A model generated the notes under the pieces. That model was not told the DNA's origin. It saw only the letters and a program-made list of their open reading frames with translations, and made no database searches. From Haliotis rufescens (Eukaryota), in the NCBI RefSeq assembly GCF_023055435.1, contig NW_025964223.1, forward strand, positions 44,206,001 through 44,270,000: a stretch of DNA of 64,000 nt, in the 5' to 3' direction. Below, piece by piece: positions 1 through 64,000 of this stretch. Every line of letters starts with the position of its first letter. Within the stretch, counting starts at the first letter, position 1. The position numbers and the translations under genes are program-made.

Positions 1-1094
1 GTTGTTTGCGACTGTTCTATCAAATGCAGTGAATACTCATGACGGGATCGTGGACACGTAAAAAGATGGGAATTGTGTTGCCCTAAAATAAACCTAGAAG
101 TCTTACCATAAAGTTGGTTAATGTGAATCATGATCATGAAATTCACTGCGAATTCGCAGATTACAAAATAGTTAGATTTGTGTAAGGGCGACGTGATAAC
201 CTTCAACTGTAGTGTCAAAATCAAGTTGACCCCCTACTAGTGCACGGATGAACTGCTTGGTCTAATTGCAATGTCTCTGCTGTACACGATTGTGTTGGTT
301 TTGGTTTTGGCAGTCCCTTTTTAAAGCTGAGCTTTCTTTGAGACCGACTATACCATTTATATTTCATGATCGCATAGTTTTGTGGTAGTGTTTATTTCCT
401 GACACGTCTACGGCAAATAGAAAGAGGAAAGACGCTACCAGGTTTTGTGTTCTTTCTTGGTTTAAACATACCATCACAGAGTAGCCTGATTCTATTCCTA
501 ACACGCTAAATTACACATTTGAATATTGTGGTAAGGGCATTTTGTGGCCCATCATTGTTTACATATTATCATTTAAATATGTCTACCGACAATGACAAGA
601 AGTACTTTTCTGAAAACATTAGCTTCCGCGGTGTTCTTGCTATTTCTATAAGAGGGGATTTATTGTGATTTAATACATCTGATTGACCAATCAAACTCGA
701 TTATTTTCCCAATACTTGGAAGAATTTTGTTTTAACAACATAAAACTAGAGGAACAAATGTTTAAATAAGAGGAATGTCAAGCAAAGAAATCCTACCGTA
801 AAGTTGGTTAAAGTGAATCATGATCATGAAATTCACTGTGAATTTCGAGATTACAAATAGTTAGAAATGTGTAAGACGAGATAAATTCCATTCCAGACAG
901 AGGTATACTGTGTAATAACTGATAATAATAAATATATAATTAATATAATACTTGGTTTTAAGTGCTATAAATCACATTGCACCCTTTATATCTTAAACTG
1001 GTTTCGGTACCACTTCTTAATTATATTTTTTATAGTAAAATAAAGACGTTGTTCTCCACAAATTCTGTCTACTTTGTCATCCGTCAACTTCTAA

Positions 1095-1975
1095 GAAATG
1101 CCTATCAAACAATTCATTCGTTTATACGGCGTAGTATGGGCCGAATTAATCTCACATTGACAATTTCGGGGTGTCTTGCCTACTCGAAGCGCCTGACCTA
1201 ATTCGGCTAACGTGGCGATAGACCTTTAACGTGGGCGTACTCGTCTCCAGATCATGTCCAAGATGTGTTCTGTATGGGGGAAAGGTCATGTCTCATGGCT
1301 GGTCATTGCATGGTGATGTTTTGCGGCTGGAGGTAGCCAGTTACGATACGTGCCCGTTGGGCAAGAGCGTTATCGTCTTGTAAGACAAAATGTGGACCAG
1401 TATAGAGGGCAAACGGCACAACTTTTGGTGCACGTATGTTGTCTCGGTTGTACTGTCCAGGGACCCGTCCTGGGACAATATGTAATGGCGTCCTGACATA
1501 TCATGGAAGACAAAGAAACAAAAAAACAAATCTTTTACGTTCGCATGATGTTCGTTCGTCCACGTCTATCCTGAAGGTCCGGAGTGAATCTGGACTTATC
1601 TGAAAGCATTACACGAGACATTACATTGATTGAACTCTAAATTCATTGGCGTATGGTTGGACTGTGTCGATTTGTTAATGCAGGTACAAGCGGTCGCGGA
1701 ATAAGCAATTAAGCAGACGATTTCTAACTCTTGTGGTCTGGTGCAAGTAAATTTGATTGAGTGTTTCGGGTCAATTGTTTAACGATCATGGACTTGTGTT
1801 GTTGACCAAGGGCCCATGTGCAGGGCCGAGCATTGACATTTTGTCTGCCAAAACCTGTTCCAAAGTCATCAAATCACAGACTAAGACACATTGAAAACAT
1901 GTGGCTTCCTCTCGCTGAGTTCTACCAGTTTCAGTAGCACCCAGGCGTCCATCACGTTGTAGACGACGCATGTGC
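1095..1975 (-). pseudogene. Decayed Tc1/mariner transposase (unit 1 copy)
   Basis: Minus-strand remnants with stops and frameshifts: N-terminal HTH-like MRRLQRDGRLGA..TGRTQRE, an 'MLSD..RF' motif (cf. Tc1 VLFSDESRF), a degenerate WPAxSPDL..EH..D motif, and C-terminal 'RLIRPI.RR'. Confidence 0.75.
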
Positions 1976-3705
1976 ATTCCCAATCTGATCACAAATACTG
2001 CACTACTATAACAGTATATGGCTAACATTTTACTACAGATTTAACAAATTGAATAATGCTGATTGTTTAGGGCGACGTGATAACCTTCAACTGTAGTGTA
2101 AAAATCAAGTTGACCCGCTACTAGTGCACGGATGAATTGCTTGGTCTAATTGCAATGTCTCTGCTGTACACGATTGTGTTGGGGCATTAAGTTTTGGTTT
2201 TGGCAGTCCCTTTTTAAAGCTGAGCTTTCTTTGAGACCGACTATACCATTTATATTTCATGATCGCATAGTTTTGTGGTAGTGTATATTTCCTGACACGT
2301 CTGCGGCAAATAGATAGAGGAAGGACGCTAACAGGTTTTGTGTTCTTTCTTGGTTTAAACATAACATCACAGTGTAGCCTGATTCTATTCCTTATGGACC
2401 TAACACGCTAAATTACACATTTGAATATTGTGGTAAGGGCATTTTGTGGCTTATCATTGTACATATTATCATTTAAATATGTCTACCGACAATGACAAGA
2501 AGTACTTTTCTGAGACATTAGCTTCCGCGGTGTTCCTGCTGTTTCTATAAGAGGGGATTTATGGTGATTTTATACATCTGACTGACAAATCAAACTCCAG
2601 TATTTTCCAAATTCTTGGTAGAATTTTGTTTTAACAAAATAAAACTAGAGGATCAAATGTTTATAAATGGAAGAATGTCAAATAATCCAAAGTTCTGAAC
2701 ACAAGACAATGTTAAAAATTTATAAAACCCTCTTTCAAGAATAAAATAAAGAAACTCAGCACTTTTTAATAACCTTGACTCTCTTGAACGCAGACTTATT
2801 GCGGGCTATAACATGTAAATGTAGTTGAATTGCGAATAGTGTTATCGTGTATAATACAATGACCAATCGGCTAAGTCTATGTAATGATGGTTTTACCAAT
2901 GAGTTTAAAACGTTCATATTAATAAACGGGACTGGTAGAGGTTAATATAAATTGAAGGGGGTGAACATTGTTTTGCCGGCACCAACACATTATTAATTAC
3001 TCCGTCGTATTTATATATATCAGCAGCAGCTAGACCTTTGAATATATGCATATCAAATTAGAAATACGAATTAGAAATTTCACAATATACAACCCAAGCT
3101 TCGCTATCGAATTGGTCATGTGACAGACAATCTGAGGTGATAGATCAGTGAACAGATACCTTATATCCTGGTGGACGTATGAAATGTGTGACTCGGAGTG
3201 AATCATAAAGTCCCCTGTCGACACCTAACACACCTCTTACAGGATGTAGTAGGACGTGATTGATGTGCTGACGACAAAACGTGGCTATGTCTGAAGTTGT
3301 CACTGGTTAGTGTGACTGTTGCCATTATTACTTGTCATATATGTGTTTCAAGTAATTGGATAATTGATTCCCTAAAATTCATCTAGATATTTCATGGTTG
3401 ATATTTGAGCCTTGACAGATTAGGCATTTCACACAAATTTTGTTTAATAATGTATTTGTTGTCTACAGATAATGTGTTATTTATGGAAAGTAAACATGAA
3501 AATGATAAATACTCGAGTACATGTAATAAAGAGTATGTCATAAATACATGACCATAAATAACTTATCCTAATTGATAGTTCTATAATTGTATCAATTATA
3601 CAGTGTTGATTAATCACATATTGGGGTGTCTGATGTGGAGGTGAATATATTATTCATCGTTTATCACATCAAACACCTCAGCTGTGATAGTGATCATCTA
3701 CCTTC

Positions 3706-3761
3706 TATATAACCCAGTCAGTAATAAGTCTGTGGCATCCGAATTCGAGATTCGTCTGAAG
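3706..3761 (+). promoter_or_regulatory. TATA box (3706-3712) and short non-coding exon 1 (~3737-3761) of peptide gene copy 1
   Basis: TATATAA followed ~50 nt later by a consensus donor AAG|GTAAGT (3762). The next acceptor sits immediately before the ATG at 4314. Conserved in all three units. Confidence 0.7.
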
Positions 3762-4313
3762 GTAAGTGAATCTGTAGATTCTATTCAAGCTCAAACAGTG
3801 TTTTGAACGATTCGTCAAAGATTCTGATGAGTAAATATTCTTTCATGAAATTTTTAATTTTGTATCTATCAATGACCTTAGGGTTAACAGTCTCTGATGC
3901 ATGCAGACCTACAGTAATTGACGTTTACAAATCCCCAGTTTTCAAACGGAATGTCTATATGCTTATTTGTTTTTCTCATCTTTCTCAGCTTCTAAATTAC
4001 CGTGTCTAGCAAAAGTAACTGAAAGGTATTTTATGTAAACCAACTGCCTTGCCTACAGTTTAATAAATGAACGAATGATTGGTTACATAAAACAACATTC
4101 GCGCTGATATTTATGTTTTGGATTCATAACCAGCTCAACAATGAAAAAAGGCTATTTCTCTGTCCATCCTTTCGCCAGCCCAAAGAAAGTACTGTCATAG
4201 TTTTCACAGCACTGTGATTAGGTCCACAGGTTTTCGTGCAATTTGTCTAGGGACTCCCATGTTATTAAATAGTGAATGCTATACATCACCAGATGTTTAC
4301 TTCATTTGACCAG

Positions 4314-7300
4314 ATGAGGCTGCTCGTGGTGTTCCTCCTGATGGCTTTGATTGTTCTCCCAACGGAAGGATTATTCCGTCGTCGTCGCCGCCGCAGATGG
4401 CTTCGTATCAGAGGCGGAAAGGTTCTCACTGGAGTTGGCATTGCTGCCAGACTGGGACTGATAGGAAAAAGAGGTAAGACGACGATTATGTGACGTGCAT
4501 TTGAACAGTGTTTCCTTGAAATGTATGTGGACTCGCATTCTATGAAATTCCTATTGCTATATCAACATACATATTGACAATAGTAGTACATCCTGACTTG
4601 ATAGTATAATTGCAACTTCATTTATTGTTATGAACTACTATTATGAACTACAACTGTATTTGAAAAGAAAATAGGTCGCAATCTACCAACCTGAATTCTC
4701 CCATGGCACTGAAGAATGCTTGATTCTGATTGGACAAAATCAGGTATCTAAATGTATTCGATACCACAGAATTGTCTTGCCTTTTCTCACAGAAACCTTG
4801 CATATGACAACATCGATCTATCGATTGCCTACACATTGATGCACATAACAATGGCTGCCGATAAACAGTTATCGAACTTGTATACGTTCGATATCAGAAG
4901 AACAGCTTACAAGGATATTGAAATAAATTTCAGAACACACACATGTTAAGCAAAACACACCTATAACTATATATATGGATACAGATTCGAAGATAACAGT
5001 GAGCCGTGTCTCCGACTGTCTCGTGTCGTACAATGCTGGCTCGTCTTCAGCTTAAAACGGCGGTAATCAGCCTTATTTCAGGGTGGTTCCATTGGCAATG
5101 AGGATTCGGCCATGTCCATCATTAAAGCATCACGTTATTTGTGAACATTATTACAGATCGAGGTTATCCTCTGGGTACATTTAATTAGTAAATAGCACTG
5201 TCACCAACTTTTGTTGAAGTCATGAACAGCAAAGAGTAAAGGGACATGTAGAAGGTCAATTCAGCCATGTCGAAGTTTGGGGTGAAGAGCTGGTCATTCT
5301 GTTCTGAATATGTATTATTGTTTCTGGCTAGGTATTTCAGCAAACTGGTACATACATACACCTTCAAAATAACTAAGTAGCAGTGTACATAATAACGTAT
5401 TTGAGAAACAGGTCAGCCGGATGGAAGATGTCCTTTTGATTTCCAAAAAAAACCGATTTGGTAGAGTTCAAACAATGCAAAAATGCAACAGGTGAGGTGA
5501 GGTGAATTGGGATTTAACGTCGCGTCCAAGATTATTGCACTTATATAGCGACGTGCATGTACGTGTTTGTGTGTTTGTGTTGCTGCTTGTACTAGTCCGG
5601 ACTGATGCCGATGTATAGTGCTAGCTCACTTAGATACCATGCCGCAGTTTAACATAATTCCCGAGCCGACCAGTCCTTGCTTTAGCCCCTTAATGCCGAG
5701 GACCAGACAGAGTAACAACAGGTACCATCTTTTAACATCTTTTGGTATAACGCTGCCGGGGATCGAACCCCGAACCTTCCGCTCTCCGGGCGGACGCTCT
5801 ACCTCTTGACCACGGACGCGGTGCATATATGCAACAGGTTGCGGCGAAGTTAAATATAAATCTATTGAGGTCTTTTTATCAATTCGTGTGGAATTTTTGT
5901 TACTTTGTAACCATTATTTTGAACTAGTCAAGAATATATAACGCAATCTGTGACTCCTTTTCGGCACGTTCTAAGATAGCTGGCCTGTTGACCCATGACA
6001 CAAGTGCGCGTTCACAAAGAGCACCGTTTTGAAATTGCTCTTGTCGTCTTTGTAGATACAGATATATCTATTGTGTTTTGAAATTAAAATTAAAGGTTTC
6101 TAACTTACAGTTAAGCGACCTCAAATTTTAAAACACATTAGTTTTATCTCCTTACTGTATCTGCATATTTAGTGGTAAGGGTAACTATTCTGCATTTGGA
6201 AAAAGAAATTATAGAATTCACTCTACCAGCATTTATCTCCATTTAATTAATCTTAATCATTGTTTTGAGATTTCAACACAAATTGTACTGCAACAAATTC
6301 CATAAACGACATTCCTTCATACCATTCATACAATGAGGTTTTTTATGTAAACCTGACAACAGGAAAAACATGTTTTATTTATGTGTTTGATGAGACTGTT
6401 AAGGACTAAAAACACATTGATCTGTTAGCGAATGTTTTCATGGAAACTGTCACATATATTTCAGACATACAAAATGACCTTGCCTCTGCTGATCTGAATG
6501 AGGATGGGAACATTGACCAATCAGAAGTGGAGAATCTGTTCGACAAACGCGATGCGGAACAGATCCTGCAAATGGTTGACATGGACGGTAAGAAAAAGAC
6601 AGCAGAAGTATAGTTTTATACATGCCATGTGTGTGATTTCCAATTGTGATTGACGTTAAGAGAAATAAGGACGATTCCTGTTATTCATGACATGACCAGT
6701 ATGTTTCCAGATCACATAGTCGCTATGATAATTGGAATTATTTAAGCATTTGGTAATTCTAATGCTGCCAAGTTATGAGTTGGATTATAATGCTGTCTCT
6801 TTCATTTATTATAATAATAAGGGGGCACGGGTGGCCCAGTCGTCTAAGACGCCGCGATCCTCTGTGCGTCCCTTGGGCACGCCAGAAACCTATGATTGTG
6901 GGTTCGAATCCCGTTTCGCCCCGATAATGTTTCTAGGTTTGTCAACACCATACCCGTGCTCGTGGTTTTCACCGAAGTGATAAACGTCTGAGACCTTCAT
7001 CACTTCAGGCTTTTCTCCCACATTAAGCTGACACGCGGCGATATAACTGGAAACCTATTAAAAGCGTCGTTAAACTAAACTCACTCACTCACTCACTATT
7101 ATAAAAATAATGCAATGTTTCGTCATGATGTGTTTCAGGTGATTCAGTCGTTAGTCACGACGAGTTCATCCGAGGAGTGGAAGACCTTTTCTCTCAGGGT
7201 GGGTGATCGATTATTGATCGTTAATCGAATTTTACTCACACTATTGAAAGTATCGATTTACCTCACTGAGATGAACACTACCGAGCTTACTGTCGCTTAT

Positions 7301-8016
7301 TTCCCGATGAACGTCAGTATGTCGTGTGAATATGAGAGAAACAGAAATAGGGTAATTGGGGAAGGTATCATCACACGGCAATTTCTTTTAGACAGATTGT
7401 GCATGTATGGCGCATCATGATCCGATCACCGAAATGAAACGTCAATTCAAAGTTACAACAGAGAATGCTTTACTTACTAAAAGAAATGACTAAGCTCCAC
7501 ACTGTTTTGTATTGCATCAGGAAATCCAACCGCGCCGCCTCAAGTGGTAATCCCCGTCATCTAGCCTTAGTATGACTCAAACACACACCCGAGGTTCAAC
7601 TTTCATATTGATCCATTTTCAGCATTAACCGGGTCTGGATTTCAATCTAATTCCAACTTTACCTCGTTAATATAGTTCGATTTAAAAAGATTAGTTTGGT
7701 GTTTAAATGTATTGCTTTGTAATGAGTTATGTATATCTAGATTTATGCTGTCTGTCAAAATATGGATCGAAGTTGTATTTGTTGACGTTCATGATCAGCT
7801 GATGAAGACAATGCCTCCATTAGAATATTTATCCTGAAGCCCTTCGCGCATCATGGAATTTGCTCACGTGAGGCACTGTCGTCATAACCTGATGACCGTC
7901 AATAAATACAACTTCAATTCTGAATTATGTGCCATATGTTATTCCGCCCATGATGATTAGTAAGACTTAGGCATCTCTTTATCACGTGTGCATTTTCTGT
8001 TTCAGATGCTGAGTAG
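4314..8016 (+). CDS. Secreted cationic (antimicrobial-like) peptide precursor with C-terminal EF-hand pair, copy 1; coding exons 4314-4473, 6465-6587, 7139-7198, 8006-8016 (117 aa)
   Basis: cag|ATG at 4314. All introns are GT-AG, phase 1, and join in frame: MRLLVVFLLMALIVLPTEG-LFRRRRRRRWLRIRGGKVLTGVGIAARLGLI-GKR-DIQNDLASADLNEDGNIDQSEVENLFDKRDAEQILQMVDMDGDSVVSHDEFIRGVEDLFSQDAE*. EF loops are DLNEDGNIDQSE and DMDGDSVVSHDE. AATAAA at 8076-8081. Confidence 0.88.
5491..5822 (-). mobile_element. tRNA-derived SINE family B (~340 bp, (CACCT)n tail; central region resembles the Meta/MESC-type domain)
   Basis: Reverse tRNA head (GGTAGAGCG...GGTTCGATCCC). Body ggcattaagggg..aaggactggtcggctcgg..gagctagcactata. 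Repeated across the window. Confidence 0.88.
6821..7096 (+). mobile_element. tRNA-derived SINE family A (~275 bp, (CACT)n tail) in intron 3 of peptide gene copy 1
   Basis: A-box TGGCCCAGTCG and B-box GGTTCGAATCC; (CACT)n tail; TSD-like tattataataataa on both sides. Orthologous copies at 15800-16075 and 24497-24763. Confidence 0.9.
7766..7918. mobile_element. ~150 bp imperfect-palindromic MITE-like element in intron 4 (also ~16746-16898 and ~25419-25573)
   Basis: gaagttgtatttgttgacgttcat...gacaatgcctc pairs with gaggcactgtc...atgaccgtcaataaatacaacttc. Confidence 0.6.
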
Positions 8017-9823
8017 ATACTTTCCAACCCAGCGCATTAAGATGATATGATAACGTTATCTTCTTAATGCTTGAAAATAAATAATTGCAGAAAAAAGTCG
8101 CTTTTATGTTTTGTATGTCGGTACATTTAAACTATATAATTATACGTTCCACTCCTATCTCTATGATTTTCCAAATCCAATATGTACTTTCAATTGTTTG
8201 TCGTGTTAGACCAGTACAGGACATGTTTTCAGGACTGCTGATCGACATTTCTCTCAAGAACACTGCTATTTAGAATAAAATAAACATCAATAAAACATTG
8301 ACATATTAACTAGTTGCATGAGTGAGGAAGTGAATTGGTTGATTCCGGAGTCCTATTATGTAAGCCTATGAACAACAGAGTGCAAATTGTAATTCAGGCA
8401 TAAAAGGAAAATCAACTTGCCGATGAGAACTTTATGAGCTTGGTCACGACAAATAAATGTCAGAGGCATGCATTTACCAACAAGCAATGATACTTCACGG
8501 GTTTGTTTCATTGTGTTGCTTAATCGCCCGTGAATACATGTACATTTGGCAGCAATTTTGGTGTGATCTCTATTTTTAACTAACGGTTAGGGAGATGCCA
8601 GGCTCCGGCGAGAGGGAAACATTTCCTGGTGAGGGACATAATCGCCATGTTTCTCGTTTGACGGCGTATGCAACATATTTCATAGCTTCATGGATGTCTG
8701 CTCTACATAGTATCAAGCAATGATAGCAATCGCACAAAATACACCCACGGAGTACGGCTCATCGGACTTTCATGAGTCATAAACGGACTCATCCCAATAC
8801 TTGCAGCTTGCTACTAGTGCGTCGCTACTACATGACATAGAGACCGTACGTTGTCACAGGTGATTGATGATCGTAGTGTCCTTTTCAATACATTTGTTCA
8901 TTTATGGAAATTTAATACATTTAAAGTAGTTGCTATAAATGTGTTTGCAAATCCGAAAAACAATAATAGCAAATTATCGTCTGGAAAGATCTCATGGTTT
9001 CATGTAAATTTTAGTCTGGACACATTTCATGGTTTTATGCAGAATATTCATTAGCTGTGGAGCTTTGGTGGGTAACAAACGCTACATGTTTGAAAATTAT
9101 TCGAGATTGTTTCTATGGGAACACAAGAAATTAAAAAAATGACGTTGCGTTCCAGATAATTGCACGTATATATCGACGCGCATGCACGTGTGTGTGTGGC
9201 TGCTTTTCCTAGTCTGGACAAATGCCGATTTTATATTGCTTGTTTTAAGCCCTTTAATGCCGAGCGCCAGACAGGATAACAACAAGTACCATATTTTAAC
9301 GTATTTTGGCATGACACATGACAATGAAGTTATTGCTCGGAAAATGATGTGCACTTCGACGCCAACGCCAACGCCAACGCCACCCGAGCCAACCCCTTTG
9401 TGGGGTTACACAATTCTGAACGCTCAACATCTTTCTGTACTATCAAATGCAGTGAATACTCATGTCGAGGTCGTGGACACGTAAAAAGATGGGAATTGTG
9501 TTGTCCTAAAATAAAGAATTCCTACCGTAAAGTTGGTAAATGTGAATCATGAACATGAAATTCACTGCGAATTTCGAGATTACAAATAGTTAGAAATGTG
9601 TAAGACGAGATAAATTCCTTTCCATACAGAGGTATACTGTGTAATATCTGATAATAATAAATATATAATTAATATAATACTTGGTTTTAAGTGCTATAAA
9701 TCACATTGCACCCTCTATATCTTAAACTGTTTTCGGTACCAATTCTTAATTATATATTTTACAGTAAAATAAAGACGTTGTTCTCCACAAATTCTGTCTA
9801 CTTTGTCATCCGTCAACTTCTAA

Positions 9824-10700
9824 GAAATGCCTATCAAACAATTCATTCGTTTATACGGCGTGGTATGGGCCGAATTAATCTCACAATGACAATTTCGGGG
9901 TGTCTTGCCTACTCGAAGCGCCTGACCTAATTCGGCTAACGTAGCGATAGACCTTTAACGTGGGCGTTCACGTCTCCAGATCATGTCCAAGACGTGTTCT
10001 GTAGGGGGAAAAGGTCAGGACTCATGGCTGGCCATTGCATGGTGATGTTTTGCGGCTGGAGGAAGCCAGTTACGATACGTGCCCGTTTGGGCAAGAGCGT
10101 TATCGTCTTGTAAAACAAAATGTGGACCAGTATAGAGGGCAAACGGCACAACTATTGGTGCACGTATGTTGTCTCGGTTGTTCTGTCCAGGGACCCGTCC
10201 TGGGACAATATGTAATGGCGTCCTGACATATCATGAAAGACAAAAAAACCCAACCTTTTGCGTTCGCGTGATTTCGTTAGTCCACGTCTATCCTGAAGGT
10301 CCGGAGTGAATCTGGACTGATCTGAAAGCATGACAAGAGACATTACATTAATTGAACTCTAAGATCATTGGCGTATGGTTGGACTGTGTCTATTTGTTAA
10401 TGCAGGTACAGGCGGTCGCGGAATAAGCAATTAATATAAGTAGACGATTTCTAACTCTTGTGGTCTGGCGCAAGTAAATTTGATTGGATGTTTCGGGTCA
10501 ATTTTTTAACGATCATGGACTTATGTTGTTGACCAAGGGCCCATGTGCAGGGCAGAGCATTGACATTTTGTCTGCAAAAACCTGTTCCAAAGTCATCAAA
10601 TCACAGACTAAGACCCATTGAACAATGTGGCTACCTCTCGCTGAGTTCTACCAGTTTCAGTAGCACCCAGGCGTCCATCACGTTGTAGACGACGCATGTG
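9824..10700 (-). pseudogene. Decayed Tc1/mariner transposase (unit 2 copy)
   Basis: Reverse strand reads MLSDQSRF (ORF 10152-10343) and MQWPAMSPDL...EHVLD (~9980-10040), hallmark Tc1 DDE motifs; frameshifted. Confidence 0.8.
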
Positions 10701-12432
10701 CATTCCCAATCTGATCAAAAATACTGCATTACAATAAGAGTATATGACTAACTTTTTACTGCCGATTTAACAAATCTAATAATGCTAATTGCTCAGGACG
10801 ACGTGATAACCTTCAACTGTAGTGTCAAAATCAAGTTGACCCCCTGCTAGTGCACGGATGAATTGCTTGGTCTAATTGCAATGTCTCTGCTGTACACGAT
10901 TGTGTTGGGGCATTAAGTTTTGGTTTTGGCAGTCCCTTTTTAAAGCTGAGCTTTCTTTGAGACCGACTATACCATTTATATTTCATGATCGCATAGTTTT
11001 GTGGTAGTGTATATTTCCTGACACGTCTGCGGCAAATAGATAGAGGAAGGACGCTACCAGGTTTTGTGTTCTTTCTTGGTTTAAACATCACATCACAGTG
11101 TAGCCTTGATTCTATTCCTTATGGACCTAACACGCTAAATTACACATTTGAATATTGTGGTAAGGGCATTTTGTGGCCTATCATTGTACATATTATCATT
11201 TAAATATGTCTACCGACAATGACAAGAAATACTTTTCTGAAAACATTAGCTTTCGCGGTGTTCCTGCTGTTTCTATAAGAGGGGATTTATGGTGATTTTA
11301 TACATCTGACTGACAAATCAAACTCGAGTATTTTCCGAATACTTGGAAGAATTTTGTTTTAACAACATAAAACTAGAGGAACAGATGTTTACAATGGAGG
11401 TATGTCAAATAATCCAAAGTTCTGAACACAAGACAATGTTAAAAATTTATAAAACCCTCTTTCAAGAATAAAATAAAGAAACTCAGCACTTTTTAATAAT
11501 CTTGACTCTCCTGAACGCAGACTGATTACGAGCTATAACATGTTAATGTAATTGCATTGCGAATAGTGTCATCGTGTATAATACTGTGACCAATCGGCTA
11601 AGTCTATGTAATGATGGTTTTACCAATGAGTTTTAAACGTTCATATTAATAAACGGGACTGGTAGAGGTAAATATAAATTGAAGGGAGAAAACATTGTTT
11701 TGCCGGCACAAACACATTACTCCGTCGTATTTATATATATATCAGCAGCAGCTAGACCTTTGAATATATGCATATCAAATTAGAAATACGAATTAGAAAT
11801 TCCACAATATACAACCCCAGCTTTGCTATTGAATTGGTCATGTGACAGACAATCTGAGGTGATAGATCAGTGAACAGATACCTTATATCCTGGTGGACGT
11901 ATGAAGGTGTGACTCGGAGTGAATCATAAAGTCCCCTGTCGACACCTAACACACCTCTGACAGGATGTAGTTGGACGTGATTTATTTGCTGACGACAAAA
12001 CGTGGCTATGTCTGAAGTTGTCACTGGTTAGTGTGACTGTTGCCATTATTACTTGTCATATACATGTATGTTTTTCAAGTAATTGGATAATTGATTCCCT
12101 AAAATACATCTGGATATTTCATGGTTGATATTTGAGCCTTGACAGATTAGGCATTTCACACAAATTTTGTTTAATAATGAATTTGTTGTCTACAGATAAT
12201 GAGTTATTTATGGAAAGGAAACATGAAAATGATAAATACTCGAGTACATGTAATGAAGAGTACATTATAAATACATGACCATAAATAACTTATCCTAATT
12301 GATAGTTCTATAATTGTATCAATTATACAGTGCTGATTAATCACATATTGGGGTGTCTGATGTGGAGGTGAATATATTATTCATCGTTTATCACATCAAA
12401 CACCTCAGCTGTGATCGTGATCTTCTACCTTC

Positions 12433-12488
12433 TATATAACCCAGTCAGTAATAAGTCTGTGGCATCCGAATTCGAGATTCGCCTGAAG
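12433..12488 (+). promoter_or_regulatory. TATA box and non-coding exon 1 of peptide gene copy 2
   Basis: TATATAA 12433-12439; AAG|GTAAGT donor at 12489. Confidence 0.7.
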
Positions 12489-13050
12489 GTAAGTGAATCT
12501 GTAGATTCTATTCAAGCTCAAACAGTGTTTTGAACGATTCGTCAAAGATTCTGATGAGTAAATATTCTTTAATGAAATGTTTAATTTTGTATCTATCAAT
12601 GGCCTTAGGGTTAACAGTGTCTGGTTCAGACCTACAGTAACTGACGTATACAAATCCCCAGTTTTCAAACGGAATGTCTATATGCTTATTTGTTTTTCTC
12701 ATCTTTCTCTGCTTCTAAATTACCGTGTCTAGCAAAAGTAACTGAAAGGAATTTCATTTAAACCAATTCGCTTGCCTACAGTTAAATAAATGAACGAATG
12801 ATTGGTTACATAAAACAACATTCGCGCTGATATTTATGTTTTGGATTCATAACCAGCTCAACAATGAAAAGAGGCTATTTCTCTGTCCATCCTTTCGCCA
12901 GCCCAAAGAAAGTACTGTCATAGTTTTCACAGCACTGTGATTAGTGTTCCAAATATAGATCCATAGGTTTTCGTGCAATTTGTCTAGGGACTCCCATGTT
13001 ATTAAATAGTGAATGCTATACATCACCAGATGTTTACTTCATTTGACCAG

Positions 13051-16000
13051 ATGAGACTGCTCGTGGTGTTCCTCCTGATGGCTTTGATTGTTCTCCCAAC
13101 GGAAGGACTATTCCGTCGTCGTCGCCGCCGCAGATGGCTCCGTATCAGAGGCGGAAAGGTTCTCACTGGAGTTGGCATTGCTGCCAGACTGGGACTGATA
13201 GGAAAGAGAGGTAAGACGACGAATATGTGACGTGCATTTGAACAGTGTTTCCTTAGAACTTATGTGGACTCGCATTCTATGAAATTCCTATTGCTATATC
13301 AACATACATATTGACAATAGTAGTACATCCTGACTTGATAGTATAATTGCAACTTCATTTATTGTTATGAACTACTATTATGAACTACAACTGTATTTGA
13401 AAAGAAAATAGGTCGCAATCTACCAACCATGGCACTGAAGAATGCTTGATTCTGATTGGACAAAACCAGGTATCTAATTGTATTCGAAACCTCAGAATTG
13501 TCTTGCCTTTTCATGCAGAAACCATGGATATGACAACATCGATCTATCGATTGCCTACACATTGATGCACATAACAATGGCTGCCGATAAAGAATTATCG
13601 AACTTGTATACGTTCGATATCAGAAGAACAGGTTACAAAACATGATGAAATAAATTTCAGAAAACACACTTGTTTAGCAAAACACACAAACCACAATATA
13701 TGTCAGGGATACAGAATCGGAGATAGAAGTAAGCAGTCTCTCCGACGGTCTTGGTCGTACAATATTGGCTCTTCTTCAGCTTAAAACGGCGGTAATCAGC
13801 TTTATTTCAGGGTGGTTCCATTGGCAATGAGGTTTCGGCCATATCCATCATTAAAGCATCACGTTAATTGTGAACACTATTACAGGTCTTCTGGGATCAT
13901 GTAATTAGTAAATAGAACTGTCACCAACTATTGTTGAAGTCATGAACAGTAAAGAGTAAAGGTAGAATGTCAATTCAGCCATGTCGAAGTTTGGGGTGAA
14001 GAGTTAGTCATTCTGTTCTGAATGTGTATTATTGATTTCGGGTAGGTATTTCAGCAAACTGGTACATAGGTACACCTTCAAAATAGTTTTAGTGTAGTTT
14101 AATAACGTATATGAGAAACAGGTCAGCCGGATGGAAGATGTCCTTTAGATTTCCAAAAAACGCAAACAATGCAAATATGCAACAGGTGAGGTGAGATGAA
14201 TTGGGATTTAACGTCACGTCCAAGATTATTGCACTTATATAACGACGTGCATGTACGTGTGTGCTGCTTGTACTAGTCCGGACTGATGCCGATTTATAGT
14301 GCTAGCTCACTGAGTGAGTGAGTGAGTTGGGTTTAACGCCGCTTTTAACAGTATTCCAGTTATATCGCGGCGTGTCAGCTTAATGTGGGAGAAAAGCCCG
14401 AAGTGATGCAGGTCTCAGACGTTTACCACTTCGGTGAAACCCACGAGCACGGGTATGGTGCTGACAAACCTAGAAACATAATCGGGGCGAACCGGGATTC
14501 GAACCCACAATCATAGGTTTCTGGCGTGCCCAAGGGACGCAACTCTGTACAGCGAATCGCGGCGCCTTAGACGACTGGGCCACCCGTGCCCCCCTAGCTC
14601 ACTGAGATACCATGCCGCAGTTTAACATGAATACCCGACTCAGACACAGTATACTGACTTCGAGCCGACCAGTCCTTGCTTTATCCCCTTAATGCCGAGC
14701 GCCAGACAGGGGAACAACAAGTACCATCTTTTAACGTCTTTTGGAATGACGCGGCCGGGGATCGAACCCCGAACCTTCCGCTCTCCGGGCGGACGCTCTA
14801 CCTCTTGACCACGGACGCGGATATATATGCAACAGGTTGTGGCGAAGTTAAATATAAATCTATTGAGGTCTTTTTATCAATTCGTGTGGAATTTTTGTTA
14901 CTTTGTAACCATTATTTTGAACTAGTCAAGAATATATAACGCAATCTGTGACTCCTTTTCGGCACGTTCTAAGATAGCTGGCCTGTTGACCCATGACACA
15001 AGTGCGCGTTCACAAAGAGCACCGTTTCGAATAGATACAGATATATCTATTGTGTTTTGAAATTAAAATTAAAGGTTTCTAACTTACAGTTAAGCGACCT
15101 CAAATTTTAAAACACATTAGTTTTATCTCCTTACTGTATCTGCATATTTAGTGGTAAGGGTAACTATTCTGCATTTGGAAAAAGAAATTATAGAATTCAC
15201 TCTACCAGCATTTATCTCCATTTAATTAATCTTAATCATTGTTTTGAGATTTCAACACAAATTGTACTGGCACAAATTCCATAAACGACATTCCTTCATA
15301 CCATTCATACAATGAGGTTTTTTATGTAATCCTGACAACAGGAAAACATATATTATTGATGTGTTTGATGAGACTGTTAAGGACTAAAAACACATTGATC
15401 TGTTACCGAATGTTCTCATGGAAACTGTCACATATATTCCAGATATACAAAATGACCTTGCCACTGCTGATCTGAATGAGGATGGGAACATTGACCAATC
15501 AGAAGTGGAGAATCTGTTCGACAAACGCGATGCGGAACAGATCCTGCAAATGGTTGACATGGATGGTAAGTAAAAAGACAGCAGAAGTATAGTTTTATAC
15601 ATGCCATGTGTGTGAACTCCAATTGTGATTGACGTTAAGAGAAATAAGGACGATTCCTGTTATTCATGACATGATTAGTATGTTTCCAGATCACATAGTC
15701 GCTATGATAATTGTAATTATTTAAGCATTTGGTAATTCTAATGCTGCCAAGTTATGAGTTGGATTATAATGCTGTCTCTTTCATTTATTATAATAATAAG
15801 AGGGCACGGGTGGCCCAGTGGTCTAAGGCGCCGCGATCCTCTGTGCGTCCCTTGGGCACGCAAGAAACCTATGATTGTGGGTTCGAATCCCGTTTCGCCC
15901 CGATTATGTTTCTAGGTTTGTCAACACCATACCCGTGGTCGTGGTTTTCACCGAAGTGATAAACGTCTGAGACCTTCATCACTTCAGGCTTTCCTCCCAC

Positions 16001-16995
16001 ATTAAGCTGACACGCGGCGATATAACTGGAAACCTATTAAAAGCGTCGTTAAACCAAACTCACTCACTCACTCACTATTATAATAATAATGCAATGTTTC
16101 GTCATGATGTGTTTCAGGTGATTCAGTCGTTAATCACGACGAGTTCATCCGAGGAGTGGAAGACCTTTTCTCTCAGGGTGGGTGATCGATTATTGATCGT
16201 TAATCGAATGTTACTCACACTATTGACAGTATCGGTTTACCTCACTCAGATGAACACTACCGAGCTTACTGTCGCTTATTTCCCGATGAACGTCAGTATG
16301 TCGTGTGAATATGAGAGAAACAGAAATAGGGTAATTAGGGAAGGTATCATCACACGGCAATTCCTTTTAGACAGATTGTGCATGTATGGCGCATCATGAT
16401 CCGATCACCGAAATGAAACGTCAATTCAAAGTTACAACAGAGAATGCTTTACCTACTAAAAGAAATGACTAAGCTCCACACTGTTTTGTATTGCATCAGG
16501 GAATCCAACCGCGCCGCCTCAAGTGGTAATCCCCGTCATCTAGCCTTAGTATGACTCAAACACACACCCGAGGTTCAACGTTCATATTGATCCATTTTCA
16601 GCATCAACCGGGTCTGGATTTCAATCTAATTCCAACTTTACCTCGTTAATATAGTTCGATTTAAAAAGATTAGTTTGGTGTTTAAATGTATTGCTTTGTA
16701 ATGAGTTATGTATATCTAGATTTATGCTGTCTGTCAAAATATGGATCGAAGTTGTATTTGTTGACGTTCATGATCAGCTGATGAAGACAATGCCTCCATT
16801 AGAATATTTATCCTGAAGCCCTTCGCGCATCATGGAATTTGCTCACGTGAGGCACTGTCGTCATCATCTGATGACCGTCAATAAATACAACTTCAATTCT
16901 GAATTATGTGCCATATGATATTCCGCCCATGATGATTAGTAAGACTTAGGCATCTCTTTATCACGTGTGCATTTTCTGTTTCAGATGCTGAGTAG
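13051..16995 (+). CDS. Cationic peptide/EF-hand precursor, copy 2; coding exons 13051-13210, 15443-15565, 16118-16177, 16985-16995
   Basis: Same splice sites and frame as copy 1. Protein differs only by S->T (LATAD) and S->N (VVNHDE). AATAAA at 17055-17060. Confidence 0.88.
14185..14820 (-). mobile_element. SINE family B (unit 2 copy, interrupted by a family A SINE)
   Basis: Orthologous to 5491-5822. Confidence 0.88.
14315..14593 (-). mobile_element. SINE family A inserted into a family B SINE, unit 2 only
   Basis: Full length; TSD ctagctcactgag at 14302-14314 and 14594-14606; empty site in units 1 and 3. Confidence 0.93.
15800..16075 (+). mobile_element. SINE family A (unit 2 copy)
   Basis: Duplicate of 6821-7096 with TSD tattataataataa. 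Confidence 0.9.
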
Positions 16996-18808
16996 ATACT
17001 TTCCAACCCAGCGCATTAAGATGATATGATAACGTTATCTTCTTAATGCTTGAAAATAAATAATTGCAGAAAAAAGTCGCTTTTATGTTTTGTATGTCGG
17101 TACATTTAAACTATATAATTATACGTTCCACTCCTATCTCTATGATTTTCCAAATCCAATATGTACTTTCAATTGTTTGTCGTGTTAGACCAGTACAGGA
17201 CATGTTTTCAGGACTGCTGATCGACATTTCTCTCAAGAACACTGCTATTTAGAATAAAATAAACATCAATAAAACATTGACATATTAACTAGTTGCATGA
17301 GTGAGGAAGTGAATTGGTTGATTCCGGAGTCCTATTATGTAAGCCCATGAACAACAGAGTGCAAATTGTAATTCAGGCATAAAAGGAAAATCAACTTGCC
17401 GATGTGAACTTTATGAGCTTGGTCACGACAAATAAATGTCAGAGGCATGCATTTACCAACAAGCAATGATACTTCACGGGTTTGTTTCATTGTGTTGCTT
17501 AATCGCCCGTGAATACATGTACATTTGGCAGCAATTTTGGTGTGATCTCTATTTTTAACTAACGGTTAAGGAGATGCGAGGCTCCGGCGAGAGGGAAACA
17601 TTTCCTGGTGAGGGACATAATCGCCATGTTTCTCGTTTGACGGCGTATGCAACATATTTTATAGCTTCATGGATGTCTGCTCTACATATTATCAAGCAAT
17701 GATAGCAATCGCACAAAATACACCCACGGAGTACGGCTCATCGGACTTTCATGAGTCATAAACGGACTCACCTCAATACTTGCAGCTTGCTACTAGTGCG
17801 TCACTACCACATGCCATAGAGACCGTACGTTGTCACAGGTGATTGATGATCGTAGTGTCCTTTTCAATACATTTGTTCATTTATGGAAATTTAATACATT
17901 TAAAGTAGTTGCTATAAATGTGTTTGCAAATCCGAAAAACAATAATAGCAAATTATCGTCTGGAAAGATCTCATGGTTTCATGTAAATTTTAGTCTGGAC
18001 ACATTTCATGGTTTTATGCAGAATATTCATTAGCTGTGGAGCTTTGGTGGGTAACAAACGCTACATGTTTGAAAATTATTCGAGATTGTTTCTATGGGAA
18101 CACAAGAAATAAAAAAAATGACGTTGCGTTCCAGATAATTGCACGTATATATCGACGCGCATGCACGTGTGTGTGTGGCTGCTTTTCCTAGTCTGGACAA
18201 ATGCCGATTTTATATTGCTTGTTTTAAGCCCTTTAATGCCGAGCGCCAGACAGGATAACAACAAGTACCATATTTTAACGTATTTTGGCATGACACATGA
18301 CATTGAAGTTATTGCTCGGAAAATGATGTGCACTTCGACGCCAACGCCAACGCCAACGCCAACGCCAACCGAGCCAACCCCTTTGTGGGGTTACAAAATT
18401 CTGAACGCTCAACATCTTTCTGTACTATCAAATGCAGTGAATACTCATGTCGAGGTCGTGGACACGTAAAATGATGGGAATTGTGTTGTCCTAAAATAAA
18501 GAATTCCTACCGTAAAGTTGGTAAATGTGAATCATGAACATGAAATTCACTGCGAATTTCGAGATTACAAATAGTTAGAAATGTGTAAGACGAGATAAAT
18601 TCCTTTCCATACAGAGGTATACTGTGTAATATCTGATAATAATAAATATATAATTAATATAATACTTGGTTTTAAGTGCTATAAATTACATTGCACCCTC
18701 TATATCTTAAACTGGTTTCGGTACCAATTCTTAATTATATATTTTACAGTAAAATAAAGACGTTGTTCTCCACAAATTCTGTCTACTTTGTCATCCGTCA
18801 ACTTCTAA

Positions 18809-19685
18809 GAAATGCCTATCAAACAATTCATTCGTTTATACGGCGTGGTATGGGCCGAATTAATCTCACAATGACAATTTCGGGGTGTCTTGCCTACTCG
18901 AAGCGCCTGACCTAATTCGGCTAACGTAGCGATAGACCTTTAACGTGGGCGTTCACGTCTCCAGATCATGTCCAAGATGTGTTCTGTAGGGGGAAAAGGT
19001 CAGGACTCATGGCTGGCCATTGCATGGTGATGTTTTGCGGCTGGAGGAAGCCAGTTACGATACGTGCCCGTTGGGCAAGAGCGTTATCGTCTTGTAAAAC
19101 AAAATGTGGACCAGTATAGAGGGCAAACGGCACAACTATTGGTGCACGTATGTTGTCTCGGTTGTTCTGTCCAGGGACCCGTCCTGGGACAATATGTAAT
19201 GGCGTCCTGACATATCATGAAAGACAAAAAAACCCAACCTTTTGCGTTCGCGTGATTTCGTTCGTCCACGTCTATCCTGAAGGTCCGGAGTGAATCTGGA
19301 CTGATCTGAAAGCATGACACGAGACATTACATTAATTGAACTCTAAGATCATTGGCGTATGGTTGGACTGTGTCTATTTGTTAATGCAGGTACAGGCGGT
19401 CGCGGAATAAGCAATTAATATAAGTAGACGATTTCTAACTCTTGTGGTCTGGCGCAAGTAAATTTGATTGGATGTTTCGGGTCAATTTTTTAACGATCAT
19501 GGACTTGTGTTGTTGACCAAGGGCCCATGTGCAGGGCCGAGCATTGACATTTTGTCTGCAAAAACCTGTTCCAAAGTCTGCAAATCACAGACTAAGACCC
19601 ATTGAACAATGTGGCTACCTCTCGCTGAGTTCTACCAGTTTCAGTAGCACCCAGGCGTCCATCACGTTGTAGACGACGCAAGTGC
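18809..19685 (-). pseudogene. Decayed Tc1/mariner transposase (unit 3 copy)
   Basis: Near-identical to the unit 2 copy (RVMLSDQSRF, QWPAMSPDL). Confidence 0.8.
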
Positions 19686-21413
19686 ATTCCCAATCTGATC
19701 AAAAATACTGCATTACAATAAGAGTATATGACTAACTTTTTACTGCCGATTTAACAAATCTAATAATGCTAATTGCTCAGGACGACGTGATAACCTTCAA
19801 CTGTAGTGTCAAAATCAAGTTGACCCCCTGCTAGTGCACGGATGAATTGCTTGGTCTAATTGCAATGTCTCTGCTGTACACGATTGTGTTGGGGCATTAA
19901 GTTTTGGTTTTGGCAGTCCCTTTTTAAAGCTGAGCTTTCTTTGAGACCGACTATACCATTTATATTTCATGATCGCATAGTTTTGTGGTAGTGTATATTT
20001 CCTGACACGTCTGCGGCAAATAGATAGAGGAAGGACGCTAACAGGTTTTGTGTTCTTTCTTGGTTTAAACATAACATCACAGTGTAGCCTGATTCTATTC
20101 CTTATGGACCTAACACGCTAAATTACACATTTGAATATTGTGGTAAGGGCATTTTGTGGCCTATCATTGTACATATTATCATTTACATATGTCTACCGAC
20201 AATGACAAGAAATACTTTTCTGAGACATTAGCTTCCGCGGTGTTCCTGCTGTTTCTATAAGAGGGGATTTATGGTGATTTTATACATCTGACTGACAAAT
20301 CAAACTCGAGTATTTTCCAAATTCTTGGAAGAATTTTGTTTTAACTACATAAAACTAGAGGAACAGATGTTTACAATGGAGGTATGTCAAATAATCCAAA
20401 GTTCTGAACACAGGACAATGTTAAAAAATTATAAAACCCTCTTTCAAGAATAAAATAAAGAAACTCAGCACTTTTTAATAATCTTGACTCTCTTGAACGC
20501 AGACTGATTACGAGCTATAACATGTTAATGTAGTTGCATTGCGAATAGTGTCATCGTGTATAATACAATGACCAATCGGCTAAGTCTATGTAATGATGGT
20601 TTTACCAACGAGTTTTAAACGTTCATATTAATAAACGGGACTGGTAGAGGTAAATATAAATTGAAGGGAGAAAACATTGTTTTGCCGGCACAAACACATT
20701 ACTCCGTCGTATTTATATATATATCAGCAGCAGCTAGACCTTTGAATATATGCATTCAAATTAGAAATACAAATTAGAAATTTCACAATATACAACCCCA
20801 GCTTTGCTATTGAATTGGTCATGTGACAGACAATCTGAGGTGATAGATCAGTGAACAGATACCTTATATCCTGGTGGACGTATGAAGGTGTGACTCGGAG
20901 TGAATCATAAAGTCCCCTGTCGACACCTAACACACCTCTGACAGGATGTAGTAGGACGTGATTGATGTGCTGACGACAAAACGTGGCTATGTCTGAAGTT
21001 GTCACTGGTTAGTGTAACTGTTGCCATTATTACTTGTCATATACATGTATGTTTTTCAAGGAATTGGATAATTGATTCCCTAAAATACATCTGGATATTT
21101 CATGGTTGATATTTGAGCCTTGACAGATTAGGCATTTCACACAAATTTTGTTTAATAATGTATTTGTTGTCTACAGATAATGTGTTATTTATGGAAAGTA
21201 AACATGAAAATGATAAATACTCGAGTACATGTAATGAAGAGTACATTATAAATACATGACCATAAATAACTGATCCTAATTGATAGTTCTATAATTGTAT
21301 CAATTATACAGTGCTGATTAATCACATATTGGGGTGTCTGATGTGGAGGTGAATATATTATTCATCGTTTATCACATCAAACACCTCAGCTGTGATAGTC
21401 ATCTTCTACCTTC

Positions 21414-21469
21414 TATATAACCCAGTCAGTAATGAGTCTGTGGCATCCGAATTCGAGATTCCCCTGAAG
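21414..21469 (+). promoter_or_regulatory. TATA box and non-coding exon 1 of peptide gene copy 3
   Basis: TATATAA 21414-21420; AAG|GTAAGT donor at 21470. Confidence 0.7.
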
Positions 21470-22030
21470 GTAAGTGAATCTGTAGATTCTATTCAAGCTC
21501 AAACAGTGTTTTGAACGATTCGTCAAAGATTCTGATGAGTAAATATTCTTTCATGAAATTTTTAATTTTGTGTCTATCAATGGCCTTGGGGTTAACAGTG
21601 TCTGATTCAGACCTACAGTAATTGACGTATACAAGTCCCCATTTTTCAAACGGAATGTCTATATGCTTATTTGTTTTTCTCATCTTTCTCTGCTTCTTAA
21701 TTACCGTGTCTAGCAAAAGTAACTGAAAGGAATTTCATTTAAACCAATTCACTTGCCTACAGTTAAATAAATGAACGAATGATTGGTTACATAAAAAAAC
21801 ATTCGCGCTGATATTTATGTTTTGGATTCATAACCAGCTCAACAATGAAAAGAGGCTATTTTTCTGTCCATCCTTTCGCCAGCCCAAAGAAAGTGCTGTC
21901 ATAGTTTTCACAACACTGTGATTAGTGTTCCAATGCAGATCCACAGGTTTTCGTGCAATTTGTCTAGGGACTCCCATGTTATTAAATAGTGAATGCTATA
22001 CATCACCAGATGTTTACTTCATTTGACCAG

Positions 22031-25000
22031 ATGAGGCTGCTCGTGGTGTTCCTCCTGATGGCTTTGATTGTTCTCCCAACGGAAGGATTATTCCGTCGTC
22101 GTCGCCGCCGCAGATGGCTCCGTATCAGAGGCGGAAAGGTTCTCACTGGAGTTGGCATTGCTGCCAGACTGGGACTGATAGGAAAGAGAGGTAAGACGAC
22201 GAATATGTGACGTGCATTTGAACAGTGTTTCCTTAGAATTTATGTGGACTCGCATTCTATGAAATTCCTATTGCTATATCAACATACATATTGACAATAG
22301 TAGTACATCCTGACTTGATAGGATAATTGCAACCTCATTTATTGTTATGAACTACTATTATGAACTACAACTGTATTTGAAAAGAAAATAGGTCGCAATC
22401 TACCAACCATGGCACTGAAAAATGCTTGATTCTGATTGGACAAAATCAGGTATCTAATTGTATTCGATACCTCAGAATTGTCTTGCCTTTTCACGCAGAA
22501 ACCTTGCATATGACAACATCGATCTATCGATTGCCTACACATTGATGCACATAACAATGGCTGCCGATAAAGAATTATCGAACTTGTATACGTTCGATAT
22601 CAGAAGAACAGCTTACAAAACATGATGAAATAAATTTCAGAAAACACACTTGTTAAGCAAAACACACAAACCACAATATATGTCAGGGATACAGAATCGG
22701 AGATAAAAGTAAGCAGTCTCTCCGACGGTCTTGGTCGTACAATACTGGCTCGTCTTCAGCTTAAAACGGCGGTTATCAGCTTTATTTCAGGGTGGTTCCA
22801 ATGGCAATGAGGTTTCGGCCATATCCATCGTTAAAGCATCACGTTAATTGTGAACACTATTAAAGGTCCTCTGGGTTCATGTAATTAGTAAATAGAACTG
22901 TCACCAACTATTGTTGAAGTCATGAACAGTAAAGAGTAAAGGTAGAATGTCAATTCAGCCATGTCGAAGTTTGGGGTGAAGAGTTAGTCATTCTGTTCTA
23001 AATGTGTATTATTGATTTCGGGTAGGTATTTCAGCAAACTGGTACATAGGTACACCTTCAAAATAGTTTTCGTGTAGTTTAATAACGTATATGAGAAACA
23101 GGTCAGCCAGATGGAAGATGTCCTTTTGATTTCCAAAAAACGCAAACAATGCAAATATGCAACAGGTGAGGTGAGGTGAATTGGGATTTAACGTCACGTC
23201 CAAGATTATTGCACTTATATAACGACGTGCATGTACGTGTATGCTGCTTGTACTAGTCCGGACTGATGCCGATTTATAGTGCTAGCTCACTGAGATACCA
23301 TGCCGCAGTTTAACATGAATACCCGACTCAGACACAGTATACTGACTTCGAGCCGACCAGTCCTTGCTTTATCCCCTTAATGCCGAGGACCAGACAGGGG
23401 AACAACAAGTACCATCTTTTAACATCTTTTGGTATGACGCGGCCTGGGATCGAACCCCGAACCTTCCGCTCTCCGGGCGGACGCTCTACCACTAGATCAC
23501 GGACGCGGTGCAAATATGCAACAGGTTGCGGCGAAGTTAAATATATATCTTTGGAGGTCTTTTAATCAATTCATGTGAAATTGTTGTTACTTTGTAACCA
23601 TTATTTTGAACTAGTCAAGAATATATAACGCAACCTATGACTCCTTTTTGGCACGTTCTAAGACAGCTGGCCTGTTGACCCATGACACAAGTGTGCATTC
23701 ACAAAGAGCACCGTTTTGAAATTGCTCTTGTCGTCTTGGAAGATTCAGATATACCTATTGTGTTTTGAAATTAAAATTAAAGGTTTGTAATCTACAGTTA
23801 AACTACCTCAAATTTTAAAACACATTAGTTTTATCTCCTAACTGTATCTGCATATTTAGTGGTAAGGGTTACTATTCTGCATTTGGAAAAAGAAATAGAA
23901 TTCACTTTACCAGCATGTATCTTAAATATCTGTATCATTGTTTTGAGATTTCAACACAAATTGTACTGCAACAAATTCCATAAACGACATTCCTTCATAC
24001 CATTCATGCAATGAGTTTTTTATGTAATCCCGAGAACAGGAAAACATGTGTTATTTATGTGTTTGATGAGACTGTTAAGGACTAAAAACACATTGATCTG
24101 TTAGCGAATGTTCTCATGGAAACTGTCACATATATTCCAGATATACAAAATGACCTTGCCACTGTTGATCTGAATGAGGATGGGAACATTGACCAATCAG
24201 AAGTTGAGAACCTATTCGACAAACGCGATGCGGAACAAATCCTGCAAATGGTTGACATGGACGGTAAGTACAAAGACAGCAGAGGTATAGTTTATACATG
24301 CCATGTGTATGATTTCCAATTGTGATTGACGTAAAGAGAAATAAGGACGATTCCTGTTATCATGACATGACCAGTATGTATCCAGATCACATAGTCGCCA
24401 TGACAATTGTAATCATTTAAGCTTTTGGTTATTCTAAAGCTGCAAAGTTATGAGTTGGATTATAAGGCTGGTCTCTTTCATTTATTATAATAATAAGAGG
24501 GCACGGGTGGCCAAGTCGTCTAAGGCGCCGCGATCAGCTGTGCGTCCCTTGGGCACGCCAGAAACCTATGATTGTGGGTTCGAATCCCGTTTCGCCCCGA
24601 TTATGTTTCTAGGTTTGTCAACAACATACCCGTGCTCGTGCGTTTAACCGAAGTGGTAAACGTCTGAGACCTGCATCAGTTCAGGCTTTCCTCCCACGTT
24701 AAGCTGACACGCCGCGATATTACTGGAAAACTGTTAAAAGCGGCGTTAAACCAAACTCACTCATAATAACGCGATGTTTCGTCATGATGTGTTTCAGGTG
24801 ATTCAGTCGTTAGTCACGATGAGTTCATCCGAGGAGTGGAAGACCTTTTCTCTCAGGGTGGGTGATCAATAATTGATCGTTAATCGAATGCAACTCACAA
24901 TATTGACAGTATCGGTTTATCTCACTCAGATGAACACTACCATGCTAACTCTCACTCATTTCCCGATGAACGTCAGTATGTCGTGTGAATATGAGAGAAA

Positions 25001-25672
25001 CAGAAATAGGGTAATTAGGGAAGGTATCATCACACGGCAATTCCTTTTAGACAGATTGTGCATGTATGGCGCGTCACCGAAATGAAATTTCCATTCGAAG
25101 TTATAACAGAGAATGCTCTACTTACTAAAAGAAATGACTAAGCTCCACACTGTTTTGTATTGCATCAGGAAATCCAACCGCGCCGCCTCAAGTGGTAATC
25201 CCCGTCATCTAGCCTTAGTATGACTCAAACACACACCCGGGGATCACATAACTTTCATATTAATCTATTTTCAGCATCAACCGGGTCTGGATTTCAATCC
25301 AATTCCAACTTTACCTCGTTAATATATTTCGATTTTTAAAAGATTAGTTTTGAGTTTAAATGTATTGCTTTGTAATGAATTATGTATATATAGATTTATG
25401 CTGTCTTTCAAAATAAGGATCGAAGTTGTATTTGTTGACTTTCATCAGTACTGTTGATGAAGACAGTGCCTCCATGAAAATATTTATCCTGAAGCCCTTC
25501 GCGCATCATGGAATTTGCTCACGTGAGGCACTGTCGTTATCACTTGATGACCATCAATAAATACAACTTCAATTCTGAATTATGTGCCATATGTTATTCC
25601 TCCCATGATGATTAGTAAGACTTAGGCATCTCTTTATCACGTGTGCTTTTTTTGGTTTCAGATGCTGAGTAG
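22031..25672 (+). CDS. Cationic peptide/EF-hand precursor, copy 3; coding exons 22031-22190, 24141-24263, 24798-24857, 25662-25672
   Basis: Same splice sites and frame (LATVD variant). The acceptor, GAT-GCT-GAG-TAG and AATAAA (25719-25724) are conserved although the flanking 3' UTR has diverged. Confidence 0.88.
23165..23509 (-). mobile_element. SINE family B (unit 3 copy)
   Basis: Orthologous to 5491-5822. Confidence 0.88.
24497..24763 (+). mobile_element. SINE family A (unit 3 copy)
   Basis: Orthologous to 6821-7096. Confidence 0.9.
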
Positions 25673-25770
25673 ATACCTTCAAAACAAGGCATTAAGATGA
25701 TGTAATATGATGCTTGAAAATAAAAAATAGCAGAGCAAAGTCGTTTGTATTTGTATGTCCGTACATTTAA

Positions 25771-25871
25771 TCATCTTCCCTAGGCAAGGGAGTTAACTAA
25801 CTATGAAAGTCCAGTTCCAATGTGAAAACTGGATTGTTCAGTCTGTTAACTCCCTTGCCTCGGGAAGATGA
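25771..25871. mobile_element. 101 bp MITE with 27-bp TIRs and 7-bp TSD (catttaa)
   Basis: tcatcttccctaggcaagggagttaac ... gttaactcccttgcctcgggaagatga (1 mismatch); empty site gtacatttaa in units 1 and 2. Confidence 0.85.
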
Positions 25872-27549
25872 CATTTAACATAAATTATGTTCCACTCCAC
25901 TCTCTATAATCTCTGTGTTTTTCCTGTTATATCTGTATAAGGTGATCATACATTACTGCCAAGAACAAGAGAGATTACACTGCTGTTTAGAAATCACAGT
26001 ATTCTGCATTGGAGCCGACCAGTAAATTTTCATCCCATTGCCATCTTTTAACGTCGTTTTGTATGACGCGGCAAGGTTATCGAACCACCGACCTTCCTTT
26101 CTCAGATTGTCACACTATTCAATAGCAATATCTGATGAAGTAGCACCACAGCGCTACAAGTGCAAGTTATATGCACATTATATTTGACTAATGGGAATGT
26201 GACAACTGATCAAGAGATATTGGACATAATATCGTTTGAATGATTACTCTTAAATGTTACGCTGCTTTGCTGCCAAAACGCATATTTCTATACTTGTGAG
26301 ATAATGAAACAGGAATCATCGTTGTGGTACAACAGATACATTATTTCGGTAATAAACGATACAGAAAGAAATTAGGCTCGGACTGTTGATATACACTATG
26401 TCAGCACTCGTCAAACCCAGAAGAAACCCTCGTCTCAGTCTCAGAAATGTGCTACTTTAATAGTGTCGTGTGTATATATTTTATATCAAAATCCACTATT
26501 TCGAGAACATTTGGTGGTGAACAATATCTTTAAAAACATTAGTACAGATTGACCGACTCTAGACCTTGACGGTAACATGTGTATGTTGCCAAAAGACCCA
26601 GACATAATACATTGAGCTTTAGGCTGTATGTTGTAAGACACGACCCATTTTACTCAAATCAAGGATCCGTAAGTGTTTGGCAACATGGTTTTGGATGCGG
26701 CGGTTCATAGATGTCAGTGTACTGTGTTTGAGTGGAATATCAATCCTGCGGCATGGTATGTCAGTGAGATAGAACTATAAATACCGACTTTAGTCCTGAC
26801 CGGTACAAGACTACACGCACGCACGCACGCACGCACGCATATTTTTTTTTAAACCAGTACCCTTTCTGGCTTACAATCTTCATTCCATTTTGAGATTTCA
26901 CTTTTTGATGAAATACAGTATACATATAAGGAGGTAAGAGGTACAAGGAAGATATCTATAAATAGATGTAAAATATATTGTATGACTAAGGGCCAATCAG
27001 AAATAGCGACATTCATTGTAAATGGTAAATTTGTGTAACCGGTCGATCGGTAGCAGCCGGTATAGCAACATCACAAGTAGAACTGATATTAAACGAAGAA
27101 CGGATGAGGGAATATGGTATCTGCCGATAGTACTGTCGCGGAATGAGGTGGCATGGTTTTGTGACAAAGCTAAACGTACGCTTCCGGTTCGCCACTTTCA
27201 GGACAGAGGAATACCAAGGAATCAGAGAACAGGATACAGAGAATTGCTCCCGGCCCCGTGCCACAAGGCCATCTTAACACCAAGGTGATCGAAACTCCCA
27301 TATTTTAGCATAGGCTTACTATAGTCGTAACGCTTTGCGCAACGGGGTAACAACAAGTTACGACACCAGAGGTTAAGATTCTGTTTAAACCTACTGTTCG
27401 GAATGGAGTTCCTGAAGAGAGCATTTCAAAAGCGCAATAATCGCTGTAAATCATCGACGCCAACGTTAGCCATTGACTGAACAACACCGGGCAGGGGTTC
27501 TCCGCCAATAACGTTTCGCTTTCTTGTTTGAAGATTAATGAAAGAAAAA

Positions 27550-27756
27550 GGTCTTTAAATAACCGAGTCTGGACCAGACAATCCAGTGATTGACATCATG
27601 AGCATCGATCCACGCAATTTGCACCGATGACATGTATCGACAAAGTCAGCAAGCCTGACCACCCGACCCCTTTAGACGCCTCATCCGACAAGCACAGTCG
27701 CCTTTTACGGCAAGTATGGGTTGATGACGACCTATTCCGGCCCGGATCTTCACTGG
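27550..27756 (-). mobile_element. SINE family D fragment
   Basis: Colinear with 54160-54360. Confidence 0.72.
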
Positions 27757-28623
27757 CCAAGATATGTTATAAAGCGGTTCCTTCAATATCAAGCCGTATA
27801 TCACTAAGACTTCGTATTTGGAAGTTTCACGAGGCATTTGATGAATATGTACCAAAGACCTCTGATCAGATTACAAATTGTTATATTCATCGTTATATTT
27901 TGGAAACTAGTATGCACTCTTGAGTCCCGTGGGGTTCAGTTCTCTATTCATTTTGATCTTCACAATCAATAATCCAGGTGATGACATATGTACGTCAACA
28001 ATCTGTCCACAAGGAACAAAGGCACTGTTGTTAACCTTAACACACATCTATTTCTGTACAGGACATAAACGACAAACGATCCATGATGATATTTTACATA
28101 TTTCATACAAAACATTTCAAAGCCTATAAAATGTTCAAAACTTTTCCATGTAAAAAAACCCTGATTGACAGTGTCATAGATTACAACAAAATGAAAGAAC
28201 AGAATAAATGCAATTAGAAGTCTGAATTATGACGATTTCATCATCGATTTGTTTATGTTCCTTGTTTAGAGGGGACTAACACAATATATATGTATGTTGA
28301 CCGTTGAACTACGATGAAACCCTCCTCTGTTACCATTTCTTTGCCAATAGATTGTGCATGTATTGCTTGTCAAAGGTTTATCAATCTCCGAAAAAGAAGT
28401 ATTGCGTTAATATCAACCCAAAGCACCCGGGTATTGATTTCATCCAGACATGAATATGTACATATATGTACAGTAAACCCAGAGGTAATTTGTGGCCAGC
28501 TATAACCTGGCAGGTAGAACGTCTATATTTTTTCTATATCTGTTATTTGAGGAATGAGCCTGGGACCATTTTGGGAAGATGTCTTTGCACGATAATAGAA
28601 AGCAAATTTAATCATGGCGACAA

Positions 28624-28735
28624 AGTGGTAAACGTCTGAGACCTGCATCACTTCGGGCTTTCCTCCCACATTAAGCTGACACGCCTTCATATAGCTCGAA
28701 TATTGTTCAAAGCGAAGTTAAATTCGACTCACTAA
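28624..28735 (+). mobile_element. SINE family A, 3' fragment
   Basis: aagtggtaaacgtctgagacctgcatcacttcgggctttcctcccacattaagctgacacgcc matches the 3' half of family A. Confidence 0.8.
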
Positions 28736-29162
28736 CTGGTCTCAGCAAGCGTCGAAACTAAAAACCCATACTAAGATGAAGAAGGGTAAAGTGCCCCCGT
28801 GCACATTCATTGAAGCGCCAGTAAAATAATAAATTCATCACGTTTTTGCTTTTTACGCCCATAGGAATCCGCAGATCGAGACTGGTTATGCTCTGGCGAG
28901 GCCGTTTTAATTTAACACCAGCTGCAGCATGGCTATGACATTGTATTACGAGAAATGAATCAAATACAGCGTCGCATAGTCTTTTATTACGTGAAATACG
29001 TACATCTAATCCTGTTGTTTAATCTTTTTTATTTCTAAACGGTATATTTATTGGTTTAAGTGATATTTTTGGATTATTATATGGATGCTTCAATCATCTG
29101 TCGGTTCAGTCTACTTTACATTTGTTACACTGCAAAGTGTCATTGTGTCCACTCTTCTGTTA

Positions 29163-29300
29163 GTGAGTGAGTGAGTATGGTTTTACGCCGCTTTTTTAGC
29201 AATATTCCAGCAATGTCTCGCCGGGGGACATCAGAAATGGGCTTCATACATTGTACCCATGTGGGCAATCGAACCTGGGCTTTCTGCGTGACGAGCGAAA
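29163..29300 (-). mobile_element. SINE family C, 5'-truncated
   Basis: (GAGT)n tail and body match the family. Confidence 0.82.
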
Positions 29301-29774
29301 GTCCCCTTTTCTGTTAAATATATAGCCTACAAAATATGCGGATATTATGATACTCATTGGTCCATTAAGGACATGCTGTAAACACAACACCAGATAGTCA
29401 CTTACATTGGAACCACGTTTACAGAACCTGACAGACAGACAAGCGATTTGTTGCCGGACATTACAGTTACGCTAGTGACCTGTTAGCTAATTGTTTGTTT
29501 GTTGTTTAACGCGGCACTCATCCATATTCCGGTATTTGACGGCGCCCTGTTAGTCTCTATCACAAACGACAGAGCATATACTAAGTATTCAATACACCAT
29601 CCACCCCAAGTTCTCTCTCACCCTTTCTCATCTTTGGCAGCCTAAACTTATTCCCCTCCAAGCCCTTGTATCCCCAGCTCCTGAAATCAAGATATGTGAA
29701 ATTTCATCTAATGCTCTTGATTTCCCCTGTGTAAATGAGCTTTACTTCACATTAGACATAACTTCAGTTCAGTA

Positions 29775-30070
29775 GGTGGTTCGATCCCCGTTCACGTCAT
29801 ATCAATAGACGTTAAACCATGGTACTTGTTGTTACCCTGCCTGGCGCTCTCTCGCTCGACAGGAAGGGGTAAATCAAAAGCTGATCGGCTTGGGGTCAGT
29901 TTACAATGTCTGAGTGGGATTTCCATGTTAAACGGTGGCATGGTATCTTGGTTGTCAAGCACTGTAAAAGCGGCATTACAAGTCCGGACTGGTACAAGCA
30001 GCCACACACACACGGGCGTGCACATATAAGTGTACTAACATGAACGCGACGTTAAACCATATTTCACCTC
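29775..30070 (+). mobile_element. SINE family B, diverged and 5'-truncated
   Basis: ggttcgatcccc...ggtacttgttgttaccctg...gtccggactggtacaagcagccacacacac...cgcgacgttaaac. Confidence 0.75.
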
Positions 30071-30512
30071 AAATCACTCATTTTTATTTTTACATCGAAA
30101 CCGGACATTCCTCCAGATAAAAGAGCGACGGATACAGAGGTAATAACGAACATCGATACGTATGTTAATCTGTATTCATTTTAAACTATTTTTTCAAGAA
30201 TTACAAATCACAATTTGAATTAAATATGATACAGAGCAAGGAAGTTTCGTGTACAACCAATAAAGTGCAATATGGGTTTTACACTTTAACGGGACGGCTG
30301 ATGAATGAATAGCCCCGAGTCTTCCTTTGTTATATCCCACTGGTGACAGTGGGACAGGGTAAGTGCACCTGTTCTCGTATTATCCCTATTTGATAGTAAT
30401 TCATAAACACAGTCATGCTAATGATAAGGTCGGAATCGTACAAGGATCTCTGCTTTCGGGAGATATTTCTAAATTAAATGATGATGGAACAATTTTCGTT
30501 TCATTTATTGCT

Positions 30513-30792
30513 GGGGACACGGGTGGCCCAGTCGTCTGAGGCGCCGCGATTCGCTGTGCAGAGTCGCGTCCCTTGGGCACGCCAGAAGCCTATGATTGTG
30601 GGTTCGAATCCCGATTCGCCCCGATTATGTTTCTAGGTTTGTCAGCATCATACCCGTGCTCGTGGGTTTCACCGAAGTGATAAACGTCTGAGACCTGCAT
30701 CACTTCGGGCTTTCCTCCCACATTAAGCTGACACGCCGTGATATAACTGGAATACTGTTAAAAGTGGCGTTAAACCCAACTCACTCACTCAC
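30513..30792 (+). mobile_element. SINE family A
   Basis: Full length; TSD tcatttattgct. Confidence 0.92.
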
Positions 30793-32630
30793 TCATTTAT
30801 TGCTATAACACACGGGCAACTAAAGTCTCGGTTGTGTAATGCATAATGTGCATTCTTGGGTCAAAGTCGTGGGTCACAGTTATTCATGTCCTCGCTGGAG
30901 AGCTGGAGAGTATCCGCGTCCACGCAGTACAAGAGTAGGGAAGTACGAGGAAACAACTTGCAAGCGGAGACAGCCTCCCTCATATCAGTACTCATTGTGT
31001 GGATACGATTAGCATGATGAAACCCGGACACAGAAATGACTTCGAAATTAATTCGATACACGTTTAATGGCCGTTTCCGGGTTACGATTTAATCATCACA
31101 TCATACACGCACGGAAGCATGACGCCCATGTGATACAATCATGTACACTCTTCCGCTTAAGCTGACGTGAGGGAAGAAAGATAATTCTATGTGTAATGCA
31201 GGCTATATCCTTCGTCGCAGTCTTCATTTCCTGAAGATATCTCATTTGTCCATATATTTAAGAATGTTTTCGTATGTGGATGAACATACTTGCCTTTTTT
31301 GTTATTGGTATGAGAAATGTACATGGGGATCTGGGGGTATGGGGACGGGTACTCGTCGGGAAGACGTAAACAAAATTTTAAAAGAAACTTCATTTTTGTC
31401 TCATATATGTTTAATGATATGCGTACATATAATAACTATATAATTATGAAAATATTTTTCAAGTATTCCTATCTGTAAATCATTACTCTAAACATGTTTA
31501 GGATACTCGTCATCAACCATTTGAGTGAGTCACGACCTACCCTAGGGCGCTTGCTCTCCTCGCCAAAGGGAGAAGGGCAGGGTACCATTCTAGCTGTAAC
31601 CGACCTATTTCAACCCATACATTTCGCTGCGGTGAAACGTTCACCCATTTCCGTAACGCGGGTCTGCCTGTTGAGAGGGACGGGGACAGGCGTACAGCAT
31701 ATCGCTATGCGGGAAACGTTGACCCGTTTCCGTGTAGGGAGATATTAACACTTTTGGACAGTGTGAATAATTGATGTGTCAGGCTACACGGGTAAACATA
31801 TTACCATTAGGGATGTAACTCTCGTAGAGAAGTATAACATCAACTAGTAGATATGCTTCAATATTCTTTGTGTCGTGTTGATCCTGTGGAGTATTATATA
31901 ATATTATATATGTTCGTGTCGTACGTTTTCTAATATTTCTAGCCTTACAAGTACATATGGGAGTGGGTTTTCCAACGCCGCTAGTGACAATAGTGCATGT
32001 TATAATGTATCAACGGGAACACAGCCCAGTGTAACAGAATGTGGATATTAAGTATATTTACGTTAAACCCATGGCCATGAGTATTGGATGTCGTATAAAG
32101 GTTTTAAACACATTAAAATTTAAACACATGAAAGGGGCAGGAATCTCATTAGATACACACGATATTCCTAAATATACGCGTTTGGAGCCTAAAATTGCTC
32201 AGAAACAAAACCCTTAGGAATCTGAAACATTGAGCTAATGCGTTGCAACACAGTGTGTTTCGGATTTGTTCTTGCTAGTAATATAAAAGATAATTTAAAA
32301 TCCAATTTGACTTTTGAAAACTTTAAGAACCAATTTTTAGAAACCACAAGGACAGAACAACATTGATGGATGGATGTCTAGTGGCTTAACGACAAGAATA
32401 ACCTTTCTCGATTATCCGCTGAAACAGTTTCCATTGGGCCTAAAAGGCAAAATAGTCGTGAGATGATATGAATGGATGACACCAGTGTTCGCGAAAAGAA
32501 AAAGCATGCCCTGCACTTACGTTTGCACCCGCCCTGTTGAGATGAAGTGAACATGTAGTATTTGCATCTCCAGGGGAACCACAAATCCATATATCCGTAT
32601 TCAAACTCGTATATCTATTATATAACAGAA

Positions 32631-32899
32631 GGGGGCACGGGTGGCCCAGTCGTCTAAGGCGCCATAATTAGCTGTGCGGAGTTACGCCCCTTTGGCACAC
32701 CAGAAACCTTTGGTTGTGGGTTCGAGTCCCGGTTCGCCCTCATTACGTTTTTATGTATAAATACCTGTGCTCGTGGGTTTCACCAAAGTGGTAAACCGCT
32801 GAGACATGCATCACTTCTGGGTTTCCTCTAACATTACATGCCGTGATATAACTGGAATACTGTTAAAAGCGTCGTTAACCCCAACTCACCCACTCATTC
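32631..32899 (+). mobile_element. SINE family A (diverged)
   Basis: Matches the family A head, body and tail. Confidence 0.85.
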
Positions 32900-34085
32900 A
32901 TAAGACAGAAACAGACGAAACGAAAGTGACACCTTTAGACACCTTCATACACGAATCATTGTTAGCCAGTATGACACCGGGTATTCGTGGGTCAACAAGC
33001 AACCAGGATGCCAGTACAAGCCCCCACCTGGTGGTATAGGCGACTATATGGATCGTGTGGTCAAGTTCTATGACTTGGCTCCTCTCGTGTCATCTTACAG
33101 TTGTGCACGGTTACTCAGAAAACTGTATGACTGTATTTCGAGATATGCTTTGGAGATTTGGATTTTGTGATGCTTGGCTTGTCCCAACATTAGAATAAGC
33201 AATTGTTTTGCGTGACGTTTAAGTAGCGAATTTGAGATATTGACAGGCAAAACTGGAATATGAACTTAAATATGCTGAGTAAGAAAAGGATGTGCATTTG
33301 AATCATTGACAATAAAAACATTGAAAAATATCGAATTTTATATACATTAAAAAATATGGAACCGCATTGACCCCTTTTAGATTGAGTTTCCACGGTCTAA
33401 TGATAGGACGAGCAGATAGGGACGACCCAAATGAGATTTCGTAGATAGGCTTTATCCCACTTGTGGCACATATATAGAGGATGAATTTGATGTATTGTTG
33501 GTCTACCCATTGCGAATTAAGTACAGGTCGACATAATAAAACTGGAATGATGTTGCGTGCGGCGTTAGACAGCAAACAAACACACAAACAATGAAATGCT
33601 TCCCTCTGTGCAATAACATTCGATAAAAAACTATCTAATCAGTGAATTTCACGTACCATAAGTATTCTATTTATTGCAACATGATTTTGCCATATATAGT
33701 AATAATTGGCAGTCACAATGCGCGTGATGATAAATGCGATGGCTTCCTTGTTTTGCGGCCTGTTATCAGCACATTTCAGACAGACTCGTTTCCTTGTGGC
33801 CAGTGTAGTATCTGATTCATTTGCACGACAATGTAATGTCTGGAGTCACGATTAGCATATCACAATCGTGTCCCGTTACAGCAACTTAGTAAGCCTTCCC
33901 CATACGAGTTTACTGAGAATGAATGTTAATAGTATTAGATACAGGCGTGAATACAACACTGGGTGTAGTTGTACACTATGGTGTAAAGCTTGATAAAGTG
34001 TAACATTGGTATGTGGTGGGCGTGAAGGAATCCCCTGCAGCAATAAGCATTACAGCAAAATACTGTAGATCTAGAGAATAAGCTC

Positions 34086-34243
34086 AGTGAGTGAATATGG
34101 TATTTCGTCGCTTTAAGCGATACTCCAGCAATATCACGGCGGGGGACACCAGAAATGGGCTCTACACATTGAACCCTAGTGGAGAATCGAACCCGGGGCG
34201 TGACGAGGGAACGCTTTAACCACTAGGCTACACCGAAGCCCCC
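34086..34243 (-). mobile_element. tRNA-derived SINE family C (~170 bp)
   Basis: Reverse complement of the family C consensus. Confidence 0.85.
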
Positions 34244-34270
34244 GAATAAGATTAGTTTAGATGGGGTAAG

Positions 34271-34439
34271 GGGCGGTCGGGTAGCCTAGTGGTTAAATCG
34301 TTCGCTCGTCACGCCGAAGACCCGGGTTCGATTCCCGACATGGGTACAATGTGTGAAGCCCATTTCTGGTGTCCACCGCCGTGATATTGCTGGAATATTG
34401 CTAAAAGCGGCGTAAAACCATACTCACTCACTCACTCAC
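34271..34439 (+). mobile_element. SINE family C
   Basis: GTAGCCTAGTGGTTAA A-box, GGTTCGATTCCC B-box, (CACT)n tail; TSD ttagatggggtaag. Confidence 0.93.
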
Positions 34440-34878
34440 TTAGATGGGGTAAGATTCTTGAGAATAACCAAGCCGCAAGGAATTGTCGATGCTGTGAATA
34501 CATGTATAAATGGGAGGGGCTTACATCAAGCACACATATATAACCTGAAGTAAGAATGACAAATACAGTTTTTGGTATGAATGCCCGACCTACAGTTTCT
34601 CCCACTGTGATGTAACCGTATCGTCATCATTTTGTAACGTCATGAACAATGGATGGCGATTCAACGATGTACAAATTATTATAGTCGATCTTTTAACCGT
34701 CACTTGTTTATCTTCGATGTACCGTTATATGTGGTGGAGTGGGTATGGTATACACTGTCTCGGTGGGGTATGAAGGTTAAAACTACGGAATGGTATCTCA
34801 ATGGGGAATCATTATATCACCAGCTTAAGTACGGATTAGTACAATCAGATACACACACACACATGCATGCACGAAGGT

Positions 34879-34913
<35 letters not shown>

Positions 34914-34923
34914 TATTATTATT
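34879..34923. repeat. (CAT)n(TAT)n microsatellite
   Basis: Direct inspection. Confidence 0.95.
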
Positions 34924-36181
34924 GTAAACGTACTCGATGTAATTAAGATATTTGTAAATCAGGCAAAACACTCTTTTTATATATCCAGTAGTGTTAAAAA
35001 ACATAATGTTTCAATGCCTCTGTTTGTAAGAGAAAACATTGGTTGAGAGTTTTAAAACCATCAGTGTCGTTACGGACAGATACCAAGTCTTCCCTCATTC
35101 AGTTTATTCTTGCTTAATACTACAGTGAAAAATACAAACTATCTCATATGTGTATATATTTTTTTCAAGGTGAACTGTATTTCAATGGTTATACCTATAT
35201 TAACAATCTTGCAAAGGTGACGAACCAAAACATTTCAATGTGGACCTATAAATCACGTGACTGCCACTGACGTCGAATATTGACTCGTCACGTGATCATT
35301 ATTGTCACGTGATGAATACTGATCCGTGCGCTTGAAAACAAGATGGCGTCTGATACTACAGTTTGCAGCTAGGTTACTGTGATGAAAGACTTACTGTTTA
35401 AAGACTTAATAAACTTTAAACACATGCTAGTATACGTGTATATGGCCTCGGTGACCTTATCCATAGCACATCCGGTGGTTACAACAACAATCTTAGGTAA
35501 TAGAGTCGTATCAGAAGTACCCGGATGAATCCCTTGAAAAAAGGCAAATTACCAGTTCCTTGTATGCAGTCACAGAGGTAATACCATAGGGTTCCAAATA
35601 TGTATCTGAAACTTTCGGGAAACGTTCTTCGCACATTTACTGCCCAGGGTCTGCTCTTTCCGCAAATCCCACACCGTTTGGGGTTTTCGATATTGGTCTT
35701 GCGGTATATGTAAGGGGATAGACCGATGGACAGTTAAAAATCACCGAAACGTTTGATGTTTTTCGCAACATTAAATAGGTATATATTGAAGTTGGAAAAC
35801 TTATTGAACGCCCCTCGTATCTAAATTGGTCGCAACGTTTCGACCACTATGCTACTTTCCGCACACACAAGAGTGAAGAATTGCGTAGATCGATGCTCAT
35901 GATGTCAATCATTGTCAGGACCAGACTTGAACATGTACAGACATCCGTCATGTGGCTGGAATATTGCTTAGTGCAGCTTTAAACAGCTTTGAACAATATG
36001 TCTGTTATATCACGTGTCAACGTGATGTGGGAGGAAAGCCCGAAGTGGCGCAGGTCCTAGACGACCCACATAAGAATGGGATTCGCAAGGTTGCATAATT
36101 AATGTGTCTACAGTCCTATGACTAATTCCAGTGTGACAAGGAACTGAAATAATGTTCAAAGCGGCGTTAAAAGCAACTTAC

Positions 36182-39100
36182 TCACTCTTTGCACATGGGC
36201 AAATCTGAACCAGGACTACTGGGTTTCCTCACAAGCGAACAAGCATCTAACTGTGTGTCATAGAACGTTGCCAAGGACTGGACAGACCTGGCTGGTGTTT
36301 TCAATATTGGCTTCTTTTTTATTTGCGGTTTCTCTTTGACAGTTTTAGCCTCCTTTCTGTCCCGGATGTGACGGGGGATGACAATGTCAGCAGCTTCATA
36401 TGCAGGTCCAACAGCAGTAGCCATAGAATACACTTGTTCAGCATCTTCAGTTTCCTTTACAGTTTCGGGATTACTGAAACATTTTTGAAATGGAACAGCC
36501 TTTTGTTTGTGCTCAGTCTCTCCTATGCGAGACAACGGTAGCGTCGGGATGTCATATATCTGAGACGTACTTTCCTGTGGCGGCATTATGGTACCTAATG
36601 CATACACGAGATGATTGTCATCCTGATTTAGTTCATCGCCAAGAGATAGGTTATCCTCTTGAAATTCTAATCTGATCCCGGCATTGTTAAAATAATAGTT
36701 TTCATCTGTATCAAAATCGGCTTTTTCTTCATCGGAACTGTCGTAGTTCACGTCAGTTTCTGATGGCTGTGTGGCATGACCAGGTCTTTGTATCGTGGCT
36801 ACGGAATAAATCTGTTGCGAGACCCTCGCAACGTCATATTCATTCCTCAATTGTGGTTGCACCTGTGCTGAACCAAGAATGTTGTACGTAGAACTTGCTG
36901 TCGTTGTAGATGGCAACACAGCTTCTTGACTTTTGGGAACGACAACCTCATATCGATGGTTGAGGACTTTAGGCTTAGGTTTGTGGTTCAGGTGGTTATA
37001 GCCATAGTTGGTATTGTCTTGGCTGGTATTCATCGTGTTGCTCGATTGGCGTCCTAAGGAGGAGGTATGATCATACACACCCGGGGCGTTACCAATGTGA
37101 TCATATCTGTCTGTCCTTCTCTGGCCAGATGTTGGCCCGTTACTCTCGCCTGGGTCTTCCACGCTTGCATAGGCGTAGGCGTCGGCGTCGTCAAGGTCGA
37201 GCTCCACGCCGTATTCGCTGTGATACCTAGCAACGGGATTCCTGTAGAGTGTGCGTCGTTTCGGCACCAGCCGCGGCAGTTTTAATCCTCTGAAAAAACA
37301 CATCGAATAGTTCACGTCTTATAATGGAGGTTGATTACAGAGATAGAAATCTCGTTTCGAAAAAGGACGATTCAAATATTTATCTCCGTAACAATGTTAC
37401 ATATTGTAAAGCTATTGTCCATTAACCAGTATTTTAATTCTATTAATGCGCTGGCGATACTGAACTTACACCATAGCAAGTAAAAATGACGCAAATATAG
37501 GTAATAATTATTTATCAAACATGGAACACTCCAGTCTGTTGATTTCACCATATTCTTATGATATCCCCATTAGGTACATGTATGTGGCTGCATTGAAAAA
37601 TACTTCAGATACAACAATAGGAACAATACGAATCTGTCACAGAATGGTGTGGAATACATATTGTAACATAATTAATAACTTTCCGAATTTTCGAATCAAA
37701 TGTGCATAATATCATTGCCCTTCTGTTATATATGTAAATGTCAAAGTGTAAAATGTGATTCATTTAGGAAATGTACAAAATGCCTAAATATTTCAGCCAC
37801 TTCACAGACAGACTGACATATCTTTGGACGTATTGACAAAAGTATATTAAGAGTTCAAAGGGCTTAAAACATCCCAATAGACTTATTATCCTAGGAACAG
37901 AAGCAGAACAAAAACATATACATTTAATTTGTGTTTCGTTTAATCCTATCATTTTCAGTCACTAGGTGAAAAAACATGTTTGGAATTCATTATCATAATA
38001 AAATAAATAGACAGATGTTTCAGTCAATTCGTATTTTGTAATAAATTTTGGAAATGTGAGTCATTTTATACACTGACTGTAACATATATAAGTGTAACAC
38101 AGTGGTCACCAGGGGACAAGGTTCTTGACTCATGAGGTTCCATTGTAATCCAAGTAGGTCATGCTTCTTTTAAGAGGCGACGTAAAATGTTTTTGCTTGT
38201 TTGTTTGTGTGTGTGTGTTGTTTAACGCCGCAATATTCAAGCTATATTCTTAATCTGATGGACAGGCTCTTTGGATAATAACCAGGATAATTATATGTCA
38301 TCGCACCCAGATGGATAGGATCAATGTCATGCATGCAGTGACGTCTATATCTCGTACAGGTTCGATTATCAATGTGGCACCGATATCTTGCTGTATTGCT
38401 CTGTGTGGCAACACACAACATTCACTCACTCACTATGGATACGTACCTGAACCACATGCAGTACATGAGTAGAACGACAACACACAACATTCACTCACTC
38501 ACTCACTATGGATAAGTACCTGAACCACATGCAGTACATGAGTAGAACGACAACACACAACATTCACTCACTCACTCACTATGGATACGTACCTGAACCA
38601 CATGCAGTACATGAGTAGAACGACAACACACAACATTCACTCACTCACTCACTATGGATACGTACCTGAACCACATGCAGTACATGAGTAGAACGACAAC
38701 ACACACCGCCGCAACGATTGCTACAGCGCCCTGGACGGCGGCTCCACCTGCAAATTAGAAAACGTTAAGTTACTTTTTAAATAATATATGCTCGACAATA
38801 TGTTTCTGTTTACTTTACAATGGAGGAAGTATCACGCAGAAAATGTAGTGATTTTACAATATATCAAAAACAAATTAAATTATTAAGCTGAAAGCAGTTA
38901 TGCGGTGTTTAAAGTCATCTTCCCGAGATATTAAAATAGAAAGGTAATTCGAACCAGATACGAACCAGATACTGGTTTCTCACATACGTGCTATGTGTAC
39001 AGCCCGTTTGTTATGACCTTTAGTCATGGTATTCACAAATTTGGGGTGCCGCGTCCGTGGTCTTGTGGTAGAGCGTCCGCCCGGAGAGCGGAAGGTCCGG

Positions 39101-42100
39101 GGTTCGCTCCCCGGCCGCGTCATACCAAAAGACGTTAAAAGATGGTACTTGTTGTTACCCTGTCTGGCGCTCGGCATTAAGGGGCTCAAACAAGGACTGG
39201 TCGGCTCGGAGTCAGTATACTGTGTCTGAGTGGGGTATTCATGTTAAACTGCGGCATGGTATCTCAGTGAGCTAGCACTATAAATCAGCATCAGTCCGGA
39301 CAAGTACAAGCAGCCACACACACACACGTGCATGCACGTCGCTATATAAGTGCAATAGTCTTGGACGCGACGTTAAACCCAATTTCACCTCACCTCACCT
39401 CACAAATAGGGAACAAGGAAGCTTTCATAGGATCGGTTAAAATAAATGAGATGCATGAACCGAAACTTGTTCATGGCATTCTAAATGTATCTATTCAAAA
39501 TCAGAACTAAATGTAATGTCAGCATTATATAACCGATTAGAGTTAAATGTGCCGTTTTAATAAGCATTGATGTGATCAAAAGTCAAATCTCTCTTAAAAA
39601 CTGCTATAAATCTCTAATTGGGAATGGCAATAACCAGATAATTTATTAACAGGGATTAGAGTTCATTGTGCCATTTTAATGTGTATTGACCGAATCAAAA
39701 ATCAAATCTCTCTTCAACATTGCTGTAAATAGTATAGTAACCGAGTATGACAATAACCAGATATTTACCAAAACCTTTTCACCGAACAAAATTAGAACCA
39801 CTCAGAATAAATCTCCCACTGAATCAATACACAACCGAAGTTCAACACCACTACTCCTTGAATCATCAAAGCAGAGGAGACTTGTGAATTAATGTGCTTC
39901 TAAAATGTTTTGTTTATATATATCATGATCACAGTTAGTTTTGTTTTAGCACTATAAAATCGTTAAACCCCATTTCAGCTCACCTCACTTCTTTGAGTAA
40001 AAGACTCCGATATGAAATAATTCATCTCACCTGTGGTTGCAGCTACCCTGAGAGGGAACATCATGAGCGAGGTAACACCTACACGGTATATACACTACAT
40101 CACAGCGGTTTCTGGCGGGTATACATTGAGTAAACGTGTAATGAAACCGTAACTTATGTTACTGGGCACATTGTTAAAGGCGGAAACAAAAATGTTCGTA
40201 GCAATTTCTTGTTTCGAATTGTTCTTTAAACTTCCTTGTATAAACTGCGTCCCCGTTAACGCTGATACAACGTCAAGTAAATGTAAATGAAGTGGTTTCA
40301 GTACATTCGGGATGTATAAATGAATATAATTTAAGTTAACGCAGACTTAATACATATGAACGCCGATTGCCATTCACTTATTTAATTATTATATTTTAAT
40401 AACTGCCATTTAATGCTAGCTTATCGGGTGATTTTTGCATTATATTCCCTTTCAGACTTTGAAATGTTTTGGGTATGCTTGTATTGGTCTTTATAGCTGG
40501 TGGCGGAAATAAGAATTAATATACAATAATTATAATCAAGGGAACACCTTTTCGCGGAATTACGGTATGCTGTACAGGGATCCAGAAGGTTTGCACATAC
40601 AGGCTGTGTTACAACGTGGCCACGTTCATGAATCCTCAATACAACACGATAATGTTTTTTACCATCTTCTAATCATGATAGTCATGTGGTAACATCCTCT
40701 TTCATACGTGGTTTTATAGGAAAGGTGTCAAAACAGTCCTGCAACATCAATAATGATGTCACAGCAAGTGTTGATGAGTTTCTGGCACTTTATAGTCAGG
40801 CATATGCAATTACACGTTTAAAAACGTGTACTTCAAGTGTACTACACGAGAAATAGGTTCCCAAATGAGTGGACCGCCTCCGTGGTCTAGTGGTAGAGCG
40901 TCCGCCCGGAGAGCGGAAGATTCAGGGTTTCGATCCCCAGCCGCGTCATACCAAAAGACGTTTAAAGATGGTACTTACCCTGTCTGGCGCTCGGCATTAA
41001 GGGGCTAAAGCAAGGACTGGTCGGCTCGGACTCAGTATACTGTGTCTGAGTGGGGTATTCGTGTTAAACTGCGGCATGGTATGTCAGTGAGCTAGCACTA
41101 TAAATCGGTACCAGTCCGGACTAGTACAAGCAGCCACACACACACGTACATGCACCTCGCTATATAAGTACAATAATCTTGGACGCGACGTTAAACCCCA
41201 TTTCACCTCACCTCACCACCCATATGAGTGACTGAGTGAGTAAGTAGGGTTTTACGGCGTTCTTAGCAATATTCCAGCAATATTCCAGCAATATCACGGC
41301 GGGGGACACCAGAAACGGGCTTCACACATTGTATTCCCATATGAAGCACGAGTGTCTCCGTGATGGGTTTCAGCAATTTGGAGCAATTGGCAGTAGTGAC
41401 GTTCTACCAGAAAGATTTGTGTTTTGTGTTTGTTTGTTTCTTTGTGTTTTGTTTAGCGCTACACTAATCAATATTCCATTAATATGTGATTGTTGTCTGG
41501 AACAATCAAGAAACCCGTGAACCAACTGACCGACCAGATCCATTTATTCACCTCTTTCGACAAGTACCAGCGACTGCTTATCTCACCAGGAATCCCAACA
41601 GACCAAGGTAGGGTGAACACAGGAAACTACTTTAGAAATAATGATAGATTAATGAAATACACAAATGACCTTCATTACACAACGTTGAAACGATTGACTG
41701 GACCGTTAAAACATGATACACAGACCCTCGGTCAGGAAGACGCTCCAATGTGATAAATCCTGATATGAAAGCTGCTGTGAGAAGATGACAATGAATGCTT
41801 GATGGGCTGTGGCACAAGGTCCTGAATTTGAGGGTTCAGTGGGTAGGATGGATAACATCTTTCAGTGAGTGAGTGAGTATGGTTTTACGGCGCTTTTAGC
41901 AATATTCCAGCAATATCACAGCGGAGACACCAGGAATGGGCTTCACACATTGTACCCATGTGGGAAATCGAACCCGGGCCTTCAGCGTGACGAACGAACG
42001 CTTTGACCACTAGGCTACCCCACCGCCCCCGAAAACATCTTTCAACAACATCCAGATATGTATAAGGTGTCAGCAAGGTGGGTACCAGCAACCTTACTGT

Positions 42101-44353
42101 GCTAGATCCTCACACAGGATGCAATGCATCTAATATAAATGCATAATTATGGAGCTGTTTTTTATGTCTTCAGTTACACTCTTTTCATGCTTAGCCAACG
42201 TCAAAAAACATTCAAACAATATTTGTCTCCACTGACAACATGTAAGCTTGTCGTAAGTGGCGAATACAATGAATGACATTTTCAGATTGGGTTTGGTAGT
42301 CTAAGCGTACTCACTCGCTTACTCTCGCTCCCTCTCGGACACTCCTTTGCTCTTCAATCCGTCACTCATTCTGTCATTTCATCACTCATTCCTCCACTCA
42401 CCCTTCACTAAGGTGGTTAATAGCGTACTCCCTCGCTCCCACTCCCTCCCTCATTCACTTACTCATTACCTCACTCACTCCTTTATCACTCATTGCTCCA
42501 CTCTTCGCACAATCATGCCTTTACTCATCCTTCATTCACTGACACCTTCACTCACTCCTTCACTCACCCCTTCATTCAATTCTTTCCTCCATCACCCCTT
42601 CCTTCACTCACTCCTACACTCCTTCACTCAATCACTCCTTTACTCACCACTTCATTTACTCACTCCTTCACTCTTCCCGTTATTCACGCTTTCACCCAGG
42701 GGCGGTCGGGAAGCCTAGTGGTTAAGGCGTACGGTCGTCACGCCGAAGACCCGGGTTCGATTTCCGACATGGGTACAATGTGTCAAGCCCATTTCTGGTG
42801 TCCCCCGCCGTGATATAGCTGGAATATTGCTAAAAGCGGCGTAAAACCGCACTCACTCACTCACTCACTTCTCACAGTTCTTGTTTAGAAGCTGGAAAGC
42901 TGGATGGAAAGCTGAATAGTGGCAGACTCACTCACTTCTTCACTCACTACTTCACCCACTCCTTCATTCACTCACTCATTCACTTACTCATTCACTCACT
43001 CCTTCACTCAACCCTTCACTCCTTCAGTCACTCACTCCTCAAACCACCCCTTCATGCACTCACTCCTTCAATCAGCCCTTCATTCTTTCACTCAATCACT
43101 CCTTCACTCACCTCCTTCACTCCCTCCTTTTCATACTTCACACACCCTTCACTCCAATCACTCCTTCACTCACCCCCTTCACTCCTTCCTTCTCATACGT
43201 CTTCACACACCCTTCACTCAATCACTCCTTCACTCCCCTCCTTCACTCCCTCCTTCTCATACGTCTTCACACACCCTTCACTCAATCACTCCTTCACTCA
43301 CCTCCTTCACTCCCTCCTTCTCATACGTCTTCACACACCCTTCACTCAATCACTCCTTCACTCCCTCCTTCACTCCTTCCTTCTCATACGTCTTCACACA
43401 CCCTTCACTCAATCACTCCTTCACTCACCTCCTTCACTCCCTCCTTCTCATACGTCTTCACACACCCTTCACTCCAATCACTCCTTCACTCACCTCCTTC
43501 ACTCCTTCCTTCTCATACGTCTTCACACACCCTTCACTCCATCACTCCTTCACTCACCTCCTTCACTCCTTCCTTCTCATACGTCTTCATACACCCTTCA
43601 CTCAATCACTCCTTCACTCATCTCCTGCACTCCCTCCTTCTCATACGTCTTCACACATCCTTCACTCAATCACTCCTTCACTCACCTCCTTCACTCCTTC
43701 CTTCTCATACGTCTTCACACACCCTTCACTCCAATCACTCCTTCACTCACCTCCTTCAGTCCCTCCTTCTCATACGTCTTCACACACCCTTCACTCCAAT
43801 CACTCCTTCACTCACCTCCTTCACTCCTTCCTTCTCATACGTCTTCACACACCCTTCACTCCAATCACTCCTTCACTCACCTCCTTCACTCCTTCCTTCT
43901 TATACGTCTTCACACACCCTTCACTCCAATCACTCCTTCACTCACCTCCTTCACTCCCTCCTTCTCATACGTCTTCACACACCCTTCACTCCAATCACTC
44001 CTTCACTCACCTCCTTCACTTCTTCCTTCTCATACGTCTTCACACACCCTAACTCTAATCACTCCTTCACTCACCTCCTTCACTCCTTCCTTCTTATACT
44101 TTTTCACTCACCCTAACTCCATTCACTCACTTCACTCAATCACTCCTTCACTCACTCCGTCACGCAATCACTCATTCACTCAATCACCCACTCCTTCAGT
44201 AACTTACTCAGAATTGTGTTTGAAAAGACAAACCAGAGCGACCGCCACCTTTAAGTGGAAGGTAGTAAGTTCACATCCGTTAATGTCGTGAGTCAACACT
44301 GGGATAAGATTCCTGTCGTTTATGCTTAATCTTCCTGAATGTTTAGAAGGCAT
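36182..44353 (-). CDS. Single-pass membrane protein with ~370-aa Tyr-rich low-complexity cytoplasmic tail; confident exons 38747-38666 (TM) and 37289-36182; tentative upstream exons 44353-44208, 42911-42876, 40047-40031
   Basis: The 377-aa ORF has an acceptor ttttttcag|A at 37289 (phase 2). The upstream exon GGAAVQGAVAIVAAVCVVVLLMYCMWF-R ends in phase 2 with a GTACGT donor. The tentative exons have canonical sites and compatible phases (2,2,1). Confidence 0.6.
38409..38705. repeat. 73-bp tandem repeat x4 overlapping the 3' half and donor of the TM exon
   Basis: atggat recurs at 38435, 38508, 38581 and 38654. Confidence 0.95.
39048..39403 (+). mobile_element. SINE family B
   Basis: Full length with (CACCT)n tail. 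Confidence 0.9.
39535..39767. repeat. Diverged ~120 bp tandem duplication
   Basis: gattagagtt..tgtgcc.ttttaat..caaatctctctt..caataaccagata occurs twice. Confidence 0.7.
40872..41217 (+). mobile_element. SINE family B
   Basis: Full length; imperfect TSD ccca(a/t)atgagtg. Confidence 0.9.
41865..42030 (-). mobile_element. SINE family C
   Basis: Full length; TSD aacatctttca. Confidence 0.9.
42305..44200. repeat. Pyrimidine-rich (CACT/CCTT) simple repeat grading into a ~55-56 bp minisatellite (~43130-44100)
   Basis: Unit tcactccttcactcacctccttcactcc(c/t)tccttctcatacgtcttcacacacccttcactc(c)aa repeated many times. Confidence 0.95.
42699..42869 (+). mobile_element. SINE family C embedded in CACT-rich repeat
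   Basis: Full-length family match. Confidence 0.9.
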
Positions 44354-44766
44354 AAGTGTTACTCATGCTTGTGACTGTGATCGACAGATTTGGGAATTTA
44401 TACTATTCGCTCGTTTTATATCGAACAAATCAAATGTCTGCATTTCTTGATGTTTCTATTCTACTGCACTCCATGTTAGATGGGTATAACCACGGATATA
44501 GAACAATACATTGACATTCCTATTACCTTGATAACGCTTTTTTTTAAATGTACTTTTTATCATCATTATTTGACTATAAATTATAATCATCTTGCTTAAT
44601 ATTACAATGTACATGTATTTCTTGCCCTTTTGTTTCTCAAGTCGTTCTATAACTGATGTCTGGTACACGGATGTTCCGACACTGACAATGCTTTATGAAA
44701 CCGTTAACTTCCAGACTGGTTCTTATTGTCCAACAATGCCGTCACGATGACTTTCATTCAGGCATT

Positions 44767-45045
44767 GGGGACACGGGTGACCAAGTCGTCTAAGGCGCCG
44801 CGATTCGCTGTGCAGAGTTGCGTCCCTTGGGCACGCCAGAAACCTATGATTGTGGGTTTGAATCCTGGTTCGCCCCGATTATGTTTCTAGGTTTGTCAGC
44901 ACCATATCCGTGCTCGTGGGTTTCACCGAAGTGGTAAACGTCTGAGACCTGAATCACTTCGGTCTTTCCTCCCACATTAAGCTGATACGCTGCGATATAA
45001 CTGGAATACTGTTAAAGGTGGCGTTAAACCCAACTCATTCATTCA
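44767..45045 (+). mobile_element. SINE family A
   Basis: Full length; TSD-like caggcatt. Confidence 0.9.
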
Positions 45046-45112
45046 TGCAGGCATTCTCGTTTCGTGCGTTTATGTTCTTCAATAATAGAATCTTATGTCT
45101 TGAACAAATTGT

Positions 45113-45221
45113 TCCCGACATGGGTACAATGTGTGAAGCCCATTTCTGGTGTCCTCCGCAGTGATATTGCTGGAATATTGCTAAAAGCGGCGTAAAATCA
45201 AACTCACTCACTCACTCACTC
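45113..45221 (+). mobile_element. SINE family C, 5'-truncated
   Basis: Runs from ttcccgacatgggtacaatg to the (CACT)n tail. Confidence 0.85.
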
Positions 45222-45496
45222 CTCTTGGGACGGGCTTACGAATAATGGACCCTGCTGAGGTCAACAAACAACAAACAAACAAACAAATACAATCAATAGA
45301 CACGTAGATGTTGCTTCTTGTTTTAATATTCAAGTCGAATATATCAGCGGTGTTACAATGTCCTCAAGGAAGTCAGTTTCACAGGGAAGGATGCAATACG
45401 ACATGTTTCCTGCTTCGTGGTGTGACCTGGCGAGTCAACACATGGTCCCAGTTACAATGCAGTCGTCCGGCTGTCTGATATGTTTAGGTCATGCCC

Positions 45497-45552
45497 TTCA
45501 TGGGCCTTCAGGACATGGGCCTTCAGGTCATGGTCCTTCAGGTCATGGGCCT
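45497..45552. repeat. 15-bp tandem repeat (catgggccttcaggt) x~4
   Basis: Direct inspection. Confidence 0.85.
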
Positions 45553-45994
45553 GTGGGGTAGCCCAGAGTATGTAAACAAACTAAATCCCAACTCACTCAC
45601 TCTACATATTTTACATTTGTACGTGCATCACTAGCAGTTTTATTGGGTGATATTGTCTTGCTTGATTTATATGTGTGAGTGTCCGATGTTTCCACGCAAA
45701 TGGAAACGACGATCGTTTCAGGATTTTAAAGCTGACGCCGAGAAATGACCTCCTCCTAATTTTCTGTGAAAATAGCTTGTGAGTGTCTGTGTCTGTGAGT
45801 GATGTGTTTGCCTGAATCAACATGTGTTAAGGTATGTTTTGATTTGTGTGTATGATGCATACTTGTTGAACACGTGAGGGGTGGTTGAAAAGCCTAACTC
45901 TGAAGGCCTTGGTTCATGGAATGGTTGCTAGTTATTTTCAATCATAATCCCCTCTGAGGTCCACAGCGATGGTGGTGAGCCTGGAGGATAATGC

Positions 45995-46156
45995 GTGAGT
46001 GAGTATTGTTTTACGCCGCTTTTGGCAATATTCCAGCAATATCACGGCGGAGGACACCAGAAACTGGCTTGACACATTGTGTCCATGTTGGGAATCGAAC
46101 CCGGGTCTTCGGCGTGACGAGCGAACGCTTTAACCACTAGGCTACCCGACCGCCCC
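45995..46156 (-). mobile_element. SINE family C
   Basis: Full length; TSD gaggataatg. Confidence 0.9.
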
Positions 46157-46434
46157 TCTAGAGGATAATGAATACAAAGCCACAGTCATGTATTGTAGCG
46201 ACGGTCTCATGACAGATGGTGAACCTGGAGCGTTTCTGATCAGGAGTCAGAAGCCTTGGAACCCAGCATGCGGAAACCTTTATAATGCTAACTTAATTCC
46301 TCAGAATGTTCCCAACTCTCTCATGAGAGATGACTTCTGTATTGGCTATGCCACGTGTGATGTGTCGTCAATCATCAATAATCAGATCATGTATTTTCTC
46401 AAAGTTTGCATTGGCGATGGTACTTGACGATGTT

Positions 46435-46535
46435 CCACTTGCACAAAGCGATCTTAGCGCTACGACTATCTTAAGTCCATGTTAGAGTATGGGAGTTACG
46501 ATCATCGTAGCGCTAAGATCGCTTTATGCAAGTGG
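46435..46535. mobile_element. ~100 bp hairpin/MITE
   Basis: 31-bp inverted arms ccacttgcacaaagcgatcttagcgctacga / tcgtagcgctaagatcgctttatgcaagtgg, with 1 mismatch. Confidence 0.75.
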
Positions 46536-46677
46536 GCCCTGATCTTGGGTCATCTTCGAGGATAACTCATCTGACACCCGGTGCCCACCTTTTAACAATG
46601 ACAAAGAAACCGTATCCCAAAAACACCATGTCCCAAAGGATGGCATTTAGCCACTTTTGTCCATTCTCATCATCAGA

Positions 46678-47067
46678 GTGAATGAGTGAGTTGGGTTTAA
46701 CGTCGCTTTTAACAGTATTCCAGCTATATCGCGGCGTGTCAGCTTATTGAGGGAGGAAAGTCCGAAGTGATGCGGGTTTCAGGCGTTTACCACTTCGGTG
46801 AAACCCACGAGCACAGGTATGGTGNNNNNNNNNNNNNNNNNNNNNNNNNNNNNNNNNNNNNNNNNNNNNNNNNNNNNNNNNNNNNNNNNNNNNNNNNNNN
46901 NNNNNNNNNNNNNNNNNNNNNNNNNNNNNNNNNNNNNNNNNNNNNNNNNNNNNNATCGGGGCGAACCGGGATTCGAACCCACAATCATAGGTTTCTGGCG
47001 TGCCCAAGGGACGCAACTCTGCACAGCGAATCGCGGCGCCTTAGACGACTAGGCCACCCGTGCCCCC
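46678..47067 (-). mobile_element. SINE family A spanning the assembly gap
   Basis: Both halves flank the N run; TSD ttctcatcatcagag on both sides. Confidence 0.88.
46825..46954. other. Assembly gap (130 N)
   Basis: Run of N. Confidence 1.
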
Positions 47068-47838
47068 TTCTCATCATCAGAGAATACCTCTGATGCCTGC
47101 CTGTGTATTGGGACACAATGCAGCCAGGAAGCATGTAAACTATTGTACTTTGAGGTAAACTTTGAGGGTGTATCATACATCCTTCGTATTTAGGTTCAGA
47201 ACATTTGAGCCATCATTCGTCGTATTTAAGCACTTAAACATGGGATGATTGATGTGCGTGTTGGGGCAACTGTACGTGAACCAATTTCAGTCAGTATTCA
47301 GTCTTTAATTTTCTGGCCGGACGCCTGACGTGAAACAACTGTTTCGGTTTACATGCTCACGGATAGTGCAATGAAATAGATATCTGAAGACGACGTCAGC
47401 ATCTAGAATATTACTGATAGAAGGAAATGAAACACTTGTGACAACATAATCTAGAGGAAGGAAAACGTGCTATTCTGACAAGGCTGTTCATAATTGTATC
47501 CATCCATATATTTTCGAAACGTACATGTTATAATGGGTACGTTCATATAGTCGATCGGTCGTGAAAATTAAGCATGTCACTCTTAAGTCGAAGGTGATAT
47601 ATTTATTAAAGCAGTATACAATATCTGAAACTTACTTGCTTAAATGTATATAACCATCATTGAAACGCATAATCAGCATTTATCGAATCGCCTTATATTG
47701 ATCTAGCCCATCAGCCGTATAGCCACACACGCTCTAGATGTATTGTATTAGCACTAAAGATGACACACCTGTGCAATTGGCAGGAGTTTGTTTCTGAAAA
47801 GAACTAGAACCTTAAAACTGATCTTCCATCTTGTTATA

Positions 47839-50800
47839 CTAGTTCAGTTTCACATGTTTCTCTGTTACATCATAGTCGTTGCTGACTTTTTCAGTGGGTG
47901 TCGCTTGTTTCAGATGATCATAGGCATTTTCATCTTGAATGTCACCCGCTACCTGCAAGGATTTCTCTGCTGAGGCTGTAGTGTCATAATTTCCAGCTGG
48001 GGGACTCCTAGATAATCCATCCCGCATATGGTTGTAGTCATCTTCTTTGTTTGATCCTTCATTGCTTCTGAAGGGATGTTCCCCAGATTCGAGAATGAAA
48101 TATGCATTCGAATTTATCACATCATTGGCAGTTACATAATCATAATTACTCGCAAGATGTTGCCGCAAGTCGTCAATTTCATCATAGTTGCCCTGTTGAG
48201 CACTGTCCGCTGGCGGGTATGATGTGTTTGCTTGTCCATCTGGGGTTGTCTTCCTTGGGGTTCTTCGGATAGGCTTTTTATCATTTCTAAAGACATATGA
48301 AACAACGCATACATTAAAAAATATCAAAAGAAATGCTTAAACCTGTTAACGTACAATGTGCATTTGAATGTAGATTTCATTTTTGAACACCGTCGTCATG
48401 CCATGTACTAAATTTATAATCGGTGAACATAATTGAAGACCATCATGATCCACTTAAGCTGTGCCTATATTGTAATCACATGACTCTTGTTTGAACAGGG
48501 TTACATTCAAAGCCATTATAAAGCTTTAAAGAAGCGTTATGTTAGACATCAAGTGGACGTTTACAAATTTGACTCATCAGTGATCATGATGATGTCCGAT
48601 GCAATTCCCTATGTTGACTTGTAGCATATGTTCGTATTTCTTTTGCTGGAGACATTCGACATCGGATACTCACCGTTTCGCGAAACATTAATAGTGATTC
48701 CTTGCTTTCTAGTCGGAATCGTACAAGGGACTCTTTCAGCAGAGATTTCTTATGATTATTGAAATGGTTGTGTCTCTTCTATTTACCTGTTTCTCCAAAA
48801 CCATATAAATATGACAACTGCTGCTACACATAGAAGTATGCCCACAACAGCTCCTGAAATAACACTGGTTGTGTCGGGGTTGGAGTTGGGGTCTGTAATT
48901 AGAACAAAAATCATTATTACTCAGAATAATATCAGACTGTCTTTACTATTAAAACATTTAAACTACTTGTAAATACTAGTGCCTGCCTATATGTTTTTCT
49001 TTTTGTGCAAGGCAGGGACTATATATATGTATATATGTATACACCTTCCATGTCTGTTGTATCGTACTCTAGATTTGTGTTATCAGTTTTGTGATCCGGC
49101 CTTTGTGTGGCGAGTGAATGTTTTAGCCGCTGTAAGCAATGTTCCAGTCGGTAAATAACATGGCAAACATGGGATTAAAACCATGAGCAGCAATCCACGC
49201 CATAGGGGCACAATGACACGCAAACAGACTGATTACAAAGACTGATCCCCTCAATCCAATTTATCGCCCCTTACAACAAGCAACACAACTTTGGGGATAT
49301 ATCCTAATCGAGGAATCCGAGAAAGTGTATAAGAACGCGACAGTATTCTATCTTGACAAATAGTGGATAGTATTTGCTTGTTGTTTATCACCACACTAGG
49401 CACTATTCCAGCTATATGACGGCGTAAAGCTTTAAAGGATGTTATGTAAATAACATGGAAAACAGGTGATTGAAACCATGAGCAACAATATTAATCCACA
49501 CCAAAGGGGCATGATGACACGCAAACAACCTGGTCACAAAGTCTGTTCCCTAAATCCAATTTATTTAAAACAAGTAGACTGTAACGTGACTGCTGTGTGT
49601 GGTGTATATTCATCTGTATACTAACTTTTTACATATAGTTATCAATATGTTACTTTTAAATGTGCTAGTATAAGTGTAATTACCTGGCGTGTTTGGACGC
49701 ACAGTACCTCTCCCCTCCGTCACCCTGGTGGTACATGTAATTGTGGACACAATGAGGGCGTTAACTAACAAGGGCCATTGTACCTGGGGAACATACGTTC
49801 AGTTGACATGCTTCAACTGAAATACTGCTCAAAGGGTTTTACTCACTAATTCACTGAGGTAAGTTGTTGTAATATCGAGATACATGTATTTGATACCATC
49901 ATATATATTTCGTATGTTATATCAATATGTAATATTTCGTTGCTATCAAAAGACAAGGGCTGCTTAAATGTTAATATAGCAATCATTTGGGTGAAGCTAT
50001 GATGTGATGGATTAACAGGGGCTAGAACAACGACCCGAGTGAGAGGGCATGCCATGCAAATCCAAGTGTGATTTCATGATATTGATAGAACCAGTCACTC
50101 TAAAACATCAGACTATATGACTAAAACGTACACACCGACAAACATTATGACTCGTCATGCTTCAAAAGAAGGCAAACCGTACTCACGAGGTCTTCTTGTC
50201 AAACCTTTCATATTACAGCTGATAAAGAAAGTGCTGATAGCTGAAATATACATGCACTACTTTAAATAACAGTACAGAATCGGCTATACTCACTATTTGA
50301 CTGTCCTGGTCTTAGTTTATTCACATTGCATTTGCATTTCGTTACGAGACAGCATATGATGAGAAACAGAATCATATTCATTTGGATCTTGTGCTCTTCA
50401 AAAATTGTTTGCGCATACGTTGCAATAAAATGGTTGTTCCAGGTGAAGATATTCATGCAGAAGAATGTTTACCGTAAGGATAGCATGACTTTAGCGGATA
50501 CTTACACTTGATTCGAAGCCAGACAATTGTATGCGTTCCTTGTTGGACGTCGAGTGTTATAAATACACATGCTTGTTTTTTTTGGAGCTGTACACCATCA
50601 CATGCATGTTTTATCTGGAGCTGTCTGTAGTGCTGTATCTCGACGCAGTCATACGTGCGTGCTACAATGGTCAGGCGGGAACAATTTTGACTTTCATCCA
50701 CGGGACCAAGACGTATATCAAGAGCGGTAATGTTTACAGGCATTAGTGACTGAATCATACATGTGTATTTATAATCTTTCATCTTAGCTAGATGAGTTGA

Positions 50801-52852
50801 GCCACTTTGCTTGTAGACAACTGTGATGTCAGAAGCATTCTGTCCTGAGGCTGTACTGATGTTTACAATGGAATCTCCTGTAACATATTGAATGTTGAAC
50901 GATAAAGTAGATCAAACTGCAAACAGGCTGGTTAAACGAACTTGTGCTTGTTTCTAACAACATATTTTCAAAACTAGTAGTTGGAGGATTATGTTTTTGT
51001 CTGTTATACATCTGTTGAAAACCTGATTCTAATGTACAACCTGGCCTCTTTGGCCAGTGCTCCTGAAGCGAAAAAAGGGAGGTATAGCCACGAAGCCACA
51101 GTCAATTTGATTCCTGGCGAATCTGACACACTACAAATGAAATAAGCAAAATATAGGAACCTGGTGCACACAGGAATTGCTGTTAAAACAATCATTTCTT
51201 AGAAAGGATTACGGGCAGGAGCAATGTTAGCGGCCAATTGGTGATGAGAAGCAAGAAATATATTTTAACAAGCCTTGTGAAGGTCTAACAAATCCAGAAC
51301 AAATATGACTCACACAAGGTACATTTCTGTAGACTTAACGAGATGCATCTCCCACATACTTGAACACGGAAGTAGTTACACTTTCGAGAGAATCCCATAC
51401 TTAGATGTGGCGTTTTACGAGAAATACCAAATAGTTTTGATATTGTGTTTCTTGGATTACAACTCATGAATATTAATATGTCATTTTATTACGTTTGTTG
51501 TTATTATGATGATTATTCACTAACTCCCCTTGGCAAAATTACCATCAATACATCGATATTCCAAAACAGAAAAAAACAACAACGTTTCTCCTTCCGACTC
51601 GGTCCATGAATATGACATGTTGTATGTGTTGAAAAGTTGATGAAGATGGACGTCATTTCTGAATTGATAAACGTGTAATGTTATTATTATAATGTAATGT
51701 AACGTTATTACTAAATTGTTGAGAGTCGAGAAAAACACACTTACTTTCAAAACACTGATATTTGACAATAGAGAATGTAAGAGCTGCACTACGCCGGGGA
51801 GCAGGATACACACACTGAGTCTCTGTAGAGCATTTGTTGTAGAGGGAGACCAGTTCAGTGTTGTTGAACCTGTTCATGTTACTTCCATGTTCTGTCACAT
51901 TGTCTGGGTTCACTGTGCAACTGGAGAGACCTGCACCACACTCTGTATTGCCAGTGTAGTAGGCGTCATAGATGGCGATCTTCTGGGTGCTGTTGCAGCT
52001 GATGTCATGTTTAGTACAGGGAAGGCCAAAAGTACCATAACATCCTTTACTTGTCTGTGTCGAGATCTCTACATGAAACAATATTCAAGCTTTTATCAAT
52101 TTCACAAAGTTGTATTCGAGGTTTATCAGAGCAACGGGTAGTTTGGTCAGTTAGCTAACATGTTTGCCATTAGTTCCGATTAATACCAATTTAATCATAA
52201 TTCGTAATTGAAAGACAAATACCATCACAACTGATGGTAGTTCAATAAACAAAAAATAACATGATACTGGATCACTTTCCAAATTACTACTACATTGTAA
52301 ATAATCGTGACAGTGACCTCTTGCCAAAGGAATATATTCATATATATGAGGTGAGAATTTAATCAACTCACGTCGATGTCATCAGATATTTCACACTCGT
52401 ATTTTATCATGAGCTAATTCCGATTTTAAAACGCAAATGGTCAGGGACAGGCAATTGGCACGATTACAATTCCTGCCTCACATGGATTGACCTGCTTATC
52501 TTACAATCACTAGCAAATTGTAATAAAAGTACGAAATAGAGTATACATCAACACGCCACATGCACGTACACATCTTCATGAACATTTTTGAAAGATAACT
52601 CATTGCGAATCACATCAGTATGAACAGTGAGGCTGTAGTTGGTATATGTCACAATAATATTGAACGAATGAAAGTGTGGTTAACTGTTTTACGTACATTC
52701 GAAGCATTTGTTATTAACATTGTAAATATTTTGTTAAATAGTTGCTTTAAAGTCGTGGTTTTGAAGCACTTACCCATAGGTACCACACCAAGAACAGGAA
52801 GACACAGTGCCACGCATACGGCACTCCAGTGGTTGAGTGTTGTGACTGACAT
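47839..52852 (-). CDS. Type I membrane receptor: signal peptide, SUEL-lectin-like domain, CUB-like domain, TM, Tyr-motif-rich tail; exons 52852-52774, 52068-51745, 50877-50506, 50240-50187, (49764-49684 uncertain), 48892-48787, 48286-47839
   Basis: GT-AG exons join in frame (phase 1 through the ectodomain, phase 2 after the TM exon). Signal: MSVTTLNHWSAVCVALCLPVLGVVPM. Exon 2 has ISCNSTQKIAIYDAYY...KCSTETQC...VKYQC. TM: VISGAVVGILLCVAAVVIFIWFW-RNR. Tail has YDEI, YDYV, YFIL, YNHM, YDHL. Domain names are by eye only. Confidence 0.72.
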
Positions 52853-54113
52853 GATCAGCTGTTGAGTTATGCTCGTGTTTGTTACATTCACGCTTATGCC
52901 CATATGGATGTTATATATATATATATATATATATAGATGAACCAGGATGTGGAACTGTCGTTCTAATGTAGTAGCATGTCGACTGGGTTTCCTGATATGA
53001 GTTGTACATGTAATGAGACTAGTTCAATTTGCAACCACATGTACCTCCTTATTTGTTTGATACTGTGGTCTTCCAAATTCCTCATGTCAGTGTTCAAATG
53101 TGTACCTTTACCATAAATTATGTGTCGTCTTGAAGATTGACATCATTTGTCTTTTTTTTATTAAAATTAAATTGTCAAATGTATGCCAGGGGGACATACT
53201 TCGTTCATCCTATACAATGCACTTGGTCCCGTGGTATGCGCCAGCAACTTGTGCTTGTCGTTCGAGGAGACCTAAAGGATCGCGTGGTCCGGCTCAGTCA
53301 CTTGATCTCGTACCCCGACAACGTAAGTCATTGATCATTTTATCAGTCAGTGTTTTGACTGGTCGTGACTCGGTTATTTAGAAGCCGCCGTCAGATAGCT
53401 TGTGTATTGCTGATTGCAGCGTTCAACAAACAATAAGTGTTGATAAGTTTTCTCCTGACTGGAAGAGAAACTGAAGGAGTTTGGATATCTTGATATTCAG
53501 TAGAACTATAATGATGTTCAGTGATTTACGATTACACCTTTCACGGTCTACCAGCTGATATATTTAGTCGTCTCTTACAAGCAGTATAAGGTGTAAGAAA
53601 CCTAATGTAACCCAGAATCCATGGGTACAATGTGTGGAGGCCATTTATGGTTTTCCCCTCCGTGATATTGCTGGAATATTATTACAGGCGACGTAAAGTC
53701 ATACTCACTCAGTCATCCCCACTGGGGACAGATCTAAAAGATGTGGTCACAACGACAAAACTAACAAATGTGACATTAAACTACAACATTGACTGGACAA
53801 AATGAATTTAAGTGTCCAAGACAAGGAATACACATTTCCCAGAGAGAACACGTGTTGTTAGATAATACCATAGATGTAGCAGGCTGTCGTGTAGACATTG
53901 TAGATGCTTCCGGCAGACCAGGACATGCCCTCTCACCACATCATTTTGTGACTGAGTATTTTGGGAATTCTACTTGGAACATTGTTACTCCTGCTTGTGT
54001 TATAATGCGTAATAGATCATACTTATTATTTGTCGTCAAACTGTACACAAATGTCAATTGATCTAGAATGGACAAAATGCTTGTATTCACGTTATATCAT
54101 GTTGGTTTGTTAC

Positions 54114-54363
54114 TTTGTTGTTTAACGCCGCAATAGTCCTGCTATATGACGGCGGGCTGTAAATAATCAAGTCCGGAACAGACACTCCAGTGATTGACAT
54201 AATCAGCATCGATCAACGCAATTGGAATACGATGACATGCATCAACCAAGTCAGCGAGCCTGACCAGCCGATCCCGTAAGTCGCCTCTTACGACTAGCAT
54301 AGTGGCCTTTTACGGCAAGCATGGATTGCTGAAGACCTATTCTACCCTGGATCTTCACGGGCC
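54114..54363 (-). mobile_element. SINE family D (V-SINE-like central motif)
   Basis: Contains gtcgcctcttacg (reverse of the GTAAGAGGCGAC V-domain-like core) and an (AAC/AAAC)n-type tail. Related fragments at ~27550-27756, 33000-33100, 35870-35990, 49100-49560, 53240-53430 and 58660-58800. Confidence 0.72.
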
Positions 54364-54480
54364 CGATTATTAAGGATCTGCCGTCATGTTGAAATCGCTG
54401 ATCATTACATCATCAATCGTTACATCATGTATACCTAGTTAATGTTTGAAGTGAATGGTACTGAGCGATCCAGGTATGAA

Positions 54481-54655
54481 GTGAGTGAGTGAGTGAGTGA
54501 GTATGGTTTTACGCCGCTTTTAGCAATATTTCAGCAATATCACGGCGGGGGACACCAGAAATGGGCTTCACACATTGTACCCATGTCGGGAATCGAACCC
54601 GGGTCTTCTGCGTGACGAGCGAACACTTTAACCACTAGGCTACCCGACCGCCCCC
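54481..54655 (-). mobile_element. SINE family C
   Basis: Full length; TSD ccaggtatgaag. Confidence 0.92.
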
Positions 54656-55309
54656 CAGGTATGAAGATCAAAGTCATGTAGTATCAGTACATAATATGAT
54701 TATGATTTATATTATTATTATTAAAAATAATGAAAACTATCTAAATATAATCGCGCTACAGTTTGACCACGTACACAAGTGTTATTGTAGAATAATTGTG
54801 TGTAAGTGTTTATATAATCAAAGCATTAGTTAAATCATTATATACACGTTTACGTGCAATATGGCTTAATATCTCTCATACCTTAGAACATCACTTCCTA
54901 ACGAATGCGACTCCGAATGGCCTGAGGATACTGGTTTCAGCTGAATGTGGGATATTTCAGGCAATGGTTCTTAATGACTGACTTCCTTTATTTTACACTA
55001 AAATGAGGGTTTCATTAGGAAACGGGTTTTGTTCGCGATTGTAACGAGAATCAAAGGCGGTTACATAACGAATGGAGTCATATTACATTTTAATGACTAA
55101 AATCGCCATTGTGCCAATTTCAAATACGATCAGTTATGCCACAGATTCCCCACACCACTTGAATCGTTTCAATAGTAAATAGTCTGCAATGAACTGATGT
55201 ATATCAACTAATGTTGTGAGGCATCAACTTAATGCTCGGGCAGAGAACAGAAGAATCTCCGAGTGAGAAATTATTGTGTTACGTCCCAGTCAGCATTATC
55301 TCAATAGAC

Positions 55310-56112
55310 CCCAGCAACATCACACATATGGCACAGCAACATCACACCAATAGCACAGCAACATCACACCAATAGCACAGCAACATCACAACAATAGCAC
55401 AGAAACATCACACCAATAGCACAGAAACATCACATCAATATGACATCAATATTACATCAATATCCAAGCAACTTCACGAATATATCACGACAATATCATG
55501 GCAATATCACAGCATTATCTCTGCAATATCACGGCATTATCACAGCAATATCTCAGCATTATCTTGGCAATATGACATCAATTTCACAGCATTATCTCTG
55601 CATTATCAAAGCAAAATCACAGAAATGTCACAGCAACATCTCTGCAATATGACATCAAAATCACAGCATTATCTCTACAGCATGACACTAATATCACAAC
55701 ATTATCACTGCAATATCACAGCAACATCACAACATTATCTCAGCAGTATCACAACATTATCTCTGCAATATCACAGCAATATCACAACATTATCTCTGCA
55801 ATATCACAGCAATATTACAACATTATCTCTGCAATATCACAGCAATATCACAACATTATCTCTGCAATATCACAGCAATATCACAACATTATCACTGCAA
55901 TATCACAGCAATATCACAACATTATCACTGCAATATCACAGCAATATCACAACATTATCTCTGCAATATCACAGCAATATCACAACATTATCTCTGCAAT
56001 ATCACAGCAATATCACAACATTATCTCTGCAATATCTCAACAATATCACATTATCTCTGTAATATCACATCAATATCACAACATTATCACTGCAATATCA
56101 CAGCAATATCAC
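55310..56112. repeat. Minisatellite of 11-bp subunits forming 22- and 33-bp higher-order units
   Basis: (tatcacaacat tatctctgcaa tatcacagcaa)n, most homogeneous at ~55745-56030. Confidence 0.95.
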
Positions 56113-56281
56113 GACAGCCCTGTAAATAATTGAGTTTGGCAAACAACGTGTAGAGCAACGAGACACGACTGTGGGATACAATGACACAGTTCTATGACAA
56201 TTCGATCCTTTTTGAGGTCGGTCCTGCGAGGACTATTGAGAACAGGTGATCTTGGGTCCATAGGGATCACTCTTCATCGGA

Positions 56282-56451
56282 GTGGCGTTGGCGTAGCCTA
56301 GTGGTTAAAGCGTTCGCTCGTCATGCCGAAGCCCCGGGTTCGATTCCCACATGGGTACAATGTATGAAGCCCATTTCCGGTGTCCCCTGTCGTGATATTG
56401 CTGGAATATTGCCAACAGCGGCGTAAAACCAAACTCACTCATTCACTCACT
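56282..56451 (+). mobile_element. SINE family C
   Basis: Full-length family match. Confidence 0.88.
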
Positions 56452-58350
56452 CGTCATCGGAATCTTACTCTATCAAATTAAGTTCGGAGCAAACTAATCA
56501 TCAGTTTTAAATAGTCCAGGATGGACAGTATGTTGGCCCACTTGTGTCACAACAACTATGCAAATATAACCTCCCTATTTCTTCCAGCCACATAAACTAT
56601 TCCGTTGACACATGGGTTAGGCTGTGTACGGCTATTTTGTATCCACAAACAGCTTCCAGGGGAAATGTAACTTGGGTGAGATCGATGAAATTGCACCACA
56701 CCACTGTGAGAATCATTGTGACGTCACCAGGTACGTCACAATCAAATGACATCACTAATCTCTCTGTCACGGGTTATCAGTGTTCACAAACTGAAAAGGA
56801 TTTTGGATGACAAATATAATTTCACCCTCGTGTCTCTCGATAAAATATACCAACACCAGTTGATAACATTCGGCAAGCCTTGGAGTTCTAGACTTTTATC
56901 GAATCATGCTGATATATTTGATAGTGAAAGACATTCGGGTGCTATTCACTATATATCGCTCCGTATAATAAACGTCAGTTGCCGTGGACCGACTCTTAAC
57001 CATGTTAGGTCACTGTACCATACCGTAAATACACTTTAAATCATACTGGCAGACAACATGTCCTATCATGAGATTCACATATTATACAGACCTTTAAATT
57101 TTATACCTTGATTCCGATGTCAGCCAATCGTATGCGAGTAACCAGACCCCTAATAATGCAAATGATGATTAAGTGATCAGCAGAAGTGTGACGATGCTAA
57201 AAGTATGAGTTGAGGCATGGAATGCTTAAACATATCTTCATACCTATTTTACAGGAAAACAATTGTGTAATATGTTACAGTATTGCCATACTCATCAACA
57301 ACTTTCACAACGCCGCTTTTAATATTCTGATACAATTTTATTCACAAAAAATATTAACAATGTTACTCAGTATAATTTTTTTGTATTTATCCACGCAAAT
57401 TAGAAGAATATGTTGTGTGATTTATAGACTGGTTCAACCTACATCTAACCGCAGCAACCGGCTCAACAACAGTTTCACGAAAGCGGCAATATTGGGTTCA
57501 TTTTGCATTGAAATACCAAATGATGTGACAGATTTAGGTGGGTTTAAGGACAATTTGCACATTATTTCAAGGTGTTTTAGTTGAATGTAGGGGGATGGCA
57601 AGAGTCTCAGACGTTTACCCTGCTGGTGAAACCTATGAGCACCATAATCAAGAGATCATAATCAGGGGCATCGGGTATTCGAGCCCACTTTCATAAGATA
57701 CGTACTTCTTCAAGGACTGAAAGACGAACCGCAAATTTTCGAGGCAAACGTTTCTCTATTCTATTCTATTCTATACGTATATTAATAAACTCTATAATTT
57801 TTCTATATTTTTCTATATTCTATATTGTGAATAGTAGCAATTGAAACGTTACATCTACAGATACAAATGCGATCGTCACAAAATATATCACGTTATGATT
57901 TATGCCCATCTGCTTGGGTGACAAAATAAAGCAGCCACTCGAGTCCTTGACGAGTTCACTTGAGTTTTTGTTGAAATGGGTGTTTCTGAATGATTAAGCA
58001 CTGACAAGGAAAAGAACGCCTAAAGGCTTTGTTAAAGCTATACGAGGAAATTTCAATTATTAATAGCACCAAACACACGTTACCACTGATGATTAAGAAG
58101 AAACAGGCTTCAAGTTTGTGTTGTATTTCGTATTTATTAGGTTTTTTAACATACGTGGATATCAAGCAAGCATAACTCGTTAAAATGAGTCTAAAACCAG
58201 ACTTTCGTCCATATAATGCTAAATCAAATAAAAATTACATTGCATAGTCTACTTTGCAAAAAGTTAAATCGTTATGCTTGTGCTATTACACTTTGTTCAC
58301 AGTGCACCTCTGACATCATCTTCAAATGTATGAATAACGCATATACGTCG

Positions 58351-58540
58351 TGGGCACGGGTGGCCCCGTCTTTTCAGGCACCGCTATTCGCAATTGCGTC
58401 AGTTAGTCGCGCTCGGAAACTATGCCCATGCTTTTCATCAAAGTGTAAACGTTAAAGACCTGCATCATTTCGCCCTGTAATTAAGCTGCCACGCTATGCA
58501 ATAACTGCAATACTGTTTGAAGCTGCGCAAAAGGTCACTC
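58351..58540 (+). mobile_element. SINE family A, old degenerate copy
   Basis: gggcacgggtggccc head and a degenerate 3' half. Confidence 0.6.
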
Positions 58541-59541
58541 ATACACACGGGCATATTATTAAAACAAGTACAATGTTCACATTAAATCATCAAAGTCAAC
58601 ATTAGCTCCTACAATCATGGCCACAAAAACAATCATATATACTTGTTATATGTGATAAATCCGCGGGGATTCCAGGGATGAATTATAGGTCTCCGACAAC
58701 CTGTGCTTGCCTTAAGGGGCGGCTGAATGGATGGAGGGGTCAGGCTCACTGGCATGGTTCACATGATTAGAAGTCACCGTATCACAATTGCGTGGATGAT
58801 GTGCTGTGTTACACGTGCATTGATACAATAGATCATTTAATGTTGCACGTGATGGTGATGGTGCTATATCATCAATCAATGTTTTAGTGATCTTGTTCTC
58901 TTTCCCGTCTTAAGGTGAGTCATGTTGAGGATATTGGTGGCGTAAAATCAATAGACTTCTAAATAATAGTCCAATTTAGTATGATTTAAGCCTCTGCTAT
59001 CACTTTAAGATAATACTGTGGCAAGTATATGACACTGATACGATTCCATAAATCGATCTTAGTGCGAATGCGAACTGAACTCGAATGCTTTAACATTGTA
59101 GCTCCAAGATTGCTTAGTGGAGCGAATCACTGGTCTGTACCACTGATAGCAGCCAATCTCAACTATCGGGTTATTTGTCACCGTCTGTAAGGTGAACATA
59201 GATGTTGTCTTCAATTCAACTGTCCAACTTTACTTCATCTTCAAACGTAGCAGGCGAAGCAGGGTTTCATCTGACAAATGCGATCATAGTCGCAATCGGG
59301 GCGTACCGACGTTTCTCTTGAGTCTTGGGTAGAATAAGTTCGATCATTTGACGCGGACTTATAGAACGAAACATGATCTTTCTCGATCGAGTTCTTGTCA
59401 TTCAACACGTCTGTGTGGCCAGATGGGTTGGCAGACATACAATCACAGGCAGTGACCCGAACAGATGTGTTCTCACAGATGTTTGATACAGTACAAAGAC
59501 AATTATGCTGTTATTATACGGTACAAAGACCATTATGCTTT

Positions 59542-59702
59542 GGGGCGGTGGAATAGCCTAATAGATAAAGCATTCTCTCGTCACGCCAAAGGCCCGGGTT
59601 CGATTCCCAACATATGTGTACAATGTGTGAATACAATTTCTGATGTCCTCCTCCGTGATATTGTTGGAACATTGCTAAAAGCGGCGTAAAACCATACTCA
59701 CA
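59542..59702 (+). mobile_element. SINE family C (diverged)
   Basis: Family match; TSD-like cattatg. Confidence 0.82.
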
Positions 59703-60357
59703 CATTATGACATCATGCCATTACATAGGGACCCACGAAGTGCGGAGAGATACTCTGTGGCACAATGCGTATTGATTTGTGTTTAAAACGAAACATAAGG
59801 AAATAGTTATTGCCTCCACACCATTCAAACCCAAACTTAACAAAAATATAGAATAAATTATGTTCAATCATGGAATGTCCATATCGGTAAAATACGCATG
59901 CATCTTTCATACTCTAAATATATGTTCAACAACATGTTGTAAAAAAACATTCCGAAGAATAAATATATGAAGGATAATTCTATTAAAGAACAATTTTTTT
60001 TTTTCTGGTAAGGATGTTCTGACACAAGTTAGCGATAGAGGTTGAATGATTGTATGAGCGCATCATAGGTGTCGCCATTGATCAAACCTGTTGGGAGTTC
60101 AGAAAGTGAGTTGAAATATACTTCGACGGCTGTAAACCTCACCTGTATACACTAGGATCCTTTACATATATGTGTATATAGCTAGGTAGGGTGTACATCA
60201 GTTTGGTTACTATATATTCGGTCTCGAAACTACCGATGCCTGTGGGTGGATACAAGCAGAGTATATACATGTACATGAAGGTGTATTTCGTTTTGCAGTG
60301 CTTTTAGCTTGTATTCAGGAAAGCGAATTTTTTTAAAAGAATTGTGCAATGTCAGTC

Positions 60358-60451
60358 CTCTCTCCTCTCTCTCTTTATCTCTCTCTCACTCACTCTCTTT
60401 CTCTCTCTCTCCCTCTCTCTCTCTTCATCACTCTCTCTCTCTCTCTCCCTC
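60358..60451. repeat. Imperfect (CT)n microsatellite
   Basis: Direct inspection. Confidence 0.9.
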
Positions 60452-60859
60452 CGAGGTTGTGAACAAATTTTATGTGCAAACTCTTATATCACCTGACACT
60501 GTATGTTCGTTATTTCTGTTTTTACAAATGAACCCACTCAGGCATATATGAAGAGTGAACGTATGTGTGTGTGTGTGTGTATCAACACGCGAGTTGTATA
60601 ATCACAAAGCAGTTCTTTGAGTAGTATTATGCTCTTGTTTTCCCCCAGCTGAAAATGTAGCATTAATCAGTACCCAACTGCTGGGTATCTATTCTCGAAA
60701 CTTTCGTGGCACTACGAATTCTCAGGCCCGAACGACACCATTGGCGATAACTTAAAAACTAAGATAAGAAGTATTCTCGAATCGTTGTTATCGTTTTCAC
60801 AAGTGTGTGTCTCTTAGTAAAACATTCGTAAGTTAAAATAAGAACTCAGAGTAACAATT

Positions 60860-61690
60860 CGTCCGTATTTTTTCATGCGAAGTCACACGCACTGTTGAAT
60901 TCCCCTCGTGCCGCCGACACTCGGCCAGAGTGTCATAGTGTCGCCTCATCAGCAATAGATTGAAATCAGCCCCTACAAAATTCCATGCAAATTGAAACAT
61001 CTACCGTTAAAACCGGCCTCTGTGCAATCCACCTATAAGTAAGGCGTCTTGTGACGCATGTAACCTAAACAGCTTACCATACATGAAGGCCGCAAAGTTT
61101 CGGGTGGTCTCCGCGTTACACGTGCACCATGTTTAGAGACGAATTAAGATTTTACCTGCGATTCACAGCTGATAGACAACGTTTTTGGAGACGTAGCGGC
61201 GAGGGCTACAATTCTTGACCATGTTCGGTATGGGGTCGGGAGTGTCATGGTGTGGGGCAGTATTACTCTATCAGTATTATTGCTGAATTGGTTATCATGA
61301 ATGCCTTGGACATTTGACTGGCCAGGGAAATATTTGGCACAATTTCGCGTCGTTGTTCCATTCGCTAGAATTATCGGCAGAAATTGTGAACTGCAAGATG
61401 ACAATATTAGATCACATCGTGCCCAGGCCGTCACCTTTTATCTCCGACGAGAAGGCATACGAACATTGGACTGGCCCGCTTAATTAGTCCCCTGATCACG
61501 ACATGTCCCGATCTGTGGGATGTTCTCAAACGGAGAGAGTACTCAATTGGTCCAACTTGGAGTAGCTCTTCAGGAGGAATGACGGGCAATAAATACCAAG
61601 GGCAACTATACGCAGGTTAATCAACGGTATGCCATCAAGATGTCATGCATGTATCGCCCAACATAGTGAACACACTATATATTGATCTTC
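60860..61690 (+). pseudogene. Decayed Tc1/mariner transposase (independent element)
   Basis: Plus-strand motifs WRRSGE, YGVGSVMVWGSI (cf. GGGSVMVWG) and LQDDNIRSHRA...IRTLDWPA* (cf. QDDNARPH...WPxxSPDL), with stops and frameshifts. Boundaries approximate. Confidence 0.85.
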
Positions 61691-64000
61691 TCGCCCAAAA
61701 TGTATTTTACAAACATTCATCGTCATTACACCTTTACTATGATTTCATCAGTTCTCCTGTTTTGTCGGTAGTATATATATTGACTGGTCAGCGAGCAACA
61801 TATTGGAGAAACTAATACATTGCCAACGACAAAGGAAATGAGAAGGACGAAGTCATGTTAAATCAGATATCAAAAGCCACGTCGATTTACCGAACTCGGC
61901 AAATATCTTTGAATACATATTTTCGTAGAATCATTCAGACAATGTCGTTTCTTTGTGTTCATATAGAAAGCGTATCACCTTTGTGATTATGGGATAAATT
62001 CATGCGTTTTTCCTGAACACATGGCTACAACAGTAGCGTTCGGCTGGATTGATTGACACGTAACAATATCTGCAAAGATCATAAGGCTATTTGTTGGCCT
62101 AATAAGGATTAAATGGTACTACATTTTTCGTAGATTATAAACATATGATATCAATGCGTGCCATCAAATGTAATATTATGCTCTGAATTTGAGGAGAGGC
62201 CCATTAATTCTACACAGTGCATTAATTATACACAGATTTATCTATCTACCAAATGGTGCGATTTATAATATAACTCAACTAACAAAAAGGATGCCGCAAA
62301 ATTATATGCAAGAAACATAACCATATCATATCCTTGCATTATCAACTGTTTTGTAATGATTTATGGCAAAATGCCATTCGCGCGTTACAAGTATGATTCC
62401 GTTTAGCTACCGCATTTAAAATTTTCCTGTTGCGATATCGCATTTTATTTTACACAATGTACAGTATACAGCTACAGACAATATTTGAAAAGCCAATGTC
62501 TCTATTTTCCTTACACATGTATATGTAGATGACAACTACAATATCGCTTGCCCTGTTATTGTGACGTGTGTATGGCTGTTCTTGATAGGCTTACTTGATA
62601 AAACAGCACAATCGTCACAATTATCATTCCCCTTCCTGCTTTATGATAACGCGTGTTTGATTTGCAAGCATAGGTATGGCAAAAATGCACCATGATTTTA
62701 TGCAACAGATAATTGTCCATAACCTACGTGGCCGCACAGTTAACTATCACTTAGTCTCGAGTACCGCATAAATACGGACTACGTATTTGATATACAAACA
62801 AATTATGGGCCGGTTTCGCTGGTTTCTTATATGGTGGTGAGAAGCTTCACTCTGAACACTTCTACCTCTTCTGCTTTAAATTGCATGATGACATGTATCG
62901 TCATGCACAGTCGATTGGCTTGTTTACATGCATTATATAGTCAGGGAAGCAAATACCGGCCTGTGTCTGAATGAGGAAAGTGTGGAGATTACCACACAAT
63001 ACTGTTCCTCCTTGCCCTCAAACGACAAACACTGTCATTGTGCTTGAAATAATTGTAATGCTCAGGCGTACATGTAGTGTCGGTATTTATTTCAAGCATT
63101 ATTAAAAAGGCCGATTACAGTATACATATGGAGTTATAGCCAATATTACAAAAATATACAAATTGTAGAAACAGCTACTGCGAAATGGCGAAAACGTTTA
63201 AATATATAATACACTTATATATTGTGATCTCAATAAGATTTGAGGTAAGTCCTTAAAAAATAGTCAAAGGCGCGGCAATAAACTGTAGAGTTGTGTCCCT
63301 TACGTCCGCCAACATCCGCATTTCGCGGGTTTGAATCCAGATTTTTTCCTTACTATCCTTATCAGCACCACACCGTTGTTCCTGGGTTTCAGATCAGTGG
63401 TTAATATATGGCTTTCCCCCTCACATGGAGCTAGAATATTGTTGCAACTTAAATACTGTTCAATAAATCAGAGCGACAAAATTATTTCCATAATTATACG
63501 AAATATCTGCAGTAAGCGAAACCATTGTACGATTCCGACTATATCATGACTATGTGATTCTGAATGACTATAAAATAGTGATGCTACCAGTTTTCGCGAA
63601 ATCATTCAATTCACACACTGGCTGAGATCCATATAGTACACAATCATAGTGGTAACAGCCTAACAGTAATTTAGAAGAAGAAAATCTAGGGGTGTGACAT
63701 ATACATTTCAAGGGCATACAGCCCTACTTTTCTCTCGGGATTACTCCAAGACCAGATACTAATTGCACATGTGCTGGAGCCAAACTGAAACCAGTACATG
63801 ACACGAATGAGCATAACATGATTATCATAGAGTCATTATCTTGTCTGTGTTACATTTACAGAATGATTGACTGGTGATAAATCAAAGGTTTTGGTAATCT
63901 TGAGTAGCCGCCACCTCATGTGCAGTTTCCCCTTTAAACTTGGAAGTCTGTTCAATAATGTCACAGTTGTTGACATCAGCTCCCGCTGACAGTCCTGAGT

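What the first reader, a model, noticed from the sequence alone, without database searches (positions are those of the whole stretch)
3706..25724. Triplicated gene for a candidate new antimicrobial/cytolytic peptide with an EF-hand pro-domain
Seen: hand-splicing gives a 117-aa precursor in three intact copies. It has a 19-aa signal peptide (..PTEG|), a 31-aa Cys-free peptide LFRRRRRRRWLRIRGGKVLTGVGIAARLGLI (10 Arg + 1 Lys, no acidic residues, hydrophobic Gly-rich C-half), GKR, and a 64-aa propiece (20 D/E versus 3 K/R) holding two EF-hand loops. Established: G-K-R is the prohormone convertase plus PAM amidation signal. A cationic peptide with an anionic C-terminal propiece is the layout of linear AMPs such as mussel myticalins and fish piscidins/pleurocidins. 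An EF-hand extension is known in mussel mytimycin, but that mature peptide is Cys-rich. Inference: a linear amidated poly-Arg peptide coupled to an EF-hand pair is a combination I do not recognise as a described family. The propiece may neutralise the peptide and release it in a Ca2+-dependent way. Automated annotation would likely label it only an EF-hand protein.
Basis: partly seen in the sequence, partly recalled or inferred. Interest (0 to 1): 0.92.

Follow-up and report, generated by a model that had tools for sequence, protein, structure and literature searches.

The report
Abalone cationic peptide / EF-hand gene family
The three tandem genes are real, intact red abalone (Haliotis rufescens) genes from an undescribed, apparently abalone-only family of about 50-60 genes; each encodes a secreted Arg-rich peptide with an amidation signal joined to an acidic calcium-binding (EF-hand) domain, most likely a new host-defence peptide family, though its activity and expression are untested.

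Summary
Observation confirmed. All four splice junctions are AG/GT. The three hand-spliced 117-aa products are letter-for-letter RefSeq models of Haliotis rufescens (XP_048240013.1, XP_048239978.1, XP_048239979.1), all named "uncharacterized protein".

The triplication is part of a larger family. There are 4 more copies just upstream, plus clusters on six other contigs. That gives about 58 EF-hand-exon and 49 signal/peptide-exon matches in this genome.

In 5.8 and 1.8 billion-protein libraries every named relative is from Haliotis (rufescens, cracherodii, rubra, asinina); three unnamed fragments have no stated origin. All members share one layout:
- a conserved signal peptide;
- a variable, almost always Cys-free peptide of 24-44 aa, charge +7 to +18;
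- a near-invariant G-K-R;
- an acidic EF-hand pair with conserved Ca ligands, charge -9 to -22.

Exon layout matches mussel myticalins. An EF-hand propiece is otherwise known only from Cys-rich mytimycins. I found no paper describing this family.

Best reading (about 0.55): precursors of amidated, membrane-active host-defence peptides kept neutral by a Ca-binding propiece.

First readers of this scan flagged sister clusters of this family on other DNA of this genome. Class: new variant of a known kind. Interest 0.6.

The parts
784..25770 (+). Tandem array of three gene units (about 8.7-9 kb each)
   Evidence: Self-megablast: 784-8130 vs 18498-25770 92.2%, 784-5630 vs 9513-14311 93.1%, 5662-14314 vs 14661-23294 97.8%, 14594-17109 vs 23282-25770 90.5%
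3704..3711 (+). TATA box of copy A (same motif in the corresponding stretches of copies B and C printed from 12417 and 21398)
   Evidence: CTATATAA conserved in all three copies
3706..3761 (+). Copy A exon 1, 5'UTR only (5' end approximate, probably near 3735)
   Evidence: Donor AAG|GTAAGT at 3761/3762; the same junction is used in RefSeq isoforms P0021 and P0002
4314..4370 (+). Copy A signal peptide, residues 1-19 (ATG is the first base of exon 2)
   Evidence: Hydrophobic core with T at -3 and G at -1. No non-synonymous change in any compared pair of six cluster copies
4371..4463 (+). Copy A cationic peptide, residues 20-50 (+11, Cys-free; Arg block 22-28, W29, Gly/Ala hydrophobic tail 37-50 with G40xxxA44xxxG48)
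   Evidence: Identical in all three copies
4464..4473 (+). G-K-R (amidation donor plus dibasic cleavage site) and the first base of codon 54; end of exon 2, phase-1 donor
   Evidence: R53 invariant, G51 and K52 in at least 90% of 34 family members
6465..6587 (+). Copy A exon 3: entering helix, EF-hand loop 1 (6491-6526, residues 63-74), linker, start of loop 2 (6578-6587)
   Evidence: D63, D67, G68, D71, E74 invariant
7139..7198 (+). Copy A exon 4: rest of EF-hand loop 2 (7139-7164, to residue 103) and exiting helix
   Evidence: (EF-hand_1 at residues 84-109)
8006..8016 (+). Copy A exon 5 coding part (D-A-E, stop TAG at 8014-8016); AATAAA at 8076-8081
12433..12488 (+). Copy B exon 1 (5'UTR)
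13051..13210 (+). Copy B exon 2 (signal, peptide, GKR)
15443..15565 (+). Copy B exon 3 (EF-hand 1)
16118..16177 (+). Copy B exon 4 (EF-hand 2)
16985..16995 (+). Copy B exon 5 coding part with stop; AATAAA at 17055
   Evidence: Product = P0016 = XP_048239978.1
21414..21469 (+). Copy C exon 1 (5'UTR)
22031..22190 (+). Copy C exon 2 (signal, peptide, GKR)
24141..24263 (+). Copy C exon 3 (EF-hand 1)
24798..24857 (+). Copy C exon 4 (EF-hand 2)
25662..25672 (+). Copy C exon 5 coding part with stop; AATAAA at 25719-25724
   Evidence: Product = P0020 = XP_048239979.1

Best explanation
The three genes belong to a family of about 50-60 secreted precursors found so far only in Haliotis.

Shown:
- Each precursor has a conserved signal peptide, a highly variable Arg/Trp-rich peptide that is Cys-free in all but one member, a near-invariant Gly-Lys-Arg, and an acidic domain that is a single EF-hand pair with intact Ca ligands.

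Inferred from established processing rules:
- After signal cleavage a proprotein convertase cuts after K-R.
- A carboxypeptidase removes K-R.
- Peptidylglycine amidating monooxygenase turns the Gly into a C-terminal amide.
- For the window genes this releases an amidated cationic peptide: a 31-mer, or a 22-mer starting at W29 if the Arg run is also cut.

Inferred from composition and family pattern:
- The peptide is a membrane-active host-defence (antimicrobial or cytolytic) effector.
- The Ca-loaded acidic EF-hand propiece neutralises and chaperones it inside the secretory pathway until cleavage.
For: - Gene models are exact RefSeq proteins.
- Purifying selection acts on all parts: pN/pS 0 to 0.84 (at most 0.57 in 23 of the 25 computable values), and no non-synonymous change in the signal peptide in any compared pair of six cluster copies.
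- Family size and common layout.
- Among 11 subfamily representatives, mean identity is signal 0.57, peptide 0.31, GKR 0.88, EF pair 0.57. Conserved prepro parts with a variable mature peptide are typical of AMP families, as described for myticalins (PMC5577615).
- The conserved Gly before K-R argues that the peptide's C-terminus, and hence the peptide itself, is the selected product.
- Peptides carry +7 to +18. None of the 35 tabulated contains Cys except P0049.
- Paralogue peptides form strongly amphipathic helices, muH up to 0.89.
- Peptide and propiece charges compensate: r = -0.70 over 53 distinct precursors, net pro-protein charge -3.2 +/- 2.6.
- EF-hand pair: Pfam EF-hand_1 scores 25.7 bits against a cut-off of 25.4. 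A PDB profile hit to the CaBP1 C-lobe has E 6e-6. The AlphaFold2 (AF2) propiece has pLDDT 70-77 with two helix-loop-helix units. Foldseek and VIA-align return only EF-hand proteins, Z 6.5-8.4.
- Exon layout is that of myticalin genes: UTR-only exon 1, ATG at the start of exon 2, a phase-1 intron just after the dibasic site.
- Mytimycin is a precedent for an EF-hand propiece after a dibasic site.
Against:
- Within the window's subfamily the peptide is conserved from H. asinina to H. rufescens with pN/pS below 1. I saw no sign of the diversifying selection often found in immune effectors.
- The window peptide is not an amphipathic helix (muH 0.04-0.12).
- The many internal R-R and R-x-R-R sites could be cut by the same convertases, so the mature form is unknown.
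- Conserved Ca ligands show that the propiece is more than a charge spacer; it could itself be the functional product.
- No NF-kB-type site lies near the promoters (this is weak evidence).
- The charge correlation is not corrected for relatedness and rests on about five subfamilies.
Confidence: 0.55

Rival explanations
1. Secreted calcium-binding proteins in which the EF-hand domain is the working part, for example in biomineralisation, extrapallial fluid or mucus, or as Ca buffers. The basic N-terminal stretch would be a sorting, mineral- or polyanion-binding, or pro segment rather than a defence peptide.
For: - The Ca-ligand residues of both loops are the most conserved positions of the family.
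- The EF pair is more conserved than the peptide.
- Abalone do secrete small EF-hand proteins linked to shell formation (Hdh-SMP5, PMC10741955).
- RefSeq names some members 'calcium-binding protein 5-like'.
- Proteins with a basic block next to an acidic block are common among shell matrix proteins (my own knowledge).
Against: - The near-invariant Gly in G-K-R only makes sense if the upstream peptide is released and amidated.
- Hdh-SMP5 has a different layout: a 16-aa signal, EF loops at 36-48, 56-68 and 112-124, rich in D, S and V with no Arg-rich peptide. It did not appear among the profile hits.
- About 50 paralogues that vary mainly in the basic peptide are not expected for a Ca buffer.
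Confidence: 0.15
2. Precursors of regulatory peptides (neuropeptides, hormones or pheromones). An amidated peptide would act on a receptor, and the EF-hand part would be a granule-packaging domain.
For: - Signal peptide plus G-K-R is the standard neuropeptide amidation layout (established).
- The window subfamily's peptide is well conserved across four species under purifying selection.
Against: - About 50-60 paralogues carry very different peptides.
- Charges of +7 to +18 and Arg runs of 5-10 are atypical for receptor ligands and would be shredded at dibasic sites.
- Neuropeptide precursors with a folded EF-hand domain are not known to me.
- No relatives were found outside Haliotis, whereas neuropeptide families are usually ancient.
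Confidence: 0.1
3. Another lineage-specific secreted function that uses a polycation/polyanion pair, such as gamete or reproductive-tract proteins, adhesive or mucus components, or an anti-predator or antifouling toxin. The two oppositely charged halves would act together, for instance in dense packaging like the lysin/FITZAP system.
For: - The family is seen only in Haliotis and is tandemly amplified.
- The two halves compensate in charge.
- Abalone are known to package polycationic sperm proteins with an anionic partner (PMC6952181).
Against: - FITZAP/sp6 itself is different: anionic, with a poly-Asp N-terminus, two exons and no EF-hand.
- Nothing links these genes to gonad.
- GKR amidation points to a free peptide.
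Confidence: 0.15

Closest known systems
Myticalins (and modiocalins) of mussels, linear cationic AMPs (PMC5577615)
   Same: - Signal peptide, Cys-free Arg-rich peptide of 23-42 aa, a Gly before the basic cleavage site that predicts amidation, and an anionic C-terminal extension.
- A multigene family with conserved signal and extension and a hypervariable peptide.
- Gene layout: exon 1 is 5'UTR only, the ATG sits at the start of exon 2, exon 2 ends just after the dibasic site, and the intron there is phase 1.
   Different: - No detectable sequence similarity (no myticalin among hits).
- The myticalin extension is described as unstructured, whereas here it is a folded EF-hand pair split over three more exons (5 exons against 3).
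- The peptides here are not Pro-rich.
- Gastropod, not bivalve.
- Myticalins have measured activity and gill expression; these have neither.
Mytimycins of Mytilida (PMC8004829)
   Same: Signal peptide, mature peptide, dibasic site, then an anionic C-terminal extension containing an EF-hand whose role is unknown.
   Different: - The mytimycin mature peptide is 54 aa with 12 Cys and is antifungal. Here the peptide is linear and Cys-free in all but one of the 35 precursors tabulated.
- Mytimycin is reported with one EF-hand motif in a 75-aa extension; here there is a canonical pair in 44-80 aa.
- No sequence match was found.
Charge-neutralised AMP precursors in general (defensin, piscidin/pleurocidin, cathelicidin-type logic)
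   Same: A cationic product is paired with an anionic pro-segment of matching charge. Here r = -0.70 and the net charge is near zero.
   Different: In those families the pro-segment is not a Ca-binding domain. The comparison rests on my own knowledge of those families, not on a test here.
Calmodulin lobe bound to basic amphipathic peptides (melittin, mastoparan, MLCK M13)
   Same: One EF-hand pair lobe (best PDB relatives are CaBP1 and calmodulin lobes) encoded next to a basic, Trp-anchored hydrophobic peptide. This would be a sensor-target pair in one chain.
   Different: Binding was not shown: AF2 gives no confident docking and the complex test gave no verdict. The protein is secreted, not cytosolic, and the inter-EF linker is 8 residues shorter.
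Hdh-SMP5, secreted EF-hand shell matrix protein of H. discus hannai (PMC10741955)
   Same: A small secreted acidic EF-hand protein of abalone, 134 aa.
   Different: It has no Arg-rich peptide and no GKR. Its EF loops begin at residue 36 and its composition differs. It was not retrieved by the family profile.

Membership tests
EF-hand pair (Pfam clan EF_hand: PF00036, PF13499) | Two canonical 12-residue Ca loops (positions 1, 3, 5, 12 acidic or amide; Gly or small at 6; hydrophobic at 8) | tested here: met
   Loop 1, residues 63-74, fits D-x-N-x-D-G-x-I-D-x-x-E. Loop 2, residues 92-103, fits D-x-D-x-D-S-x-V-S-x-x-E. D63, D67, G68, D71 and E74 are invariant; N65, I70, D92, G95, D96 and E103 are at least 90% conserved in 34 sequences.
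EF-hand pair (Pfam clan EF_hand: PF00036, PF13499) | Score above Pfam gathering cut-off | tested here: inconclusive
   EF-hand_1 scores 25.7 bits against a cut-off of 25.4, just passing. EF-hand_7 (pair) scores 22 against 30, and EF-hand_5 24.8 against 25.9. A family profile against PDB gives the CaBP1 C-lobe at E 6e-6.
EF-hand pair (Pfam clan EF_hand: PF00036, PF13499) | Helix-loop-helix x2 fold with paired short strands | tested here: met
   AF2 on 34 sequences gives pLDDT 70-77 over residues 61-110, with helices 72-78, 81-91 and 101-115 and strands at 69-70 and 99-100. All top Foldseek rows are EF-hand lobes, prob 0.95-1.0 but E only 0.03 or worse. VIA-align Z is 6.5-8.4, rmsd 2-3 A over 60-75 residues. 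Confidence is moderate.
EF-hand pair (Pfam clan EF_hand: PF00036, PF13499) | Binds Ca2+ | not testable with these tools
   Needs ITC, 45Ca overlay or NMR on recombinant propiece.
Myticalins | Precursor made of signal peptide, Cys-free cationic peptide, Gly + dibasic site, and anionic extension | tested here: met
   Searches compared with PMC5577615.
Myticalins | Gene layout: UTR-only exon 1, ATG at the start of exon 2, phase-1 intron after the dibasic site, three exons | tested here: inconclusive
   The first three points are met in the window genes. They are met in five paralogue clusters with the intron shifted by 0-5 codons. The gene has five exons, not three.
Myticalins | Sequence similarity of signal peptide and extension to Mytilus myticalins | tested here: not met
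   No named hit outside Haliotis down to E 1e-3. Above that come only generic EF-hand proteins. The word-based search could miss very distant kin.
Myticalins | Measured antimicrobial activity; gill/mucosal expression | not testable with these tools
Mytimycins | Mature peptide with 12 conserved Cys | tested here: not met
   The peptide has 0 Cys in all but one of the 35 precursors tabulated; P0049 has 2.
Mytimycins | EF-hand-bearing anionic extension after a dibasic site | tested here: met
   PMC8004829.
Amidated neuropeptide precursors | Signal peptide and a Gly-dibasic motif after the peptide | tested here: met
   G-K-R is near-invariant.
Amidated neuropeptide precursors | Low copy number, peptide conserved across phyla or classes, neuronal expression | tested here: not met
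   There are about 50-60 loci and named hits are from Haliotis only. Expression was not testable.
FITZAP / sp6 abalone sperm protein | Anionic peptide with an N-terminal poly-Asp run, two exons | tested here: not met
   PMC6952181 compared.
Hdh-SMP5 shell matrix protein | 16-aa signal, EF loops at 36-48, 56-68 and 112-124, rich in D, S and V, no basic peptide | tested here: not met
   PMC10741955 compared. The sequence itself could not be fetched for alignment.

The most novel reading that the evidence does not exclude
The EF-hand pair is a built-in, calmodulin-lobe-like inhibitor. While Ca-loaded in the secretory pathway, it would clamp the Trp-anchored basic/hydrophobic peptide of its own chain, and it would co-evolve with that peptide across about 50 paralogues. 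That would make this a secreted 'sensor-target in cis' safety catch for cytolytic peptides, a mechanism not described for any antimicrobial peptide family. It could also explain the unexplained EF-hand of mytimycins.
Probability: 0.2. Interest if true: 0.8.

Novelty: new variant of a known kind. Interest (0 to 1): 0.6.

Why it matters
Few gene-encoded antimicrobial peptides are known from abalone. A 2025 review lists molluscidin, macins, and fragments derived from hemocyanin and LGBP (PMC11767717). None of these is a large dedicated gene family.

If these roughly 50-60 genes encode defence peptides, they would be the main peptide arsenal of an aquaculture and conservation genus troubled by vibriosis and withering syndrome. 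They would also be a natural library of more than 50 Arg/Trp-rich amidated peptides to test.

A folded, Ca-binding propiece conserved next to variable peptides makes one question directly testable: what do EF-hand extensions do in AMP precursors? The mytimycin authors state that the role of theirs is unknown.

The finding also shows how automated annotation hides such families behind 'uncharacterized protein'.

Tried and rejected
- Joined sequence. I searched the spliced model exon by exon, by reference. I never typed the joined sequence into a search tool. Joining was done only inside scripts for translation and comparison. Whole-protein searches used the database ids P0019, P0016 and P0020, which listing of cluster members returned.
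- Complex prediction, propiece 54-117 + 2 Ca + peptide 20-50: no verdict, score 0.02 against a mark of 0.34, controls not run. This is not evidence either way.
- AF2 on the shallow 20-sequence alignment: pLDDT 50, unusable. Neither AF2 model docks the peptide on the EF pair with confidence.
- FITZAP/sp6: rejected. Hdh-SMP5: rejected.
- Paper searches for the six LOC numbers, for three short family motifs, and for abalone AMP / EF-hand / Arg-rich terms found no description. Subscription journals are not covered.
- ESM Atlas look-alikes: best score 0.80, generic EF-hand clusters, a lead only.
- P0014 (1106 aa, repetitive) matched only 15 residues of the query in its best-scoring stretch (14 stretches in all, all on a repeat unit) and looks spurious.
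- NF-kB-type motif scan: 3 hits, none near the promoters and no more than chance.
- Diversifying selection inside the C445 cluster: not seen, pN/pS below 1 everywhere. The numbers are small.
- Homology of the propiece to the mytimycin extension could not be tested directly, because no mytimycin sequence was available by reference.

Full report
**What is there**

The window is Haliotis rufescens chromosome-scale contig C445, 44,206,001-44,270,000.

- A 5'UTR exon ends at 3761 with the donor AAG|GTAAGT.
- The ATG is the first base of exon 2 (4314-4473).
- Exon 3 is 6465-6587, exon 4 is 7139-7198, and a last exon begins at 8006 with its stop at 8014-8016.
- All acceptors are AG and all donors GT. 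The introns after exons 2, 3 and 4 are all phase 1.
- The product is 117 aa: a 19-aa signal, a 31-aa Cys-free peptide with 10 Arg and 1 Lys, G-K-R, and a 64-aa tail with 20 D/E and 3 K/R.

Two further intact copies lie at 12433-16995 and 21414-25672. They sit inside a tandem array, 784-25770, whose units are 90.5-97.8% identical. Each copy keeps a CTATATAA box, the exon 1 donor, and an AATAAA about 60 nt after the stop.

The three proteins differ at three propiece positions only. Each pair shows 6-8 synonymous versus 2 non-synonymous codon changes.

**Independent support for the model**

I searched exon by exon, by reference, and never typed the joined sequence into a search tool.
- The exon 2 open frame found 117-aa RefSeq proteins in H. 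cracherodii, H. rufescens, H. rubra and H. asinina.
- A cluster look-up returned three H. rufescens entries: XP_048240013.1, XP_048239978.1 and XP_048239979.1 (LOC124139999, LOC125373139, LOC124140000).
- These are letter-for-letter my copies A, B and C.
- They are Gnomon models named "uncharacterized protein". A sister copy is named "calcium-binding protein 5-like".

The only transcript-like record is a 502-bp ENA contig that encodes an entire 141-aa paralogue, which is possible only without introns (P0030).

**The triplication is a small part of a big family**

Six-frame searches of the whole assembly gave the following:
- With exon 2 and exon 3 as queries: four more copies 15-50 kb upstream on the same contig, and diverged clusters on C379, C585, C146 and at C445:38.79-38.82 Mb. 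In each case a signal/peptide exon is followed about 1 kb later by an EF-hand exon.
- With a family profile: 121 exon matches at E <= 0.01. I count about 58 EF-hand exons and about 49 signal/peptide exons, on C445, C379, C585, C146, C46, C51 and C179. The tool states these are lower bounds.

RefSeq proteins for the paralogues all share one plan:
- a signal peptide of the MRLFLVLLLVAL type;
- 1-2 residues, then an Arg run of 3-10 and a Trp;
- a variable basic stretch;
- a hydrophobic end followed by G-K-R (G-R in two members);
- an acidic domain with two EF-hand loops.

In five hand-checked paralogues the intron next to GKR is again phase 1, shifted by 0-5 codons.

In the 5.8-billion-protein and 1.8-billion-representative libraries every named relative is from Haliotis. 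The only other family hits are three unnamed fragments (P0029, P0030, P0051) of unstated origin. Beyond those come only generic EF-hand proteins at E above 1e-3.

**Properties of the parts**

Over 53 distinct precursors:
- The peptide is 24-44 aa with charge +7 to +18. In the 35 precursors where I tabulated Cys, it is Cys-free in all but one.
- The propiece is 56-80 aa in these full-length members, down to 44 aa in one truncated model. Its charge runs from -9 to -22.
- The two charges co-vary (r = -0.70), leaving a nearly neutral pro-protein at -3.2 +/- 2.6. This correlation is not corrected for relatedness.

Among 11 subfamily representatives, mean identity is 0.57 for the signal, 0.31 for the peptide, 0.88 for GKR and 0.57 for the EF pair. 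The invariant columns of a 34-sequence alignment are R53 and the Ca-ligand or loop residues D63, D67, G68, D71 and E74, plus E76. G51, K52, N65, I70, D92, G95, D96 and E103 are at least 90% conserved.

Within the window's own cluster all regions are under purifying selection, with no non-synonymous change in the signal peptide in any compared pair of six copies. The peptide is well conserved from H. asinina to H. rufescens.

The window peptide is a "block" molecule. An Arg head (residues 20-36) is followed by a Gly/Ala-rich hydrophobic tail with a G40xxxA44xxxG48 small-residue pattern. Its helical moment is only 0.04-0.12. The C379/C585-type peptides, by contrast, are strongly amphipathic helices with muH up to 0.89.

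**The propiece is a genuine EF-hand pair**

- Pfam EF-hand_1 just passes its cut-off (25.7 against 25.4 bits). The pair model does not (22 against 30).
- The family profile hits the CaBP1 C-lobe in PDB at E 6e-6, aligned over residues 49-108 with an 8-residue shorter inter-EF linker.
- AF2 on the 34-sequence alignment gives pLDDT 70-77 for residues 61-110, with two helix-loop-helix units and two short strands.
- Foldseek returns only EF-hand lobes, with prob 0.95-1.0 but E 0.03 or worse.
- VIA-align gives Z 6.5-8.4, rmsd 2-3 A over 60-75 residues. That is in a range the tool warns is only moderately specific, but it agrees with the sequence motifs.
- One listed neighbour is MCFD2, which to my knowledge is a luminal secretory-pathway protein; if so, EF-hand pairs do work in that compartment.

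**How it most likely works**

Shown: the architecture, its conservation, and the Ca-competent loops.

Inferred from established processing enzymology:
- Signal cleavage comes first.
- A convertase then cuts after K-R.
- A carboxypeptidase trims the K-R.
- Amidation uses the conserved Gly.

The conservation of that Gly is my main argument that the upstream peptide is a selected end product, because cleavage alone would need only K-R.

Inferred from composition and family pattern: an Arg/Trp-rich amidated peptide acting on membranes as a host-defence effector, with the acidic propiece neutralising it in transit. The conserved EF ligands say the propiece does more than carry charge. A Ca-dependent hold on the peptide, like a calmodulin lobe on melittin or M13, is attractive but unsupported. 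AF2 shows no confident docking, and the complex test gave no verdict (listed only under Tried and rejected). Seawater holds about 10 mM Ca (my own knowledge), so extracellular Ca cannot be the release trigger. Release would follow cleavage and dilution. The true N-terminus (residue 20 or 29) cannot be predicted, because the Arg run is itself a convertase site.

**Comparison with what is known**

- Closest in logic and gene layout are the mussel myticalins. They have a UTR-only exon 1, the ATG at the start of exon 2, a phase-1 intron after the dibasic site, a Gly that predicts amidation, an anionic extension, a conserved signal, and a hypervariable Cys-free Arg-rich peptide (PMC5577615). There is no detectable sequence similarity, and the extension here is a folded domain.
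- The only described AMP with an EF-hand extension is mytimycin, whose mature part has 12 Cys. Its authors state that the role of the EF-hand is unknown (PMC8004829).
- FITZAP/sp6 and Hdh-SMP5 were considered and rejected.
- A 2025 review of aquatic invertebrate AMPs lists no such abalone family.
- No paper holds the LOC numbers or the family motifs.

I class it as a new variant of a known kind: a linear amidated cationic peptide family with an EF-hand-pair propiece, seen so far only in Haliotis.

**Earlier notes of this scan**

After my own genome searches, the findings index showed that first-stage readers had flagged sister clusters of the same family in other windows of this genome. These notes are unverified. 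They agree, and add one cluster about 39 Mb upstream that I did not check.

**Verdict**

- Observation: confirmed.
- Interpretation: partly supported. The architecture and novelty hold, while function, processing and expression are untested.
- Interest: 0.6. This is a sizeable undescribed candidate immune-effector family in an economically important genus, with an unusual and testable propiece, but the evidence so far is purely from sequence.

Noticed in passing
window 42928-44198: Long C-rich satellite built on TCACTCAC-type units (periods 12 and 64, about 16-100 copies). It gives GC skew -0.67 in the 42-44 kb bin and creates spurious long ORFs on the + strand.
   Followed up: partly
window 55312-56116: Tandem repeat with nested periods of 22, 33 and 99 bp (about 7-36 copies, 74-85% matches).
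   Followed up: no
window 38422-38705: A 73-bp unit repeated 3.9 times at 99% identity.
   Followed up: no
window 5490-5825, 23164-23512, 39049-39400 (-), 40870-41217 (-): Dispersed repeat of about 350 bp, 80-92% identical between copies. It lies in intron 2 of gene copies A and C and twice downstream, and looks like a tRNA-derived SINE. ARAGORN calls a tRNA-Ser(GGA)-like sequence at 14748-14819 (-) in intron 2 of copy B.
   Followed up: partly
window 36182-37315 (-) and 47839-48327 (-): Two long open frames (377 and 162 aa) rich in Asn/Asp/Ser, with many Tyr-x-x-(Val/Ile/Leu)-like motifs and no Pfam match. They may be large exons of an unrelated minus-strand gene.
   Followed up: partly
window 46825-46954: Run of 130 N (assembly gap or masked). 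I left it untouched.
   Followed up: no
G000:C445:44156047-44191396 (15-50 kb upstream of the window): Four further copies of the same subfamily (RefSeq LOC124140002, LOC124140075, LOC124140001, and a 'calcium-binding protein 5-like'). Their peptides differ at 5-8 positions from the window's.
   Followed up: yes
P0049 (H. rubra LOC124256960): A family member whose cationic peptide holds two Cys and ends in N-G-R rather than G-K-R. It is a possible disulfide-looped variant.
   Followed up: no
P0051 (JGI metagenome contig, 956 bp): An EF-hand exon of this family, preceded by G-K-R, occurs on a short contig of an environmental metagenome. It presumably comes from abalone or a related gastropod in the sample.
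   Followed up: no
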